Positions 1 through 64,000 are shown, counted from the first letter of the stretch. The stretch: 64,000 bases of DNA from Amoebophrya sp. A120 (GCA_905178155.1 CAJINV010000005.1:2975754-3039753); one strand, 5' to 3'. Translations and numbers: made by a program. Notes: generated by a model from the sequence alone, not told the origin.

Positions 1-2528
1 ACCCGGGCGTTGACTACTACAAATATTTTACAGATTCTCTATGTTTTACAACTCAAGACCACGACAAAAATCCAAATGTGTAGAGTTCAAGCGTTTTGCA
101 AAGGTAATCACGGGGCGAAGGGCTCTGAGGTCTAGCGAAAATGTGCATAAAAAGTGAGATGCTCCATACACACTGAGCATTCAACTATCTCCGAACATGA
201 AATGTACTCAACGCTTTTTATCGTCCTCTTCCGCAAAGCGGAAACGAGACCTCGTCTGTAAAGCTTAAGTAAAACTTTTTGATTTCAGGGTGAAAGGTGA
301 AAGGTGTTAACAAGAGGAAAACTTTCTGCAAATGCTGACTTATTGTCTTAGCGAAAATATTTCGACATCAAAACAATCAAAAATAGAAAAGCAGCTGAAC
401 AACACGTTGAAATGGAATTACGGTCCAATGCCACTTCTTACATTCCTTCATACCTCCCCACGCCCAAATCTTCATTCCTCGCAGGCACGAATGATCCGTT
501 GTGTGATTGAAAAGTGCCCTCGTCCCGAACCGAAATTAATTCCAACATCTGAAACTGATACTGGGCTCAGAGCCTCGTCACAAGTCTGATTCACATACGC
601 CAATGAATCGCTTCTGCTCATTTTCTACTGGTACTACTCATGTGGGCTTCTGCTTTTCTTTTTATAACATATTTATATATTCATGCAATGATCGACCAGA
701 CCAATTCTAGTTTAATAGCCGGGGAAGATGAACAAGGTGGCCGGAGATGGGGACACTATTTGCTATGGTACGTGCGGGGGAAGTTCCAACCCAAGAGCCG
801 CATATGCTGCTATCTATCCAGCTTGTAAACACGTGCTAGCGTTAGAGGTGGTGAATTTTTGGTGAACTTTTCATGAGAATCAATCGACGCTAAGCACTAG
901 CAGGAAAAGGTGATAATAGCTGTGCAAACTACCCACACCAGGATACAAGCGAAGAAAAGCGCGAAAAAAAAAGCGCATGACTCCGCTCCTCCTTTTCGAT
1001 AAACTGTAGGCCAAGATATGAAATCCTCCTTCAGGATCTTCAGCCAAACAAAATTCCCACCGACCTAAATTGAATGCTCATGCAAATCACGGGCTAAATT
1101 TGTTGGCCAAATTTTGAGTCAGGATGTTGATCGAGATGAATGAATATGAGGCCCATTCCCATTGTGAGTCCCGGTCTGTAGTCGTAATGTGACGATCACT
1201 ATGAATGTGGTCTGATGTACGAAGTTTCATGGTGCTTCAAGACAGAGTTTGATTGTCCCTCCACACCGAATTTTTACCCCCGCAGGCTGTTGCGTTAGTC
1301 GCCACAGATTGACTGCAACGAGAAACGCCCTAAGACTAGGCCTAGTTCCGTTCTACATCAAAGATGGCCAGCATTCACTTCGCCCGCGTTTCTCTGCGTT
1401 GTTGATTGTCTTCACCGTATCAAATTCGGTAACATAAACAGAATTGCGCTAGTACCTCTATGCCACGTCCCCGTCTAAAGAGCGAGAAAGGCCCCGAAGC
1501 TGCGGACCCTTTCGTTCATTTTTACACGCGCCCTTCTTGCGGATTCATTTGTCTCCATGAGCGGCGGGCTCTTATGCGTGCATCACTAATCCGCGACCGA
1601 GCGTTTTGCGGGGGCGTCACGCTGAGGCTCCCTCGGAAGCAGTAACGACGGTTGGGGGTGTGATGCCGACGCGGACGCGGCAGCGGCGAAGCGCTAAAAA
1701 TGCACATGCGCGCCTTACGTTCCATTCCCCGGAGGCACGTCAATGTTGCATCTTGTCACTATGTTGCTTGACCTGTGGAGAAGAAACAGTGCACCTGTAG
1801 CTGGCGCAAACTGTCAGTCTTTTCTTCGCTTTGAACCTCCTTTGAGAGTTTCCTCGGAAGCGAAAAAGACGACAACTAAGTTCTGCTATTGCCTCGCGAC
1901 GAAGCGCCGCCCGCTGCAAATACTTCGAAGTACTCACGGTCACCCCCACAGCAAAAGCGCGAGCGTGCACTAGAACGCAAAAAAACTTCATGTGTGCGCA
2001 GAGCCCAAAACAGCGAGCGCTGCTGTTCCTGCATCAGCGTCGTCTTTCATATGCTTTACGTAGGGACGAAACCAGTTACACAGCCGCAAGCAGCTGGTCA
2101 CACAGTGCCGACATCATGCGCACGCGCACGAGTTTCAATATCGCGCACTACCAAATCACTAGTATCAAAAATTGACCACCTCATATTTATACTAACGATT
2201 CTCCAAGACGTAATCCTTCCGCTCCTCCTCCAAGGTATGTTTGTGAAAAATGCCGCAGCCCCACCCTGAAAAGAACGCACACCAAGAGTGTTGCTCTCCG
2301 ACCCCGTCTCGCCAGTGGAGTAATACCAATACCGGCCGCCGGCTGGTGTAGTGAGTTAGAGTTTGAAGCGGCTTTCTTCTCTTCAAGCCAAAAAACGACG
2401 CAACCTGGATTCGCGCCACGCCCCCGCGCCTAATGCTATGCACGACGGAAGGGCGGCCGAAACAAGTCGCGGCCCAAAGTCGCCATCCATTACGGCCCGA
2501 AACACAAAGCCTTCCTCGCGTGCTATGA

Positions 2529-2577
2529 CCCTGCCTGGGCCTCTGCCTGGGCCTCTGCCTGGGCCTCTGCCTGGGCC
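2529..2577. repeat. 12-bp tandem repeat (CCTCTGCCTGGG) x~4 inside a GC-rich island
   Basis: Directly visible; it produces the spurious LPGP/RPRQ repeats in the ORF track. Confidence 0.85.
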
Positions 2578-3808
2578 GGCCCCTTGGGCGTCCCAAATCG
2601 GGCCCCCCCCCGTAGCAAGCGGCGTGGCTTTTAGCTTTCGGCGGGGCCAGCTTTTTTTGGTCTTTTGTTGTTCTGTTGAACGGTCTCGCCTTTTGGCTTG
2701 CCCCCGCATTGAAAGTGGCCGGCCTGCTTCGCGGCTTTTTTGGCCTCCGGCTCTTGACGAAAATGAGGCCCGGACCATGCGGGCGCGCTGTATTTCCCCC
2801 GTCGCAATTTTTTTGTCGTCCTTTTTTGGCCGCCCCGAGTCGGCAGAATCTAACGCGGCGGGCGCCTCAACAGAAGGGCGCCGCATTTGCCGGCTCAGCT
2901 GTCTCGTTTTTCCAAACGGTGAGCCGTACTTTCCGCGGTCGATTCGGTCGGTGCCAGGTAACCCAGACCCACGTAAGAACTACGACTTTTCTACGTGTAA
3001 AAACCCTTCCGGCCATTTTGCTGGCTGTCGGCCAACAAAACCGCTAGATTTATTAGAACGCTCGTGACCTCACGAAATGTACATACGAAATCTGGGCATT
3101 TTATCTTTCGGCCATAGAGAAGAAAACCGTCTGCCGCGCCAGTGCAAGGCTTGGCCTTTTTTTTGCAAGGTCACTCAAGGTAGTGACTCGGGCAACAGAG
3201 GCAAGCAAATATTCAGTCTTCTTGTCCGAAGGCGGGAGCTGGGACATTTTTCGCTACGATATCTCTCCCGTGCCGCTGCTTCTGGGTTGAAAGTATCAGC
3301 TAGGTGTGAAATTATTACATCGCCTACGCGGCTTCCCCGGGTCGCCAATGAATAGCCTTGAACTTCGCCGTAACTCCCTTACTAAAGTGTGGGATCAAGG
3401 TCCGAGAACACCCTTGAGGGCAGCTACATTTTTCGTCGTGCGCGTCACTGTTACGACACCTAACATCTACGTATTGGCACGAGAGGCAGGACGCCTCTGC
3501 TAGCGCGGTCCCGTCCGCGAGCCCCCTGGAGAGGTCCGCTGGGTGACCGAGAGTCTGCGGCGCTACGCGCACTTGTCCAGGCCGAAAAGATCGCCTCGTC
3601 GAGTCAGGGGGCTAGCGCGCCGCCTCGCAGGCAGTCACACGCGTCCCTACCGTGTGAGCGGCTGGGCAGCTGCGCCTGCGTAGCTCATGTGGCAGCGGGC
3701 AGAAGAGAAAAAAACCTCGGAAGGCATCCTCTTCGCTGGATGAGCGAGGCCGGACACCTGAGCCCGCCGGAGCGGGCCGCTTCTGAACTGCGGGATTCGA
3801 AGCCCCTT

Positions 3809-5788
3809 CTATGATTCTTCCTGTACGACCTTCCAGAGAACGGGCAGATCTCGCATGGTTTGAGTTTTTTGAATTTGTGCACGCACGAAATGTGGACGAG
3901 GAACACCGGGAACACGAATAGCTAAATTCATGTTTGTGTTTGATCTCGACTGAAGATGAGTTACGGTTAGTTCGTCGTCTCTTTCGTATCGACGGCACAC
4001 GCCCGCAGTATTCGGGCCTCCGCCCGTGGGACCACTAGTCGCGATTTGCCCAGGGGATGGAGACATTTGTAAAAACGCCACTGTCTTCGCTTCCCCAGCA
4101 CCCCCGCAGTACCGCACCACCTCCGGGTACTGCAGTTTCCCGTCTTCCGACGTGTCCACATCCTTCATCGGAACATTCCTTGTCTATCGCGAGGAAAGAG
4201 TGTCCGCACCTGTTCTGACCCTTGCGGTTTTTACTTTGCTGCCGCTGCAGCCATCAAAAACCACATCATGCTCCGTTTCGCACGTAACTCAGTAACGCAA
4301 CTGATAGCACGATACCGGAGCGCGAGATCTGCGATGCAAATTCAATTCAGGAAAATGCAAAAGTAGATAACACTGCCAAGGTAAATAGAGGTGATGGACC
4401 CTTCATCTCTTTGATACCGTCTCGTCCTCTCCGGCCAACACGCCGTCGGCGTTCAAGTCCAGCTCGACAAACCGCCCCTCGACGCCGCTTTCACTGGCTT
4501 GCTGCAAGGACCGCAGGGTCATGCCGTCCGCCAAGCCCTGCGCGTACATGATCACCAGATTGCTCGGAAGGTTGTACTTCATGCTGATATGCATTGCACA
4601 ACTACCGCACTTACAAAAGAAAAAAATGTGTCCGAGTAAACAGTATGGTGCAAAATTGGGCCGCATAAAGGTGGTTTTTTCCATGCAAAGTTACCATCTA
4701 TTCTAGTGCGATACTTCTGCACGGGATAGCTGATTTTCGCCAACAACTGCGTCCGCTCCTCGGGATTCGTGCTGTTGTGGAACCCCAACAGATCGGCTTC
4801 AAACTCCGCTTCCGAGTACTTGCGCTGGATCGGCATCGAGGAAGTGACGTTTCCCTGCAAGAGTTCCCCCGGTGGCGAAGCGCTCGGTGCGTCGATGGTT
4901 CCATCTCGGGGATCAGCAGTAGCTTCGTCCCCACTTGTTGCCACCGCGTCGGATGCGGGTGCTGCGTTTGCGCTGGTAGTTGTCGACGTTTTCATCGTGT
5001 TTTTCTGCAAAGCGGAAACGAGGTTTTCGTCCGTGCGTTTGCTGGTGGTAGCATCTGGAATATGGTGGGTTTCTTTCTGTTTCTTGCGATTGGTAATGCA
5101 AGTGGGTGAAACCTCGAAGTTTCTGATTTTAATGCGGGGGCGGATTTTTGTTGAAAAGAAACGGAGTGCTGTTTTGCTTGATGCACGAACGAAACGGATT
5201 TCACATCAAAATACCATCGTCAGCCGTTCCCACTACTTCCTGCATCTCCTGCGGTCCACCTTCCGGACTGAATTCCCCTTCCTCGTCAGTCACCACAGCT
5301 CCCTTTTCCCCATCGAGATTTTCCGTCAGCACATCACGATTTTCTCCGTGTTGTAAAGCGGATGACGTGGGGTTTTTGTGGCTGGTGGCCAACAGCGAAA
5401 TGATATCTTGCAATTTGGGTTTGACGCAATGAATTTTTTGACGCAATGTTAGGATTTCACTCCGGGGACAGATGAGCTAGTGCTGCCACGGAAAAATGCA
5501 GATCGTGCACTACACTGAAGATACTCACACCTCCGCAGTACTGGAACAATCATAATTTTCTATACCCGCATCTCCAACCGTTTTGTCCGTCTGCCCGGCC
5601 ACGCTTGCCCCCGTTTCCGCGGCACTGGCATCGGCTCCCTCCGCGCTTCCTTGCTGGACCGGACCCCGGAGATGAACCTGCTTCGCGGACACGGAGGTCA
5701 GGCCCGAGAAAAGAACAGCCGCACACACGGAAACCGCCCCTGAACCGCGCCTGCAAAAATGCAACGCACTCCTGTTGCACCAAACCAT
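3809..5788 (-). CDS. Multi-exon putative secreted protein with two EF-hand-like loops (3' end uncertain)
   Basis: ATG at 5788 and hydrophobic N-terminus (AVSVCAAVLFSGLTSVSA). Successive minus-strand ORF pieces separated by apparent GT-AG introns. Loops DLNADGVL and DTSEDGKLQYPE. Confidence 0.55.
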
Positions 5789-6877
5789 TGTGGTGAGCCT
5801 TTGTTGGGTCTTTTTTCTTCCCCTCACGGAGTACCGCAGGAAAAAAAAGCTGTGTGCACTTTTCAAACTGTGTCAGAAAATCGCCAAATCACTTTGAGGA
5901 CCCCTTTCTTAGGGCAAGCACTAAAACGAAATGTCCCAAAACCCCTAGCAGTCCTCCCCTATGCTAGCAAGATGATGATGATGATGATGAATGCTCACGC
6001 TTCACGTCACTTACGCGCATCACGAATAGACGTGTAGTTCGCGCATTTTTAATTTTGTCACGACGAAGTTCATTTATCTACCCCAACGACTTTTTCACGA
6101 AAACCGAATTCCGGGAAGAGCACGACTTGGATTTTTCTTTTTCTTACTACGACGAATAAACCACTCTGATGCTTTCTACGTAGTAGACTTTCCACGAAGG
6201 CGGTCAAAAATAATCGGCCACGACTTTCATCTCCAGAAAAAACCGACAAATGACGACGAAGACGATATTCGCAACTTCTAGAAACTCACACGATACTCCG
6301 ATGCAAAGACTAAGACACGTACCAACTGCATGCAGAAGAAGATCTACCAGAACCTACACAATAGCGTCTCGAACTGTACTTACCATAATAGAGAACAAAA
6401 CTGAGCGCTTCCCGATGTCGAGAACGGGAATGCGCCAAGCAGAGTGCGGAGCACCCGGGCGTTGAGCACACACAACTTCTTCTGGCAATACTCTTTTGTT
6501 TTACTGCTTCTCTACTACAACTGAAGACCACGGGTCTTCGTGCGTTGAATCTTTCTCAGAAGCAACAACTCTGGCACAGGATGAATTTTTGGTCGTCAAG
6601 GTCATCAAGAAAAGTGTCGTCGGGAAGCACAACTACTAGCGTTTGTTGTTCCAAAAGTTTGAAGTAGCAACGCAGTAGGCGCTTCTGAAAATAAAGGCTC
6701 TGACGTGGCTCCTGTACATGTCGCTACAACAACAAATCTGTAGGCCCTTATAACAAGTGTCGCTGGGTGAGGCTGCAGGTCGGGTCGCTGGGTAAGTAGT
6801 TCATCTTCGTCGGTTTCTATCTTGCAGTAGGGACGAACAAGATGTTGAAGCACCTCCAACCAAAACTCTGTCACATC

Positions 6878-8446
6878 TCACCTGCGGGAGATCAGATCTC
6901 GGACCGCGTTGACACCCTCAATGGCTTGGTGCTGCTTGTTTTGATTCGCACTGCCGCCGGACCGCTCTTCCCTGTTGCTGCTGTCCTTCGAGCTGTTCAT
7001 TCGACTGTACTCGGACCCCAGCGCCTTCGCCGACACCGCGTTCAAGGGCCGGCGGATGCGGAAGCTGAGCGGCAGTACCCCGGACTTCTTCACTTCGCCC
7101 ATGATTTTCACCAGCTCCTTAATGTCCGCCGCGTCTGTTCCGTTAACGTCCACGATCTGGTCGCCGATGCGCCACCCGAAAAACGCTGCGTCCGGGTGTT
7201 CGAACTCCACTACGCGCTTGTCGTTCGACAGCTTCAGGCCCAGGGACTGCTTCGGGCCTGGGATAAAGAGTTCATTGCAATAATACAGTTCTTCATTCGG
7301 GCTTATTTCTCGCCGCGACGAGGATTATAGATACTGCATTTACCAATTTCACTTTCGCCATCATCTTATTTCATTTGCATCACGACAAGAACCACACTAT
7401 ACCTAGGAAGTTGTGCACCACCACGCAGCCGTCCTCCTCCTCCCCGATCGCCTCTGCAGGTGATCCCGCGCCGCTGGTTTTCTCCTCCCGTCTACTCCGC
7501 TCGCGGTCGCGGTTTCGCGACTTCGACCGGGACCGGGATCGGGAGCGTCTTCGCGAGTCCCGTCGTGACCTGGACCGCCGGTGGCTGCGTCGTCGCGCGC
7601 GCCGTGACCGCGAGTGGTCTCGGTCCCTCTCTCGGTCACGCCCGCCCCGCCGGCCGTTGTCGCGGAGCGAGGCCATGAGCGCGCGGCTGTCCGTGAACCT
7701 GCCGGCGCCGTAACTGGATTTGGCACTGAAGATGAGGGGGTGTGATATATCTTAGTTTTGGGAAAAAAGCGAAAACCTGGTGGTGTTCATCTGGAAGTCA
7801 GTGTAGAAACGCATCTTTTTCTCTCGCATGAAGTTTGGTGTACCAGTCGACTTACTTATTTTGATTGAAATTCTATGCAATCGACCAGAACCATCCCGCT
7901 TCAACGAGTTATAATCGTATAAACATAGCTGCAAAAAAAAATTTATACTCGTCCGTTCCCACGCGAACGTTCCCGTCCCCCTTCGAATCCGTTTTCGGTG
8001 GCATGCCCATGCGGTACCGCCCCTGCAGCTGGACGCCGTGCATCATAACCAGGCCCTGGGTCATGGCCTTCATGGCCAGCTCCGCGCTCTCGGAGGACTT
8101 GAATTTCACGTAAGCCACGTCTTTGTCGCGGTCCATGTAAGGTGGTATCCAGCACACATCAACCTCCCCGTACTGCGACATAAGGGTTTTCAGGCCCACG
8201 CGGTTGGAAAATCTGATTTAGAGTTTTTTTGCTTGATGTTCTGCTACTAGCAACATAAAACAAAGTTGATCCCTGCGTTCACGATATGACTGTCGGCCTG
8301 CAAGATCAATACCTCAAATCATCATCCGAAGATCACGTCATCTGCGCTAATCCTTCTTTCGACTTTTATGAAACTGAAAAAAAACGAAAGCCATTATACT
8401 CCGCTATGCCCTGCGTTATCTCCAAGACTAGTGGATTCAGAGCCAT
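6878..8446 (-). CDS. RRM + RS-rich + PDZ-like protein (SR-like splicing factor candidate); may extend by a further 3' exon
   Basis: MALNPLVLEITQGIAE|FSNRVGLKTLMSQYGEV...VAYVKFKS (RRM), an RSRSRSRSKSR tract, then SLGLKLSNDKRVVEF...GWRIGDQIVDVNG (PDZ pattern). GT-AG introns. Confidence 0.75.
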
Positions 8447-9839
8447 TTTGTCGCTGTTCTTGTCTGCTATGCGGGTTTGATGGACCGCGTCGTTTATCGT
8501 CGCTTGATTCGTTGAAACTAATCGACTACTCGTCGTGGTTCAGATTTCGCGATTGCTGGTTGTATTCCGGGCTTGCTTGTCGCAAGGGGGTTGCGAAGAT
8601 AATGCTATCCCAGCGGTCCTCGCCCCGATAATGGTGGCTTTAGCGAGGTTCGGCTGTTTTGTTCTCGTTTGGTCTGTTCCCGAGTTTGTTGGAAATTATA
8701 GCCTGCTACCTCAGTCGTGGGGTACTACTAGATCTGACTAGTAGAACAGTGAAAAGCTAAAGCGCTCCTTCGCGTCTCTGCTTTTGCAGTGCCCCGGGGA
8801 AGATTGCGACCTGGTGCGAAAAGAGGCTATGGACGTTTCCATTTTCACTTCGAAGTAGGCGTTGGAACGGATCCAATTGCGGTGTACATATACTACACGT
8901 AACAACGTGGATAGAAAATATATGTAAGTTTTTTCACGACTTAAGAATTCCGTGTGGAGACTACCAGCCAAGTCTGTTTTTTTTCTACCTAAACACGAAT
9001 TCACAGCAAAACAGAAGCGGGCAGCAGTTACGGTTCGTGTGAAACAGGAAGCTCCTGCGTGGTCTCTTTAAGTATTCATTGTGATTCAGAAAAAAAAAAC
9101 ACAAAGGATCAACGCATTCCTCTTCAGTTTTCAGATCAAAAGTCACAGAAAAATGTCGTCGCCGCTTTGGTGCGGATGACTGCGCATTTCAAAATCTTCG
9201 GAACGGAGATGGATTTCACCTCATTTATGGTTAACAGCTCCAAACCGGTTCGAGGTCACGGCGCCCATTTTGCGTCAGAACGGTGGAACAGTACTCCTCG
9301 AAAAGGATATTTCTACCGCCGCCGCAGGAATTTTTTCTGTCTCCAACTTTCCTCTGACTTTACTTCGCCAAAAAGAAGATCGTGGTCTTAAATTCACATT
9401 TTTACTGTCACAAAAGTTTAGCATACTCAAACATGCTCCTGTTGCGAAAGGACTCTTTCTTCAGGGGAACTCTTATCTAAAGAACCTCGAGGCATTTGTC
9501 TGGTGTTATCTATCATTGTTTAAAACAAAAAAGAACAAAATCCCGGTTGCGCACAGGATTCTGCCCTATTGAAGCTTTATCAGTTCATTGATTTATAACT
9601 GCTTATCGATAAACTGCAAGAACTTTAGTGTATTTTTAGTTGATCCATTGATCTCAAAAAGCAGCCGCAGAAATGAAGAAGAAGAAGAACAGGATACTTG
9701 TACAATGTACAACTACTGAATTGGTGAATTAATTTGAAAAAATCTGGACTGCTGCAGAAACCAGGCCGTTTAACTACCACGCTGTCCCACGCACTTAACA
9801 TCTTCGACACAGGGCACCTCTTCCCACTTCCCGTCGTGG

Positions 9840-12358
9840 TCACAGCTCCACCTTCGGCGGAGGTTTTTTCACCCCGCTACTGCTGCTGCCTGGCAGTTGC
9901 TTTTTCGCCTTCTCCGCGAAATACAGCCACGCCCCGATCGGCCACTCGACTTCGGAGCCGTTGATTTCTTCCGTGAAAGTGATGTTGCTGCATTCGTCGC
10001 AACCGTTGGTGTACATGTGAAGCAGCGTGTAGATGTAGTGCAGTTCGAAGCACCGGTGCGGGAGTTTGGACTTGCTCGTGTACTCGTGTCCCTCCTTGAC
10101 CTTGCTCTGCCACTCCAGCAAGCACAGCTTCTCCGCTATCACACAGAAGAAAACTGGCATAATGCAAAAATAGATACGCAAAAAAATCTGCGTTGCATAT
10201 CTGAAACAGCATGCTGTGGGGCCAAGCATGGCAGATTTTTCTGTGTATTTATTTTTGCATTACAAATATGCCCTGCCAGCTTTTTTCTGTGGCATATCCG
10301 CCGCTTGCTTTACCGATTTGAGCTTCGGTGCGGGAAACTCCTTGAGATAATCGAGTTCCGGGTAGTGCTGCTGCAAAAGCCACCGCGCAAAATGCGTCAC
10401 GTACATGTAGCCGCTGGGTTATGGCGAGAAAAAAAGTTTTCACTAGTATCATCATGATGATCCGGCACTTTTAAAATCTTACTTTTTCCATCATATCCGA
10501 AAATAAGGCACTCGTCCGTGGTGTAGCCGATTGTCTGTACACTAATTACTTTACACGCACGATGTAGTCGCACTTTCATGGCGCCGCGCATGACAAGCAT
10601 ATTCGTAAGTAATTAAGTTGCGGACTATGCAGGAGGATACGAGAAAACTATCCCGAAGCATACGACCGCGATAAATTTCAAGTTCTTGTTCTTCAGTTTT
10701 TTCCAGTCTTTCTGCATGTGGTGCGGTGACCCCTTATCGTGTTCCATCGCCGCGCGCACGAGATCTGTTTTTTTGCGAAAATGTACCGTTATTCATTCGC
10801 CCCTCATCTCGCTGTATAATCAAAGCAATTCCGGCGGCAACAACAGCAGAGGACCTGTAAGAGTAGTTGCATACTGATTTCTGAAAAAGCAACACTTCAA
10901 CGCAAAGTTCACGCACCTGCGCAGGGCTTCCCGCCACTCGAACTACTACCCGCGCTGCTGCTTTCGAAGCCGGAGAAGTAGCAGCTTTTCCTTTCTGCTG
11001 CCGTGAAGAGTTTGTTGACTCGTTCGCGAGTGAGTTCCATCCCGGATTCCGGGAAAGAGCGGATAAAGCTGTTTTGCCTCGTGATCCGGTTGCAGTCGTT
11101 CGGAATGGCAATCTGGGTGCTAGAACCGCCCAGGTCCAGGATTCCGTGCCGTTCGCAGGGCTGCCCAACGTTTTGCATCTGCTTCACCAGGTAGTTCACG
11201 CCCATCAGGGCGAAAAACCCCTCCTGTTCGCCCTCGATGGTTTCCGTGTTCAAGATATCAAATGTAAAAATGTCTGGGTCTGGAAGAATTCATGTTTGTC
11301 ATGCTTGTCTGGCATGACTCTTAAATCTGTCATGCACGTTACCCAAGAGCTCCGTTTTTCTGTGATGCAGAAGCGCAGTTTGTCATGCAGACTAGGCAAC
11401 ACCTAGGAGCTCAGAAACTTGTCATGCTGAGCCAGGATTTGTAGCCTCATCATGAGACGCCACCCAGCATCACAAGTTTCCAGACCCAGACACTTTTACA
11501 TTTGATACAACAGCTGGAACTGCAACTTGTCTGTTGAAATAAGATCATCAGTCCACGGATTACAAAGTCAAGGCACCACTTATCTTTTAAATTTTTTCTT
11601 CGCGAAGGTGACATCATGATCATACATCATCTTCGGTCTTTGCATATTTATCGGACAACATTAAGTCCGATCGGAAATGGAGGGCACCAAACGTCGCAAG
11701 TATAAAAAAATTATCAAAATTTAGAACCCGCTACATCCCCCCGGAAGTAGTCGTTCAGCCCGCTGCTTACGCTCTTCCACACCCCTTCTCGCTTGCTGGA
11801 GGGCAACAGCCGCATGCCCGCGGTCCCGAATATCTTCACCCCGATCGCCCTACCGTAGTACTTCGGCCCCTCCTCCTTCATGAACTTCGCGAACAGCCAC
11901 TGCAACGGCTGCAGCGCCCCCTCTGGTTTCTCGGCGAAGGAGCTGAGTCCCGGCTTCTTCTTGCCGACAATTTTGGAGTGGAGTAGAACGCCATCGGTGT
12001 TGCTGTGAAACACGTACCTGGACAGAATAGTACGGATTTTTATGTAGTACAGGTGTTGAAGATTTTCTTTTGCCGCGTTTATTTCCTAAGGACGTCTCTG
12101 GCAATGCGGCACTTGACCGCCATGGCATTCTTGCGAGACGCGGTAGCATTGAAAAGATCATAGAACGATGAAAACTATCTTCCGAGACAGCTGCTTTGAA
12201 ATTTCCACTGCGAAGAGCGATGGTATGTCAAGAAAGTACATTCGCGATCCCGTGCTCCCCGCGTCTATGATGATTTCCACTTTTTCCGCTTGTGCCAGCA
12301 CCGCGCGCGCCGCCGAGAAAGCAGCCACCGCGATCCGCGTCGGGAAAAGCCGCAACAT
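9840..12358 (-). CDS. GDA1/CD39-family NTPDase (apyrase), multi-exon, with signal peptide and C-terminal KVEL
   Basis: All five apyrase conserved regions are present: IDAGSTGSR, TAGMRLL, IEGEQEG, DLGGSSTQI, VEWPIGA. Two introns are TIR elements. Confidence 0.92.
10137..10296. mobile_element. TIR introner, family D
   Basis: TATCACACAGAAGAAAACTGGCA...TGCCAGCTTTTTTCTGTGGCATA; DR TCCGC/TCCGC. Removal gives KQAAEKLCLLEW. Confidence 0.88.
11256..11507. mobile_element. TIR introner, family A
   Basis: TATCAAATGTAAAAATGTCTGGGTCTGGAA...TTCCAGACCCAGACACTTTTACATTTGATA; DR CAAGA/CAACA. Removal gives FQLLNTETIEGEQEG. Confidence 0.92.
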
Positions 12359-13405
12359 GATGGCGACTACTGGTCAGCACGACTACACCGTTTATTTTTC
12401 CAATTCCCAATCTCTTCCCGGCCCGAATGTGCCCAAGACGTACCGGGCGCTTGCTGGAAATCAAGCTGTCCTCCCGTCGACCGATCGTCTTCTAGGCGGA
12501 CTACTGCCGGCTCATCCGTGCCGCAGCTCGACGACCGGGTGAGTGTCGGGAAAAGATCAAGGCAAGAAGGTCCTTTTTCTTTACTTTCAAGGGCTCTCGA
12601 CCCACATATAATGCCCACGTGGGACGACACGGAAAGAAAAACCGACTACGCGGCGGCCCATTTTCTCTCCTTCGCGGCTTCAGCTTCGAAAAATGAAGAT
12701 CACGCAAAGTTGGGAGTGAAGACAAAATCGCAATAGCAAAATAAAGTTGTACTGGCTACTGTACTTTAAACCACATGCTGACTCGATGAACTAGCGGCGC
12801 ACTGAATGTTGACGGATTCTTATCGAAAAGCTTCACGGACTTTTGATCAACGAAATATCTCCATTGGCAGTGAGCCCGGAAAGGAAAACGAGAAAAGGAT
12901 CCTTCTGCAGATCTAGGATGGCAAGGAAGCAAAAGGGTGCGAACAGTGCTGATTTTTACGAGCGCGCGATCGCGGTGGATCCTTCCCTTGGCCACTAGTA
13001 CGGCGCACGGTTGCACTGCGGGAGAAGAAAGGGCGACACGCGTTGGCTTTTTCTCAGCGGCCTATCTACTCGCACGCGGATGAGCGTCGGCCTGCCTTGC
13101 CGCTGCGAGACGCGCTCACGGGCGCCAATCACGCTGGGCCGCGCGCGATTTTCCTGCACCCGGACGCGACAGCGGTGCCCGATCTTGTTGGTTTTCGATT
13201 CGTCGCATTTTGCGGCCTGTTTCGATCGTCGCGAGCCCGCTCCCTCTTTCGGGTTGGCAATGGCGACAAAGCTCGGGGGCCCGGCGCAAGCATATGGCAG
13301 GGTCCTGCCAGCCCGCGATCGCGACGCATATGCGGAGTCTTCGCATCGTATTCCTTAGGGTAATGCACCGCTTCCCGTCGATGCGAGGAGTGTAGAACGA
13401 CCTGA

Positions 13406-13431
13406 GGGGGGGGGGGGGGGGGGGGGGGGGG
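13406..13431 (+). repeat. G26 homopolymer
   Basis: Directly visible in the strand-switch region. Confidence 0.9.
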
Positions 13432-15259
13432 CTGCCATGCAAGGGGCCAACTACTGGGTGAACCAGTAGTGTGATTGCCGGTGAGGTAGGTAGTTTCTGC
13501 ATTTTCTGGAAGGAAGGCAATGCACCACCCCCACCGCCCCTATTGCTTTGCACGGATCCAATCACATGAATGAAATCCATCAAACTGGACACCTCAATGC
13601 ATCTGGTTGCCATATCTGGGGCAGTTTTTACCATCCTCCCAAGATCAATAATTTTCACAAAAAGTTTCACCGTGGTAATATACTGTTTTTTCACGGGTTG
13701 CGTTATGTCTTAAGGGCATGCATTTCATTAATTTCCAGCTTTTGTCCATGCACATGACCAAAATGAAGACACATAAGTAAAATTGAGGATTTGTTAAAAA
13801 TAAGGTAAAAATTAAAAAAATTCGTGAGTGGAAAAAAAATCAATAAATCAAGTAAAAGCTGTCAACTATCAAGACTACCCCAGGTATTATGCGTTTTTTA
13901 TTCATATACCAAGGTAGTTTCTTGTAAATTAATGGCTTTTTCTGATAATATAAAAAATCTGAAAAATTTTTTAAAAGTCAAAAAATGGAAATCAGGCAAG
14001 ACTGAATATTAAAAAACAACGAAAAACGCCCTGAATGAAGTGAATTTGCAAGTTTCCGGCCTTTTGAAGGTATTTTATACCGTGAACATTCTTCCAATTC
14101 GTGATATTTCCAGAAATTCCATTACGGGAAAAATTTTAAAAAAGTGCACAGATAAGATATCTCACGCCAAATATAATATTGATAGTTAGTCGCTTAAGTG
14201 TTTATCATTATATGAGGATGTTGGTTAATTCAGGAAAGCCAACTTAATATATTACAACAATTTCAAACTAACTTGAAAAATTTGAAAATTTTTGAACAAA
14301 TCCACATGAAGCAAGTACCTTTCAAACTCTGGCCGATGAAACTTATAAAAGGTATGACTCTGCGCGTTTCAACGCACATTCCACCTGCGAAATTAGAAAT
14401 GGTCAGCCCTTTTGCATTGTGCGCAATTTGGCAAAATCTAGAAAAATACTTACCCCCCCACCCCCCTGCTTCTTTTCTAGTATTCTCTTCCAGGATGGGA
14501 AATGGCCTCCGTCGACCCAAAAGGGGCGCGCACCCAAAAGAGGGGGGGGCTTTCCTAATCCTATCCTGGACTGGATCGGCATGCCAGGCCCGCATGGTGC
14601 GCACACGCCTACTGCGCGCATTCTCGCCCGTCGTCACTCTTGCAAGGACGGCCCTGGGCCGCCTCCGCCGATGAAGTGAGGGCGCAAAACCAGGCACGCC
14701 GCGCCCTATCATCGCGCTGCACCGAAGCCCGCCGCCGGTTCTTCCCGCGCGAGCCGGCGCTGGTTACGCAGTGGCCCGATGGCACGAAGGGGCCGCGGCG
14801 ATGCCGCCAAGTTCGCCAAGCGACCGCGGGCGGACCTTCGCAAGGGGGGCGGGTAGCCGTGTCGACAGGTTAACCGCGCGGGCGGCGCCCGAAGCTGCGC
14901 GCGGATTCCGCGCCGGATCGCCTTGGACAAGTTCGATCGAGGCGGGCCCAGACACCGGGCCTGTGGGCTTGGCAAAAGGCCTACCAAGTTTGCCGCTGCC
15001 CATTTCCAAATGCGCGGCCGCGTCGCCGTATTTTCACAACGCGGCGCGGGGCGCTCCTGCTTGCGCTGCGGACTATGCCGCAACCAGAGGGCCTCCGGCG
15101 ATTTCGGTGGCGCGCCGATGTACTTCCGCCCCTCTATCGCGAAAAAAAGCGGACGCTCGAGGGCTTTCGACGCGCGGCATTTGCTGAGCGATTTTGGAAA
15201 AGCACTTATTAGGGCGGGGGCGGTCATACTCCGGCGCCCCGAAACGTGGTTTCTCCATA

Positions 15260-17266
15260 ATGGCCTCGCTCCGCCCAGCGGGGGCGACCTCGGAGCAGGA
15301 AAACCGCGCCGCCGACCTCGATCGAAGCCGGACGGCGGTGAGAGAGAAACTGCTGAAGGACTTGCTCAGCTCGGACGAGGACAAAGCCGGCCCTTCCCCG
15401 GCGGCCGCGCATAAGAACGCGGAGGCTTCCGAGCAGCTGGACTCCCGTTCCGCAGCCGGGCCGCACCGCGAGCACGACTGCGACCCCGGCAACCCTTGTC
15501 CCCCAGCTTCGAGCAGTGCGTGCCCCTCGGGAAAAACACCTACGTCGCGGCTCCCGAACGAAGGCGAACTATCTTCGTCCTCACGATCAGAGAAGTCGCA
15601 ACCCGCCGGGGTTCCTCCCCCGGCCGCAATCGCCGACCGGCTCGAAGCCGCGCTCTTTGAGCAGAATCCCGGCAGCGCCTACCTCCCCCGTGTATCAAGG
15701 TGAAACGTGCCCGGCCCCCGGAAGTCGGGCATTTTTCTGAAATACAAAGTTTTTCAATGGATCTTTTCTTGCGGGAGACGACCATCAGTCTGCCCGATGT
15801 AGATTCTAGGCGAGCAGAGTATCTTCTGCATGATAAGCCCGGCTGTTGCCGGATTTTTATATTTTTTGCATAGACAGACTCTTGCTCTGCTGTATCGAAA
15901 ACTTGTGTAGATGCTGCATGCAACATAACAAGTGTCCCCATTGGAAAGCTTTGCGATGTTGTTTCGCGTTCGGGGGTAGAGGCGTTTCTCAATGCCATAG
16001 CGTGCGCGCGAAGTCCTCGCGGGATTGCGCCAGCCGCACCTGCAGCACGTCCGGAAGCAGCTGTTGTCAGGCGCGGTCGATCCAGCCGTGGTGGCCGGTT
16101 GGGACGCGAAGAAATTTTGGAATCCGCAAAAGCGGCGCGCGGGGGCGGGGAAAGTGAACGGCAGCGAAGCAACGAGCGGTAGCGAGTCTTCTCCGGATCT
16201 TGTTCGGGAAGCGAATCGAAGTCGCGAAGAGAATCGAAGTGGAAACCCTAGAGTCGATTCATCCGCAGAGGACCGCAGCGGGGGGACGAGCGGCAGGCAG
16301 CAAGAGGACCACGCCAATCCGAAAGGGAGTGCGGTCGACGGGGAAAGCGACAAGAAAGCGCAGCAGAAGCAAGAAAGCCGGGCGCAGAAGAAGCGGAAGC
16401 ACATTCAGGATAGCTTTCCGCACTTCGACCCCAACTTGGCCTGTGAACAGTGCGAAACTATCGGATATCAACCGCATGCGAAAACTTTACTTCTTTATTA
16501 GGTGGCCTGCAGAGAACTACATGACGCGCTGCTCGTTTCAAAAATCACTTTGCAAGCGAGCATTTTTATGCTATGGGGGCAACATCCATGTATTGATTCG
16601 TTATTCGTCGTATGGTCTTTCAGATTCACGAAGTGGTTTTTTATTTTTTGTGCATACCGACGTCCGCTACGCGATTCTACGAGACACGTGGATGTGGCCG
16701 CGGTGTGGCGGTTATCAAATGCAAAAGTGTCTGGGTCTGGAAGGTTGCAAGGTTTGTCATGCTAGTCTGGCATGACTCTGCACTCTGTATTGCGTGGCCA
16801 CCAAGAGGCCCGCTTGCCTGTCATGCAAGAGCGCAGTTTCTCATGCGAAATACGCAGCACAAGAGCACGAAAAAACTTGTCATGCTTGGCGGTGCATTAC
16901 AGGGCACTTACTTTTCACGGACTTGCATCATAAGTTTCCAGACCCAGACAGATTTGCATTTGATAGCGGCAGAGGCGGAATGATGTCTGCAGACACTGGG
17001 AGGACACTTATCATTCGGGAAATACTAGATTGATATCCTGTTTGTGAAGATGCAGAGGTATGAGAACGCGGAGAGCCTCGGGCGAGTTGACTGTGCCCAT
17101 ATCGCATGGCTTATGCTCAGGTTTAGTTTGCATTCGTTTTTGCATCACAAACATGATTAAATCTTGTATGTTTTGCCGAATAACGTTAATGCTGTATTGC
17201 GAAGCTTGTCAGCACGAGGGCGTGCATCACAGTTTTGCGTAAATGATAACACTTTATGCTGTTTAA
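15260..17266 (+). CDS. TFIIS central-domain protein with a partial Zn-ribbon-like C-terminus (3' part uncertain)
   Basis: After element removal: IADRLEAALFEQNPGSAYLPRAREVLAGLRQPHLQHVRKQLLSGAVDP (TFIIS_M pattern), then ACEQCETIGVRY...MMSADT. Confidence 0.65.
15693..15999. mobile_element. TIR introner, family E-like (diverged)
   Basis: TATCAAGGTGAAACG...CGTTTCTCAATGCCATA; DR CCGTG/GCGTG. Removal restores YLPRAREVL. Confidence 0.78.
16466..16656. mobile_element. Degenerate TIR introner
   Basis: TATC...GCATA ends, weak inverted repeat, no clear DR. Removing the element plus 5 nt gives CEQCETIGVRYAILR. Confidence 0.5.
16713..16965. mobile_element. TIR introner, family A
   Basis: Family A TIRs; DR GCGGT/GCGGC. 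Confidence 0.9.
17009..17248. mobile_element. TIR introner (singleton)
   Basis: TATCATTCGGGAAATACT...AGTTTTGCGTAAATGATA; perfect DR ACACT. Confidence 0.75.
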
Positions 17267-17413
17267 ATTATAAACAAAGCATTGGCAACGCATTGAGAAA
17301 AAAACCATAGCGCCACCGAGGAAAAACCATTTGACAAAACATGACACAACGTTTCGACATGAAGGGTGCTCTTGCGATAGCGAGCCGGCGCAAAAACAAA
17401 GCGAAAAAGTTAC

Positions 17414-18625
17414 CTAAGCGAGGCAGTACAGAAGCACTACTTAAGCGAAGCACCACTTAAGCGAAGCACTTCTTAGGCGAAGCACTACGTAAGCGAAGCA
17501 CTAGGCAGTGCCTAAGCGAGGCACTACTTAAGCGAGGCAGTGCTGAAGTGAGGCACTACTCAAGCGAGGCAGTGCTGAAGCGAGGCACTACTTAAGCGGG
17601 GCACTACTTAAGCGAGGCACTACTTCAGCGAGCCAGTGCCTAAGCGAGGCACTACTGAGGCGAGCCAGTGCTGAAGCGAGGCACTACCCAAGCGAGGCAC
17701 TACTTAAGCGAGGCACTACTTAAGCGAGGCAGTGCTGAAGCGAGACAGTGCCTAAGCGAGGCACTACTTAAGCGAGGCACTGCTGAAGCGAGGCACTACT
17801 TGGGCGAGGCAGTTCTGAAGCGAGGCAGTGCTGAAGCGAGGCACTACTTAAGCGAGGCAGTGCCTAAGGGAGGCACTACTAACTTAAGCGAGGCAGTGCC
17901 GAAGCGAGGCACTACTTAGGCGAGGCAGTGCTGAAGCGAGGCACTACTTAAGCGAGGCAGTGCTGAAGCGAGGCACTACTTAAGCGAGGCAGTGCTGAAG
18001 CGAGGCACTACTTAAGCGAGGCACTACTTAAGCGAGGCACTACTTAAGCGAGGCACTACTTAAGCGGGGCACTACTTAAGCGAGGCACTACTTAAGCGAG
18101 GTAGTGCCTAAGCAAGGCACTACTTAAGCGAGGCAGTGCTGAAGCGAGGCACTACCCAAGCGAGGCACTACTTAAGCGAGGCACTACTTAAGCGAGGTAG
18201 TGCCTAAGCGAGGCACTACTTAAGCGAGGCACTACTGAAGCGCGGCAGTGCTGAAGCGAGGCACTACTTAAGCGAGGCAGTGCTGAAGCGCGGCACTAAT
18301 TAAGCGAGGCAGTGCCTAAGCGAGGCACTACTTAAGCGAGGCAGTGCTGAAGCGCGGCACTAATTAAGCGAGGCAGTGCCTAAGCGAGGCACTACTTAAG
18401 CGAGGCAGTGCTGAAGCGAGGCACTACTCAAGCGAGGCACTACTTAAGTGAGGCAGTACTTAAGCGGGGCACTACGTAAGCGAGGCACTACTTCTTAAGC
18501 GAGGCAGTTCCTAAGCGAGGCAGTGTTGAAGAAGGTGGAGCACTGTGGGCGAGGCACTACCTAGGCGAAGCACTATGTAAGCGAGGCACTTTACTACGCA
18601 AAAACGCGGCACTGCCTAAGCGAAG
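17414..18625. repeat. 16-bp minisatellite, ~75 units, core AGCGAGGCA with alternative variable segments
   Basis: Interleaved units GCGAGGCACTACTTAA, GCGAGGCAGTGCTGAA and GCGAGGCAGTGCCTAA; edges degenerate. Confidence 0.95.
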
Positions 18626-19516
18626 TGCTTCGGTTTTTGCACGAAGTATTAAGTAGTTCAAGTTCCTCCGGCCTCTCGGTCTCTTCGATTTATTAGCCTA
18701 GGACTAAACAAAACTGTGCAAACCACCTCAGCCCGCAGCTTTATAATTTTTGTATGGATCATTACGTCCTCGGTTCATAGCGGCTGCTGATTTCGGTATA
18801 ATACCGGAAGAAAACAACTCTCATGCGGCCGAAGTTTTGCCATGCGATGTAGTTTACTGGTCGGTGTATTTCCCTGCACAATCTGGAACTCGAAGGCTCG
18901 ATGAAAAAAGTTCTGAATGCACGTGAGCCAGATCGGAGATTCGGTTGTTGCACGATCGAATGTCAGTTTCTCGGATGCCATCACTGCTGAGTCCATGACC
19001 TTAAGCGTTCTACTTTTACTAATGCCACCCTCTGCACACAGCCTCGCGCAGGTTTGATGATGATCATAATCTATTTGTTGATCTGCAGACTGAGCTGAAA
19101 AGCCACTTGTGATGGAGGTGCGCCACAACAAAATTTGACCACCACCCAAAGAAGTTACCTTTTACCGCACGCGACGAGAGTTGTTTGTTCACGTATAGAA
19201 GTTGTACGAGGATGTAGTAATTGCAGCTCAACAAATTATTCCGATAACGTATTCCTGATACGATATAACTTCAGAATATGCACTTTGTGTCTAAAAATAC
19301 ACTGACCTGGTAGAAAGAAGTACATCCAGCGCTTGTTGCACCAGCCCGCCACAGCGTTGCCCTCGTCTGAGATGCGGCGCCTTGAGCGGGACGTCGTTGC
19401 GGGCTCCTGTAAATAGATAAGCAGTCATTTCATTATTAATCACATCTAAACTGCCTTTATTTGCCAGAAGATGGAAGGCCGGGAGCCTGTTAGAAAAAAT
19501 CTTTTTACTTCGCACC

Positions 19517-22500
19517 ATGATTGATTCTTCCCCGCGCAACATGAGCTACGATGCAGATGATGACGATGTCGTTTACAACGACGACAAGGATCTCGAGGCG
19601 GCTTTTACGGTGGCGGAACAAGAAGACGGCTCTGATATAACCTCGTCCAGCCGGCATCTGAAGTCCCTCGTGGAGGAGGACATTTTTTCCCAGACGCAGG
19701 TAACCGCCGCCCGGCGCAAGAAGCTCGCCCTGGAGTGGAGCCACCTCTCGTTCAATGTCAAGGGCCGGCGCATTCTGCACGACTGCTACGGGAAGGTCTA
19801 CCCCGGCCAGGTGACCGCCCTGATCGGCCCCTCCGGGGCGGGCAAGAGCACGCTGATGAACCTGCTAGCGGCCCGGCAGGGCTGGGGACCACGGTTTCGG
19901 AGCGAGAGTCAAGAAGCGAAGAGCAAAATTTTTGCAGGATCATCCGGAATAAAGCAAGCCGACCAGGAACAAACAAAAGTACTATCCACTTTCGCGGAGC
20001 CGGAAAAAGAAAAGCGGCTGAAGCAGCAGCTTCTCGTTCATCCGGGCGATGATGAAATGAATGGCGCTGAAGTAGAAGAGGAGTCCGAGTCACAGGACCC
20101 GGATCCTGAGGGCGACGAGGACGAAAACGAAGATGATAAAGATTTTGATATCAAGATGGATCTGGGAACTACCAAGAAACGACAAGCAACGACCACCAGC
20201 AGAACCAGTAGCTCTAGAAGTACTCGTTCCACGAAGATCACCACCGGCATTCTTCCCGGGGCGCAGATCCTGTACGGGCGCAAGCCGGTGAGCTTTGAGG
20301 AGCTAAAGTCCTCGGTGGGGTACGTGATGCAGCAGGAGGCGCTGATGGAGATTATCATGCAGAAACAAGCAGGCAAGGCATATTTGTGACCCAGAAAGGA
20401 GTTAACAGGCAAAATGAGCCCATAGCAGGATCCTGTTTAGGATGCGCAGTGCAGATTTTTCTGTGTATTAATTTTTGCATGACAACCATGCCCTGTGCCT
20501 ACTTTTTTCTGTGCGATAGAGACGGAGACCGTCGAAGAACAAATCCGGTTCGCGGCGGCGTTGCGGACCCCCCTGCTGAACGTGCCGCCGAATGCGGTAT
20601 CAAATGCAAAAGTGTCTGGCTCTGGAAACTTGTGATGCTGGGTGGCGTATCATGAGGAGGCCACAAGTTCTGGCTCAGCATGACAAGTTGCTGAGCTTCT
20701 AGGTGTTGCCTATTCTGCATGACAAACTGCGTTTCTGCATGACAGAAAAATGGCGCTCTTGGGTAACGTGCGTGACAGATTTGAGAGTCATGCCAGACAA
20801 GCATGGCAAACATGCACGCTTCCAGACCCAGACATTTTTACATTTGATATGCGGTGAAGCGGAGCAACTGCAAAAAAACCCGGTACTCCGAGGAAAACGC
20901 GGAAAACGTGCTCGAAACCCTGGGGCTGCAGAGCGCGCGCGCCACGAGGACCGGTGCGCTCTCCGGGGGGCAGAAGAAGCGGGTCTCCGTGGGCGTGGAG
21001 TTGGTCACGAGACCGGCGATTGTCTTTCTAGACGAACCCTCCACGGGCTTGGACAGCTACAGCACGCTCCGGCTCTTCTCTATCAAATGCAAATATGTCT
21101 GGATCTGGCAAGGGTGAACCTGTATTGCGTGTTTCGCATTCCTAAAAAATCTGTATGGCATAAGCAGCAGATAAAGCACCACACTTTCGTCATGCAAAAA
21201 TGCACACTCAGTCATGGCCACTAAGCACTACAAGTTTCAAGACCCAGACATATTTGCATTTGATATTCTCCCACCTGCGCCAGTACGCGGTGGAGCAGAA
21301 CGCGATCGTATCGTGAGAAAAAAATGTTACAGTTACACGTTTGTTGGAGTTTCTGCAACACAAATTTTCTCTGTGTGGCAGAGAGAACTTGGAATGCGAA
21401 GATCATAAAGGGAAAACAGGAAGGAAACGAGGCTCCCAAGCATTTCCTGCATGAGAAAGGTTGTCTGTGTTGCCGCTCTTGCAACACAATGTGTAACTGT
21501 AACACTTTTTTCTTGCGATAGATCGTGGTGTGCACGGTGCACCAACCGAGCTCGGAGGTTTTTGACTACTTCGACCGTGTGATCTGCATGCGACAGGGGG
21601 CGGTGCTGTTCCAGGGGTGGAACGGAAAGGCGGCAAGGGCGTATTTGCGCGAAAACGGGCTGTCCGCGACGTCGATGATGCAGCAGGAAGAACAGGGAGG
21701 GAACGACAAGAGCGCTGCTCGAATGAACAGTAGTATGAGTCCGCCGGAAGACGTTTTATCCTGAGTAAAAACTACTACGTGGCCACTTCTTCCGCAGAGG
21801 TGGGACGCAGGTGATTTTGAACACTGCTAATGCGCATCCGAATGTTGAGAGGCATCTTTAGTCGTGTAGATCTGGCGTTACAGATGTAATGCTCTAGGTA
21901 AACAGGGTAGTATACGAGTTTTTGGGCTTTGATGTGAAGATCATGCCGCCTAATTTTTTTACCTGCACTACTACACAGCATGCGTAAAGAAACTTGTCAA
22001 CATGCAAAGGCCCCAAAAGTTCTGGACTTGTCTTGCAGACACCACTGCCCGTTTTGACGATAGAGTCCTTGTGGGCGGGACGTTTTTACTCAGGAAAAAC
22101 CAAACCGCGATCGCTATCCCTCCATTCGGCGGCCTTTGGACTCGGAGTCACCAGCAACACAAATTCTGTGCAAATAACAACAACTACCCGGCTAACGCAG
22201 CAAAAAACTTTCCTGGACGAGATGCACGGGGCTGAGAAATCCAAGCTCGTCGTCTGGAACACAATCAAAGGGTTCCTCGACCCGATGGAATTCAACGGGG
22301 TCCGAGGGATTCCCGAGGGGGTGAACATCGCTTCCTGGCTCCTCCTCCTGGCGCAAATGGTCGACGAGGAGACCGCGATGCGTTATCGTGTTTAAAAAAT
22401 TCGTCCCCATCCCATAGTTGTAATGCAAATCTGCATGCTGATAATGTTTCTCATGCGGAGCCCCATGAGAAGCATTGTCTAGTCGCGTTTTGGATTTTGT

Positions 22501-24598
22501 CATGCTCCAATCAGCATGATAGTGCTAGATCTGTGATGCTGCTGAACTACCTCTGAAACAGTACTACACTCCGAGTTCAGATTTGTCATGCAAAACAGTC
22601 AAAACTTGTGGACTTGTCCAGCCGATTTTTCCCCATCTTGACTCTGGGGCGGTGGGGACGTTTTTCCATAGGATATGCGTTTGGCGTTGCTCACGTCCCG
22701 TGTCTACGAGCGCACCGAGCACCCGGTGCTACCGGTTGACCCAGAAACGGGTCGAAGTAAACACCTTCTCCCGATGCTGATGCGCAACAGCTTGTTCGGG
22801 GGGGAGCTGGACCTGTTCAGTGATGGGAACAATTCAACCACATCCGGCTCGACCCCCTCGTCGAACAAAAGCGGATCGGGGTTCGAACCGAGACCCAATC
22901 TCTTACTGGAGCAGACGGCCGAGATCAAGTGCAACCTCGACGTGGGGCTCGTGCCCAACCTGCTGCGCCAGAAGCATTTGAGCGAACAGTACCTGCGGAA
23001 CTTAAGTGGCTATTTGGCGGCCGACGACATGGGCAAGCAGGAGGTGTATGACCAACCGCCACCGGCCGCGGGCGCAAACTTGGGAAATTTCTCCTGCCAG
23101 TTCCGCATTCTGGCGTACCGGGAATTGACCCACCTGTGTCGCTCGCGCGGGATGCTGCTGGCGCGACTGCTGATTCCGGCGATTCAAATCTTTTTCTACG
23201 GGATCATCTTTTTCCTGGCCGGCCGGCAGCTGCTGTCCGGGTCCGTGACCGGGTTTCCCGGGCTGGAGTGGCTCGGGGTGGCCCGAGAAGATAACATAAC
23301 CGGGAATAATAAACTCGAGACGGAGCAGCAGTGGAACAAAAAGTTGATGGAAGTGTTCGGCGCCACGGGGCAGCCGTTCTACACGTTGACCACGCAGTCG
23401 GCCGGGCAGTTGATCCTGACCATTCCGCGAGAGCGGGTGCTGTTTCTGCGGGAATACTCGTCCGGGATGTACAGCATCACGACCTACCTGTTGGCGAAGC
23501 TCAGCGTGGAGCTGCTGGTGATTTTCGCCCAGTCGGTGCTTCTGCTTCTCCTGCAGTGGATCCTGGTCGGGTTCGCCGCCGAACTGATTCCCGCGTTTTT
23601 CGGCCTGCTCCTCATGAACTCGCTGGCGTCCGGGTCTTTAGGGATGTTCATTTCCTGCCTGGTTGCCGACTACGGGTATCCTGGGTAAAAACGTACCCAC
23701 ACCAGAGTGTTAATGCAGATTTGCAAAAACAGGAAGACTTGTAATGCGCATCACATGAGAGCCATTTCCAATCGTGTTTTGGAATTTGTGATGCTGTGAA
23801 CAGGATGAGCCGATGAATCTGTGATGCGGCTGCACTGGCTAACCTGCACTACACTGCAAAGTGCAACTTGTCAGGCGTGACTCACAAAACTCCTAGGTTT
23901 GTTGCAAAATCCCCATCCTGGCTCTGGTGTGGGTACGTTTTTCCTCAGGATAACGGGGAGGTTGCTCTCTACATCCAGCCCATTTTTTTCCTCACGCTCA
24001 GCTCCGCGTTGTCCGGCAATTTTCGGCCCATCACGGAGATTCCCTGGGCGCTGCGGTTATGCATTGCAAATATGTCTGGGTCTGGAAGGATGCAACGTTT
24101 GTCATGCACATTTCGCATGACTCCTGGTCCTGACGTCTGTGATGCATGCCCTAGCATCACAGATTTCGCGAGGGCTACTTCATGCCTATACCGCATGAGA
24201 AACGCCCTCTCGGCGTGGCAAAAATTGGACCCGTTTTGCTGTTCATGCAATACAGATTTTTGTAGTATTCACATGCAGCATCACAAGTTACATGCCTCCA
24301 GACATCCAGGTATATTTGCACTGGATAGCAGTGGACGGGGTACATTTTCCCCACGGCGTTCATGACGAAGACGCTGGATTTCTTACTCTATCAAAACGTG
24401 GAAAACCAGCTGTGGCCGGGCGAAGTGAGTGACCAAGCCCGGGACGTGCTGATCGCGGCTCGGGACAAGAGATTCGAAAAAAGGGCGCTGTCCAGCGAGA
24501 TTTTGCTCACGAACTTTTTCGGGCTGGCGGCACTCTTTGTTGGCTACCGGGTGCTGGCGGGGATCGTTCTCCGGGTAAACAGCAGGACGATGTACTGA
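19517..24598 (+). CDS. ABCG (White-family) half transporter 1, interrupted by 8 TIR elements
   Basis: Walker A GPSGAGKST, signature LSGGQKKRVSVG, Walker B FLDEPSTGLDS, H-loop CTVHQP, and a TMD with RERVLFLREYSSGMY. Confidence 0.93.
20353..20518. mobile_element. TIR introner, family D
   Basis: TATCATGCAGAAACAAGCAGGCA...TGCCTACTTTTTTCTGTGCGATA; DR GAGAT/GAGAC. Removal restores QQEALME(T/M)ETVEEQIRFAAALR. Confidence 0.85.
20598..20849. mobile_element. TIR introner, family A
   Basis: Family A TIRs; DR TGCGG/TGCGG. Closely similar to 27054-27306 and to the reverse complement of 11256-11507. Confidence 0.93.
21081..21265. mobile_element. TIR introner, family A (short)
   Basis: DR TTCTC/TTCTC. 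Removal restores LRLFSHLRQYA; no GT donor is possible at any slide position. Confidence 0.92.
21309..21520. mobile_element. TIR introner, family B
   Basis: TATCGTGAGAAAAAAATGTTACAGTTACAC...GTGTAACTGTAACACTTTTTTCTTGCGATA; DR GATCG. Removal restores NAIVVCTVHQP. Confidence 0.93.
21757..22097. mobile_element. TIR introner, family C, degenerate right end, no DR
   Basis: TATCCTGAGTAAAAAC...CGTTTTTACTCAGGAAA. Confidence 0.7.
22384..22675. mobile_element. TIR introner, family C
   Basis: DR TGCGT/TGCGT. Removal restores ETAMRLALL; the body is similar to 30541-30819. Confidence 0.9.
23677..23952. mobile_element. TIR introner, family C
   Basis: TATCCTGGGTAAAAACGTACCCACACCAGAG...CTCTGGTGTGGGTACGTTTTTCCTCAGGATA; DR ACGGG. 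Removal restores VADYGEVALYIQP. Confidence 0.93.
24058..24327. mobile_element. TIR introner, family A (diverged)
   Basis: DR GCGGT/GCAGT. Removal restores IPWALRWTGYIFP. Confidence 0.88.
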
Positions 24599-25616
24599 AC
24601 CATCGGAAAGATGAGCAGGACCGCACTAGAATCGAATGGAAGTAGAGGAAACGATCGTGTCCGAGCCTGGCGTGCTCCGCTTTCTCCTGTGTGTAGTGTT
24701 TCGTAGTACATGCAAAATATTGTCATTGAAAAGAGTATGAGTAAGTGCTAGTAGCGTATATTACAACATCAGAAGTACTTCGAGTTGTAGAGTGAATATC
24801 TTACCGATGAACTGCGAAACGCAACAAAAATGAGTACCTGCGAAACGCAAAAACACTGAAAATTAGTGACCGCAGCTGTTGCTGCGCGCACAGAAGGAGA
24901 GTCGACCAGAAGTACGCAATGAATGGACGAACAAGCGAGGATAATATGTAGATTTTGCATTCTTCGATTCACGTCGTGCACACGACGGCAGTTTCCCGTG
25001 AGGCGCCACAACCTTTTCTCTTCTTACGGGCGGACCGCAGATGAAGTTCCGGTGGCGAGGATTTGTTGCGCCGATCTTCACCACAGGATCGACTCCAACA
25101 CTTTCAGATGCGGAAATGTACTTTAAGTACCACAATGATCAATGTGCCGAAGAGGATCTGATAAGGAGGATCTGTCTACCTGCAACGCTCGTGGTTTGCC
25201 ATGCCATCATCGGACCTTGCTCAGCGGGAAGAAAAACGCGCATGCGAAAAAGAGTCTCGGTTCTGATCTCGCACCTTTGAGACCTGCTCAGCAAAGGCGG
25301 AATTTCGGTGTCCACAAGATGTTGGTCTGTTGAGAAGAGGATCGAAGACAAGTGGGTCATCTGTGATTTCTGAAGGTTCTGAATCGATTACTTACTTTTT
25401 AAACTAACATCTAGTACAGAGCAAAAATCCGTATACCAGCTTTGATGCGCTCGCATTTCAACAGGTCAAGTTTGTTATTTTCTAGCGTTTTTTTATTTTT
25501 CTCTTTGTCTTCCACGGCGCAAACGCGACACTTTCTATTGATCGATGAACTGGTTCGATATTCAGGATATTACAGTCGCATAGACCGCGTCGGCCCCACC
25601 GCCGACGCACATCACT

Positions 25617-28600
25617 ATGGAGGGCGGCACGCTGTCCTATCCGGATGGCGGGGACCACCCGAAATATTTCATTAACAAGTGCGCCGAAGAGCAGGCCGAG
25701 GTGGATGCAAAGCATTGCGAGGAAGAACGGGTCCAAACGCTCGAGCTGCTCACCCGGCGCAACCGCAGCAGCTCTTTGCGCGGGGTTTCTCTCGCATTAA
25801 GCACGGCGACTGCGGCGCAAAAGGGAGAAACTGCGGGGCCGCGAGGAGGACTTCTACCGGGCGGCAATATTGCACCGGCGCAGCAGCAGCAGGACGTCAC
25901 TACACGAAGGAAAACGCCACATCAATCGCCCAGGACTGCTAGTCCGCCGCAGAGCAATCTTTTCGACATAGATCAAGACGATGGTGCTGTCGACCGATTG
26001 GAAAGTTTACGCAGGATCAGCGACGACTTGGTTCACCTCACGGGAGGAGCAGATGATGAACACGTCGGCGACCAGCTGCCGTTAATATTGCCTCCCCTTG
26101 CCATCGGGGACGAGGAAAGCGAAGACTCGGCTCTGCTTCGCTGGCTATGAAATGCAAAAGCATCGTACTAGTATAAATCGCATGACAAATTCCCTCAGCA
26201 TGAAAAATGGAATTTGTAATGCGGATTTAGGTTAAGATGGAGATTTGTAATGCATGATTGCGATTACTACGAGTGCGATACTTTTGCACAGGATACTGGC
26301 ACCGGGCGAACAAATTGATGTTCGAATTTCGCAACATCTCCTTCGAAGCAGCTATCACGATGAAAAATCCCCCCTCCCCAAATCAAAACGAAGTTTCTGA
26401 TGCTGGATTTGCGTACACAAATCAGGTTTGTCTTGCTGGCGAGGATTTCAGGCCCATATGAAGCCTGAGTAGATAGGTTTTGGCCTAGGCGCTTAGCATG
26501 ACAGACGTCTACGCTGTAGCTAAAACAGCATGACAAACCGGCTGTAGAATGCGGCGGAGCTTGTGGAGTTGCCTTCGTGCAACACAGAGACGATTTGTGG
26601 TCACAAATCAGCAACGCAAATTTTCGAAAACGTGCCTTGTCAACATGGGGAGGGGGGATTTTTCCTCTCAATAGCAGCTGGCTCATCATCTTCCTCCGGA
26701 AAGAAAACGTCAACGGCTGCAACCGGGATATCAAATGTAAAAATGTCTGGGTCTGGAAGAATCCAAGATTTGTGATGCAGGTTTTCCATGACCCATGAGG
26801 TCTGAAATGCGAGACCCAGCATGACAGATTTTTTGAGGTCTCGATCATGCCTTTCCTGCATGAGAAACTCCCTCTCAACTTGGTCAAAAGCGGACAGCTT
26901 TTGGCACTCACGCAACACAGATTTTTGCATCATTTAGATTTAGCATGACAAGTTCTAATCTTCCAGACCCAGACATTTTTGCAATCCATACGGGAACCGG
27001 AAAAGCAAAAAGCCGAAGAAACTCATCCTCGACAATTGCTTCGGGTGTTTCCGTATCAAATGTAAAAATGTCTGGGTCTGGAAACTTGTGATGCTGGGTG
27101 GCGTATCATGAGGAAGCCATAAGTGCTGGCTCAGCATGACAAGTTTCTGAGCTTCTAGGTGTTGCCTATTCTGCATGACAAACTGCGTTTTTGCATGACA
27201 GGAAATTGGGGCTCTTGGGTAACCTGCATGACAGGTTTAAGAGTCATGCCAGAGAAGCATGACAAGTCGCGCATTCTTCCAGACCCAGACATTTTTACAC
27301 TTGATATTCCGGCCCGGCGAGGTGACCGCGTTGATCGGACCGTCGGGCGCGGGGAAGTCCAGTTTGATGAACCTGCTCGCCGTATGCCCAGTGAAAACTA
27401 CGCTCCCGCCCCAGCAGATTTGTGATCTTGTGCAGATTATTCGCTGTATTTATTCTTGCGCGAATATAATTTGTATTGCGCCTGCTCGTCTCTATGAGAT
27501 CGAGATGCATGATCGTGGCCGTGAAGTAGATTTGTGGCATTTGTAAAATACTGTATTAACAGGCGTTGCCGAAATTGTGAAGATGCGGATATCGTTTCTA
27601 ATCACTACAACTAAGACCGAAGTGGTCGTGCATGCGTCAGCACTTCTACTCTAGACTTCTGGATTTTTCATTTCTGTAGCAAGATGACTAGGTGCTGGTG
27701 GGGACGCTTTTCCTGAGGATACGCCGCGCGGGTAAAGGGGTTGGAAAAGCTCAGGAAAAACGCGGTTCGGTACGGCGAGCGCGGGGTCACCGGTCCGGAA
27801 CTGCAGGACTCGGTGGCGTACGTCCTGCAAGACGACGTTTTCTTTCCGCACCAGACGGTGCGGGAAACTTTGGATTTCTACGCCCGGCTCCGCCTGCCCC
27901 CCTCCACCAGCTACGAGCAGAGACGGGAGAACGTGGAGGAGGTGTTGCGAACCTTGCAGTTGTCCCACATCGCGGATCAACTGGTCGGGGACCAGAGCCT
28001 GAAAACCATCTCCGGCGGGGAGCGGAAGCGCGTGGCCGTCGGGTGCGAGCTGATCCGGCGCCCGACGGTGCTGATGCTGGATGAGCCGACGAGCGGGCTG
28101 GATTCGTTGTCCGCGTTGAAACTGCTGGTGTACCTGAAAGAGATCGCGGTGGCGCAGCACGCGATCATCGTCTGTACCCTTCATCAGCCGGAGGCGCAGG
28201 TTTGGGACCAGGTGGACCGGGTGCTGTGCATGCGGGAAGGCCGAGTCTTGTTCCAGGGCTGGACGCGGGAGACCAGCGGGCTCGATCGGGGTCTCAGTCC
28301 GGCGGGGCGGGAAGATGAGACCGCTAAAGAACTTGCAAGTAGCCCGAATACAACGAGTGGTCAAAATGGAAGTAGTAGTCCTACAAGGACTTCGAGACGA
28401 GTAGCAGCTCTGGGACGAGCTATCATAGAAGTAGACACAGGAGCGCCGGGAATAAGTCCTGCGCCGTTTGGACGAGATAATCCATCTCCCACCAGTGGAT
28501 CGCGCGGGCACACCAGCTCCGGTAGTGCAAAAAAGGATCTCAGCGTCATATGCAACTTCCTGCAGACGATCGGGCATCCAATGCCAGCTGGCTACGGCTG

Positions 28601-31533
28601 CAGCGATTGGCTGGTTTATTTGGCACAGACAGTGAGCGATGCGGAGGCGGATTTCATTTGCGAGCAGACAGCGGCCGTGTTCGAAATTAGCTTCCCACCT
28701 GTAGATGAGGAGGAGGCGGGGATACCTTTGATTCCTCCACCCGATGACGGCGACGTTGCTGCCTTGAGTTCTCCGGAGCAGAGCCTCCACGGGCGCAAGA
28801 GTGCGGCGTCCGGGAGCACTAGTGCTTTTCGCGGCTCGCCTGTGAATGATTCGTCTGAGAAGGACTGGAAGATCAGCGTCACCAGCGGGCAGCCAAGAGT
28901 CTCCTCAGACCAGAACAACCGACACATCGAGACGACCCCGCAGTCTGTGCCTAGCAGTTACCCGGCTAGAGGCAGCAACGACGCGCTCCCAGGTGGAGCC
29001 AGGGGCTCCAATGTGCTGCACCTCCCACGACCGCGTTTTAACACGATAAAATCAGAAATTCACCACCCGACCGGGTCTCGATTGGTGCGAGCGCAGTCGA
29101 CACTGTCGCAGGTGGAGTTGCAGCCAGTTAGGAATTTGATAAGAGCGGTAAGCTTGATCAAGGACAACAGGAAAGTTGGCTGCCCGTTGACCGCGCTGCA
29201 GCGGGCGCACGCACAAAGACCGCGAAATCGAAGGACGGGGTATAATCTCCACCATGAACAAGAGGTCTATCCGCGGGGACAAGGAGACACTAGCAGCCCA
29301 GAGACCGATGAAGCAGATGAGAGTTCGAGTACCCATCTTCTGGCTGCGGTAAGACATGAAGGGTCTTCGGAGCTAAATGGGCACCGTGGGCAAGAAGAAG
29401 ACAAATCCTATGTGCGCAAATCCCTGCCCCCGTTCTTCACAAATCAGTTTCCCGCGCTGCTTGCGCGCATCCTCCGGGAGGATTGGCGGCGAAAAACCCC
29501 GATGCTGATGCGGTTTCTTTCCCCGGCGGTGCAAACGGCCATTATGGGCGCGGTGTTTTGGCAGATGGGCACGGACTTGTACAACGGCAGAACCGTAACG
29601 GGAGAGCAATTGCAAACAGAAGCAGACTTCGCGTCCGCGATCGTGAATTTGAACGGCGCGACGTTGAACACCTACACGGTGCTGCTCTTCACGGCCGCGG
29701 GCCAACAGGTGAGTTCTTTGGGCCGGGAACGGCCAATGTTCTTGCGGGAGTACACCAGCGGGATGTATTCTCTGTGGACCTACTTGCTGGTGCGGATGAT
29801 CGCGGAAATTGTCGTGATGGTATAATAGTCTTGATTTGCCCACCAACCTCACGTGAAAAAAATCGATTTTCATAAACTTAAGTCCGCTCGGGGGGAGGAG
29901 GTTTTGCGTTCTAACGCAGATGTTGTTGTCCACAGGCGCGGGGGTCAGCTATTCTTGATGTGCTGTACAACGACATCGCTAGGTGTTAAACAGGAACATT
30001 TTTGTAAACAAATGAGCGGGACGAGCTGGGGCAACAAGCGTAAGTCTAAAATGTACACAGGACGAGCAGTCATCCAAGAACTACTTAATATAATTGCGTG
30101 CAACTACACAAATTCACTTTCATTATCACAGCCACTCCAAGTCGGCCTGATCTACATCATCCTCTACTTCACGCTGGGTCTCTATGGAAGCGTCAGAATC
30201 GAAATCGACAAAGTCGAAAAATTTGTAATGCATAAGATCGATACCAGTTGGACCCAGGTCCTATAGTCGGCGCATGACAAATTTTCCCCGCGCCGGAAGC
30301 GAGTTTGTCATGCTGTTTAGGGCAAAAGAGCTCCCTGCTGTCATGCTAGTCAGCAGCCCAACACTTGACCCTTGCCAGGACTAGAATCCGCCTCCCTTGC
30401 ATCCTCTGCAATAGAGTCGCTTTTTGTGTGGCATTTTATGCATTACAGATAATTTCGACTTTGTCAATTTCGATTCTGACACTTCCATAGTCTCGGCGCA
30501 CACACCGCCCCCTGGTGGATCATGCTGTCCATGTTCCTGATATCATTTGTAAAAACGTCCCCACCCCAGAGTTGCAATGCAAATCTGCATGCTGAAAACG
30601 TTTCTCATGCGGAGACACATGAGAAGCAGCCTCTAGTCGTGTTTTTGGATTTGTGGTGCTAGAATCAGCATGATGTGCTAGATCTGTGATGCTGCTGAAC
30701 AAGCCAAACATGATTACACTACGAGGCCAAACTTGTCATGCGCAACAGCAAAAGCTGACAGATTTGTCTAGCAGATTTTCTACCTTGACTCTGGTGTGGG
30801 GACGTTTTTACTCAGGATACCTGACCGGTCTTGCCGGCGGCTCCATCGGCCTCTTCCTCGCCTCCGCGACGGCCAACCTGCCCGGAACCGCGATCGTTTG
30901 GGCGCCGTTTGTGCTCACGACGATCCCCAACAGTTTTGCCAATCCGTTTCGCCCCATCTCGCAGATTCCGAAATTCATATCCTGGCTGCAGTGGCTCGTA
31001 CCGATCCGCTTCGCGTATAACCTCCAGGGGTGGTTTTTGTTCTCCGAGCTGGGCAAGGATCTAAAATTCGCGGCAACGGATCCAGCCCGGTATCCGATGC
31101 AAATATGTCTGGGGCTGGAAGGATGCAACTTGTCACGCTAGTGCCTTCGGACTGTAAGTACATAAAATCTGTCTTGCATGCGAACTGCAAAAGAGATCCA
31201 GTTTTTGCTACGCGGAGAGGGCATTTTTCGTCCGGTATGGGCATATCGGAAAGCCCTCGCAGAATCTGGGATGCTAAAGGGCATGCAACACAGACATTAT
31301 GAGCCGTGGGTAATATGCATGACAAGCCTGGCACTCATCCAGACCACCCAGACATACTTGCAATGCATACGCGGGCCGACATCGCGATTGCGGCGAGAGA
31401 CTCCTTCTTCGAAAGTGAGTCCACTGTGTCGGATATCGGATTGTATCTAGGCGCGATTGTGGCCTTGCTGTTTGGCTTTCGGTTGTTCGCGGGCTCTTTT
31501 CTGCTGTGCAACAGCCAGAAAATGACGAGGTGA
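25617..31533 (+). CDS. ABCG (White-family) half transporter 2, tandem paralogue; 8 TIR elements plus one GT-AG intron (29820-30131)
   Basis: Reconstructed ILDNCFGCFRPGEVTALIGPSGAGKSSLMNLLAARV, ISGGERKRVAVG, MLDEPTSGLDS, CTLHQP and RERPMFLREYTSGMY. Confidence 0.93.
26146..26295. mobile_element. TIR introner (singleton, 150 bp)
   Basis: TATGAAATGCAAAAGCATCGTACT...AGTGCGATACTTTTGCACAGGATA; DR CTGGC. Removal restores LRWHRANKLMFEFRNISF. Confidence 0.88.
26353..26673. mobile_element. TIR introner, family E
   Basis: TATCACGATGAAAAATCCCCCCTCCCCA...TGGGGAGGGGGGATTTTTCCTCTCAATA; DR GCAGC. Confidence 0.9.
26729..26990. mobile_element. TIR introner, family A
   Basis: DR CGGGA; the body is the reverse complement of the RPL7A copy at 33403-33663. 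Confidence 0.93.
27054..27306. mobile_element. TIR introner, family A
   Basis: DR TTCCG. Removal restores GCFRPGEVTALIG. Confidence 0.94.
27383..27721. mobile_element. TIR introner, family C-like (diverged)
   Basis: TATGCCCAGTGAAAAC...GCTTTTCCTGAGGATA; DR CGCCG. Removal restores NLLAARVKG. Confidence 0.85.
30183..30489. mobile_element. TIR introner, family F
   Basis: TATGGAAGCGTCAGAATCGAAATCGACAAAGTCGAAA...TTTCGACTTTGTCAATTTCGATTCTGACACTTCCATA; DR GTCTC. Confidence 0.93.
30541..30819. mobile_element. TIR introner, family C
   Basis: DR CCTGA. Removal restores SMFLTGLAGGSIGLF. Confidence 0.92.
31091..31369. mobile_element. TIR introner, family A (diverged)
   Basis: DR CCCGG/CGCGG. Removal restores DPARADIAIAAR. 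Confidence 0.87.
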
Positions 31534-32351
31534 AGAAGGTTTTTGGAGTCGAAGCGGAAGGTTTTGCGGATTTTGAATAAAACTCCTGCAGTTTGGTTTG
31601 CACGACACTGTAATTTTTTTTGTGATCAGCTTGACGAGCGTACTGTTTAGAATCTCGTGAAGGGGAAATCGAGTAAAGGAGAAACAAGAAAAGGCGTGAC
31701 TGTCTGAAGTGCCTTGAACTTCTAACACCATGCGCAGGAGTTAGAAGAAAAAAAGAGAGTCCGAGGAGCTGACAGCTGTAGCTTTAAATTTGTTCAGTGT
31801 GATCCTCCACCCGTGATATTTAGATACCCTTGGTCCGCAGGCACAGTAGAGATGAACGATCTTCAAATTCCCAGTTCACTTCTAAAGATCTGGCTCTCGA
31901 TCGTGCAAAATTCCAGTTCAGTTTTAAAGATCTGACAACTGCAGTGCTATACGGCGAAAGCACCCTGATCGATGCCAAGAGATCTTCCGCGTTCTAAATC
32001 GGAAAGCGCGAGGATCTGTCGTTGGTGCAAGGTAACATTCCAAAGCCAAACGATCTAGATCACGAGGATCCGCGGACGATCTGTAAAAATATCCACGTTG
32101 ATGGAGATGTAAATATGGTCAAGTGGAAGATCATGTTGCTGTCTTTATGTTCTCGCAAACTACCATAGATTCATGATCTAAGGACGCACTGCAATTGGAA
32201 ACAAAGGTCACCAAAACTTCGAAACACTCTTCAAAACTCCTTCACAATCACGCGCAAAACACAGGGACCCTTTGAATCGGATTTTCTTCCTGATTCAAAC
32301 ACTCTACACGGGACGTGATTTAGGTTTTATCTCCACACAAAAAAACACAAG

Positions 32352-34015
32352 ATGCCGAAGGCTGAGATGAAGGGCAAGAAGTCTGCTGCGCAGAAGAAGA
32401 AGCTGCCGCAGGCCCCGCTGGGCGCTCCGGTCATCAAGGGAAACAAGAAGAACCCCCTGATTGAGAAGAAGGCCCGCAACTACCGCATCGGTGGCGACAT
32501 CCAGCCCAAGCGCAACCTGACCCGCTTCGTCAAATGGCCGCAGTACATCCGTTTGCAGCGCCAGAAGCGCATCTTCATGCAGCGCGCCAAGGTACAGGAG
32601 CGTGATGTGATGTGCTGTCTGGCATAATTTAAAAACACACATGTAGATTTGAACGCAAAGTTCTTTTGAGAGCAGATTTATATTTTTCTGCCTCGCATGG
32701 CGTGAAATGCGTTTTGATGCATGACAGAGTGTGCCGCTCATGCTAAAACCGCAATACCAAACTTTCTATCCAGGTCCCGCCCAGCGTTGCTCAGTTCAAC
32801 CACACCATGGACAAGTCTCAGTTCACGCAGCTGCACCGTCTGTGCAAGAAGATCGCTCCGGAGACCAAGGCCGACAAGAAGCAGCGCCTCAAGGACATGG
32901 CTGGTATTTACTTTACTATAGCTTATTTGAAGCATTACTTACTACTTGCGCGCATGAGCATAACAGAGAGAGATTTTGATGCCAGAAGGACTGCACGAGA
33001 AGCTTTTTTTTTCTGTCTCGAGCGCTATCAATTTGTACGCTCTTAAGTAGACATAGCGACGTGTTTTGGAATCTATATCCTCGTTCTATCTATGTACAAC
33101 TACTATCCCAAAATTGCCCACAGGCAAGGACAAGGAGACCGAAAACAAGTGCCCGCCGACCATCAAGTTCGGTATCAACCACGTTACGGAACTGGTCGAG
33201 TCCAAGAAGGCCAAGCTCGTCATCATCTCCCACGATGTCGACCCGATTGAGCTCGTCGTGTGGCTCCCGGCGCTGTGCCGCAAGAAGAACGTGCCGTTCT
33301 GCATCATCAAGTCCAAGTCCCGCCTCGGCCAGCTCGTCGGCCAGAAGACCTGCGCCGCCGCCTGCATCGTCAACGTCGCGAAGGAGGACCAGAAGGAACT
33401 GGTATCGAATGCAAAAATGTCTGGGTCTGGAAGGTGGGAACTTGTCATGGTAAATCTGAAGCGTGCATAGGTCTGTGTTGCATGAGTGCAAAAAGCTGCC
33501 CACTTTCGACCAAGTTGGGAGGGAGTTTCTCATGCAGGATAGGCATGGCGGAGACCTCGCAGAGTCTGTCATGCTACGTCCCGCATTCCAGGCCTCATGG
33601 GTCATCGAAAATCTGCATGACAAGTTTACACTCTTCCACACCCAGACATTTTTGCACTTGATGACTGGAAGTGCTGTGCGAATCCAGCATGTCCGCCTTC
33701 AACGAAAACAAGGAGGTCAGCCGCAAGTGGGGCGGAGGTAATGAGAACAGATCTTTTAGATATTTGGTGTTTGCATGATGTGTTACAAGACGCAGTTGGA
33801 GTAGAGGTTTATTTTTCTTTTTTCCGCATGAATAGTTGTGGATGAACAAGTGATCGTTTTGCATAGGACAAAGTGGTGAGTTGTACTATCACAAATGCAA
33901 TACAAAAAACCAACTTATTTCAGGTCTCGTCGGCCGCAAGTCCAACCACGTGCAGCGCCGTCGCCAGGCTGCCTTGGAGAAGGAACTGGCCAAGAAGACC
34001 GGTCTGATGATGTAA
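32352..34015 (+). CDS. RPL7A: 60S ribosomal protein L7a (eL8), 5 exons
   Basis: [78 protein letters not shown] and RKWGGG. Three GT-AG introns plus one TIR element. Confidence 0.97.
33403..33663. mobile_element. TIR introner, family A, in RPL7A
   Basis: DR ACTGG; right end is GATG (one mismatch). Removal restores DQKELEVLCES. Confidence 0.92.
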
Positions 34016-35073
34016 GTTGTGACGATCAACAACGACTCCACCTTCGGTTATTTCTTGAGGAGGGAACAAAAATTGTCAGCTTTTCGTCTGCGCAACGTGG
34101 TACTCTGTTGAAGTTGTATCGAAGAACATCCGTGCTGCACGCAAGTTGCATTCACGTGCAGCTCTTGTGAAGATGCAGAGGAGACGGAAAAATTGACGAG
34201 AAAACCTAAATTCATCTATCAGAGAAGGAAACGATGAAAACTGTCCCAGAGTGTCGAACCTAGAATCGCAAATCCGAATTCAACAAAAAAAGAGGAGAGC
34301 ATCAGCTTCTGAATTTTTCAGAGGTGGTGATGGCAGCATCCGCGCGACATATGATCTTGTGTCGGCTGTGATGGTGAGCGTTTTATCTGTGTTCGCGGTA
34401 CTTATCCGTGCTGAGAAGAAAGGCACGCGTTTGTCGGCCTATTCGTCGCTACACCGGTTTGTGCCAGTCTAAACATCTTTTATTTTATCGTGTACCAGCG
34501 AGTTTCGGTGCAACTGCAGTTCCATGTACGCTTCTTTTTCGAGCGTTTTTTTGGCACGCGCTCCTTGCACTCTCCAGATCTACTGTGCGCTCCGAAGACG
34601 GCGCGGCTTAGAAGCCCGAGCCGGTGAGAAAATCTAGCCCAGCGCCTGGGGTTTAGCCTGGATCCGCGCGGTCCAACTGCGTCGATATTTGTGTCACCTG
34701 CATTTGATCTGTTAGGTTTCCGACGACCGCCTGTTTTGATGTATGATGGTTTTGATGTTTTTGTATGGCAGCGCACGCGGAACTTTCAAAGACCGAGATC
34801 CATCTCCTACTCTTCTTGCGCAACGGAGTGTTATCTTCCTGCATCTGCAAGATTCATTACAGCTACAGTGGTGACTATCAGCGGACTAGTTTAGCTGGAG
34901 TACGTAGAACGCGCGTGAGCGAGGTTTTTTTCTTTAGAACTTCAACAGAGGCTCACTACCTGTATAGGCGCCGTACAATGAAGCTTTCTGCTTTCGGTTG
35001 GGACGATTTTTTTGTTGAAGCCTCGCATTGATCTCTATCGTCTCGAATTCCTTCCCCGACCCCGAAACCAAAA

Positions 35074-38000
35074 ATGTTGTCTCGAAGGAGAGGACCTTAC
35101 TCCGACCTACCCGCAAGACGGTGCATCACGGTGTGCGCGGTTTTGATGCTGCACGCGTCTTGTGGTGGTTGCAGGAGGGTATTCTTTAACAGTATCCTGC
35201 CCGCAGCCATCGATCCCGAGGAGTCGGTGCTCGGGCACAGGCCCGCAGACTTTGTTCGCCACCGCCGGGAGTCGATGTTGTTTTTGCCCGAAAATTTTCA
35301 GCAAGAGGAGGATCTAGCAGTAGAAGTGCGATCGCGGGAGGAAGAAGCGCCAGTGATTCAAGCTCGACCTCCATTTCCCGTGGCGAATACTCAACAAGTC
35401 GAACAAGAACGTCAGCCAAAGAACCCGGCAGTGTCGTGCTACTTGCCAACACAAGAGCAGCTGCCGGGGGGCGGTGGCGACCCCCTTCGCGATAATGATC
35501 TAGTACTTCCAGGTTTTCTTGCGACGAGCCATGCATCACTATCCGCGCGTGGAGGCGGGGAAGATGACGACAGAGATAGACAAAGACCTACCTTCATTGC
35601 GTATCCTGAGGAAAAACGTACCCACACCAGGGTCAAGATGAGGATCTCGCAACACAAATCGAGAAGTTTTGGGGGTCCAGCATGACAAGTTCGTCTAGGT
35701 ATTGCAGTGCAGTTTAGCAAGCACAGCCGCAACACAAATCCATCTACTCATCCTGTCGACAGTATTGCAAAGCGCAAAACGTGATTGGAAATGCCTCGCA
35801 TGTGTATGCGCATTACAAATCTTCCTGTAGCTGCAAATCTGCATTACAACTCTGGCGTGGGTACGTTTTTACTCAGGATACCTTCATCGCGGCGCCCTTC
35901 GTCCCGGAGACAGTTGCTTCGTCCAGCGGCGAGGGCTGCATATCAAATGTAAAAATGTCTGGGTCTGGAAGAATGCAACTTGTGATGCTGCGTTTGGATT
36001 CCAAAAAAATCTGTATTGCATGAGTACCAAAGGAAATACAATTTTTGCTACGCTGAGAAGGCATCTGTCATGCGGAATAGGCATCAAGAAGCCCCCAGAA
36101 AATCTGTATTGCTAGGGTATGCATCACAGACATCATGGCTCATGCAAAACGCGCATGACAAGTGTCAGAATCTTCCAGACCCAGACACTTTTGCACTTGA
36201 TACTGCACCCCCGCAAGCATTTCGCGTGGGGCTCCTTTCGAGGCGGGCGGGCACCACGATGTAGCGCCGGAGAGCCCCGTGGTTGTGTGTCGCGAGAGCC
36301 AGAGCGACCTGCCATCGGGCGATGTATCTGCTAGGGGTTCCGGTTCTTTCCCGTCGGAGTCCACAGCAGCGCCCGCAGACACTACAGTGGAGGAGGCCGT
36401 GCTGACGGAGCGGCAGGATGTTGAGCGTCCGCTTGAAATAGTTGCGGCTGTTCGTCCCCCGGAAGTAGTTGCAGGTCCTCTGCCAGAGCAGAACCGAAAC
36501 AACGCCCCGGAACAACAACATCGAGCGGACCGCGAAGAGGACCGGATTTACCTCCCGCCCGGGGAGCCTCTGGGCAAATTGCCCCGGTCGCGGAAGCAGT
36601 CGAAGAGTAGTAGCGGTGTCGGCAACGAGATCAAGCTGTTCTGGGACGGTGGATTGTCTTGGGACGGCTTCTCGTCCAGCAGTGAGGACGAGGATGAAGA
36701 CGACGAGCGTGACGGTCGCTCCCACCCCGGAGTCGAGTCCGAAGACGGGTCGTGCCTGCACAGACATGCGAAGGGCACCCGGAGAAGCAGAGCCGCAACC
36801 TACCTCGTCGGCCGAAAACCTAAATTCTTTCTCCTCAAATTCACTTCCGCCGCCTCCGCAGAGCCGATAGAAACGCCACGGGAGTACGTTTCCACCATGG
36901 AACTGAAAGACATCCGAGACGACATGCAGTTTTACTATTTGCGCACCGTGGACTTTCTCCAGCCGAATGGAAGAATGGAGAAAATTTCATTTGACAATAG
37001 ACCCTGCATCACTGCTGGGGACCTCGACTTCAGCTGCGGACCTTCGGGGGGAGGAGGAGCTGCTGCGAACAAGCAGGTGGATAAAAGTTCTTGTGTTGAC
37101 GATTATTATCAAGAGGAGAGAAAGACGTTCCAAAGTTCCACCGCCGGCAGTACTACGGGTAGCAGCTGCAGCACTTCGAACGATAATCGGCCTTCCTTCG
37201 TAGTGGATGAAGAAACAGAAACACCTACTACAGCAAAGCGGTCACTACAGACGAGGACCCTCCTGCTCGTCTTTGGCACCGGAAGAAGCACCGTGAAGGA
37301 ATTTCTCCACTTCTGGCAAGGCATTTTCGGAAAGCTGGAGCAGGAACACACTGACTATCCACAGAGAAAAACCCATGCACATCCAATTTGTCATGCAAAA
37401 CACGTCAAGCCACAGGGTAAATAAGCAGCAGTGGAAACCTAAGCTTTCCGGGAAGTCTTTTGCGCTTCTTTGTAAAGTTTTCATACCTTGTTCGAAGTAC
37501 CAGAAACAATTGAGAGGTGGCAATAGAGGTTGGAGTGAAAGAGGAAAAATAAGAAATATCTTCGACGGACGTATAAAGTCATGCGTTTGTCATGCAAAAA
37601 ATGGATGTGGATGGGTTTTTTTCTGTGGATACGGACAAGTCCACGTACGGCGCCGTCACACTGGCCGCCCGGTTTCCGCGCTCGTTGCGGCTCGGTTTGC
37701 CGAGCGGGTTCGTAAGGAATAGCTTCGGAACGCGAGTGAGAGACCAGGATGCAGCGGTAAATCTACTGACTAGTAGTTCTTGGTCGTCCATGCCCTCAAC
37801 CTTGAAGCACCACGCGCAGGCCCGGAGTGCACCTTGTTCTTCCACCGGCTCCCCATCCTCAAGTAGCTGCAGTAAGAATGCCCGTCTGCTCCGTCCGTAC
37901 TTCATTGACCGCGAACAAGGGCTGGCAGAGCAACGAGAACAGATCGAGAAGCACATCTGGCCGGCGTTACTGCAGGAGGCGAACGGGGTGTTGAAGGAAT

Positions 38001-38843
38001 TCCTGCACTTACCCGTGTTCGGGTCTGAGGAGCACGAGCGGCCGCGGGTCGCGATGAAGTTTCTCGAGCAACTAATTTACCTGATCGAGAGCAATTCGGC
38101 GTGGTCTATGTTTGAATTACCGGTGGAACGGCCGAAACAAAAGTTTCCTCTTCGGCGGCGGGAGCACCAGGTGCCGCCCTTTAATATCCACCCTGGCGCA
38201 GCAGCAGTAGAGCAGCTCTCTCCCGAGGCGAAGAAAGTAGCGAATGATCACGCCGCACTCCTGGAGAAACAGTTCGCTGCGAAGTGGGATTTGAGTTTGG
38301 AGAAGCGGACAATGCTGAGGATGTTGGAAGTCCACGACAAAAACAGCTTGTTTCCCGTGTTTATGTTCTGGTTCGCAAACCCCGAAAAGGAGTCGGTCGA
38401 ATGGGTGGAAATACAAATCGAGTTCTCGGAGGAAAGTTCCACTTTTTTGTTGCGGTTTTCCGACCTGTATCGGATGTGCAGAAGTTGTGATGTACTTATC
38501 ATCTCACGAGCTAGAAGTACTTGTTGTATCATCATGCATGCGGAAGTATCAGACTCTGCTCCTGAACATCACACAGAGTTAGGATAAGTATTTTGTTTTC
38601 GTTTTCTCAACTATTTTCTCATGCAATTTTTTAATACTAGCGTCGTTAGAGTTACAGCACAACTTTTGCCATGTGCATAGGCACGAGGGCGCGAACTCGC
38701 ACGACGCGGGAATACGTTTCGTGGAAGCGCGACGGAATCACGCCAGCGGGTGGAGCCGGCGGCAGTTGCAGCGCTCCTGCGACGCAAGGCGTTCGAAATT
38801 GTCTATGTCGGAAGTGTTGGTGATGGAGCCCGAACCCTGGTGA
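35074..38843 (+). CDS. Large hypothetical protein interrupted by 4 TIR elements (last exon frame uncertain)
   Basis: ORFs at 35074, 36279 and 37592 join in frame after element removal; no domain recognised. Confidence 0.65.
35602..35880. mobile_element. TIR introner, family C, with an 11-bp direct repeat
   Basis: Flanks CCTTCATTGCG/CCTTCATCGCG; reverse orientation relative to 23677-23952. Confidence 0.9.
35941..36202. mobile_element. TIR introner, family A
   Basis: DR CTGCA/CTGCA; removal joins into the frame of ORF 36279. Confidence 0.92.
37356..37631. mobile_element. TIR introner (singleton)
   Basis: TATCCACAGAGAAAAACCCATGCACATCCA...TGGATGTGGATGGGTTTTTTTCTGTGGATA; DR CTGAC/CGGAC. Removal restores EHTDKSTYG. 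Confidence 0.88.
38468..38679. mobile_element. Decayed TIR introner without DR, bounded by G|TAT...ATA|G
   Basis: TATCGGATGTGCAGAAGTTGTG...CACAACTTTTGCCATGTGCATA, an imperfect inverted repeat. Confidence 0.6.
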
Positions 38844-40036
38844 AAAAAAACTGCCGGCGTACAACCTCCCTTGATGGAGTTTTTCGGCGTGCAACATTGT
38901 TCCGGGCGTGCAACATCGTTCCGGGAAAGTTATGCAGCGTACTTGTGATTGTGAACATTTTCTTACTCTCAGCAGTTCTTTCTCTGAAGATGCAGTATTA
39001 TGTCTGACGAAAATAGAAATTAAGATTATACGGTTTTCGTACCTGCACCACAGGGTCGCTACAAGCTGAAACAACGCAGTCTTATGCGGCGTGTGGCTAC
39101 GACAACGTATCCAGATTCGGATTTTACCATTTTTCAAAAAGCTCCAGCTCTGTGCCTCCACCTGCATGCTTTTTTGAGAATTTCCCTTCCAGTCTCGCCC
39201 GCTCCCGCATTAATGCGTGTTGCAAGGTCTCGTGGTAGCTCTGGGCGGTTCGACTATATCTTGTATCAGTTTTGGAGGAGAGCATATGTAAAACCGGTAT
39301 AGCAAAGCAGTTTCTACAGGTACAAAATTATTCAGGTGTGCTGACGACGATACTTTTACTTTACACGGACTGAGTACGCGTAGGACAACGCGTCGGGGCC
39401 TTGCAGTCGATATTTTGCATTTGCATACAAAGCGCTAGAATACAGTAGAGGTGTATAATAAATTTGCACAGTGAGTTTCTCTGCCAGATAAGGCTGCGGC
39501 AAGGCTCGCTTGTTTCCGCGGGCGGCGGCAGAATTTTTATATTCTGAAGCATCATTATCAACATTGTTTGTAGTTGTACTTACTTACTTCGCAGAATTTG
39601 AAAATCAAAATTGCAAAAGACGATCAGGGCTGCTCCAAGTTATTGTTCAGTTCGATTGTTCTCGGACAAATGCGACGCTCGTCAGCAACCCGAGGATCGC
39701 TGGAAATTACGAGAAGCTCATTTCTGTTCCCCATGTTGCTCCTTTTTTTTTTGCAAACACTACGACTACTCGGAGTCGTCCGATGCAGTGCAAATCAATT
39801 CACTGGCACTCTGTTTTTGGCTTTTCTTCCGGAGGGATGATAGCAAGAGTTCTTCTGAGTGATGTGAAAGTACGAGGGCGAAGATACGTTTTGCGTACGA
39901 GTCTGATGTGGCTGCTTTGCTGCATCTTACGTGCAAATTAATATGCGAGTAACAATAAGCAACACACACAAGTAACTGACAAGATGGTCAACATGATGCG
40001 AAAGATAAAGTAAAAAGCCACAATGCGTCGATAGTC

Positions 40037-42180
40037 ATGAAGGGTCTTCATCTCAACATCTTTTCCATCTTTGCCATTACCGCACGACGACCACCCTTAC
40101 TCCGAATGAAGACCACTTCCGAGCGTCATCTCCCTGTCTGGGCGTTTCTCTCCATCCTTCTTCGTCTCGTCTTCCTGCGGACGGTCGAACAAAGCATGAC
40201 CCAAAACTTGAGTTATGCTTTGTTCAATGAAGGAGTTGATGAACAACCACTAGGTGCACCCTCTACTCGACGTCATCAACAACATCCCGCAACACGTAGA
40301 ACATCAACAATGTTCCCCTTCGTTGCCGCCGGCACCACGCGGGTTCTCGATCCGGGCGGCATGCTGGTCGATTCGTGTCGAACCCAGGTCTGCTCCAACA
40401 ACCAAAACATGGCGAAACTAAAGATCGCCCTGGAGCAGATCGAAACCCCGCCGCAAGTGAACCAGATCATTATCGAGGTGGAACCGTTTCACGACGATCC
40501 GCAAAAGGACAGAGTTTGGGAATCGCTACAAGGGGATCAGCTGCTACACGAGAAGGCGGTGTCCAGACTCCGCGACTGCGAGAACAACATGGCGGAAGAT
40601 AAAAAACCCTGCCCCTACGCGTACGTGGTGTTAGATTCGCACCCCAAGGTATGGATGTGTCAGAGTTGAAATCGACAAAGTTGAAATAATTTGTCATGCA
40701 TAAATCTGTCTTCGGTTGTGTAGTGGTTTCGGTCGGTTTAGCATTACAAATTATTTCAACTTTGACGATTTCAAACCTGACGCTTCCATACAAGGCGGAA
40801 CTGGATCCGACGGTGGTGACGGAGGCACAAGAGAAATTCTCCTTTTCCCTATCACAGTGAAAAATGCCCCCCACCCCCGAAATTGCAAGAATTTGCGATG
40901 CGAAGTTTCCAAATGAAAGCTTTTTGTCATGCATGAAAGGAGTACGAATCTTTCTGATGCAGATTCTAGTCGTGTTTCGCATCGCTTGCATGACAAGCAC
41001 CGCTCTTGCTGGGATCTGTTGCAATACAAATTTTTGCTATTCACGATCGGAAATCTGTGATGCTGATACACGCAAGAGGGCGAATGTTTCATTTGGAAAG
41101 ATTTGCAATACAAATGCTTTCAAGTTCGGGGGTGGGGGCATTTTTCATTGTAATATTCCCAGTTCGGGATCGCGGTGGCGCTCAGTGCGAAAACGGACTT
41201 CAACTGCATGCGGGAGCATCTCCGGGTGTTCCTCAGAAACATTGCCGACCACAACTGGACTTCGCACATGCACTGGGTGCCCTACTTGCTTCCGCAAGTG
41301 CTGGACGCGGCGGTGGCGCAACGCGAGGACATGTGTAGTCGGGGATCTGGTTCTTTACCTTCCTCGCCAGAAGGTATTTTCAACGCGGATGGGACACGAA
41401 TTGCAGCAGAATCGGCGGCGACCAGTATCACCGAAGATTTTCTCACGTTGTTCTCCTCCTTCTCGAACCGACTGCACACGGCGTTTTTCCTGAAGTCGGA
41501 GATTCTCCTCCCCTTGGGGTTCATGGCGGCGTTCGCGATGTGCACCCTGCTGGTTCTGTACATTTTGTTCGTGACCGTGGCGCCGCCGCCGGCGAGACCG
41601 CCTTCCCGGGTGGAGCCGGGAGACTACCAGCTCACGGATGGACAGGTTTTTAATAGTGAGACTGGTTTACTTAGTAAGGCTTTCATGCATCAGAAACAGA
41701 ATGAAGTTGATGTAGTTTCGTCTTTCTATTACGTCGTGTTGCGCATGGCAAAGTGAATACCCCGTGACAAATATGTTCCAGGGCGTCGTGGTTCGTTTCG
41801 CGCCCGCGTCTGACGCGCCGGTGGTCGGGGAATTAGAATCCGGGGAGGTCGACCTCACCGTCGTGTCCGTGCACGAGAACGCGTGGCTCGAGATTTCGCT
41901 CCCGTATCCGGGCTGGATAGAGATCGAAGCGTTGGTGGCGCAGGGGGAGAAAGGTGGTACGTCAAATCGCGGCGCAGAAGACACAAAAGATGCGCAGAGG
42001 GGGCAAAATCACACATACACCCCGCGGGACGACTCCTTCCAGGAGGCGGATGATCACTCCGGGTCTTACGGCGGCGGGGTGTCGTCTCCGGAAGTTGTAG
42101 ACGGGAGTTTTAGTGGGGAATCTAGTGCTGGTGCGAGGCACAGGATACTGGAGAAAACGATGGCGCGGGAGAATGGTTGA
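40037..42180 (+). CDS. Putative membrane protein with a C-terminal SH3b-like domain (start codon uncertain)
   Basis: N-terminal hydrophobic segment and TM segment ILLPLGFMAAFAMCTLLVLYILFVTV, then GVVVRFAPASDAPVVGELESGEV...WLEISLPYPGWI. Two TIR elements plus a GT-AG intron at 41646-41781. Confidence 0.68.
40650..40790. mobile_element. TIR introner, family F (141-bp internally deleted form)
   Basis: DR CAAGG; ends nearly identical to 62717-63023. Confidence 0.93.
40850..41155. mobile_element. TIR introner, family E
   Basis: TATCACAGTGAAAAATGCCCCCCACCCCCGAA...TTCGGGGGTGGGGGCATTTTTCATTGTAATA; DR TTCCC. Confidence 0.92.
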
Positions 42181-43824
42181 AGGGGATGTGCAGGCGTTTC
42201 TTCCTAATCGCGAAAAAATGCTGATGATCCCGCCCCGGTGAAAGAGTTGATTTCTGTGACCGTGTCAGCATGAGGTCGTGCGAGCCGGAACCGCATCTGC
42301 CTTCCGGATCTGTAAGAAGTACGTGTAAGCCGGAGGACGGACTCATGACTCGGACTCAACGGACTTGCCACGCGGCTTCGTTTCGCGTCAGTGCGGCGAT
42401 CATGAAAGAAACGCTTCGTAAAGTTGTTCGCCGAAGTCAGTGTTTGAGTCGAATCCGTCTGCTTGCACATTGACTGTTGCCCATGTGGCTAGAAAAAGGC
42501 GGGAGACGTGAGTGTGAGCGAAACTTAGTCGAGCGTGCGAGGTTAAAGGCGCGAGATGGATTGAGGAGGCACTGAAAAAATAGCAATCGTTCTGTGAGGC
42601 AGAGTAGTCGCGAACGCGATGCGGGCGCGCTTCTTTCTCTCCGCCACATTGGCGTAAGGGGAGTGCCGGCCCGCCAAGCGCTTCGCCAGAACGGATCGGC
42701 GCGCTTGCTCGGGGGCGGAGGCGCGGGCCGCGGAGGCGCCCCGCGCGCGGCGAGTAGTGGCGGCCCGCCCGGTGTTGTGCCGTCCTCTTGGGGGACGGAG
42801 CTGGTGGGGGGTGTGCTGGGCCTGGGCGGTCGCGCGGAGATGTTCAGGGGGAGTCTGGGCAATTACTGTGGCGGCGCGGCGCCGAAATTGCGCCGGATCG
42901 CAAAGCGCCGCGCCCCGTGGCGGGCGCGCGCATACCGCGGGCGCCCAATGCTGACGCTGGTAGCGGAGAGAGGTTTCCCGGGACCGCGCGCGGGCGGGCG
43001 AAGGCAAGGCATCAGTCGACCAGTAAAGGCGCGGCCTGTGCGTTTTCTCGGAATGCGCAGCAACGAGAAAGGTTGCCCAAGTTGCGCGCCCGGCTTGACA
43101 GCGACGGCCGCACTACTTCCCAAGCAGCCGCCGCCCCCGCGGCCCACCCATCTGGCCACAACCCCCGGGAATGCGGTCAGCCACTAGGCCGCTCCCGCCA
43201 TGGGGGCGGCTGCGCTTGTAGCCCTGTTCTGGGCGCGCACCCTTGCCGGCCGCGCGCGCCAGATAAGCAGCCGTGGCGATTTGGGCGCGTGGCCCCTTCC
43301 GTTCCGGCGGCGCCCTTTTTCGCCCCACCACGGGAGGTGCATGCAGCCGCGCGCAGCATCCGGAAGTCGCGCAGGTGCCGGGTGCATTGCATCGAAGCGG
43401 CCGCCGCAAGCCCGGCCGTTTTTACTTTTTTGAACGAAGCCGACTATGACGTACGCGTACCACTCGGTGGCGTTGCTGGTGCTTTTTTTCGATTTTCAAT
43501 TGAGTGTTCGCTGAGCACATGTCTTTAGGTAGCGTCGTTAGAGCTTGTCCATTACTTTATTCGGAAGTCGTCTTTCGGTCGTCGTACTTGTGTCGAGCCA
43601 ATTGTCGTTACAGTCAAGTCCCTGACTTTCTTTCGCTCGCAAAGCCAACCGCTGCCAGCATTTCGCAGTGCGAAGAAAAACACCACGGAGTGAATTCTAG
43701 AACAAAAATCATACTACAAACGCAATAAATAAGTCTCCTTCTAGTTGGCTGCGGGCCCACGTGAAAAAGGGGCATGAAGAACGACGCCTGGGTATCATTA
43801 TTCTACTAAAAAATATCGCCCAGG

Positions 43825-46800
43825 ATGGAGGAGGAAACCCATATGGACCTCCTGAACGACGAGGCCGAGGACCAAACCGGGGCAGTGGTCATCGGCTTCG
43901 AGCAGGAGGAAAAGGGCGCACACGTGCTTGGATTCGAGGATGAAGTGTCGCCAAAGGTACAGACAAATTGCAGCGATCAAGCTTTTTATGTTCTCGCGGT
44001 TTTTTTGGAGGTAATCAGGAACACAAGCTGAATTGCACTAGGCTCTTCCCTACGTGTAATTTCTTCGATCTTCACAAGTGCATCGTTCATACCTTTCAAT
44101 GAAAAAACCTTCCAGGTATCCGCCGTCCTGAAACACGACCACATGATAAATGTGAGTCTCGAGTCCGACTCGAACAACCTCGACCCGCAGGCCTGGGCAG
44201 AGGAGGTCCAGAAAACCACTTCCGGTTCCTGGTGGATAGACGCGGTGATTTATCCTCAGTAAAAACTGCGTCCCATAGTCAACCTGCTAGGCAAACCAAC
44301 AAGCTGTGGCTGTTGCGCATGACAAGTTTCGCCTCGTAGTGTAATCCTATTGAGCTCGTTTTGAAGCGTCACAGATCTAGCACATCGCGCGCATTGAAGC
44401 ATTACAAAAAAAGAGGAGACAATGCTTCTCATGGGGCTCCGCATGAGAGACACTGCGTCACCATGCAGATCTGCACTACAACTATGCAAGTGGGGACGTT
44501 TTTACTTAGGATATGACTCTCGGGAGGTTGTCAAGACTCGCGGAACGATACAGCGTGATGCGGACCATGCACGCGCCGTTCGTGGTTTGGAAGGAGTACC
44601 TGCAAGTGCAGAGGGACAGGTAGATGATCCGAGTTTTGGTTTGTCGTGTGTGAAGTTTGTACTGCATAAATTGCAGGTCGTGTTGTACAAGAACAAAACA
44701 CATTTTTTTTTTCGCATACTTGTGGTTTTCTCATGCAACTACAAAGCCCATTCTCGTTTCTAATTCTATCAGGAGAAAAATCGACCGGAGACGATTTTTC
44801 CAAGTTCTCTTCCGGTCATGGCGCTTCCGACTCCTCGCACGCAATCCCAAGACCGCGAAGATAATCAAGGGTGGCATGCGATTACGGCGTGTTGTGCGGA
44901 GTAGGATAAAAGCGGCGTGGGATCCGGTACAATGACCTGAGTTTTCTTATCCACAAAATTCATTTTGTCAGGAGTACTTTTTGACCACGCATAGAATGTT
45001 TTTACCTGACGTAAGAGTACCTCTCCATTCGTCGTCAAAACAGCTCGTCCGTCCGGTTCTGGTCGGCCGAACGACCAAGCAGTCCAGCGCTCTAGCAAAA
45101 CTGTTGAAACTGGTGATGTTCCGAAATCTCGCCTTCACTTTCCGAGACGGAAAGCTGCAACACGCGTGCTTCCAAGCCTGGGCGGCCTACAAGGATTGTC
45201 ATAACGAGAGAGCGAGTAAACCGGCGGGGAATAATATCAAGGGAAAAAGGAAGTCCGTCAAGGAAGAAGCAGACGTCCCATTGGGCAGGGAGGTAAAAAT
45301 TGCTGCTTCTCCAGTTCATCTGCTGTCCTAGGAGGATGTTTAACAACTTGATGGTATGAGAAGAGTCTGGTCGTGAAGTAGATTTGATGCTAACTACTCT
45401 CCAACAACATCTATCGTAGATCTCCTCCGGCGAAGAGCTGCTGCAGAAAAGCCGGCCCTTCATCCGGAAGGTGATGCAAAAAGCGTGGGCCCGGTGGCAA
45501 CGGACGATAAAGTGGTGGATGTCGCCATCGGAGTGGCAGCTCTGGCACACTGAAGCGTATTATTCATTGGTCGTTTAGTGTTTGATACACTTGTATACTG
45601 CTCCTCCTGCAGCTAGGACACCTATCATGCACTCCGTTGGGCTTTGACTTGTCGTAGCGTTTTTCATGGAGAAATGAGATTGTCGTGCTGAGTAGCGGAA
45701 TATTCTAGCCGTCATACTTCTCCTTTTCCAGCTATTACCACGGGGAAATTCCCCACCCGCCACGACACGTGGCGGAAACCAATGCGCCCCCGCTCCACGA
45801 ACCGCTAGTCAGTTCGAGCACGTGGGGCCAGATTTCTGTGAAGAAGTCTGGGGAGCAGATGGACCTGGACGGTTACTACAATCAAGTTCTCGGGGACGAC
45901 TGGGTGCCCTTCCCCCACGTGCAACCGGAGGAGGACGAGGACGCGGCGTTGCAGCTAGAGCTACAATCCACGACAACACCCAGCGGGCGACTGGCGTTTT
46001 CGCACAAGAGCAAATTTTCGAGCAAGCTGAGGAACATTGCGCATAAGGTAGCTTCAGGATTTTCAATTTTTTATTTGATTATGGTGATCGGGTTTTTCTT
46101 TTTCTTTTTTCTTTTTGTCGTGCAGAATGAGATTTTATTGTTTAACTTTATCGAAGTGGTGCTGTATTTTGAATTTGCGAATTATGCTATTCAGATCGGC
46201 GGCACGTCGCTGTTGACGAATCGGGCTGCGACTGCAGAGGAAAAGCTTGAGGAGCAATCGAAAACCTTGCGCAAGTATGCGGAGGGCGCAGAAACGACCG
46301 CGAAGCCGACAGAGGTGAAAATTTTGACAGTGGTATTTTGTCCTATGTATTTGCATTTGTCATTACAGTCATACATAATAATTCTGATTTACCGTTTCAG
46401 CATCACGTAAAAACACAGAACTCCTCTGAGCAGCCAGTGCTTCACGGTAGATACAGCCCGCGCACCTTGGTTATCCTGCGGAACGTGGACAAGACACGGA
46501 AAATCACAGCGCCGGTGAGTGAAAAAGAGCAGAAGCAGATCGACGACATTTCGGTTGCGGACACGGAGGAGGTGTCAGAAGTGGAGCCCGCCGCCAGTTC
46601 CTCCAGTGCAGCACCTGCCACAAACGCCCGCGCCTCCTCTTCCTCTTCCGTTCGGCTAGAAGACCGCGGGGTCGTAGACGAGAAGGATGTAGTAAAAGCA
46701 GTGGACGACGTCACCGGAAATAAATCGCAAAGACAGATACCTGCAGTGGGTAGAAGTAGTACTAGCGGCGCAGCATCACCTACGAGGAACGGTGAAGAAG

Positions 46801-46964
46801 AAGACGACGATACAGCTCCGAAGCCAACCGGCCCGGGCGGGACGGGCAAACCCGCGTCGGCCTACATGAAACTGAAACGAACAGTGACGCAAGGGGGCGC
46901 GCCCACGGTGCAGCCGGTGACCCTGAAACCTCGGAAATCGGTGGCGGAGGAGAAAAAATCGTAA
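43825..46964 (+). CDS. Multi-exon hypothetical protein with repeated FxxW helical motifs
   Basis: GT-AG introns plus one TIR element. Segments PFVVWKEYL, LFRSWRF, CFQAWAAY and AWARWQR; low-complexity C-terminus. Confidence 0.5.
44251..44513. mobile_element. TIR introner, family C
   Basis: DR TGATT/TGACT; reverse orientation relative to 30541-30819. Confidence 0.88.
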
Positions 46965-48177
46965 AGAACCGAAAGAAAATTGTGGGTTTTTTCGGTTTTG
47001 TTTTCAATAATGAATTTTTGTGACGTTATTAGAACGCAAAACATGTGGACGAGGTAGTATTCGTTTCAACAGCTGCCAAAATGTTCGAAAGACGGAAACT
47101 CCTCGGGGAGAAGAGGGCAAAGAAATGTTCATTTTTCGACTCTGATAGCGAAGTACGTAGGTATGATCCTTGAAAAAGACAAAAGACTCAGGCAGAATTG
47201 TTCCAGATTTTAGACTTTTAGACAAAGCACTACCACCTCCAGAACAAAGGGGGTCGGCGTAGTGAAGAGCAAGCAAAAGGCATTTTGCTTCTCCTTCTAC
47301 GGAGGTGTGTGTACTCACACCAACGAAGTAGCCTCTGCTTGGCGTCGACACGACAAGAATGTGACAAGAAAACAGATTTCAGGTTAATGCAAAGCTTCCA
47401 AATAGATATAGAAATGGTGTGACTGTGACTCAGAGCTGAGCCTGCACGATGGGCCGAAAAAAATTTCCTGTACAATATTTGAAATTAGACCATTCTGTAT
47501 CTAACTGGCTGAGGATCGTTGACCTTTGTATCAAATTGCTTGTACGATGACGGTTACTTACTGACTTATTTTCACAGTGATGGCACCACTCAGAACCCCT
47601 GAGGTGTGCGATGGGCGGAGGAGGTCAGGAAAAAAAGACAAAGAACCGAGGAACGGAAGGGAACGAGAAACAAAGATGGCTTAAACATTGATTTGTCGTT
47701 GTTGTGTTCGTGATTGTATCGCTGTTTACCCCCCATGAGAAGTCGCTCTTACGATTGCGAGATGCGAAAGGCATTCTCTTCGAACAGCGGATGAGTTTAT
47801 TTCCAAATCAAGTGGCAGACGCGCCGAGCTGTAGCTATGTTAAGTGTCGTTGAGAAGATGACGATGAGAGTTGGAAGTAGATGCAACTGTGGGAAGATGA
47901 TGTTGGGACTACATTAATATTAGCAAGAAGAGAACGATTGTTTGCTGAGTATACAAGAACATCGCTTTCAGTTCCAGCTGTGTGACAAAGTGACTTTGAA
48001 TGCTTCCAAATTCCAAATTCAATCGACATGATAGAGAAAGCCGGAGAGGATTAAAAATCTTGTGTTACCACATTTGAAAAGACGAGATAGTATCCACTAG
48101 TAGACGACTTCAGTGAAGAGCCAATTCATCTCTTGTGTCGCTTCAGAATCTTTTTCGAAAAAAAGCAAACACTCAAA

Positions 48178-50205
48178 ATGGCGAAGACTCTCGCGGAGCA
48201 AGATCCCGTCATGGCGGAGCTGCTCGACGCGGAAAAAACGCGTCAGCAGTCCTGCATTGAACTCATCGCCAGCGAAAACTTCACGAGCAAGGCGGTATAG
48301 GGATACCGGACGATTTTTTTCTTATGCATAAAACAGCCGTCAATCTCGCATAGGCTTAGGCATGCAACATTGATCAAGACTTCTAGCACATGTAAAAAGA
48401 AATAGGTTGAAAAAAAACAAATCTTAGGTGATGGAATGTCTCGGTTCTGTCCTGACTAACAAGTACAGCGAGGGGCAGGCGGGCGCCCGCTACTACGGTG
48501 GGAACGAGGTGATCGATAAAATCGAGAATCTCTGCAAGGACCGTGCGCTGTCCGCCTTCGGCCTGGACCCCGAGGAGTGGGGCGTGAACGTGCAGCCATA
48601 TTCTGGGTCGCCTGCCAATTTTGCGGTTTACACCGGCTTACTGAAGCCACACGACCGGGTGATGGGCTTGGATCTGCCCTCAGGGGGACACTTGACCCAC
48701 GGATACTACACGGCGTCTGGTAAGAAGTACTTTCTTTCTATGGTGAAACATGTAGTTTTTGCTGTGCATGCAACACGTATGTAGTTACGCATGACAAAGA
48801 ACAATGGTATCCATCTTGCTGATGTTGTTCTTGCATTACAACAAGGTAAGAAAATCTCCGCCACCTCGATCTACTTCGAATCCTTGCCGTACACCGTCCG
48901 GTCCGATACGGGTTTAGTGGATTTCGAGCAGCTCCGGGAGCGCGCAAAGCTGTTTCGACCCGCGATGCTACTGTGCGGCGCGTCGGCCTACCCGCGGGTC
49001 CAGGAGTGGGCAAAGTACAAGGAAATCGCCGACGAGGTGGGCGCGATTCTCATGGCGGACATGGCGCACATCAGTGGATTGGTCGCCACGGGGGAGCACC
49101 CTAGCCCGTTTCCGTTCTGCGATGTGGTATTCGCTTGTGTTGGTTTTTTCGGTGGCATGGCAAAATATCACTCATGATCTCTGTGCTGCCCTGAGCAGGC
49201 ATTGCAATCTGCTTGGCAGGTTGACGTCGAAAAAGCCGCACCAAAAAATCGATCAGGTCACCACCACCACACACAAGTCGCTCCGGGGGCCGCGAGCCGG
49301 TATGATCTTCTACAAAACCAAGGACGCAAAGTTCCCGAATGTGAAGGAGAGAATAGACATGGCAGTGTTCCCCGCACTGCAGGGAGGGCCGCACAACCAC
49401 CAGATCGGGGCACTCGCGGTGCAGCTGGCAGAGGTGCAGACGGACGATTTTAAAGTCTACGCCGGGAATGTCGTGAAGAACGCAAAGGCGCTAGCGACGG
49501 CACTAGAGAAGCTGGGCAACAAGTAGCAATTTACTGACAGTGGTCTTGTGATGATGCCCTTTTCCATCTATGAAAGCAAAGTCGTTTCTAGTTTCGCACT
49601 AAGTACTTATGCATCATGGTCACCGTGAGAAGACGCATGCTCAACACCTTCCGAAATACCATACCAGGCTCGTCGCCGGCGGCACGGACACCCACCTACT
49701 GCTCGTGGACTGCATGAAGTGGGGCGTGAACGGAAGGAAGACAGAGTTGGTCTGCGATTTGGCGTCGATCACGCTGAACAAAAACTGCATCCCGGGCGAC
49801 ACCAACGCCCTCAGTCCCAGCGGAGTCAGGATAGGTAGAGATAATTTCATTTGTCATAATTGCTGTGGAACAGCAGGACAAAAAATGGCCGAGCTGCGCC
49901 TGCTCTTCTTGCAATTTTAAATTATCATGACAAAAAAAAATCGATGGTTTCCTTTCACCGGCCGAGTCGAAACGTCTTCTTCAGGTACCTGTGCCATGAC
50001 GACCCGGGGCTGCACGGAGGCGGATATGGTAATCATCGCGGAGTTCGTGCATCGCGCCATCCAAATCGCAGTGAAAGTGCAGGAGGTGAAGGGAAAAAAA
50101 ATCAAGGATTTCGAGCAGGACCTGTCGAGCAACCCGGACATTGTCGCGCTAAAGGCCGAGTGTAACGCCTGGGCGGGGAAGTTCTTCTTCCCGGGGATGG
50201 TGTAA
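48178..50205 (+). CDS. SHMT: Serine hydroxymethyltransferase (cytosolic type), 6 exons, all introns GT-AG
   Basis: [55 protein letters not shown] and LQGGPHNH. Confidence 0.98.
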
Positions 50206-51507
50206 CTGTGAAATAAACCAACTTGTTCCGCAAAATTTTGTTCTTGCCACGAAACCTCCGCCTTTGTTCCAAAGCGAACACAAAATGGAATTTGTGAACA
50301 CAAAAGAAATCTTACAGTACAGCTTATTTCCCCTCTTGCAAATAAGTAGCGGTCGGACCTCGGTTTGCAGTTTCCCTCGACTACTACCTTCCGGCTGGGC
50401 TTGATTCCCGCACTTTTGCGTTGTCTATCTAAAGAACACAGTACAGCTGCGGCTACTAGGGTCGTCCTCCACTTGAATTGCTTCGCGCCAGCACTTGCAG
50501 TTCAAGAAAACGAACGCCATAACAAAGGAACCCACTACTTAGTACTTGCTTACCAAAGGCGTTTTTCAGGAAAATTTTTGTCCAGTCCTAGTGTTTTCTT
50601 TTCCTGAAAAAGGGTTTGTTGACTCACCTCAATGACGATTGTTTATTACGCGACCCGTGTAACAGACAGGCTCGCTTTTGGCGTTCTAACTCTACGGCAG
50701 ACGCCTCTGATCCATCCGCAAGGAAAACGCGGACTACTCGCACAGGCCGGTGGGAGCTGAGTCCTCGCTATGCCAAAGAACTTTTGTGAACTGTTTGAAA
50801 AAACTTTTATTTTCCAACGAGAAGATGAACCTCCTTTTCCGCTCGAGAATATCGATTTCGGACAATCTAATTATTATTTTGACGCAAGAAAGTAGACTTT
50901 GAAGTTGAGAAATTCCCGAAATGAAAAAAAGCACTCTTTCCCAACAAAACAACAGAACTTGCAGGCCTTTGGTCCTTTACCATTTGCAAGAATGGGCACA
51001 GAAGAGTTCTTGTAGTGCTGCGAATGTCCCTGTTTCGTCGCATTCGCAAAATGGTTTGCCTTGCTGTTGTACAGGATCTGGTTCCGGAGATGAAGTTCTT
51101 CTCTTTCATGAAAAGCTAAAGCAGATCTCAAGGTCAGCCGCGAAGATAGATCTCATGACATGAGAACAAAGGCGATCATATTGTTTCGCGAGATCAGAAA
51201 GAGGTCATAGAAGATACCCATAATGTCTCACCCTGATGGAGATCTTTGTCTATGGTTCGACTTTGGGTTTGATGTGAAAATAGAAGCAACGTAGCTACTT
51301 CACTCTCACTTACGACTCACTTTCTCTCTTCACCAGCGTTATGTTGTTATCCTGTTTCACGACATCAGTTCTTACACAGTAGAAGTACACAACGAACCAG
51401 TATCGCAGAGTAAAAAAACTGATAACCAACCGCGACAAGAACCGCACTGATATTAAAGGAACCCTGTCGAAGATAAGGAAGTTATTCATTCAGTAATTTC
51501 AAATTCG

Positions 51508-54318
51508 ATGACCACGGCCTCCCGGACCGCCGCCGCAGACCGCAGCCTGGCCCAAAACCTGAAAGCAAATATGACCGTTCCCCCGGCGTTTCCGTTCACG
51601 AAGGAGGTGTTGATAGACTTCCTATCCACCACCTCAACCGCGGTAGAAACACTGAAACTCGCTGAAGAGCAAAAATGGGACCACAACAGCGTCGTTGGGG
51701 CGGTGAAGAGTCTCCAAGCGACAGGAGCGATCACGGCGGAGGCAAAACAACGTAAGATTTTTCATATCGCGTGGGGGGCTGTTTCATGATCATGGTTCAT
51801 TTTTCGACGTCATGTGTATCAATTGTGCATTTCTTTGTTCATGAAAGAGCTCAGGAGCATCAGCATGATAATGTTTACATGTTATGGTCAACATCAACCC
51901 CAGATTCCGGGTGGCGGTGCACGGAAGAGGGCGAGAGGTGCGTGGCACAAGGGTCCCCCGAAATCCGAGTGGTCGCTGACGTGAAGAAGCACCCAAGCAC
52001 CACGCAGGATGAGATCACGAGCCGGCTGGGAAAGGACGTCGTGGCGGTCGGTTTCGGCCAGGCAATGAAGAACAAGTGGATTGAACAGGTGAGAAATTGT
52101 TTCTATATGAAGATCATCGAGGTCAAGATCGATGTTGACAGTGGAAAAAATCTTCATCAATATTAGTGCACACGCATTGATCAGATTCATGTTGATGAAA
52201 GTTGATCTATCAAAATCCATACCCCCCAAAAAAAAACGCAAAAAAAAAACAGAACAACCAGCAGCCGAAGAAGGAGCTCGCACCTGGAGAAAAGAAGGAG
52301 AAGGGTCCACCACCCACCTTTGTAGTAACAGCGAAGGGCGAGGCGCCGGTGGACGAGACGGCACAATTACTCTCGCAGGTCCAGTCCGGCGCACTCACAG
52401 ACGAAAAGACGCTGCAAGCGCTGAAGAAGAGAAAACTAATTGCGGTATCTATTGCTTTTCTACATCCACGATTTATTGTACTAGTCATGATGCGCTAATC
52501 GGAAGAAAGAGGAATAAGAGCGTCAATGTGACTGAGCAGCTGCAAATCAATGCGATGCAAAATAAGTACTTACAGCTGCTCGGAGCTGCTGGCGCCAGAA
52601 ACTTGAAAGAGCAGATGTGAAATAAGTGATTCTTCCACCTAATTATCTTCAGATGCAATCCTTGACGGGGTACCTGATTACCAAGGACGCCGCTTTCGAC
52701 AGCAAGGCCCGCGCGCAAAAAGGCATCGCGGAGCTGACCGAGGCACAGATCGCCTCGGGGGAGTGGAAGACCGCGAACTACAAGCCCCTCAACTTCCAGG
52801 CGCAGGGCGCCCAGCTCCCCGCGGGCCAGCTGCACCCCTTGCTGAAGGTGCGGGAGCACTACCGACGGACCTTCTTCCAGATGGGCTTTCAGGAGATGAA
52901 AACCAACCGCTTCGTCGAGTCTTCGTTCTGGAACTTTGACACGCTGTTCCAGCCGCAGCAGCACCCGGCCCGAGACGCGCACGACACCTTCTTCTGCGAG
53001 TCCCCGGAAGCGGCGAACGAGCACTTGATCCCAAAAGACTACCTGGAGGACGTCAAAACGATGCACGAAAAAGGAGGTATATAGATACTGATTCACTGAT
53101 ATGGTGCGGTCCTCTTGTGTTAGACGCTTGAATTTTGGAATTTGCATAATGGGAAAAACTTTTTTTATGCGACATCATGAACACAAAATCTAAATCTATC
53201 TCAAAACCCAGGCCACGGCTCCATCGGGTGGCGGTACACGTGGAGCAAGGAGGAATATCAAATGTAAAAATGTCTGGGTCTGGAAGATTGCCAGGTTTGT
53301 CATGCACGGTTTGCATGACGTGTGAGGTCTGTGATGCAGGCCCTAGCATCACAGATTCTGTGAGATCTTTACCATGCCTTTTCCGCATGAGAAACTGCCT
53401 CTCGGCCTTCTCAAAAGTGAACAGCTTTATTGGTAATCATGCAACACAGATTTTTGTATGATTCAGATTTGGCATGACAAGTTGTACTCTTCCAGACCCA
53501 GACATTTTTGCATTTCATAAGGAAGCCCTCACCACCATCCTCCGAACGCACACCACCGCCTGCACGTCCCGCGTCCTGTACGACCACGCGCAGAAGTGCA
53601 AGAGGAACGGCAAGTGGAAGCCGTTGAAGTGCTTTTCCGTCGACCGGGTCTTCCGCAACGAGACGCTGGATGCGACCCATTTGGCGGAGTTTCACCAGGC
53701 GGAGGGGTTCGTGGCGGACAAAAACCTTACGCTCGGGCATTTGATCGGCTTGTTCAAGGAGTTCTTCAGCCACATCAACATAAAAAACCTGAAGTTCAAA
53801 CCCGCCTACAACCCCTACACGGAACCAAGTACTTACTTACCTGCTGCTGTGTTGGTTTCTTTGTTTGTATAATGCAGTTGGTCATAATTGGTACTGAAAC
53901 CATAGACGAAGTACACGCATGAAAAGAAGTTTTAAAATCACGATAGCGGCATTCACAAAAATCATGATGAAAAATATTAAACTGCCGCTTCCACCCAGGT
54001 ATGGAGATCTTCGGGTACCACCCCGGTCTGAAGAAAACCATCGAGATCGGGAATTCCGGTGTGTTCCGACCGGAGATGCTGCGACCCATGGGGCTGCCGG
54101 AAGACGTCCGCGTGATCGCCTGGGGCCTGTCGCTCGAGCGGCCGACCATGATCCTGTACGGGATTAAAAACATCCGGGACTTGGTCGGGGAGAAGATCGA
54201 CGTGAACACCCTGCGACAAAACCCCGTCTGCTGGTTCCCAGAGCCGGAAGAAGCAGAGGACGGGAACAATAAATCCACCACACCAAACGGAACGACGGAG
54301 CAGAACAATCGGGTGTGA
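51508..54318 (+). CDS. FARSA: Phenylalanine-tRNA ligase alpha subunit (cytosolic)
   Basis: [68 protein letters not shown] and [11 protein letters not shown]. Confidence 0.97.
53256..53519. mobile_element. TIR introner, family A, in PheRS alpha
   Basis: DR AGGAA. Removal restores [20 protein letters not shown]. Confidence 0.94.
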
Positions 54319-55240
54319 TGAGGACGACGTCATGATGGTGTCCCCTTGAACTTCTGCGCAGCGGAGGTTCAAGAACCACGACCAATTTTCATGTTCCTGA
54401 AGAAAGGCAGGAATCCGTGAGGGGATAATTGCTGCTTCGAAAAAACCTGTGAAGATGTCTTGACGCCCGAAGTAAGTAAAACAGATTATGTGAGAGTTCC
54501 ACATTTGGAATAGTGCGCGCGCTGATTGAGTACAGCGGATTGGAATTATGCTCGTGCTCGTCGCACCTTGGCGAAAATTGGGAACTTGAATACGTTCTCT
54601 GAGCAGATCGGTGTTCTTTCAGTATTGTGGATTGTACTTAAGTATTTACTTCGTTCGGGATCGACAAAGTCAAGAGACAGTCTCTCTGTTGAAGTCGTTG
54701 GCGCCGTAGTTCGTTACGCAAAATAAACGCCTGATGTATTTCCAGTCGTAAACCAACGTTGTTGTCGTGTAGGAAACAAAACTTCGTAGCACCGAAGCCG
54801 GAGTTTCTACGTATTTTTTCTCGCGAGGAAAAGAGGGGTGGAGTAATTCGTACATGATAGTCGTGAAATTAGATCTGAAACTCAAGCAAATTCATCTATG
54901 TAAAGTGATCCTGCCGCGCAAAGTAAGCCGAACTTTGATATCATCTGGACAAATTGATATCCAGTAGAGAAAAATTTTTTTTTCGTCAAGAGGGAGGACA
55001 AGAGGAAGAAGTAAACAGAAAATCAGCACATTGGGGCGGCCTGCGCGCTCGGGCGCGGTCTTGTCTATCAGGACACGCCGAATCCGACCGCGGACGTCGG
55101 ATCGCCACCGGGCCCGGAAGCTTGTCCTTCACAGCGAGGACAACAGACATCGAGATCATGGTACAGTGTCGACCTGCAGATGTACACAGTGGCACAGTCA
55201 AAAATGCTGCTATTGTTCTCAAAAGTTCTCTGTATTGAAG

Positions 55241-57010
55241 ATGTCATCTTCCAGATCCAAAAATCGAATAACAGGTGTTGTTGGAGCTGCGGTCTCTGCT
55301 GCGTTTTCTGCTCTCCTTCGTTTTCACCTGCGCATCCGTGGAAGCCGAGAAAGCAAAGGATGGGGAACTGGGCGCGTCGCAGGAGCGAAGCCGAAGCCAC
55401 GATGTGAAAAGCTGGAGGACAACAAAATCGGGGATGATGCTGAGTACTCGGATTCTGCCGCGTACGACCAACCTGGCGACGAGACCGCGTTTCTGGAACA
55501 GGCGGAGCAGCGCGAGGGTCAAGCAGCGCAGGGGACTGCAGCAAGTTCAGCGGCAACGGCAGGTGGGAAGGACCTTAGCGAAGCTGGTGGGCAACACCTG
55601 AGCGAGGAGCAAAGGCACCAGTTGACCGAGGACACTTTCGCCGACATCACGAAGATGTACGAGAACTACCAAAAGCGTGTGGTCCTGCAGAAGGAGCGGG
55701 CCGAGGTTATGGCTCTCTCACACATTGCATTGATCGCTGTTACGTGTTCCATTTGTCATGTAAAATCGCTATCAGCCTCCAGGCGATTGAGCTACTTCGC
55801 ATGACAATGTGTTCTCAACGCGCTCATTAGCATGGAATATTCATATTGTAGTTCCACTTTTGCGATGCGAGACGCGCAAACCCCCTCCTTTCACTTTTGG
55901 AATTGTTGCATTGCAGACTCATGTGACCGCTATCAATGCAACATGTGAGAACTCCATAGAGGTGAGGAAACGGCTTGCGGTCGGAGCTGGGATGTCGGAG
56001 TACGACGCAGTGGTGGCTGGGAAAGTGAAGTCGGAAACAGGTATTGTAAATATATTGTGTTTGATTTTCCTTTGGAATGAAACGTGCGCCAAGGAAATCA
56101 AAATTTTGATTCGTTTGTAGTCTGATGTTGGAATTGAAGGTGTAGCAAAAAAATAAAACAAAATGTTGAAAACCCCTGTGTCTACTTCCAGGTACGTGGG
56201 ATGTGTTCGTCGAGTTGTACAGCAGCGGGGTGCTGCGCACTTTCCGGGAGCGGGACGGCAACCGTGATTTTTTCGTAGATGCGGCCGAGAACGCGGACAC
56301 CTGCCCCATGCGTGAGGTCGACACGAACCAGGACGCGAAAATCAGCCCCGTTGAGCTGCACCAGTACTGCCTGGCGGGAGGGGATGCGGGGAGGTTACAG
56401 GCAGAGGTATCGACTGTTCCTGCGTGTCATGCGGATATGATTTTTTCAGTTGAGCAGACAAGCGGATGTTTGTAGTGAGGATGTGCTCATTGATTTTGTT
56501 TGATCTGTCGATGCGCCACGTTCGTCGGGGCCTGCAAAGCTGGTTTCTCAGATTTCTATAATGGATTGTTTTCCAAACCTCCACTTATCTCAATTTTTTT
56601 AGGTTCCCCCCAACGCAGAATCGGCAAGCATGATGGAATTGAGCGGCATGTCTCAGTGGAACCCGTTTGGGCCGCGGTGCTGCATGGCTACACCAGCTGA
56701 GGAGGAGGAACTGGTGACGCCTCAGGCTCTGGCGGAGATGTCCCCGCATCAGATCGCAAATCTGCGCCCTTGCCAAGAAGTCGCCTATGACACGAACCCG
56801 AACGAGCGAGACCCAGCAGAAGATGGCGGGACCCTGTATGGCGTTGCACGCGGCAACGGGGTCAACTTCATTCAACCGGGAGGCCATGGCGGACATTACT
56901 ACAGAAGTCACACCAATCGATATCACGAAGGCAATCCATTTCCAAACCGCCAACAATTTGTGCCATACTCGGGTCCAGGGCATCGGCTGGGAGCAGATGC
57001 TGACGCGTAG
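55241..57010 (+). CDS. Multi-exon putative secreted EF-hand-like protein
   Basis: Hydrophobic N-terminus; DGNRDFFVDAAE and DTNQDAKISPVE loops; GT-AG introns. Confidence 0.6.
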
Positions 57011-57908
57011 AGATCAATAGAAATGAAAGGAGAAAGCACATGCTCAAAAAAGGCGCAACAATGAGTATGATAAACCAAGGGTTGTATTATTTTAGCTGCA
57101 CGCATTGGTATTCAGATTCACCTCTCGTGCATCCTTTCAAGTGCGACAATGAAAACCCGTCTCCTGTTTGACAAAATCGCCTTTTGGGAGGCGACGTCAT
57201 AATGTGCCAAAAAATATTAAATTGACGCAACACTAATAAAGTTGACTGCTGTGCGAAAATCGGGTTTGACAGCCTATCCCCTGGAGGTTCAGCGTTATGC
57301 AGTGGTGTTCCTCAAACACTTGCTTGCGCGGTGCAGAATTCACAAAAAGTCTATTTTTTGAGGGGACTTAGTCTCCGGATTCAAAAGCGCCGGCAGGACA
57401 AGGCGATAACTCGCAGATGTTCAGACGCGAGTGTTTGGGTCATTGCTTCCCAACACTGCTTCTCTAATATGTAAACCTCAAAAAATTCCAAGTAGCGACG
57501 CCAAAGCCGCAATTTGCAATTCCGGGCGTTTCTCGAGCGATCATGTGACCACTGATTCACGAAGTAATGTTCTTGTGATGTCGAAAGAGACTAAGTCTGT
57601 TCGTTCTTCATTTCTGTCTTGTAAAAATCGATGACAGCTTCATTTGTCGACATTCATGCCGCGGTAGCGCCGGAAGGAGCAAGTGACATCCGATGCGCAC
57701 AAGGGCAGGAGAGCGTGGAGGAATTATGGGGTAAGAAAACCAAAACCGCTGCGGTTGTTGGCGTCTTTAGTTTACCGTGATTTTGCTCTGCATGCTTTCT
57801 TTTTGCCTGGTTTTTCAATACTCGTCTGAAGAGAGGGAGGATATGCATAAATGTGTTGTAAAACTGTGGTGAAAGTTAGGCGTATCTATCAATTTCAAAT
57901 CAGCCACC

Positions 57909-59384
57909 GTGCCTACCCTCCTGATCGACGCGCCGAGGCAGGCGAGGGCGGATTTTACGACCGCATCCTGCTCCGGCACCATAAAGCCGCTCACTTCCAC
58001 TCCTTCGTCTGATCACGACCATCCCAGGTTTGGCCTGCGGCCGTCAGATTTGCTGCCGGATGGGGAACAGCGAGAGCATCGAATAAATGCGCCACGAACA
58101 ACAGAACGAAATCGAAATCCGGTGGACGTAGAAGAAAAATGCGTTCCCTTGCAAGCCGACTTGGCTTTGTTTGCCGCTGCTGCTGCTGCTAGCTCGACCT
58201 GTGGGCAGGAGGACGATAACCTTGCTCGCCAATTCCAACTTGCCACAGCAGCCGACATTGGTGATGATGCACAGCAGCTGCAGTTCTCCGATCTTTTCCC
58301 TTTGGACAGTGGTACAGTTTTGCCCGATGCCAGCACGGCCTCAGCTGATGTTGTCGGCAGCATGAATCCCCCGGGCTGCTTGTTGGAGGAAGCAGATTCT
58401 TCCACCTCTGAAGAGGAGTCAGGGTCCGAGAGTGACGGAGACTTTTACGACAGGTCGCAAGACGGAACCTCTCATGCTCCGACGATCACGGGGACGAATC
58501 GTCAGAATCCGACAAGAGCAACAAGTCGTCGCTCGTTACTAAACACCGCCGATGGCATCGAAACGTTGCGACAGAAAATCACGGAATCGCTGGAGGAAGT
58601 GGGAAAGACGAGGGCGGAGATTTCCAAGGTGTTTTTGCGGTATAGCAAGGGGAGGAGTTCAAGCTCCTCTACTGCATCAACCACGGCTGCGACGCCCAAT
58701 ACGACAGGAACTGCGGTCGTCGAACCAACTGAACATGCAGCAGGAATAAGCAACAGCGAAGATGAAGACGACGATTTGTTCGACCTTCTAATCAGCGAAC
58801 ACCAGCAGCAGCAGCAGCAGGCTGTGACGACGCCCGCTACTTCCGCAGCAACTTCAGCAACTGCGATGCAAGTGGAAGGAGGACAGCAGCCACACGTGGA
58901 GGGAAAAACTACGAGATCCGCTGCTACACTTGCGGCGCAAGATAATTTGCGAAAGGAGCAGAAAGAGCGGAAACTGAAAGAAGCGTACAGGGCGCTCTGG
59001 ACCACGGCATCGTCGGGAACGGGGAGCGAGGGAAATGGAACTACGAAGGCTGCTGGTATCGCAGCGGATGTCTACGCAGGGAACAACACTAATGGCAGTA
59101 ACACGAAAAGGACCGCTTTTCTGACGGAGGGTTTACGGAAACTCTGTATCGACGCAGCGTTGGAGGAAAAAAAAAGTGAGAAGAACGTGTACGAGGGCCC
59201 TACTGACCAAATCCCAGCTGCTCCCGCGTCTACTTCCGCCAGCATAACACCAGTACCCACCTCAACAGCACCTCTCGACCCCGGCCGTCTCGTGCGCGAA
59301 TTCGAGCGAGGCACGGTGGACAGTACTGTTTTTGAGAACGAACTTCCACCAGCAGGCGATTTGCACCACCATTTCAAATCGTGA
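57909..59384 (+). CDS. Low-complexity hypothetical protein (start uncertain)
   Basis: 491-codon open frame on the strand of the gene block, with acidic/Ser/Thr/Gln tracts and coiled-coil-like segments. Confidence 0.55.
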   Translation: MPTLLIDAPRQARADFTTASCSGTIKPLTSTPSSDHDHPRFGLRPSDLLPDGEQREHRINAPRTTERNRNPVDVEEKCVPLQADLALFAAAAAASSTCGQEDDNLARQFQLATAADIGDDAQQLQFSDLFPLDSGTVLPDASTASADVVGSMNPPGCLLEEADSSTSEEESGSESDGDFYDRSQDGTSHAPTITGTNRQNPTRATSRRSLLNTADGIETLRQKITESLEEVGKTRAEISKVFLRYSKGRSSSSSTASTTAATPNTTGTAVVEPTEHAAGISNSEDEDDDLFDLLISEHQQQQQQAVTTPATSAATSATAMQVEGGQQPHVEGKTTRSAATLAAQDNLRKEQKERKLKEAYRALWTTASSGTGSEGNGTTKAAGIAADVYAGNNTNGSNTKRTAFLTEGLRKLCIDAALEEKKSEKNVYEGPTDQIPAAPASTSASITPVPTSTAPLDPGRLVREFERGTVDSTVFENELPPAGDLHHHFKS

Positions 59385-59873
59385 TCTTGGAAAGAGCGTC
59401 GATATTGTACGAGAAAAATTTATCATCTCGCGATTCATGTGTGAATCACAGCTGCACGACTCGTCTTTGTGACCTAGTTTCAAAGAATCTCAATCAACCC
59501 ACGTACAAGAAAGATTGCAAATTTCATTCAGCGTTCCCTTACAGCAGAGCAACACGCACCGACGGTGAAATCGAAATGCCACTACAGAATCACACGACCA
59601 CTTTAATTCAAAATGTTCTGGATCACAGCGGATTCATTGGGTTCATAGTAAATGCAGTGATCGTGTTTTGCTAATCTTTGCTACCGGTAACATAACCATA
59701 ATTTTGTGAAACTCACGTGACCTCAGCGACACATCGCCGTTAGGAAAAAGACAGAGCAGCACTAGCAGTCTAAAATTCATAGTACGGAAACAAGAACTGC
59801 TCGAAGGTAACTTTACACCACCAAACAGAAAGTGACTCTTTCCTTCCTCCCTCCCCCCGCCTATAAACCCAAA

Positions 59874-60917
59874 ATGACCGCCACCGCCGGTTCCACCGCG
59901 GCGCACTCCGTGGCGGAGCAGGCTGCCAAGCGAACAACCGCAGCTGCAGCAATTTCAGGAGCAAAGCCGACGTATTCCAAGCCGGTCACCGAGTTTTGGC
60001 AGAAGCACTTGACGGAACAGTCCCGCGACGGGTGGTACAAGAAGGCCATTGACTACTGGGACCAGCAGGAAGCGTCGGTGAACGGTGTTTTAGGCGGGTT
60101 CGGCCACACCAGCGCACAGGATCTGCGGGAGAGCAAGCGGCTGTTGCAGATTTTGAAGGGCCGGAAGGATTTGAGCATGGAGTTTAACACGGTGCTGGAT
60201 TGCGGCGCGGGCATCGGGAGGATCAGTAACGGGTTGCTGTTGCAGGAGTTCAAAGCCGTGGACTTGCTGGAACCGTGTCAAAAACTCTTCAACCAGGCGA
60301 AGAAGGAAAACGCGGAAAAAATCCGGTTTTTCTTCCAGAAATCCTTGCAAAATTTCCAATTTTCGGTCGAGGAGATCGACGGAGCGAGTTGTGGAGGTAC
60401 TGGCGTGACTACATTAAGTAGTGCAGCAACGACTTCTGCAACATCTCCTTCTGCTAGCGCAACTTCAGGGATGAACAACTCCACGAGCACGAGCTCTAGT
60501 ACAGCGGCACCTCCGGCCGCTGCAGCTCTCGGTATCAATGATAAGATCAGAGAGCTCTCCTCCACCTCCCTGCAGTACGACTGTATTTGGAACCAGTGGG
60601 TCTTGCTCTACTTGACCGACGACGATTTGATCACGTATTTGCAAAAGTGCCAGCGGCAGTTGACCAAGCCGGGCGGGTTCATGTTTGTCAAGGAGAACGT
60701 GTTGTTACCGCCGGCAGGATCGGTGGACAGAAGCCACCCGGCCTGGACCAAGTACGAGAAGGGCATGGAGATCGACGAGGACGACAACGGCGTCACGCGG
60801 AGCGACGATCGCTACCGGGAGCTGTTCGAAAAGGCGGGATTGGAATTGATCTGTGCGGTGAAACAGGCCAATTGGCCGAAAGATTTGTACCCGATCTACA
60901 TGTATGTACTGAGATGA
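59874..60917 (+). CDS. NTMT1: Alpha N-terminal protein methyltransferase (NTM1/Tae1 family), intronless
   Basis: WYKKAIDYW...VNGVLGGFG, LDCGAGIGRI, YDCIWNQWVLLYLTDDD, VKEN, DDNGVTRS and WPKDLYPIYMYVLR. Confidence 0.95.
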   Translation: MTATAGSTAAHSVAEQAAKRTTAAAAISGAKPTYSKPVTEFWQKHLTEQSRDGWYKKAIDYWDQQEASVNGVLGGFGHTSAQDLRESKRLLQILKGRKDLSMEFNTVLDCGAGIGRISNGLLLQEFKAVDLLEPCQKLFNQAKKENAEKIRFFFQKSLQNFQFSVEEIDGASCGGTGVTTLSSAATTSATSPSASATSGMNNSTSTSSSTAAPPAAAALGINDKIRELSSTSLQYDCIWNQWVLLYLTDDDLITYLQKCQRQLTKPGGFMFVKENVLLPPAGSVDRSHPAWTKYEKGMEIDEDDNGVTRSDDRYRELFEKAGLELICAVKQANWPKDLYPIYMYVLR

Positions 60918-61992
60918 GATGATTTTGAAGGGAAGTCGATTCATGTCGCGAGGTAGCGCAAGGTCATTTGGGCGAGTCCATTTAAGTATTAAATCACCAA
61001 CATTTGCGGCTTTAACACAACAACGGCCACTAATGCTGAAGACAAGTTGAATAAGAAAAACAGCGTAATTGTCGCGCCTTTGATTGTGATTTTTTTGGGA
61101 TGACTTGGCGTTCGCGGTTCTTCTTGTTCTGAGTATGACTTGGTGTTCGGGGCCAGCCGGGGGCGGGCAGCTTTTACGCGCCCACGCGCTACCGCAGGCT
61201 CGGCGGCGCGCTGGTTGTGGGCCGCGCGCGCCTTTTGTTAGTTCCTTGGTGGCGGCTTGTCCGGGGGGCGCTCGGGCTCTCACTTCGGCGCAGCGTCTTT
61301 GCGGCCGCGTTCTGGCGGGGGGCGCCAGGTGGCATGCTCCGCCCTGAGCCCCTCATGCGTGCGATTGCGTATGAATAGTAAAGCTTTCGGAGGGTCAGGC
61401 AAGACCTGCAACGCCAAGGGCCAGCTGCAGGCGGAATTGTTCGGCGTATGCAATTGCAGAGGAGTGCTTGTGTTGCCGGTTTGTGTACAGCGAAGCGAGA
61501 GGCACTTGCTGCCGCCTTGTGCAGAGGATTACTTGATGCGTACAACGAGAGAGAGAATTGTAGAGACGGTTTTGATTCTCTAGCCGGGACGCAGGCTTAC
61601 GTTTGAGAGACGGCATCGCTGACGCAGGCTCAGTAGCGGTACGACTGGCGTTTGAGAGATGCAGCTATGAGCGTGTAAGTGTCTAGATCAGGATTTGCGA
61701 GTCATTAAAACAAGCGCTCGCAGGAGATGCCGTTGCCGAAGCCTTTAATATATGGCGTTACCAAAAACGTGATGGCGTCGTAGTAGGTGGAGACGTCGAC
61801 AAATGGAATTCCTTGCGTATGTGTCGTTTTTTAAAAGATGTTGAAGACCTGACGCAACGACCGCAATCCGCGATTCTACGTGCTCCAGCTTGAATTTGTT
61901 TCCTGCAAGTCGCCGCCTGCAGGCAGCAGAGCTGCGTGCTTTGCGCTACTGGAAGTTATTTTCAAGCGACAGCCCCATCAACTTTCGAAAAA

Positions 61993-64000
61993 ATGCCGAT
62001 CAACAAGGACCTTCGGCACCCGGACAACCAGAAGCTCCCGACGGGCTTCGTCGTTGTCGCGTCCACCTCCCGACTATCCGAGAAAAAAACTGTGTTAGTG
62101 TAACTTTCTTTGGCTGACAGCATCACAAATTTGCTCTACATGACAGAGAAATCCTGTCATGCGTGGCTTACAAGAGAAAACACGCATGAAAAGAGGACTG
62201 CGTGGTTGTCTGGCATGACAGGTGTAACAGTTTTGCATTTTCTGCATTACAGAGTTACACTTACACAGTTTTTTTCTTGTATACCCACCGGGCCAAGTGT
62301 CCTACCTGCACGAGAAATCGAACAAGAAGTACATGACCATCGCCCAATGCTGGGAGATTTACAACCAGGACAACAAGGGTTCCCCGATGCAGGACGCGCG
62401 GAGCTTCAAGCTCGGCGCGGTCCCGCCAAAAAGCCAGTCCACCGGGTTTGCGCCCAGCCCGGAGCAGTTGAAGCAGGTGCAGCACGTTCTCGCCAGCACG
62501 GAAAACACCACCCGGGCGGGGAAAACCTGGTTCAAAAAGTTCAACACGAAACAGGCCGGGTCCCTGTCGCTGGAGGAACTGAGTTTGCTGATCGAGGCCC
62601 TGAACCGGGACGTCGGGCTGCCGCCGCTGAACGATCCGAAGTTGCTGGAGGCACTTTTCAACAAATTCGACACGAACAAGAACGGGGTGTTAGAATTCAA
62701 CGAGTTTTTGAACCTCTATGGATGTGTCAGAGTTGAAATCGACAAAGTTGAAATAATTTGTCATGCATAAAATGGATGCCAGTTGGAACCCAGTTTCCAA
62801 GTGGCGCATGACAAATCTCGGTGGTCCCTAAATCCTGTTTGTCATGCTGTTTAGGCAAAGAAGAGTGATTTTCTCATGCTACTTTAGCAGCTCGAGCTGT
62901 AACCCCAAACAGGCTTACAATCGGCCTCACTTGCCTGCTCTGCAACACACGTACCTCGGGTCATGCATTTTATGCATTACAGATTATTTCAACTTTGACG
63001 ATTTCAAACCTGACGCTTCCATAACCTCTACGCGGCGATACTCCGCAGAGTGCGGGACCGGTACATCAAGGCGGGCATTCGGCGGGACTTTTTCATCGAC
63101 AAAAACCGAACGGGCCGACGGCCGGAGGATTTCTACAAGACCCTGAAAAAGCTCGGCGAGGGGGCGTTCGGGCTGGTTTACCTGGTGGAGGAAAACGCGA
63201 CGAAGCAGGAGCGGGTGCTCAAAGTCGTCAACAAGGCGAAGTCCGCCATGCCGCCGGAGGAGCTGCAGCTGGAGATTGACACCTTGAAGTCTCTCGACCA
63301 CCCGCACATCATCCGGCTGTTCGAGTACTTCGAGGACTACAACAACATCTACATCCTGATGGAGTCCGCCAAGGGCGGGCAGTTACTGGACGTCATCGAG
63401 TCGAACTACAAGTCGGGCTACCGGCTGAACGAGCAGTGGATTGCGACGGTGGTCAGTCAGGCGCTGCAGGCGATAAGCTACGTGCACGCGCTATTCTGAG
63501 TAAAAACGTTCCCAACCCTATTGTTGTCATGCAAATCTGCATGCCAAAGCCAAAAACGTTTGTCATGCGGAGCCCCATAAGAACCATTTTCTAGTCGTAT
63601 TTGGGAATTTGTGATGCTAGAAGCAGCATGATATGCTTGATCTGTAATGCCTCTGAACTAGCTAAACAGGATTACACGACGAAGACAAATTTGTCATGCG
63701 AAACAACCAAAGCTGGTGGATTTGTATAGCAGATTTCGCATCTTCACTCTGGTGTGGGGGCGTTTTTACTCAGGATACGCGCGAGGGATCATGCACAAGG
63801 ACGTGAAGGCGGAAAACATCATGCTGCTGGAGGACGGAAACAACTCCGCCACGCAGCCACACGCAGTTATCCTGAGTAAAAACGTACCCACACCAGAGTC
63901 AGGATGGGGATTTTGCAACACAAACCTAGGAGTTTTGTGAGTCACGCATGACAAGTTGCGCTCTGCAGTGTAGTGCAGGTTAGCAAGTGCAGCCGCATCA
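61993..64000 (+). CDS. Ca2+-dependent protein kinase-like: WW-like N-terminus, EF-hands, CAMK-group kinase (truncated by the window edge)
   Basis: LPTGFVVVASTSRPGQVSYLHEKSNKKY; DTNKNGVLEFNE; LGEGAFGLV, VLKVV, LDHPHIIRLFEYFED and HKDVKAENIML. Confidence 0.9.
62075..62283. mobile_element. TIR introner, family B-like
   Basis: TATCCGAGAAAAAAACTGTGTTAGTGTAACT...AGTTACACTTACACAGTTTTTTTCTTGTATA; DR CCGAC/CCCAC. Confidence 0.9.
62717..63023. mobile_element. TIR introner, family F
   Basis: DR ACCTC. Removal restores EFLNLYAAILRR. Confidence 0.94.
63492..63777. mobile_element. TIR introner, family C
   Basis: DR CGCGC. Removal restores YVHARGIMHKDVK. Confidence 0.94.
63868..64000. mobile_element. TIR introner, family C (partial, window edge)
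   Basis: TATCCTGAGTAAAAACGTACCCACACCAGAG; reverse complement of the right half of 23677-23952. Confidence 0.88.

What the first reader, a model, noticed from the sequence alone, without database searches (positions are those of the whole stretch)
10137..64000. About 35 MITE-like TAT...ATA elements that behave as precisely removed non-canonical introns
Seen: ~35 elements of 140-340 bp from at least 6 TIR families share the grammar [5-bp DR]-TAT...ATA-[5-bp DR]. They interrupt conserved coding sequence, including housekeeping genes (RPL7A, PheRS alpha), the region just before an ABC Walker A motif, and the region just before a kinase catalytic loop. For nearly all, deleting the element plus one DR restores the protein; retention gives stops or frameshifts. 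For DRs TTCTC (21081), TTCCC (40850) and ACCTC (62717), no slide of the junction gives a GT, GC or GA donor. Known: introner elements with inverted and direct repeats have been reported in Amoebophrya, so the class itself is probably not new, but I know of no established removal mechanism. Inference: a structure- or TIR-guided excision system operates alongside normal GT-AG splicing within the same genes.
Basis: partly seen in the sequence, partly recalled or inferred. Interest (0 to 1): 0.95.

Follow-up and report, generated by a model that had tools for sequence, protein, structure and literature searches.

The report
Fixed splice ruler in Amoebophrya introners
These are the already published transposon-like introns of the marine parasite Amoebophrya A120: every copy that transcript contigs bridge is missing as its own length plus five bases, the only cut that fits all of them lies one base before the TAT start and four bases after the ATA end, and the cut is likely made by a relaxed spliceosome that still demands U and A at the second and third intron positions, which would give a testable rule for a removal mechanism that is still unknown.

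Summary
Observation confirmed: 38 complete elements (36 in the stated range) plus one cut off by the window end; 22 have an exact 5-bp repeat. Three annotated proteins match Amoebrophrya sp. A120 at 100%, so these are the introner elements of Farhat et al. 2021 (known). RNA-like contigs lack 17 elements as length+5 (9 direct joints, 8 by record arithmetic); annotated proteins add 9; 12 rest on frame restoration alone. Elements with decayed repeats fix the cut: intron = N-TAT…ATA-NNNN (-1/+4), oriented by transcription, exact at a repeat-less element in two samples. The paper calls this border variable. In 237 strand-oriented relatives from another assembly, the 5′ TA never varies while the 3′ counterpart varies 8 times; G at +1, AG at the end and G·U pairs are not enriched. 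Best reading: a relaxed spliceosome (0.55); rival: a hairpin-guided nuclease plus ligase (0.3). No transposase was found. This scan noted the -1/+4 rule before on other A120 windows; the 5′/3′ asymmetry and a phase-0 excess did not come up in my look-up.

The parts
4185..4416 (-). Decayed element, repeat 3/5 (outside stated range)
   Evidence: not tested by RNA or protein
4588..4728 (-). Element, repeat 5/5 (outside stated range)
   Evidence: frame restoration only
10137..10296 (-). Element in GDA1/CD39 apyrase gene, repeat 5/5
   Evidence: joint 10131-10297, skips 165
10420..10662 (-). Decayed element in apyrase gene, repeat 1/5, GT..CC intron, 5′ TIR largely lost, inner TIR-like end at 10495
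   Evidence: joint 10415-10664, skips 248, allows only -1/+4 or -2/+3
11256..11507 (-). Element in apyrase gene, repeat 4/5
   Evidence: joint 11250-11508, skips 257; excludes a plus-strand-oriented cut
15693..15999 (+). Element in TFIIS-like gene, repeat 4/5
   Evidence: P0003 removes 312
16466..16656 (+). Decayed element in TFIIS-like gene, repeat 2/5
   Evidence: P0003 removes 196; residue G fits -1/+4 or 0/+5 only
16713..16965 (+). Element in TFIIS-like gene, repeat 4/5
   Evidence: P0003 removes 258
17009..17182 (+). Decayed element in TFIIS-like gene, repeat 3/5
   Evidence: P0003 removes 179
20353..20518 (+). Element in ABC transporter 1, repeat 4/5
   Evidence: joint 20347-20519, skips 171; excludes 0/+5
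20598..20849 (+). Element in ABC transporter 1, repeat 5/5
   Evidence: joint skips 257
21081..21265 (+). Element in ABC transporter 1, repeat TTCTC
   Evidence: joint skips 190
21309..21520 (+). Element in ABC transporter 1, repeat 5/5
   Evidence: joint skips 217
21757..22097 (+). Element in ABC transporter 1 ending AAA, no repeat (0/5); removed 21756-22101, TT..CC
   Evidence: joint 21755-22102, skips 346, no slide possible, in X3 and X6
22384..22675 (+). Element in ABC transporter 1, repeat 5/5
   Evidence: record arithmetic leaves 297
23677..23952 (+). Element in ABC transporter 1, repeat 5/5
   Evidence: record arithmetic in X3 and X6
24058..24327 (+). Element in ABC transporter 1, repeat 4/5
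   Evidence: next piece starts 24331; allows -2/+3, -1/+4, 0/+5
26146..26295 (+). Element in ABC transporter 2
   Evidence: one of five whose summed length+5 equals the 1350 bases missing from X3 record 10
26353..26673 (+). Element in ABC transporter 2
   Evidence: same sum
26729..26990 (+). Element in ABC transporter 2
   Evidence: same sum
27054..27306 (+). Element just before Walker A of ABC transporter 2
   Evidence: same sum; junction peptide
27383..27721 (+). Element just after Walker A of ABC transporter 2
   Evidence: same sum
30183..30489 (+). Element in ABC transporter 2, repeat 5/5
   Evidence: frame restoration only
30541..30819 (+). Element in ABC transporter 2, repeat 5/5
   Evidence: frame restoration only
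31091..31369 (+). Element in ABC transporter 2, repeat 4/5
   Evidence: frame restoration only
33403..33663 (+). Element in RPL7A, ends ATG
   Evidence: joint 33397-33664, skips 266, in X3 and X6
35602..35880 (+). Element flanked by an 11-bp near-duplication, 5-bp repeat 0/5; removed as length+5
   Evidence: X6 piece ends 35600; P0001 removes 284
35941..36202 (+). Element, repeat 5/5
   Evidence: P0001 removes 267
37356..37631 (+). Element, repeat 4/5
   Evidence: P0001 removes 281
38468..38679 (+). Decayed element, repeat 1/5; an in-frame AG directly after ATA is not used in the gene model
   Evidence: P0001 removes 217, reads DLEG not DLHEG
40650..40790 (+). Element with repeat CAAGG, reads GT..AG at -1/+4
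   Evidence: frame restoration only
40850..41155 (+). Element with repeat TTCCC
   Evidence: frame restoration only
44251..44513 (+). Element, repeat 4/5 (fourth letter differs)
   Evidence: P0002 removes 268; residue I fits -1/+4 or 0/+5 only
53256..53519 (+). Element in PheRS alpha, repeat 5/5
   Evidence: frame restoration only
55708..55958 (+). Element with repeat GAGGT (GT-AG possible at -2/+3)
   Evidence: frame restoration only
62075..62283 (+). Element in EF-hand kinase gene, repeat 4/5
   Evidence: frame restoration only
62717..63023 (+). Element in EF-hand kinase gene, repeat ACCTC
   Evidence: frame restoration only
63492..63777 (+). Element just before the kinase catalytic loop (HKDVK)
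   Evidence: frame restoration only
63868..64000 (+). Left part of an element cut by the window end

Best explanation
The elements are small repeated introns with inverted ends, likely non-autonomous DNA transposons that duplicate 5 bp on insertion, and transcripts lack them at one fixed register, one base before TAT and four bases after ATA, a cut likely made by a relaxed spliceosome. Shown: presence in DNA-like contigs, absence from RNA-like contigs, removal of length+5, the -1/+4 register, its orientation by transcription, and its independence of the repeat. Inferred: the TIR supplies intron positions +2 to +4 (U-A-Y), which the spliceosome would read as a donor with +1 free; read from the other side the same TIR supplies a U-rich tract 15-19 bases before the junction, and the acceptor would be measured from the element end rather than chosen by AG; the hairpin would help bring the ends together without being strictly required. 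Because 1+4 equals the 5-bp duplication, an insertion anywhere and in either orientation restores the original message.
For: Register: 6 RNA-informative junctions share only -1/+4; I noted the rule after (note) and it predicted the 21755-22102 joint, which has no slide. Four annotated-protein junctions allow only -1/+4 or 0/+5. -1/+4 is the register that gives GT..AG for repeat CAAGG. In 237 oriented elements of another assembly the first two letters of the 5′ end are TA in 237, while the last two of the 3′ end differ in 8 (two-sided p=0.008; 0 against 10 with the two window cases, p=0.002); the one 5′ variant is TAC (6). Canonical donors here begin GTA in 9 of 12, GTAC in 4. G·U against A·C in the arms: 183 to 193 and 51 to 41 in the window, so no sign of selection on RNA pairing. 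All nine classes listed as predominant for A120 in Table S4 of PMC7789003 have T at +2, and that paper finds 83 of 89 spliceosomal proteins. Terminal pairing is predicted below 0.5 for 9 of 38 elements, four of them removed in the gene models.
Against: No enrichment of G at +1 (58 of 200, background 30%) or AG at the end (16 of 200, background 7.4%); only 4 of 200 read GT-AG. No fixed branch A: the A at -7 is replaced in 3 of 237. In 29 of 38 elements the donor is predicted to lie in a stem, which would hinder snRNA pairing, and U1 snRNA was not detected (PMC7789003). A nuclease that reads UA at the base of a stem would give the same asymmetry. One element below my strand threshold (L122:301-562) leans to a 5′ AAT, a possible counter-example, though its flanks share an 11-base repeat. 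Strands in the 237 come from a codon model checked only on the window it was trained on (26 of 26 correct at a margin above 3, 33 of 38 overall), with no RNA. X3 and X6 are two samples of one study and are contigs, which drop rare junctions. No lariat or circle data.
Confidence: 0.55

Rival explanations
1. A spliceosome-independent system recognises the TIR hairpin, cuts 1 base before and 4 bases after the stem and ligates the exons: a precise version of SOS splicing, or a parallel of the unknown machinery of Euglena nonconventional introns.
For: About 80-85% of the first 25-30 arm positions are complementary; terminal pairing is predicted in 29 of 38; no G at +1, no AG, no fixed branch A; U1 not detected; Euglena uses fixed spacers of 3 and 5 bases around a paired motif (PMC12501133); ITR-triggered excision with RTCB exists in animals (PMC12779559).
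Against: 5′ UA is invariant while its partners vary, and G·U is not favoured; elements with largely decayed arms are still removed at the same register (10420-10662 by RNA; 16466, 17009, 38468 in gene models); the register coincides with GT-AG; SOS splicing is described as imprecise.
Confidence: 0.3
2. A dedicated second spliceosome, or a protein adaptor bound to the repeated internal motif TGTNATGC, marks these introns and delivers them to the catalytic core.
For: The motif set occurs at 13.7 per kb inside elements and 0.43 per kb outside; one 8-mer is in 26 of 38 elements of otherwise unalignable families; 3 of 12 canonical introns hold one copy.
Against: The motif occurs in both orientations, as expected of a DNA-level (transposase) site; 4 of 38 elements lack it, two of them (15693, 16466) removed in the gene model.
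Confidence: 0.1
3. The junctions are reverse-transcription artefacts: template switching across a hairpin between direct repeats.
For: Hairpin plus short repeat is the known setting for such artefacts (recalled; PMC8240250 seen as a search listing only); the data are presumably cDNA-derived.
Against: The 21755-22102 joint has no shared letters and falls where the rule predicts in two samples; retention would break RPL7A and PheRS; the only unspliced piece listed has depth 3 against 99.
Confidence: 0.02
4. The elements are excised from DNA at some life stage, as ciliate internal eliminated sequences are.
For: TIR plus repeat anatomy; library types of X1, X3 and X6 are not on record.
Against: X1 contigs run through the element borders, while X3 and X6 also skip GT-AG introns and have no depth in intergenic bins; the register follows the direction of transcription.
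Confidence: 0.02

Closest known systems
Introner elements of Amoebophrya sp. A120 (Farhat et al. 2021, PMC7789003; abstract, sections 10, 11, 12, 16, 32, 36, supplement passages and part 3 of 5; figures not seen)
   Same: Same organism by database label; TAT + 7 bases + A-run ends, 3-5 base repeats, about 240 bases, RNA-supported non-canonical introns, many families, no A120 transposase reported.
   Different: The text calls the splice position relative to the hairpin variable or unknown (1-5 bases) and finds no clear signature; here it is fixed at -1/+4, the duplication is strictly 5, and the 5′ UA is invariant.
A120 introner families of Gozashti et al. 2025 (PMC12130899; passages; 19 of 58 A120 rows of one supplementary table)
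   Same: TIR DNA families of 150-340 bases with mixed annotated ends (for example gt 92 of 331).
   Different: In the rows seen, duplication lengths are given as 2-5 or not determined and no shared cut rule appears; their family 38 with a Copia/Gypsy-like reading frame has no counterpart in this window.
Euglena nonconventional introns (PMC12501133, abstract and section 8; PMC11282704, passages)
   Same: Paired ends, free terminal letters, junction set by spacer length, coexistence with GT-AG introns.
   Different: Motif CAG/CTG with spacers 3 and 5-6 and a purine after the junction; circles reported. Here TAT/ATA with 1 and 4, no exon preference seen, product unknown.
SOS splicing (PMC12779559, part 1 of 13 and passages)
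   Same: Removal of ITR-bearing DNA transposons from mRNA at non-GU-AG sites.
   Different: Imprecise and leaves indels; needs AKAP17A, CAAP1, RTCB. Here one exact junction per element in the contigs; factors not tested.
Fritillaria borealis non-canonical introns (PMC11282704 and PMC13326754, passages)
   Same: TIR/TSD-derived introns handled by an altered U2 spliceosome; precedent for the best explanation.
   Different: Those keep preferred ends (AG-AC, AG-AT); here +1 and the last two letters are at background.

Membership tests
Amoebophrya A120 introner elements | Located in the A120 genome | tested here: met
   Three exon queries each hit one protein labelled Amoebophrya sp. A120 at 100%
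Amoebophrya A120 introner elements | Inverted ends starting TAT, 7 looser bases, then an A-run | tested here: met
   Profile of 66 ends
Amoebophrya A120 introner elements | 3-5 base direct repeats at the borders | tested here: met
   22 of 38 exact, 9 of 38 at 4/5
Amoebophrya A120 introner elements | Repeated in the genome | tested here: met
   5 families in the window; 24 of 38 match related loci over 80% of their length
Amoebophrya A120 introner elements | Absent from RNA at non-GT-AG junctions | tested here: met
   17 elements by RNA-like contigs
MITE (non-autonomous TIR DNA transposon) | TIRs, fixed-length duplication, no coding capacity, either orientation | tested here: met
   Exact 5-base repeat in 267 of 365 candidates; both orientations; no target preference
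MITE (non-autonomous TIR DNA transposon) | Cognate autonomous element with a transposase | tested here: inconclusive
   No transposase family among 39 frames and proteins scanned; the genome was not available
MITE (non-autonomous TIR DNA transposon) | Empty site in a relative | not testable with these tools
   The related loci do not overlap the window's genes
Canonical U2 (GT-AG) intron | GT/GC donor and AG acceptor | tested here: not met
   2 of 38 by any slide; 4 of 200 at -1/+4 in related loci
Canonical U2 (GT-AG) intron | U at +2 and A at +3 | tested here: met
   237 of 237 and 38 of 38 (the window's set was picked for TAT)
Canonical U2 (GT-AG) intron | Lariat intermediate and spliceosome dependence | not testable with these tools
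   No raw reads of this strain: X9 covered only one repeat fragment
SOS splicing substrate | Heterogeneous excision sites with indels | tested here: not met
   One joint per element, no alternative listed among all 11 joints; contigs can hide rare forms
SOS splicing substrate | Needs AKAP17A, CAAP1, RTCB | not testable with these tools
   No genome or proteome held
Euglena nonconventional intron | N3-CDG…CHG-N5-6|R signature | tested here: not met
   N1-TAT…ATA-N4, first exon base at background

The most novel reading that the evidence does not exclude
Amoebophrya A120 has a second, exact splicing chemistry: a nuclease-ligase system that reads UA at the base of any transposon hairpin and cuts -1/+4, matched to the 5-bp duplication, so that tens of thousands of insertions vanish from mRNA without a scar. 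This would be a precise, genome-wide counterpart of SOS splicing that works beside the spliceosome in the same genes.
Probability: 0.3. Interest if true: 0.9.

Novelty: already known. Interest (0 to 1): 0.52.

Why it matters
The elements are published, but how they are removed is stated as open. A fixed -1/+4 rule with invariant U+2 and A+3 turns an apparent chaos of splice sites into one signal, explains why insertion is harmless at any site and in either orientation, would correct border placement for about 30,000 annotated introns (figure from PMC7789003), and tells experimenters which bases to mutate and where to look for a branch. Either outcome is of interest: a spliceosome that needs neither G+1 nor AG, or a new exact excision pathway.

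Tried and rejected
No whole genome was held and the records behind the related loci could not be searched further, so family counts and the transposase search are local. No holder of the stretch was on record as RNA; X3 and X6 are treated as RNA because they skip GT-AG introns. X3 and X6 did not cover the TFIIS-like gene. A branch point at the A at -7 looked invariant in 66 window ends but fails in 3 of 237: dropped as a fixed rule. An apparent excess of G as last intron base in the window was not seen in 200 related elements. A 'canonical donor joined to a TIR acceptor, no hairpin' reading of 10420-10662 depends on flank length: ends unpaired with 20-base flanks (z +0.97), first three pairs at 0.85-0.97 with 10-base flanks: inconclusive. 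Long TIR-bounded spans: L043 (972 bp, in RPB1) holds inner TIR copies and no long frame; the 415-aa frame in L068 has no Pfam match. Two viral-contig hits are AT-rich coding matches of 22 bases, taken as chance and dropped. No Rfam match in the window. One search chose frames automatically and some are wrong; three coordinates there were off and were corrected. Rows dropped before the 237: 46 of 365 (viral loci, length above 520, or weak arms and repeat) and 82 of 319 (strand margin or short flank).
Full report
Observation. A strict scan of the window for 5-base repeat, TAT…ATA, same repeat gave 30 pairs, 23 with clear inverted ends. Relaxed scans, RNA joints and protein mapping gave 38 complete elements of 141-341 bp and one cut by the window end. 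Of the 38, 22 have an exact repeat, 9 match 4 of 5 and 7 match 3 or fewer. They form five multi-copy families and 16 singletons and lie in both orientations relative to their genes. Host genes by Pfam are an apyrase, a TFIIS-like protein, two ABC-2 transporters, RPL7A, PheRS alpha and an EF-hand kinase. One perfect-repeat pair (17009-17248) proved to be chance; the gene model implies 17009-17182.

Identity. Three exon queries each returned a single protein, 100% identical and labelled Amoebophrya sp. A120. Farhat et al. 2021 (PMC7789003; I read the abstract, six sections, supplement passages and part 3 of 5, not the figures) describe these introner elements: TAT, seven looser bases, an A-run, 3-5 base repeats, 29,850 copies. 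[quoted passage not shown] The class is therefore known.

Removal. In one search, run X1 gave contigs that run through element borders; X3 and X6 gave contigs that skip both GT-AG introns and elements and leave intergenic bins empty, so I treat them as RNA (the tool marks this as a guess; two samples, one study; X1 may be the source of the assembly). Nine elements have direct joints of length+5 (33403; 10137, 10420, 11256, 20353, 20598, 21081, 21309, 21757, where all 11 joints were listed and none was an alternative junction). Three more follow from record coordinates (22384, 23677, 24058), and five in the second transporter sum exactly to the 1350 missing bases. Annotated proteins remove length+5 at nine more; these are gene models, not raw evidence. 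Twelve elements rest on frame restoration alone. One unspliced piece at depth 3 sits beside depth 99 at 21757.

Register. A perfect repeat hides the cut; decayed repeats show it. After I noted the rule intron = N5-TAT…ATA-N1N2N3N4. It predicted removal of 21756-22101 for an element with no repeat and an AAA end; one search shows the joint 21755-22102 with no possible slide in both samples. The allowed registers are: 21757, -1/+4 only; 35602, -1/+4 only (piece end with the length); 10420, -1/+4 or -2/+3; 24058, -2/+3 to 0/+5; 11256, 0/+5 to -3/+2; 20353, -5/0 to -1/+4. Only -1/+4 fits all six. The two minus-strand cases fit when read in the direction of transcription, and 11256 excludes a plus-strand-oriented cut. 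Residues at 16466, 35602, 38468 and 44251 allow -1/+4 or 0/+5. At 35602 the flanks hold an 11-base near-duplication, yet length+5 is removed; at 38468 the model ignores an in-frame AG directly after ATA. All nine predominant A120 classes in Table S4 of the paper have T in second place, as the rule predicts.

Larger sample. A pattern scan returned 136 loci; the 80 listed are all contigs of one other assembly, and they carry the same families at 74-97% identity with no overlap with the window's genes. They held 365 candidates, 267 with an exact 5-base repeat against 1 with 4 and 0 with 6; 30 shuffled loci gave 4 hits against 124. A codon model (26 of 26 correct on the window at margin above 3, 33 of 38 overall; trained there, so optimistic) oriented 237 of 319 retained elements. 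Among 200 with perfect repeats the target is at background: G at +1 in 58, AG at the end in 16, GT-AG in 4. The 5′ end begins TA in 237 of 237 (TAT 231, TAC 6). The 3′ end varies in 11, eight of them in the last two letters (p=0.008; with 21757 and 33403, 0 against 10, p=0.002). One weakly oriented element (L122) may be a counter-example and one (L021) agrees. G·U and A·C oppositions are equal (183, 193). The A at -7 is replaced three times. Intron phase at -1/+4 is 117:60:60 (p=1e-6); the frame caller shows no bias on random sites and local composition does not explain it. I leave this unexplained.

Mechanism. A DNA-level constraint on symmetric ends cannot tell the transcript's 5′ end from its 3′ end, so the asymmetry points to selection on the RNA for U+2 and A+3. 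These are the positions that canonical donors here share (GTA in 9 of 12) and, from general knowledge (recalled), the ones the spliceosomal core contacts; -1/+4 is also the register that yields GT-AG when the repeat is xxAGG. With no wobble bias and with decayed elements still cut in register, I favour a relaxed spliceosome that measures the acceptor from the element end (0.55). Against it: no trace of G+1, AG or a fixed branch A, a donor predicted inside a stem in 29 of 38, and U1 undetected. A hairpin-guided nuclease and ligase that reads UA remains possible (0.3); SOS splicing (PMC12779559, part 1 of 13 and passages) and the Euglena spacer code (PMC12501133, abstract and section 8) are precedents, though the first is imprecise and the second uses other motifs. 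An internal motif, TGTNATGC and variants, is about 30-fold enriched in elements but occurs in both orientations and is missing from 4 of 38; a transposase site is the simpler reading (inference). No transposase was found among 39 frames and proteins.

Novelty. The elements are already known. Four searches showed no paper stating a fixed register; I read only part of the hits, did not see the figures of PMC7789003 (Fig. 3, S19-S25), saw 19 of 58 A120 rows in PMC12130899 (one supplementary file was not searched) and saw the Roy et al. preprint only as a listing, so the rule may be implied somewhere I could not see. Other agents of this scan reported the same -1/+4 rule on other A120 windows; my version was written down before that look-up and tested here. 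One word search for the asymmetry, wobble and phase results returned nothing. Verdict: real, known class, with a rule and an asymmetry that make the open question of removal directly testable. Interest 0.52.

Noticed in passing
L001-L135 (237 oriented elements): Intron phase at the -1/+4 register is 117:60:60 (phase 0 excess, p=1e-6) although the target sequence is at background; unexplained.
   Followed up: partly
window 35591-35891: The 35602 element is flanked by an 11-bp near-duplication rather than 5 bp; removal of length+5 leaves six extra coding bases.
   Followed up: yes
window 10420-10495 (-): A 76-base inner TIR-like hairpin forms the 3′ end of the GT..CC intron 10416-10663; it may be a short element inside an older intron.
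   Followed up: partly
window 32719, 32958, 33897, 44729, 48789, 48833, 56425: The internal element motif also occurs in some GT-AG introns (RPL7A, SHMT and others), which may be decayed elements.
   Followed up: partly
window 17400-18600: Degenerate tandem array of about 16-base units (AAGCGAGGCACTACTT-like), not covered by the RNA-like runs.
   Followed up: no
window 26906-26980: Raw RNA run X9, which covers no exon here at 95%, has about 200 reads bearing this element fragment in another sequence context: the family is expressed in a different strain or species.
   Followed up: no
window 2236-3261: Two TIR-like ends about 1 kb apart without a repeat; frames inside have no Pfam match.
   Followed up: partly
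window 12950-15200, 42500-43500, 61100-61400: GC-rich intergenic blocks, one with a poly-G run at 13397-13442 and near the switch from minus- to plus-strand genes; six frames scanned had no Pfam match.
   Followed up: partly
window 57873-59384 (+): 503-codon low-complexity open frame with no Pfam match and no element.
   Followed up: partly
window 48180-50205 and 59875-60917 (+): Serine hydroxymethyltransferase gene with GT-AG-like introns only, and an intronless proline N-methyltransferase gene.
   Followed up: partly
L043:4001-4972: 972-bp composite element with a perfect 5-bp repeat and inner TIR copies, inside the RNA polymerase largest-subunit gene.
   Followed up: partly
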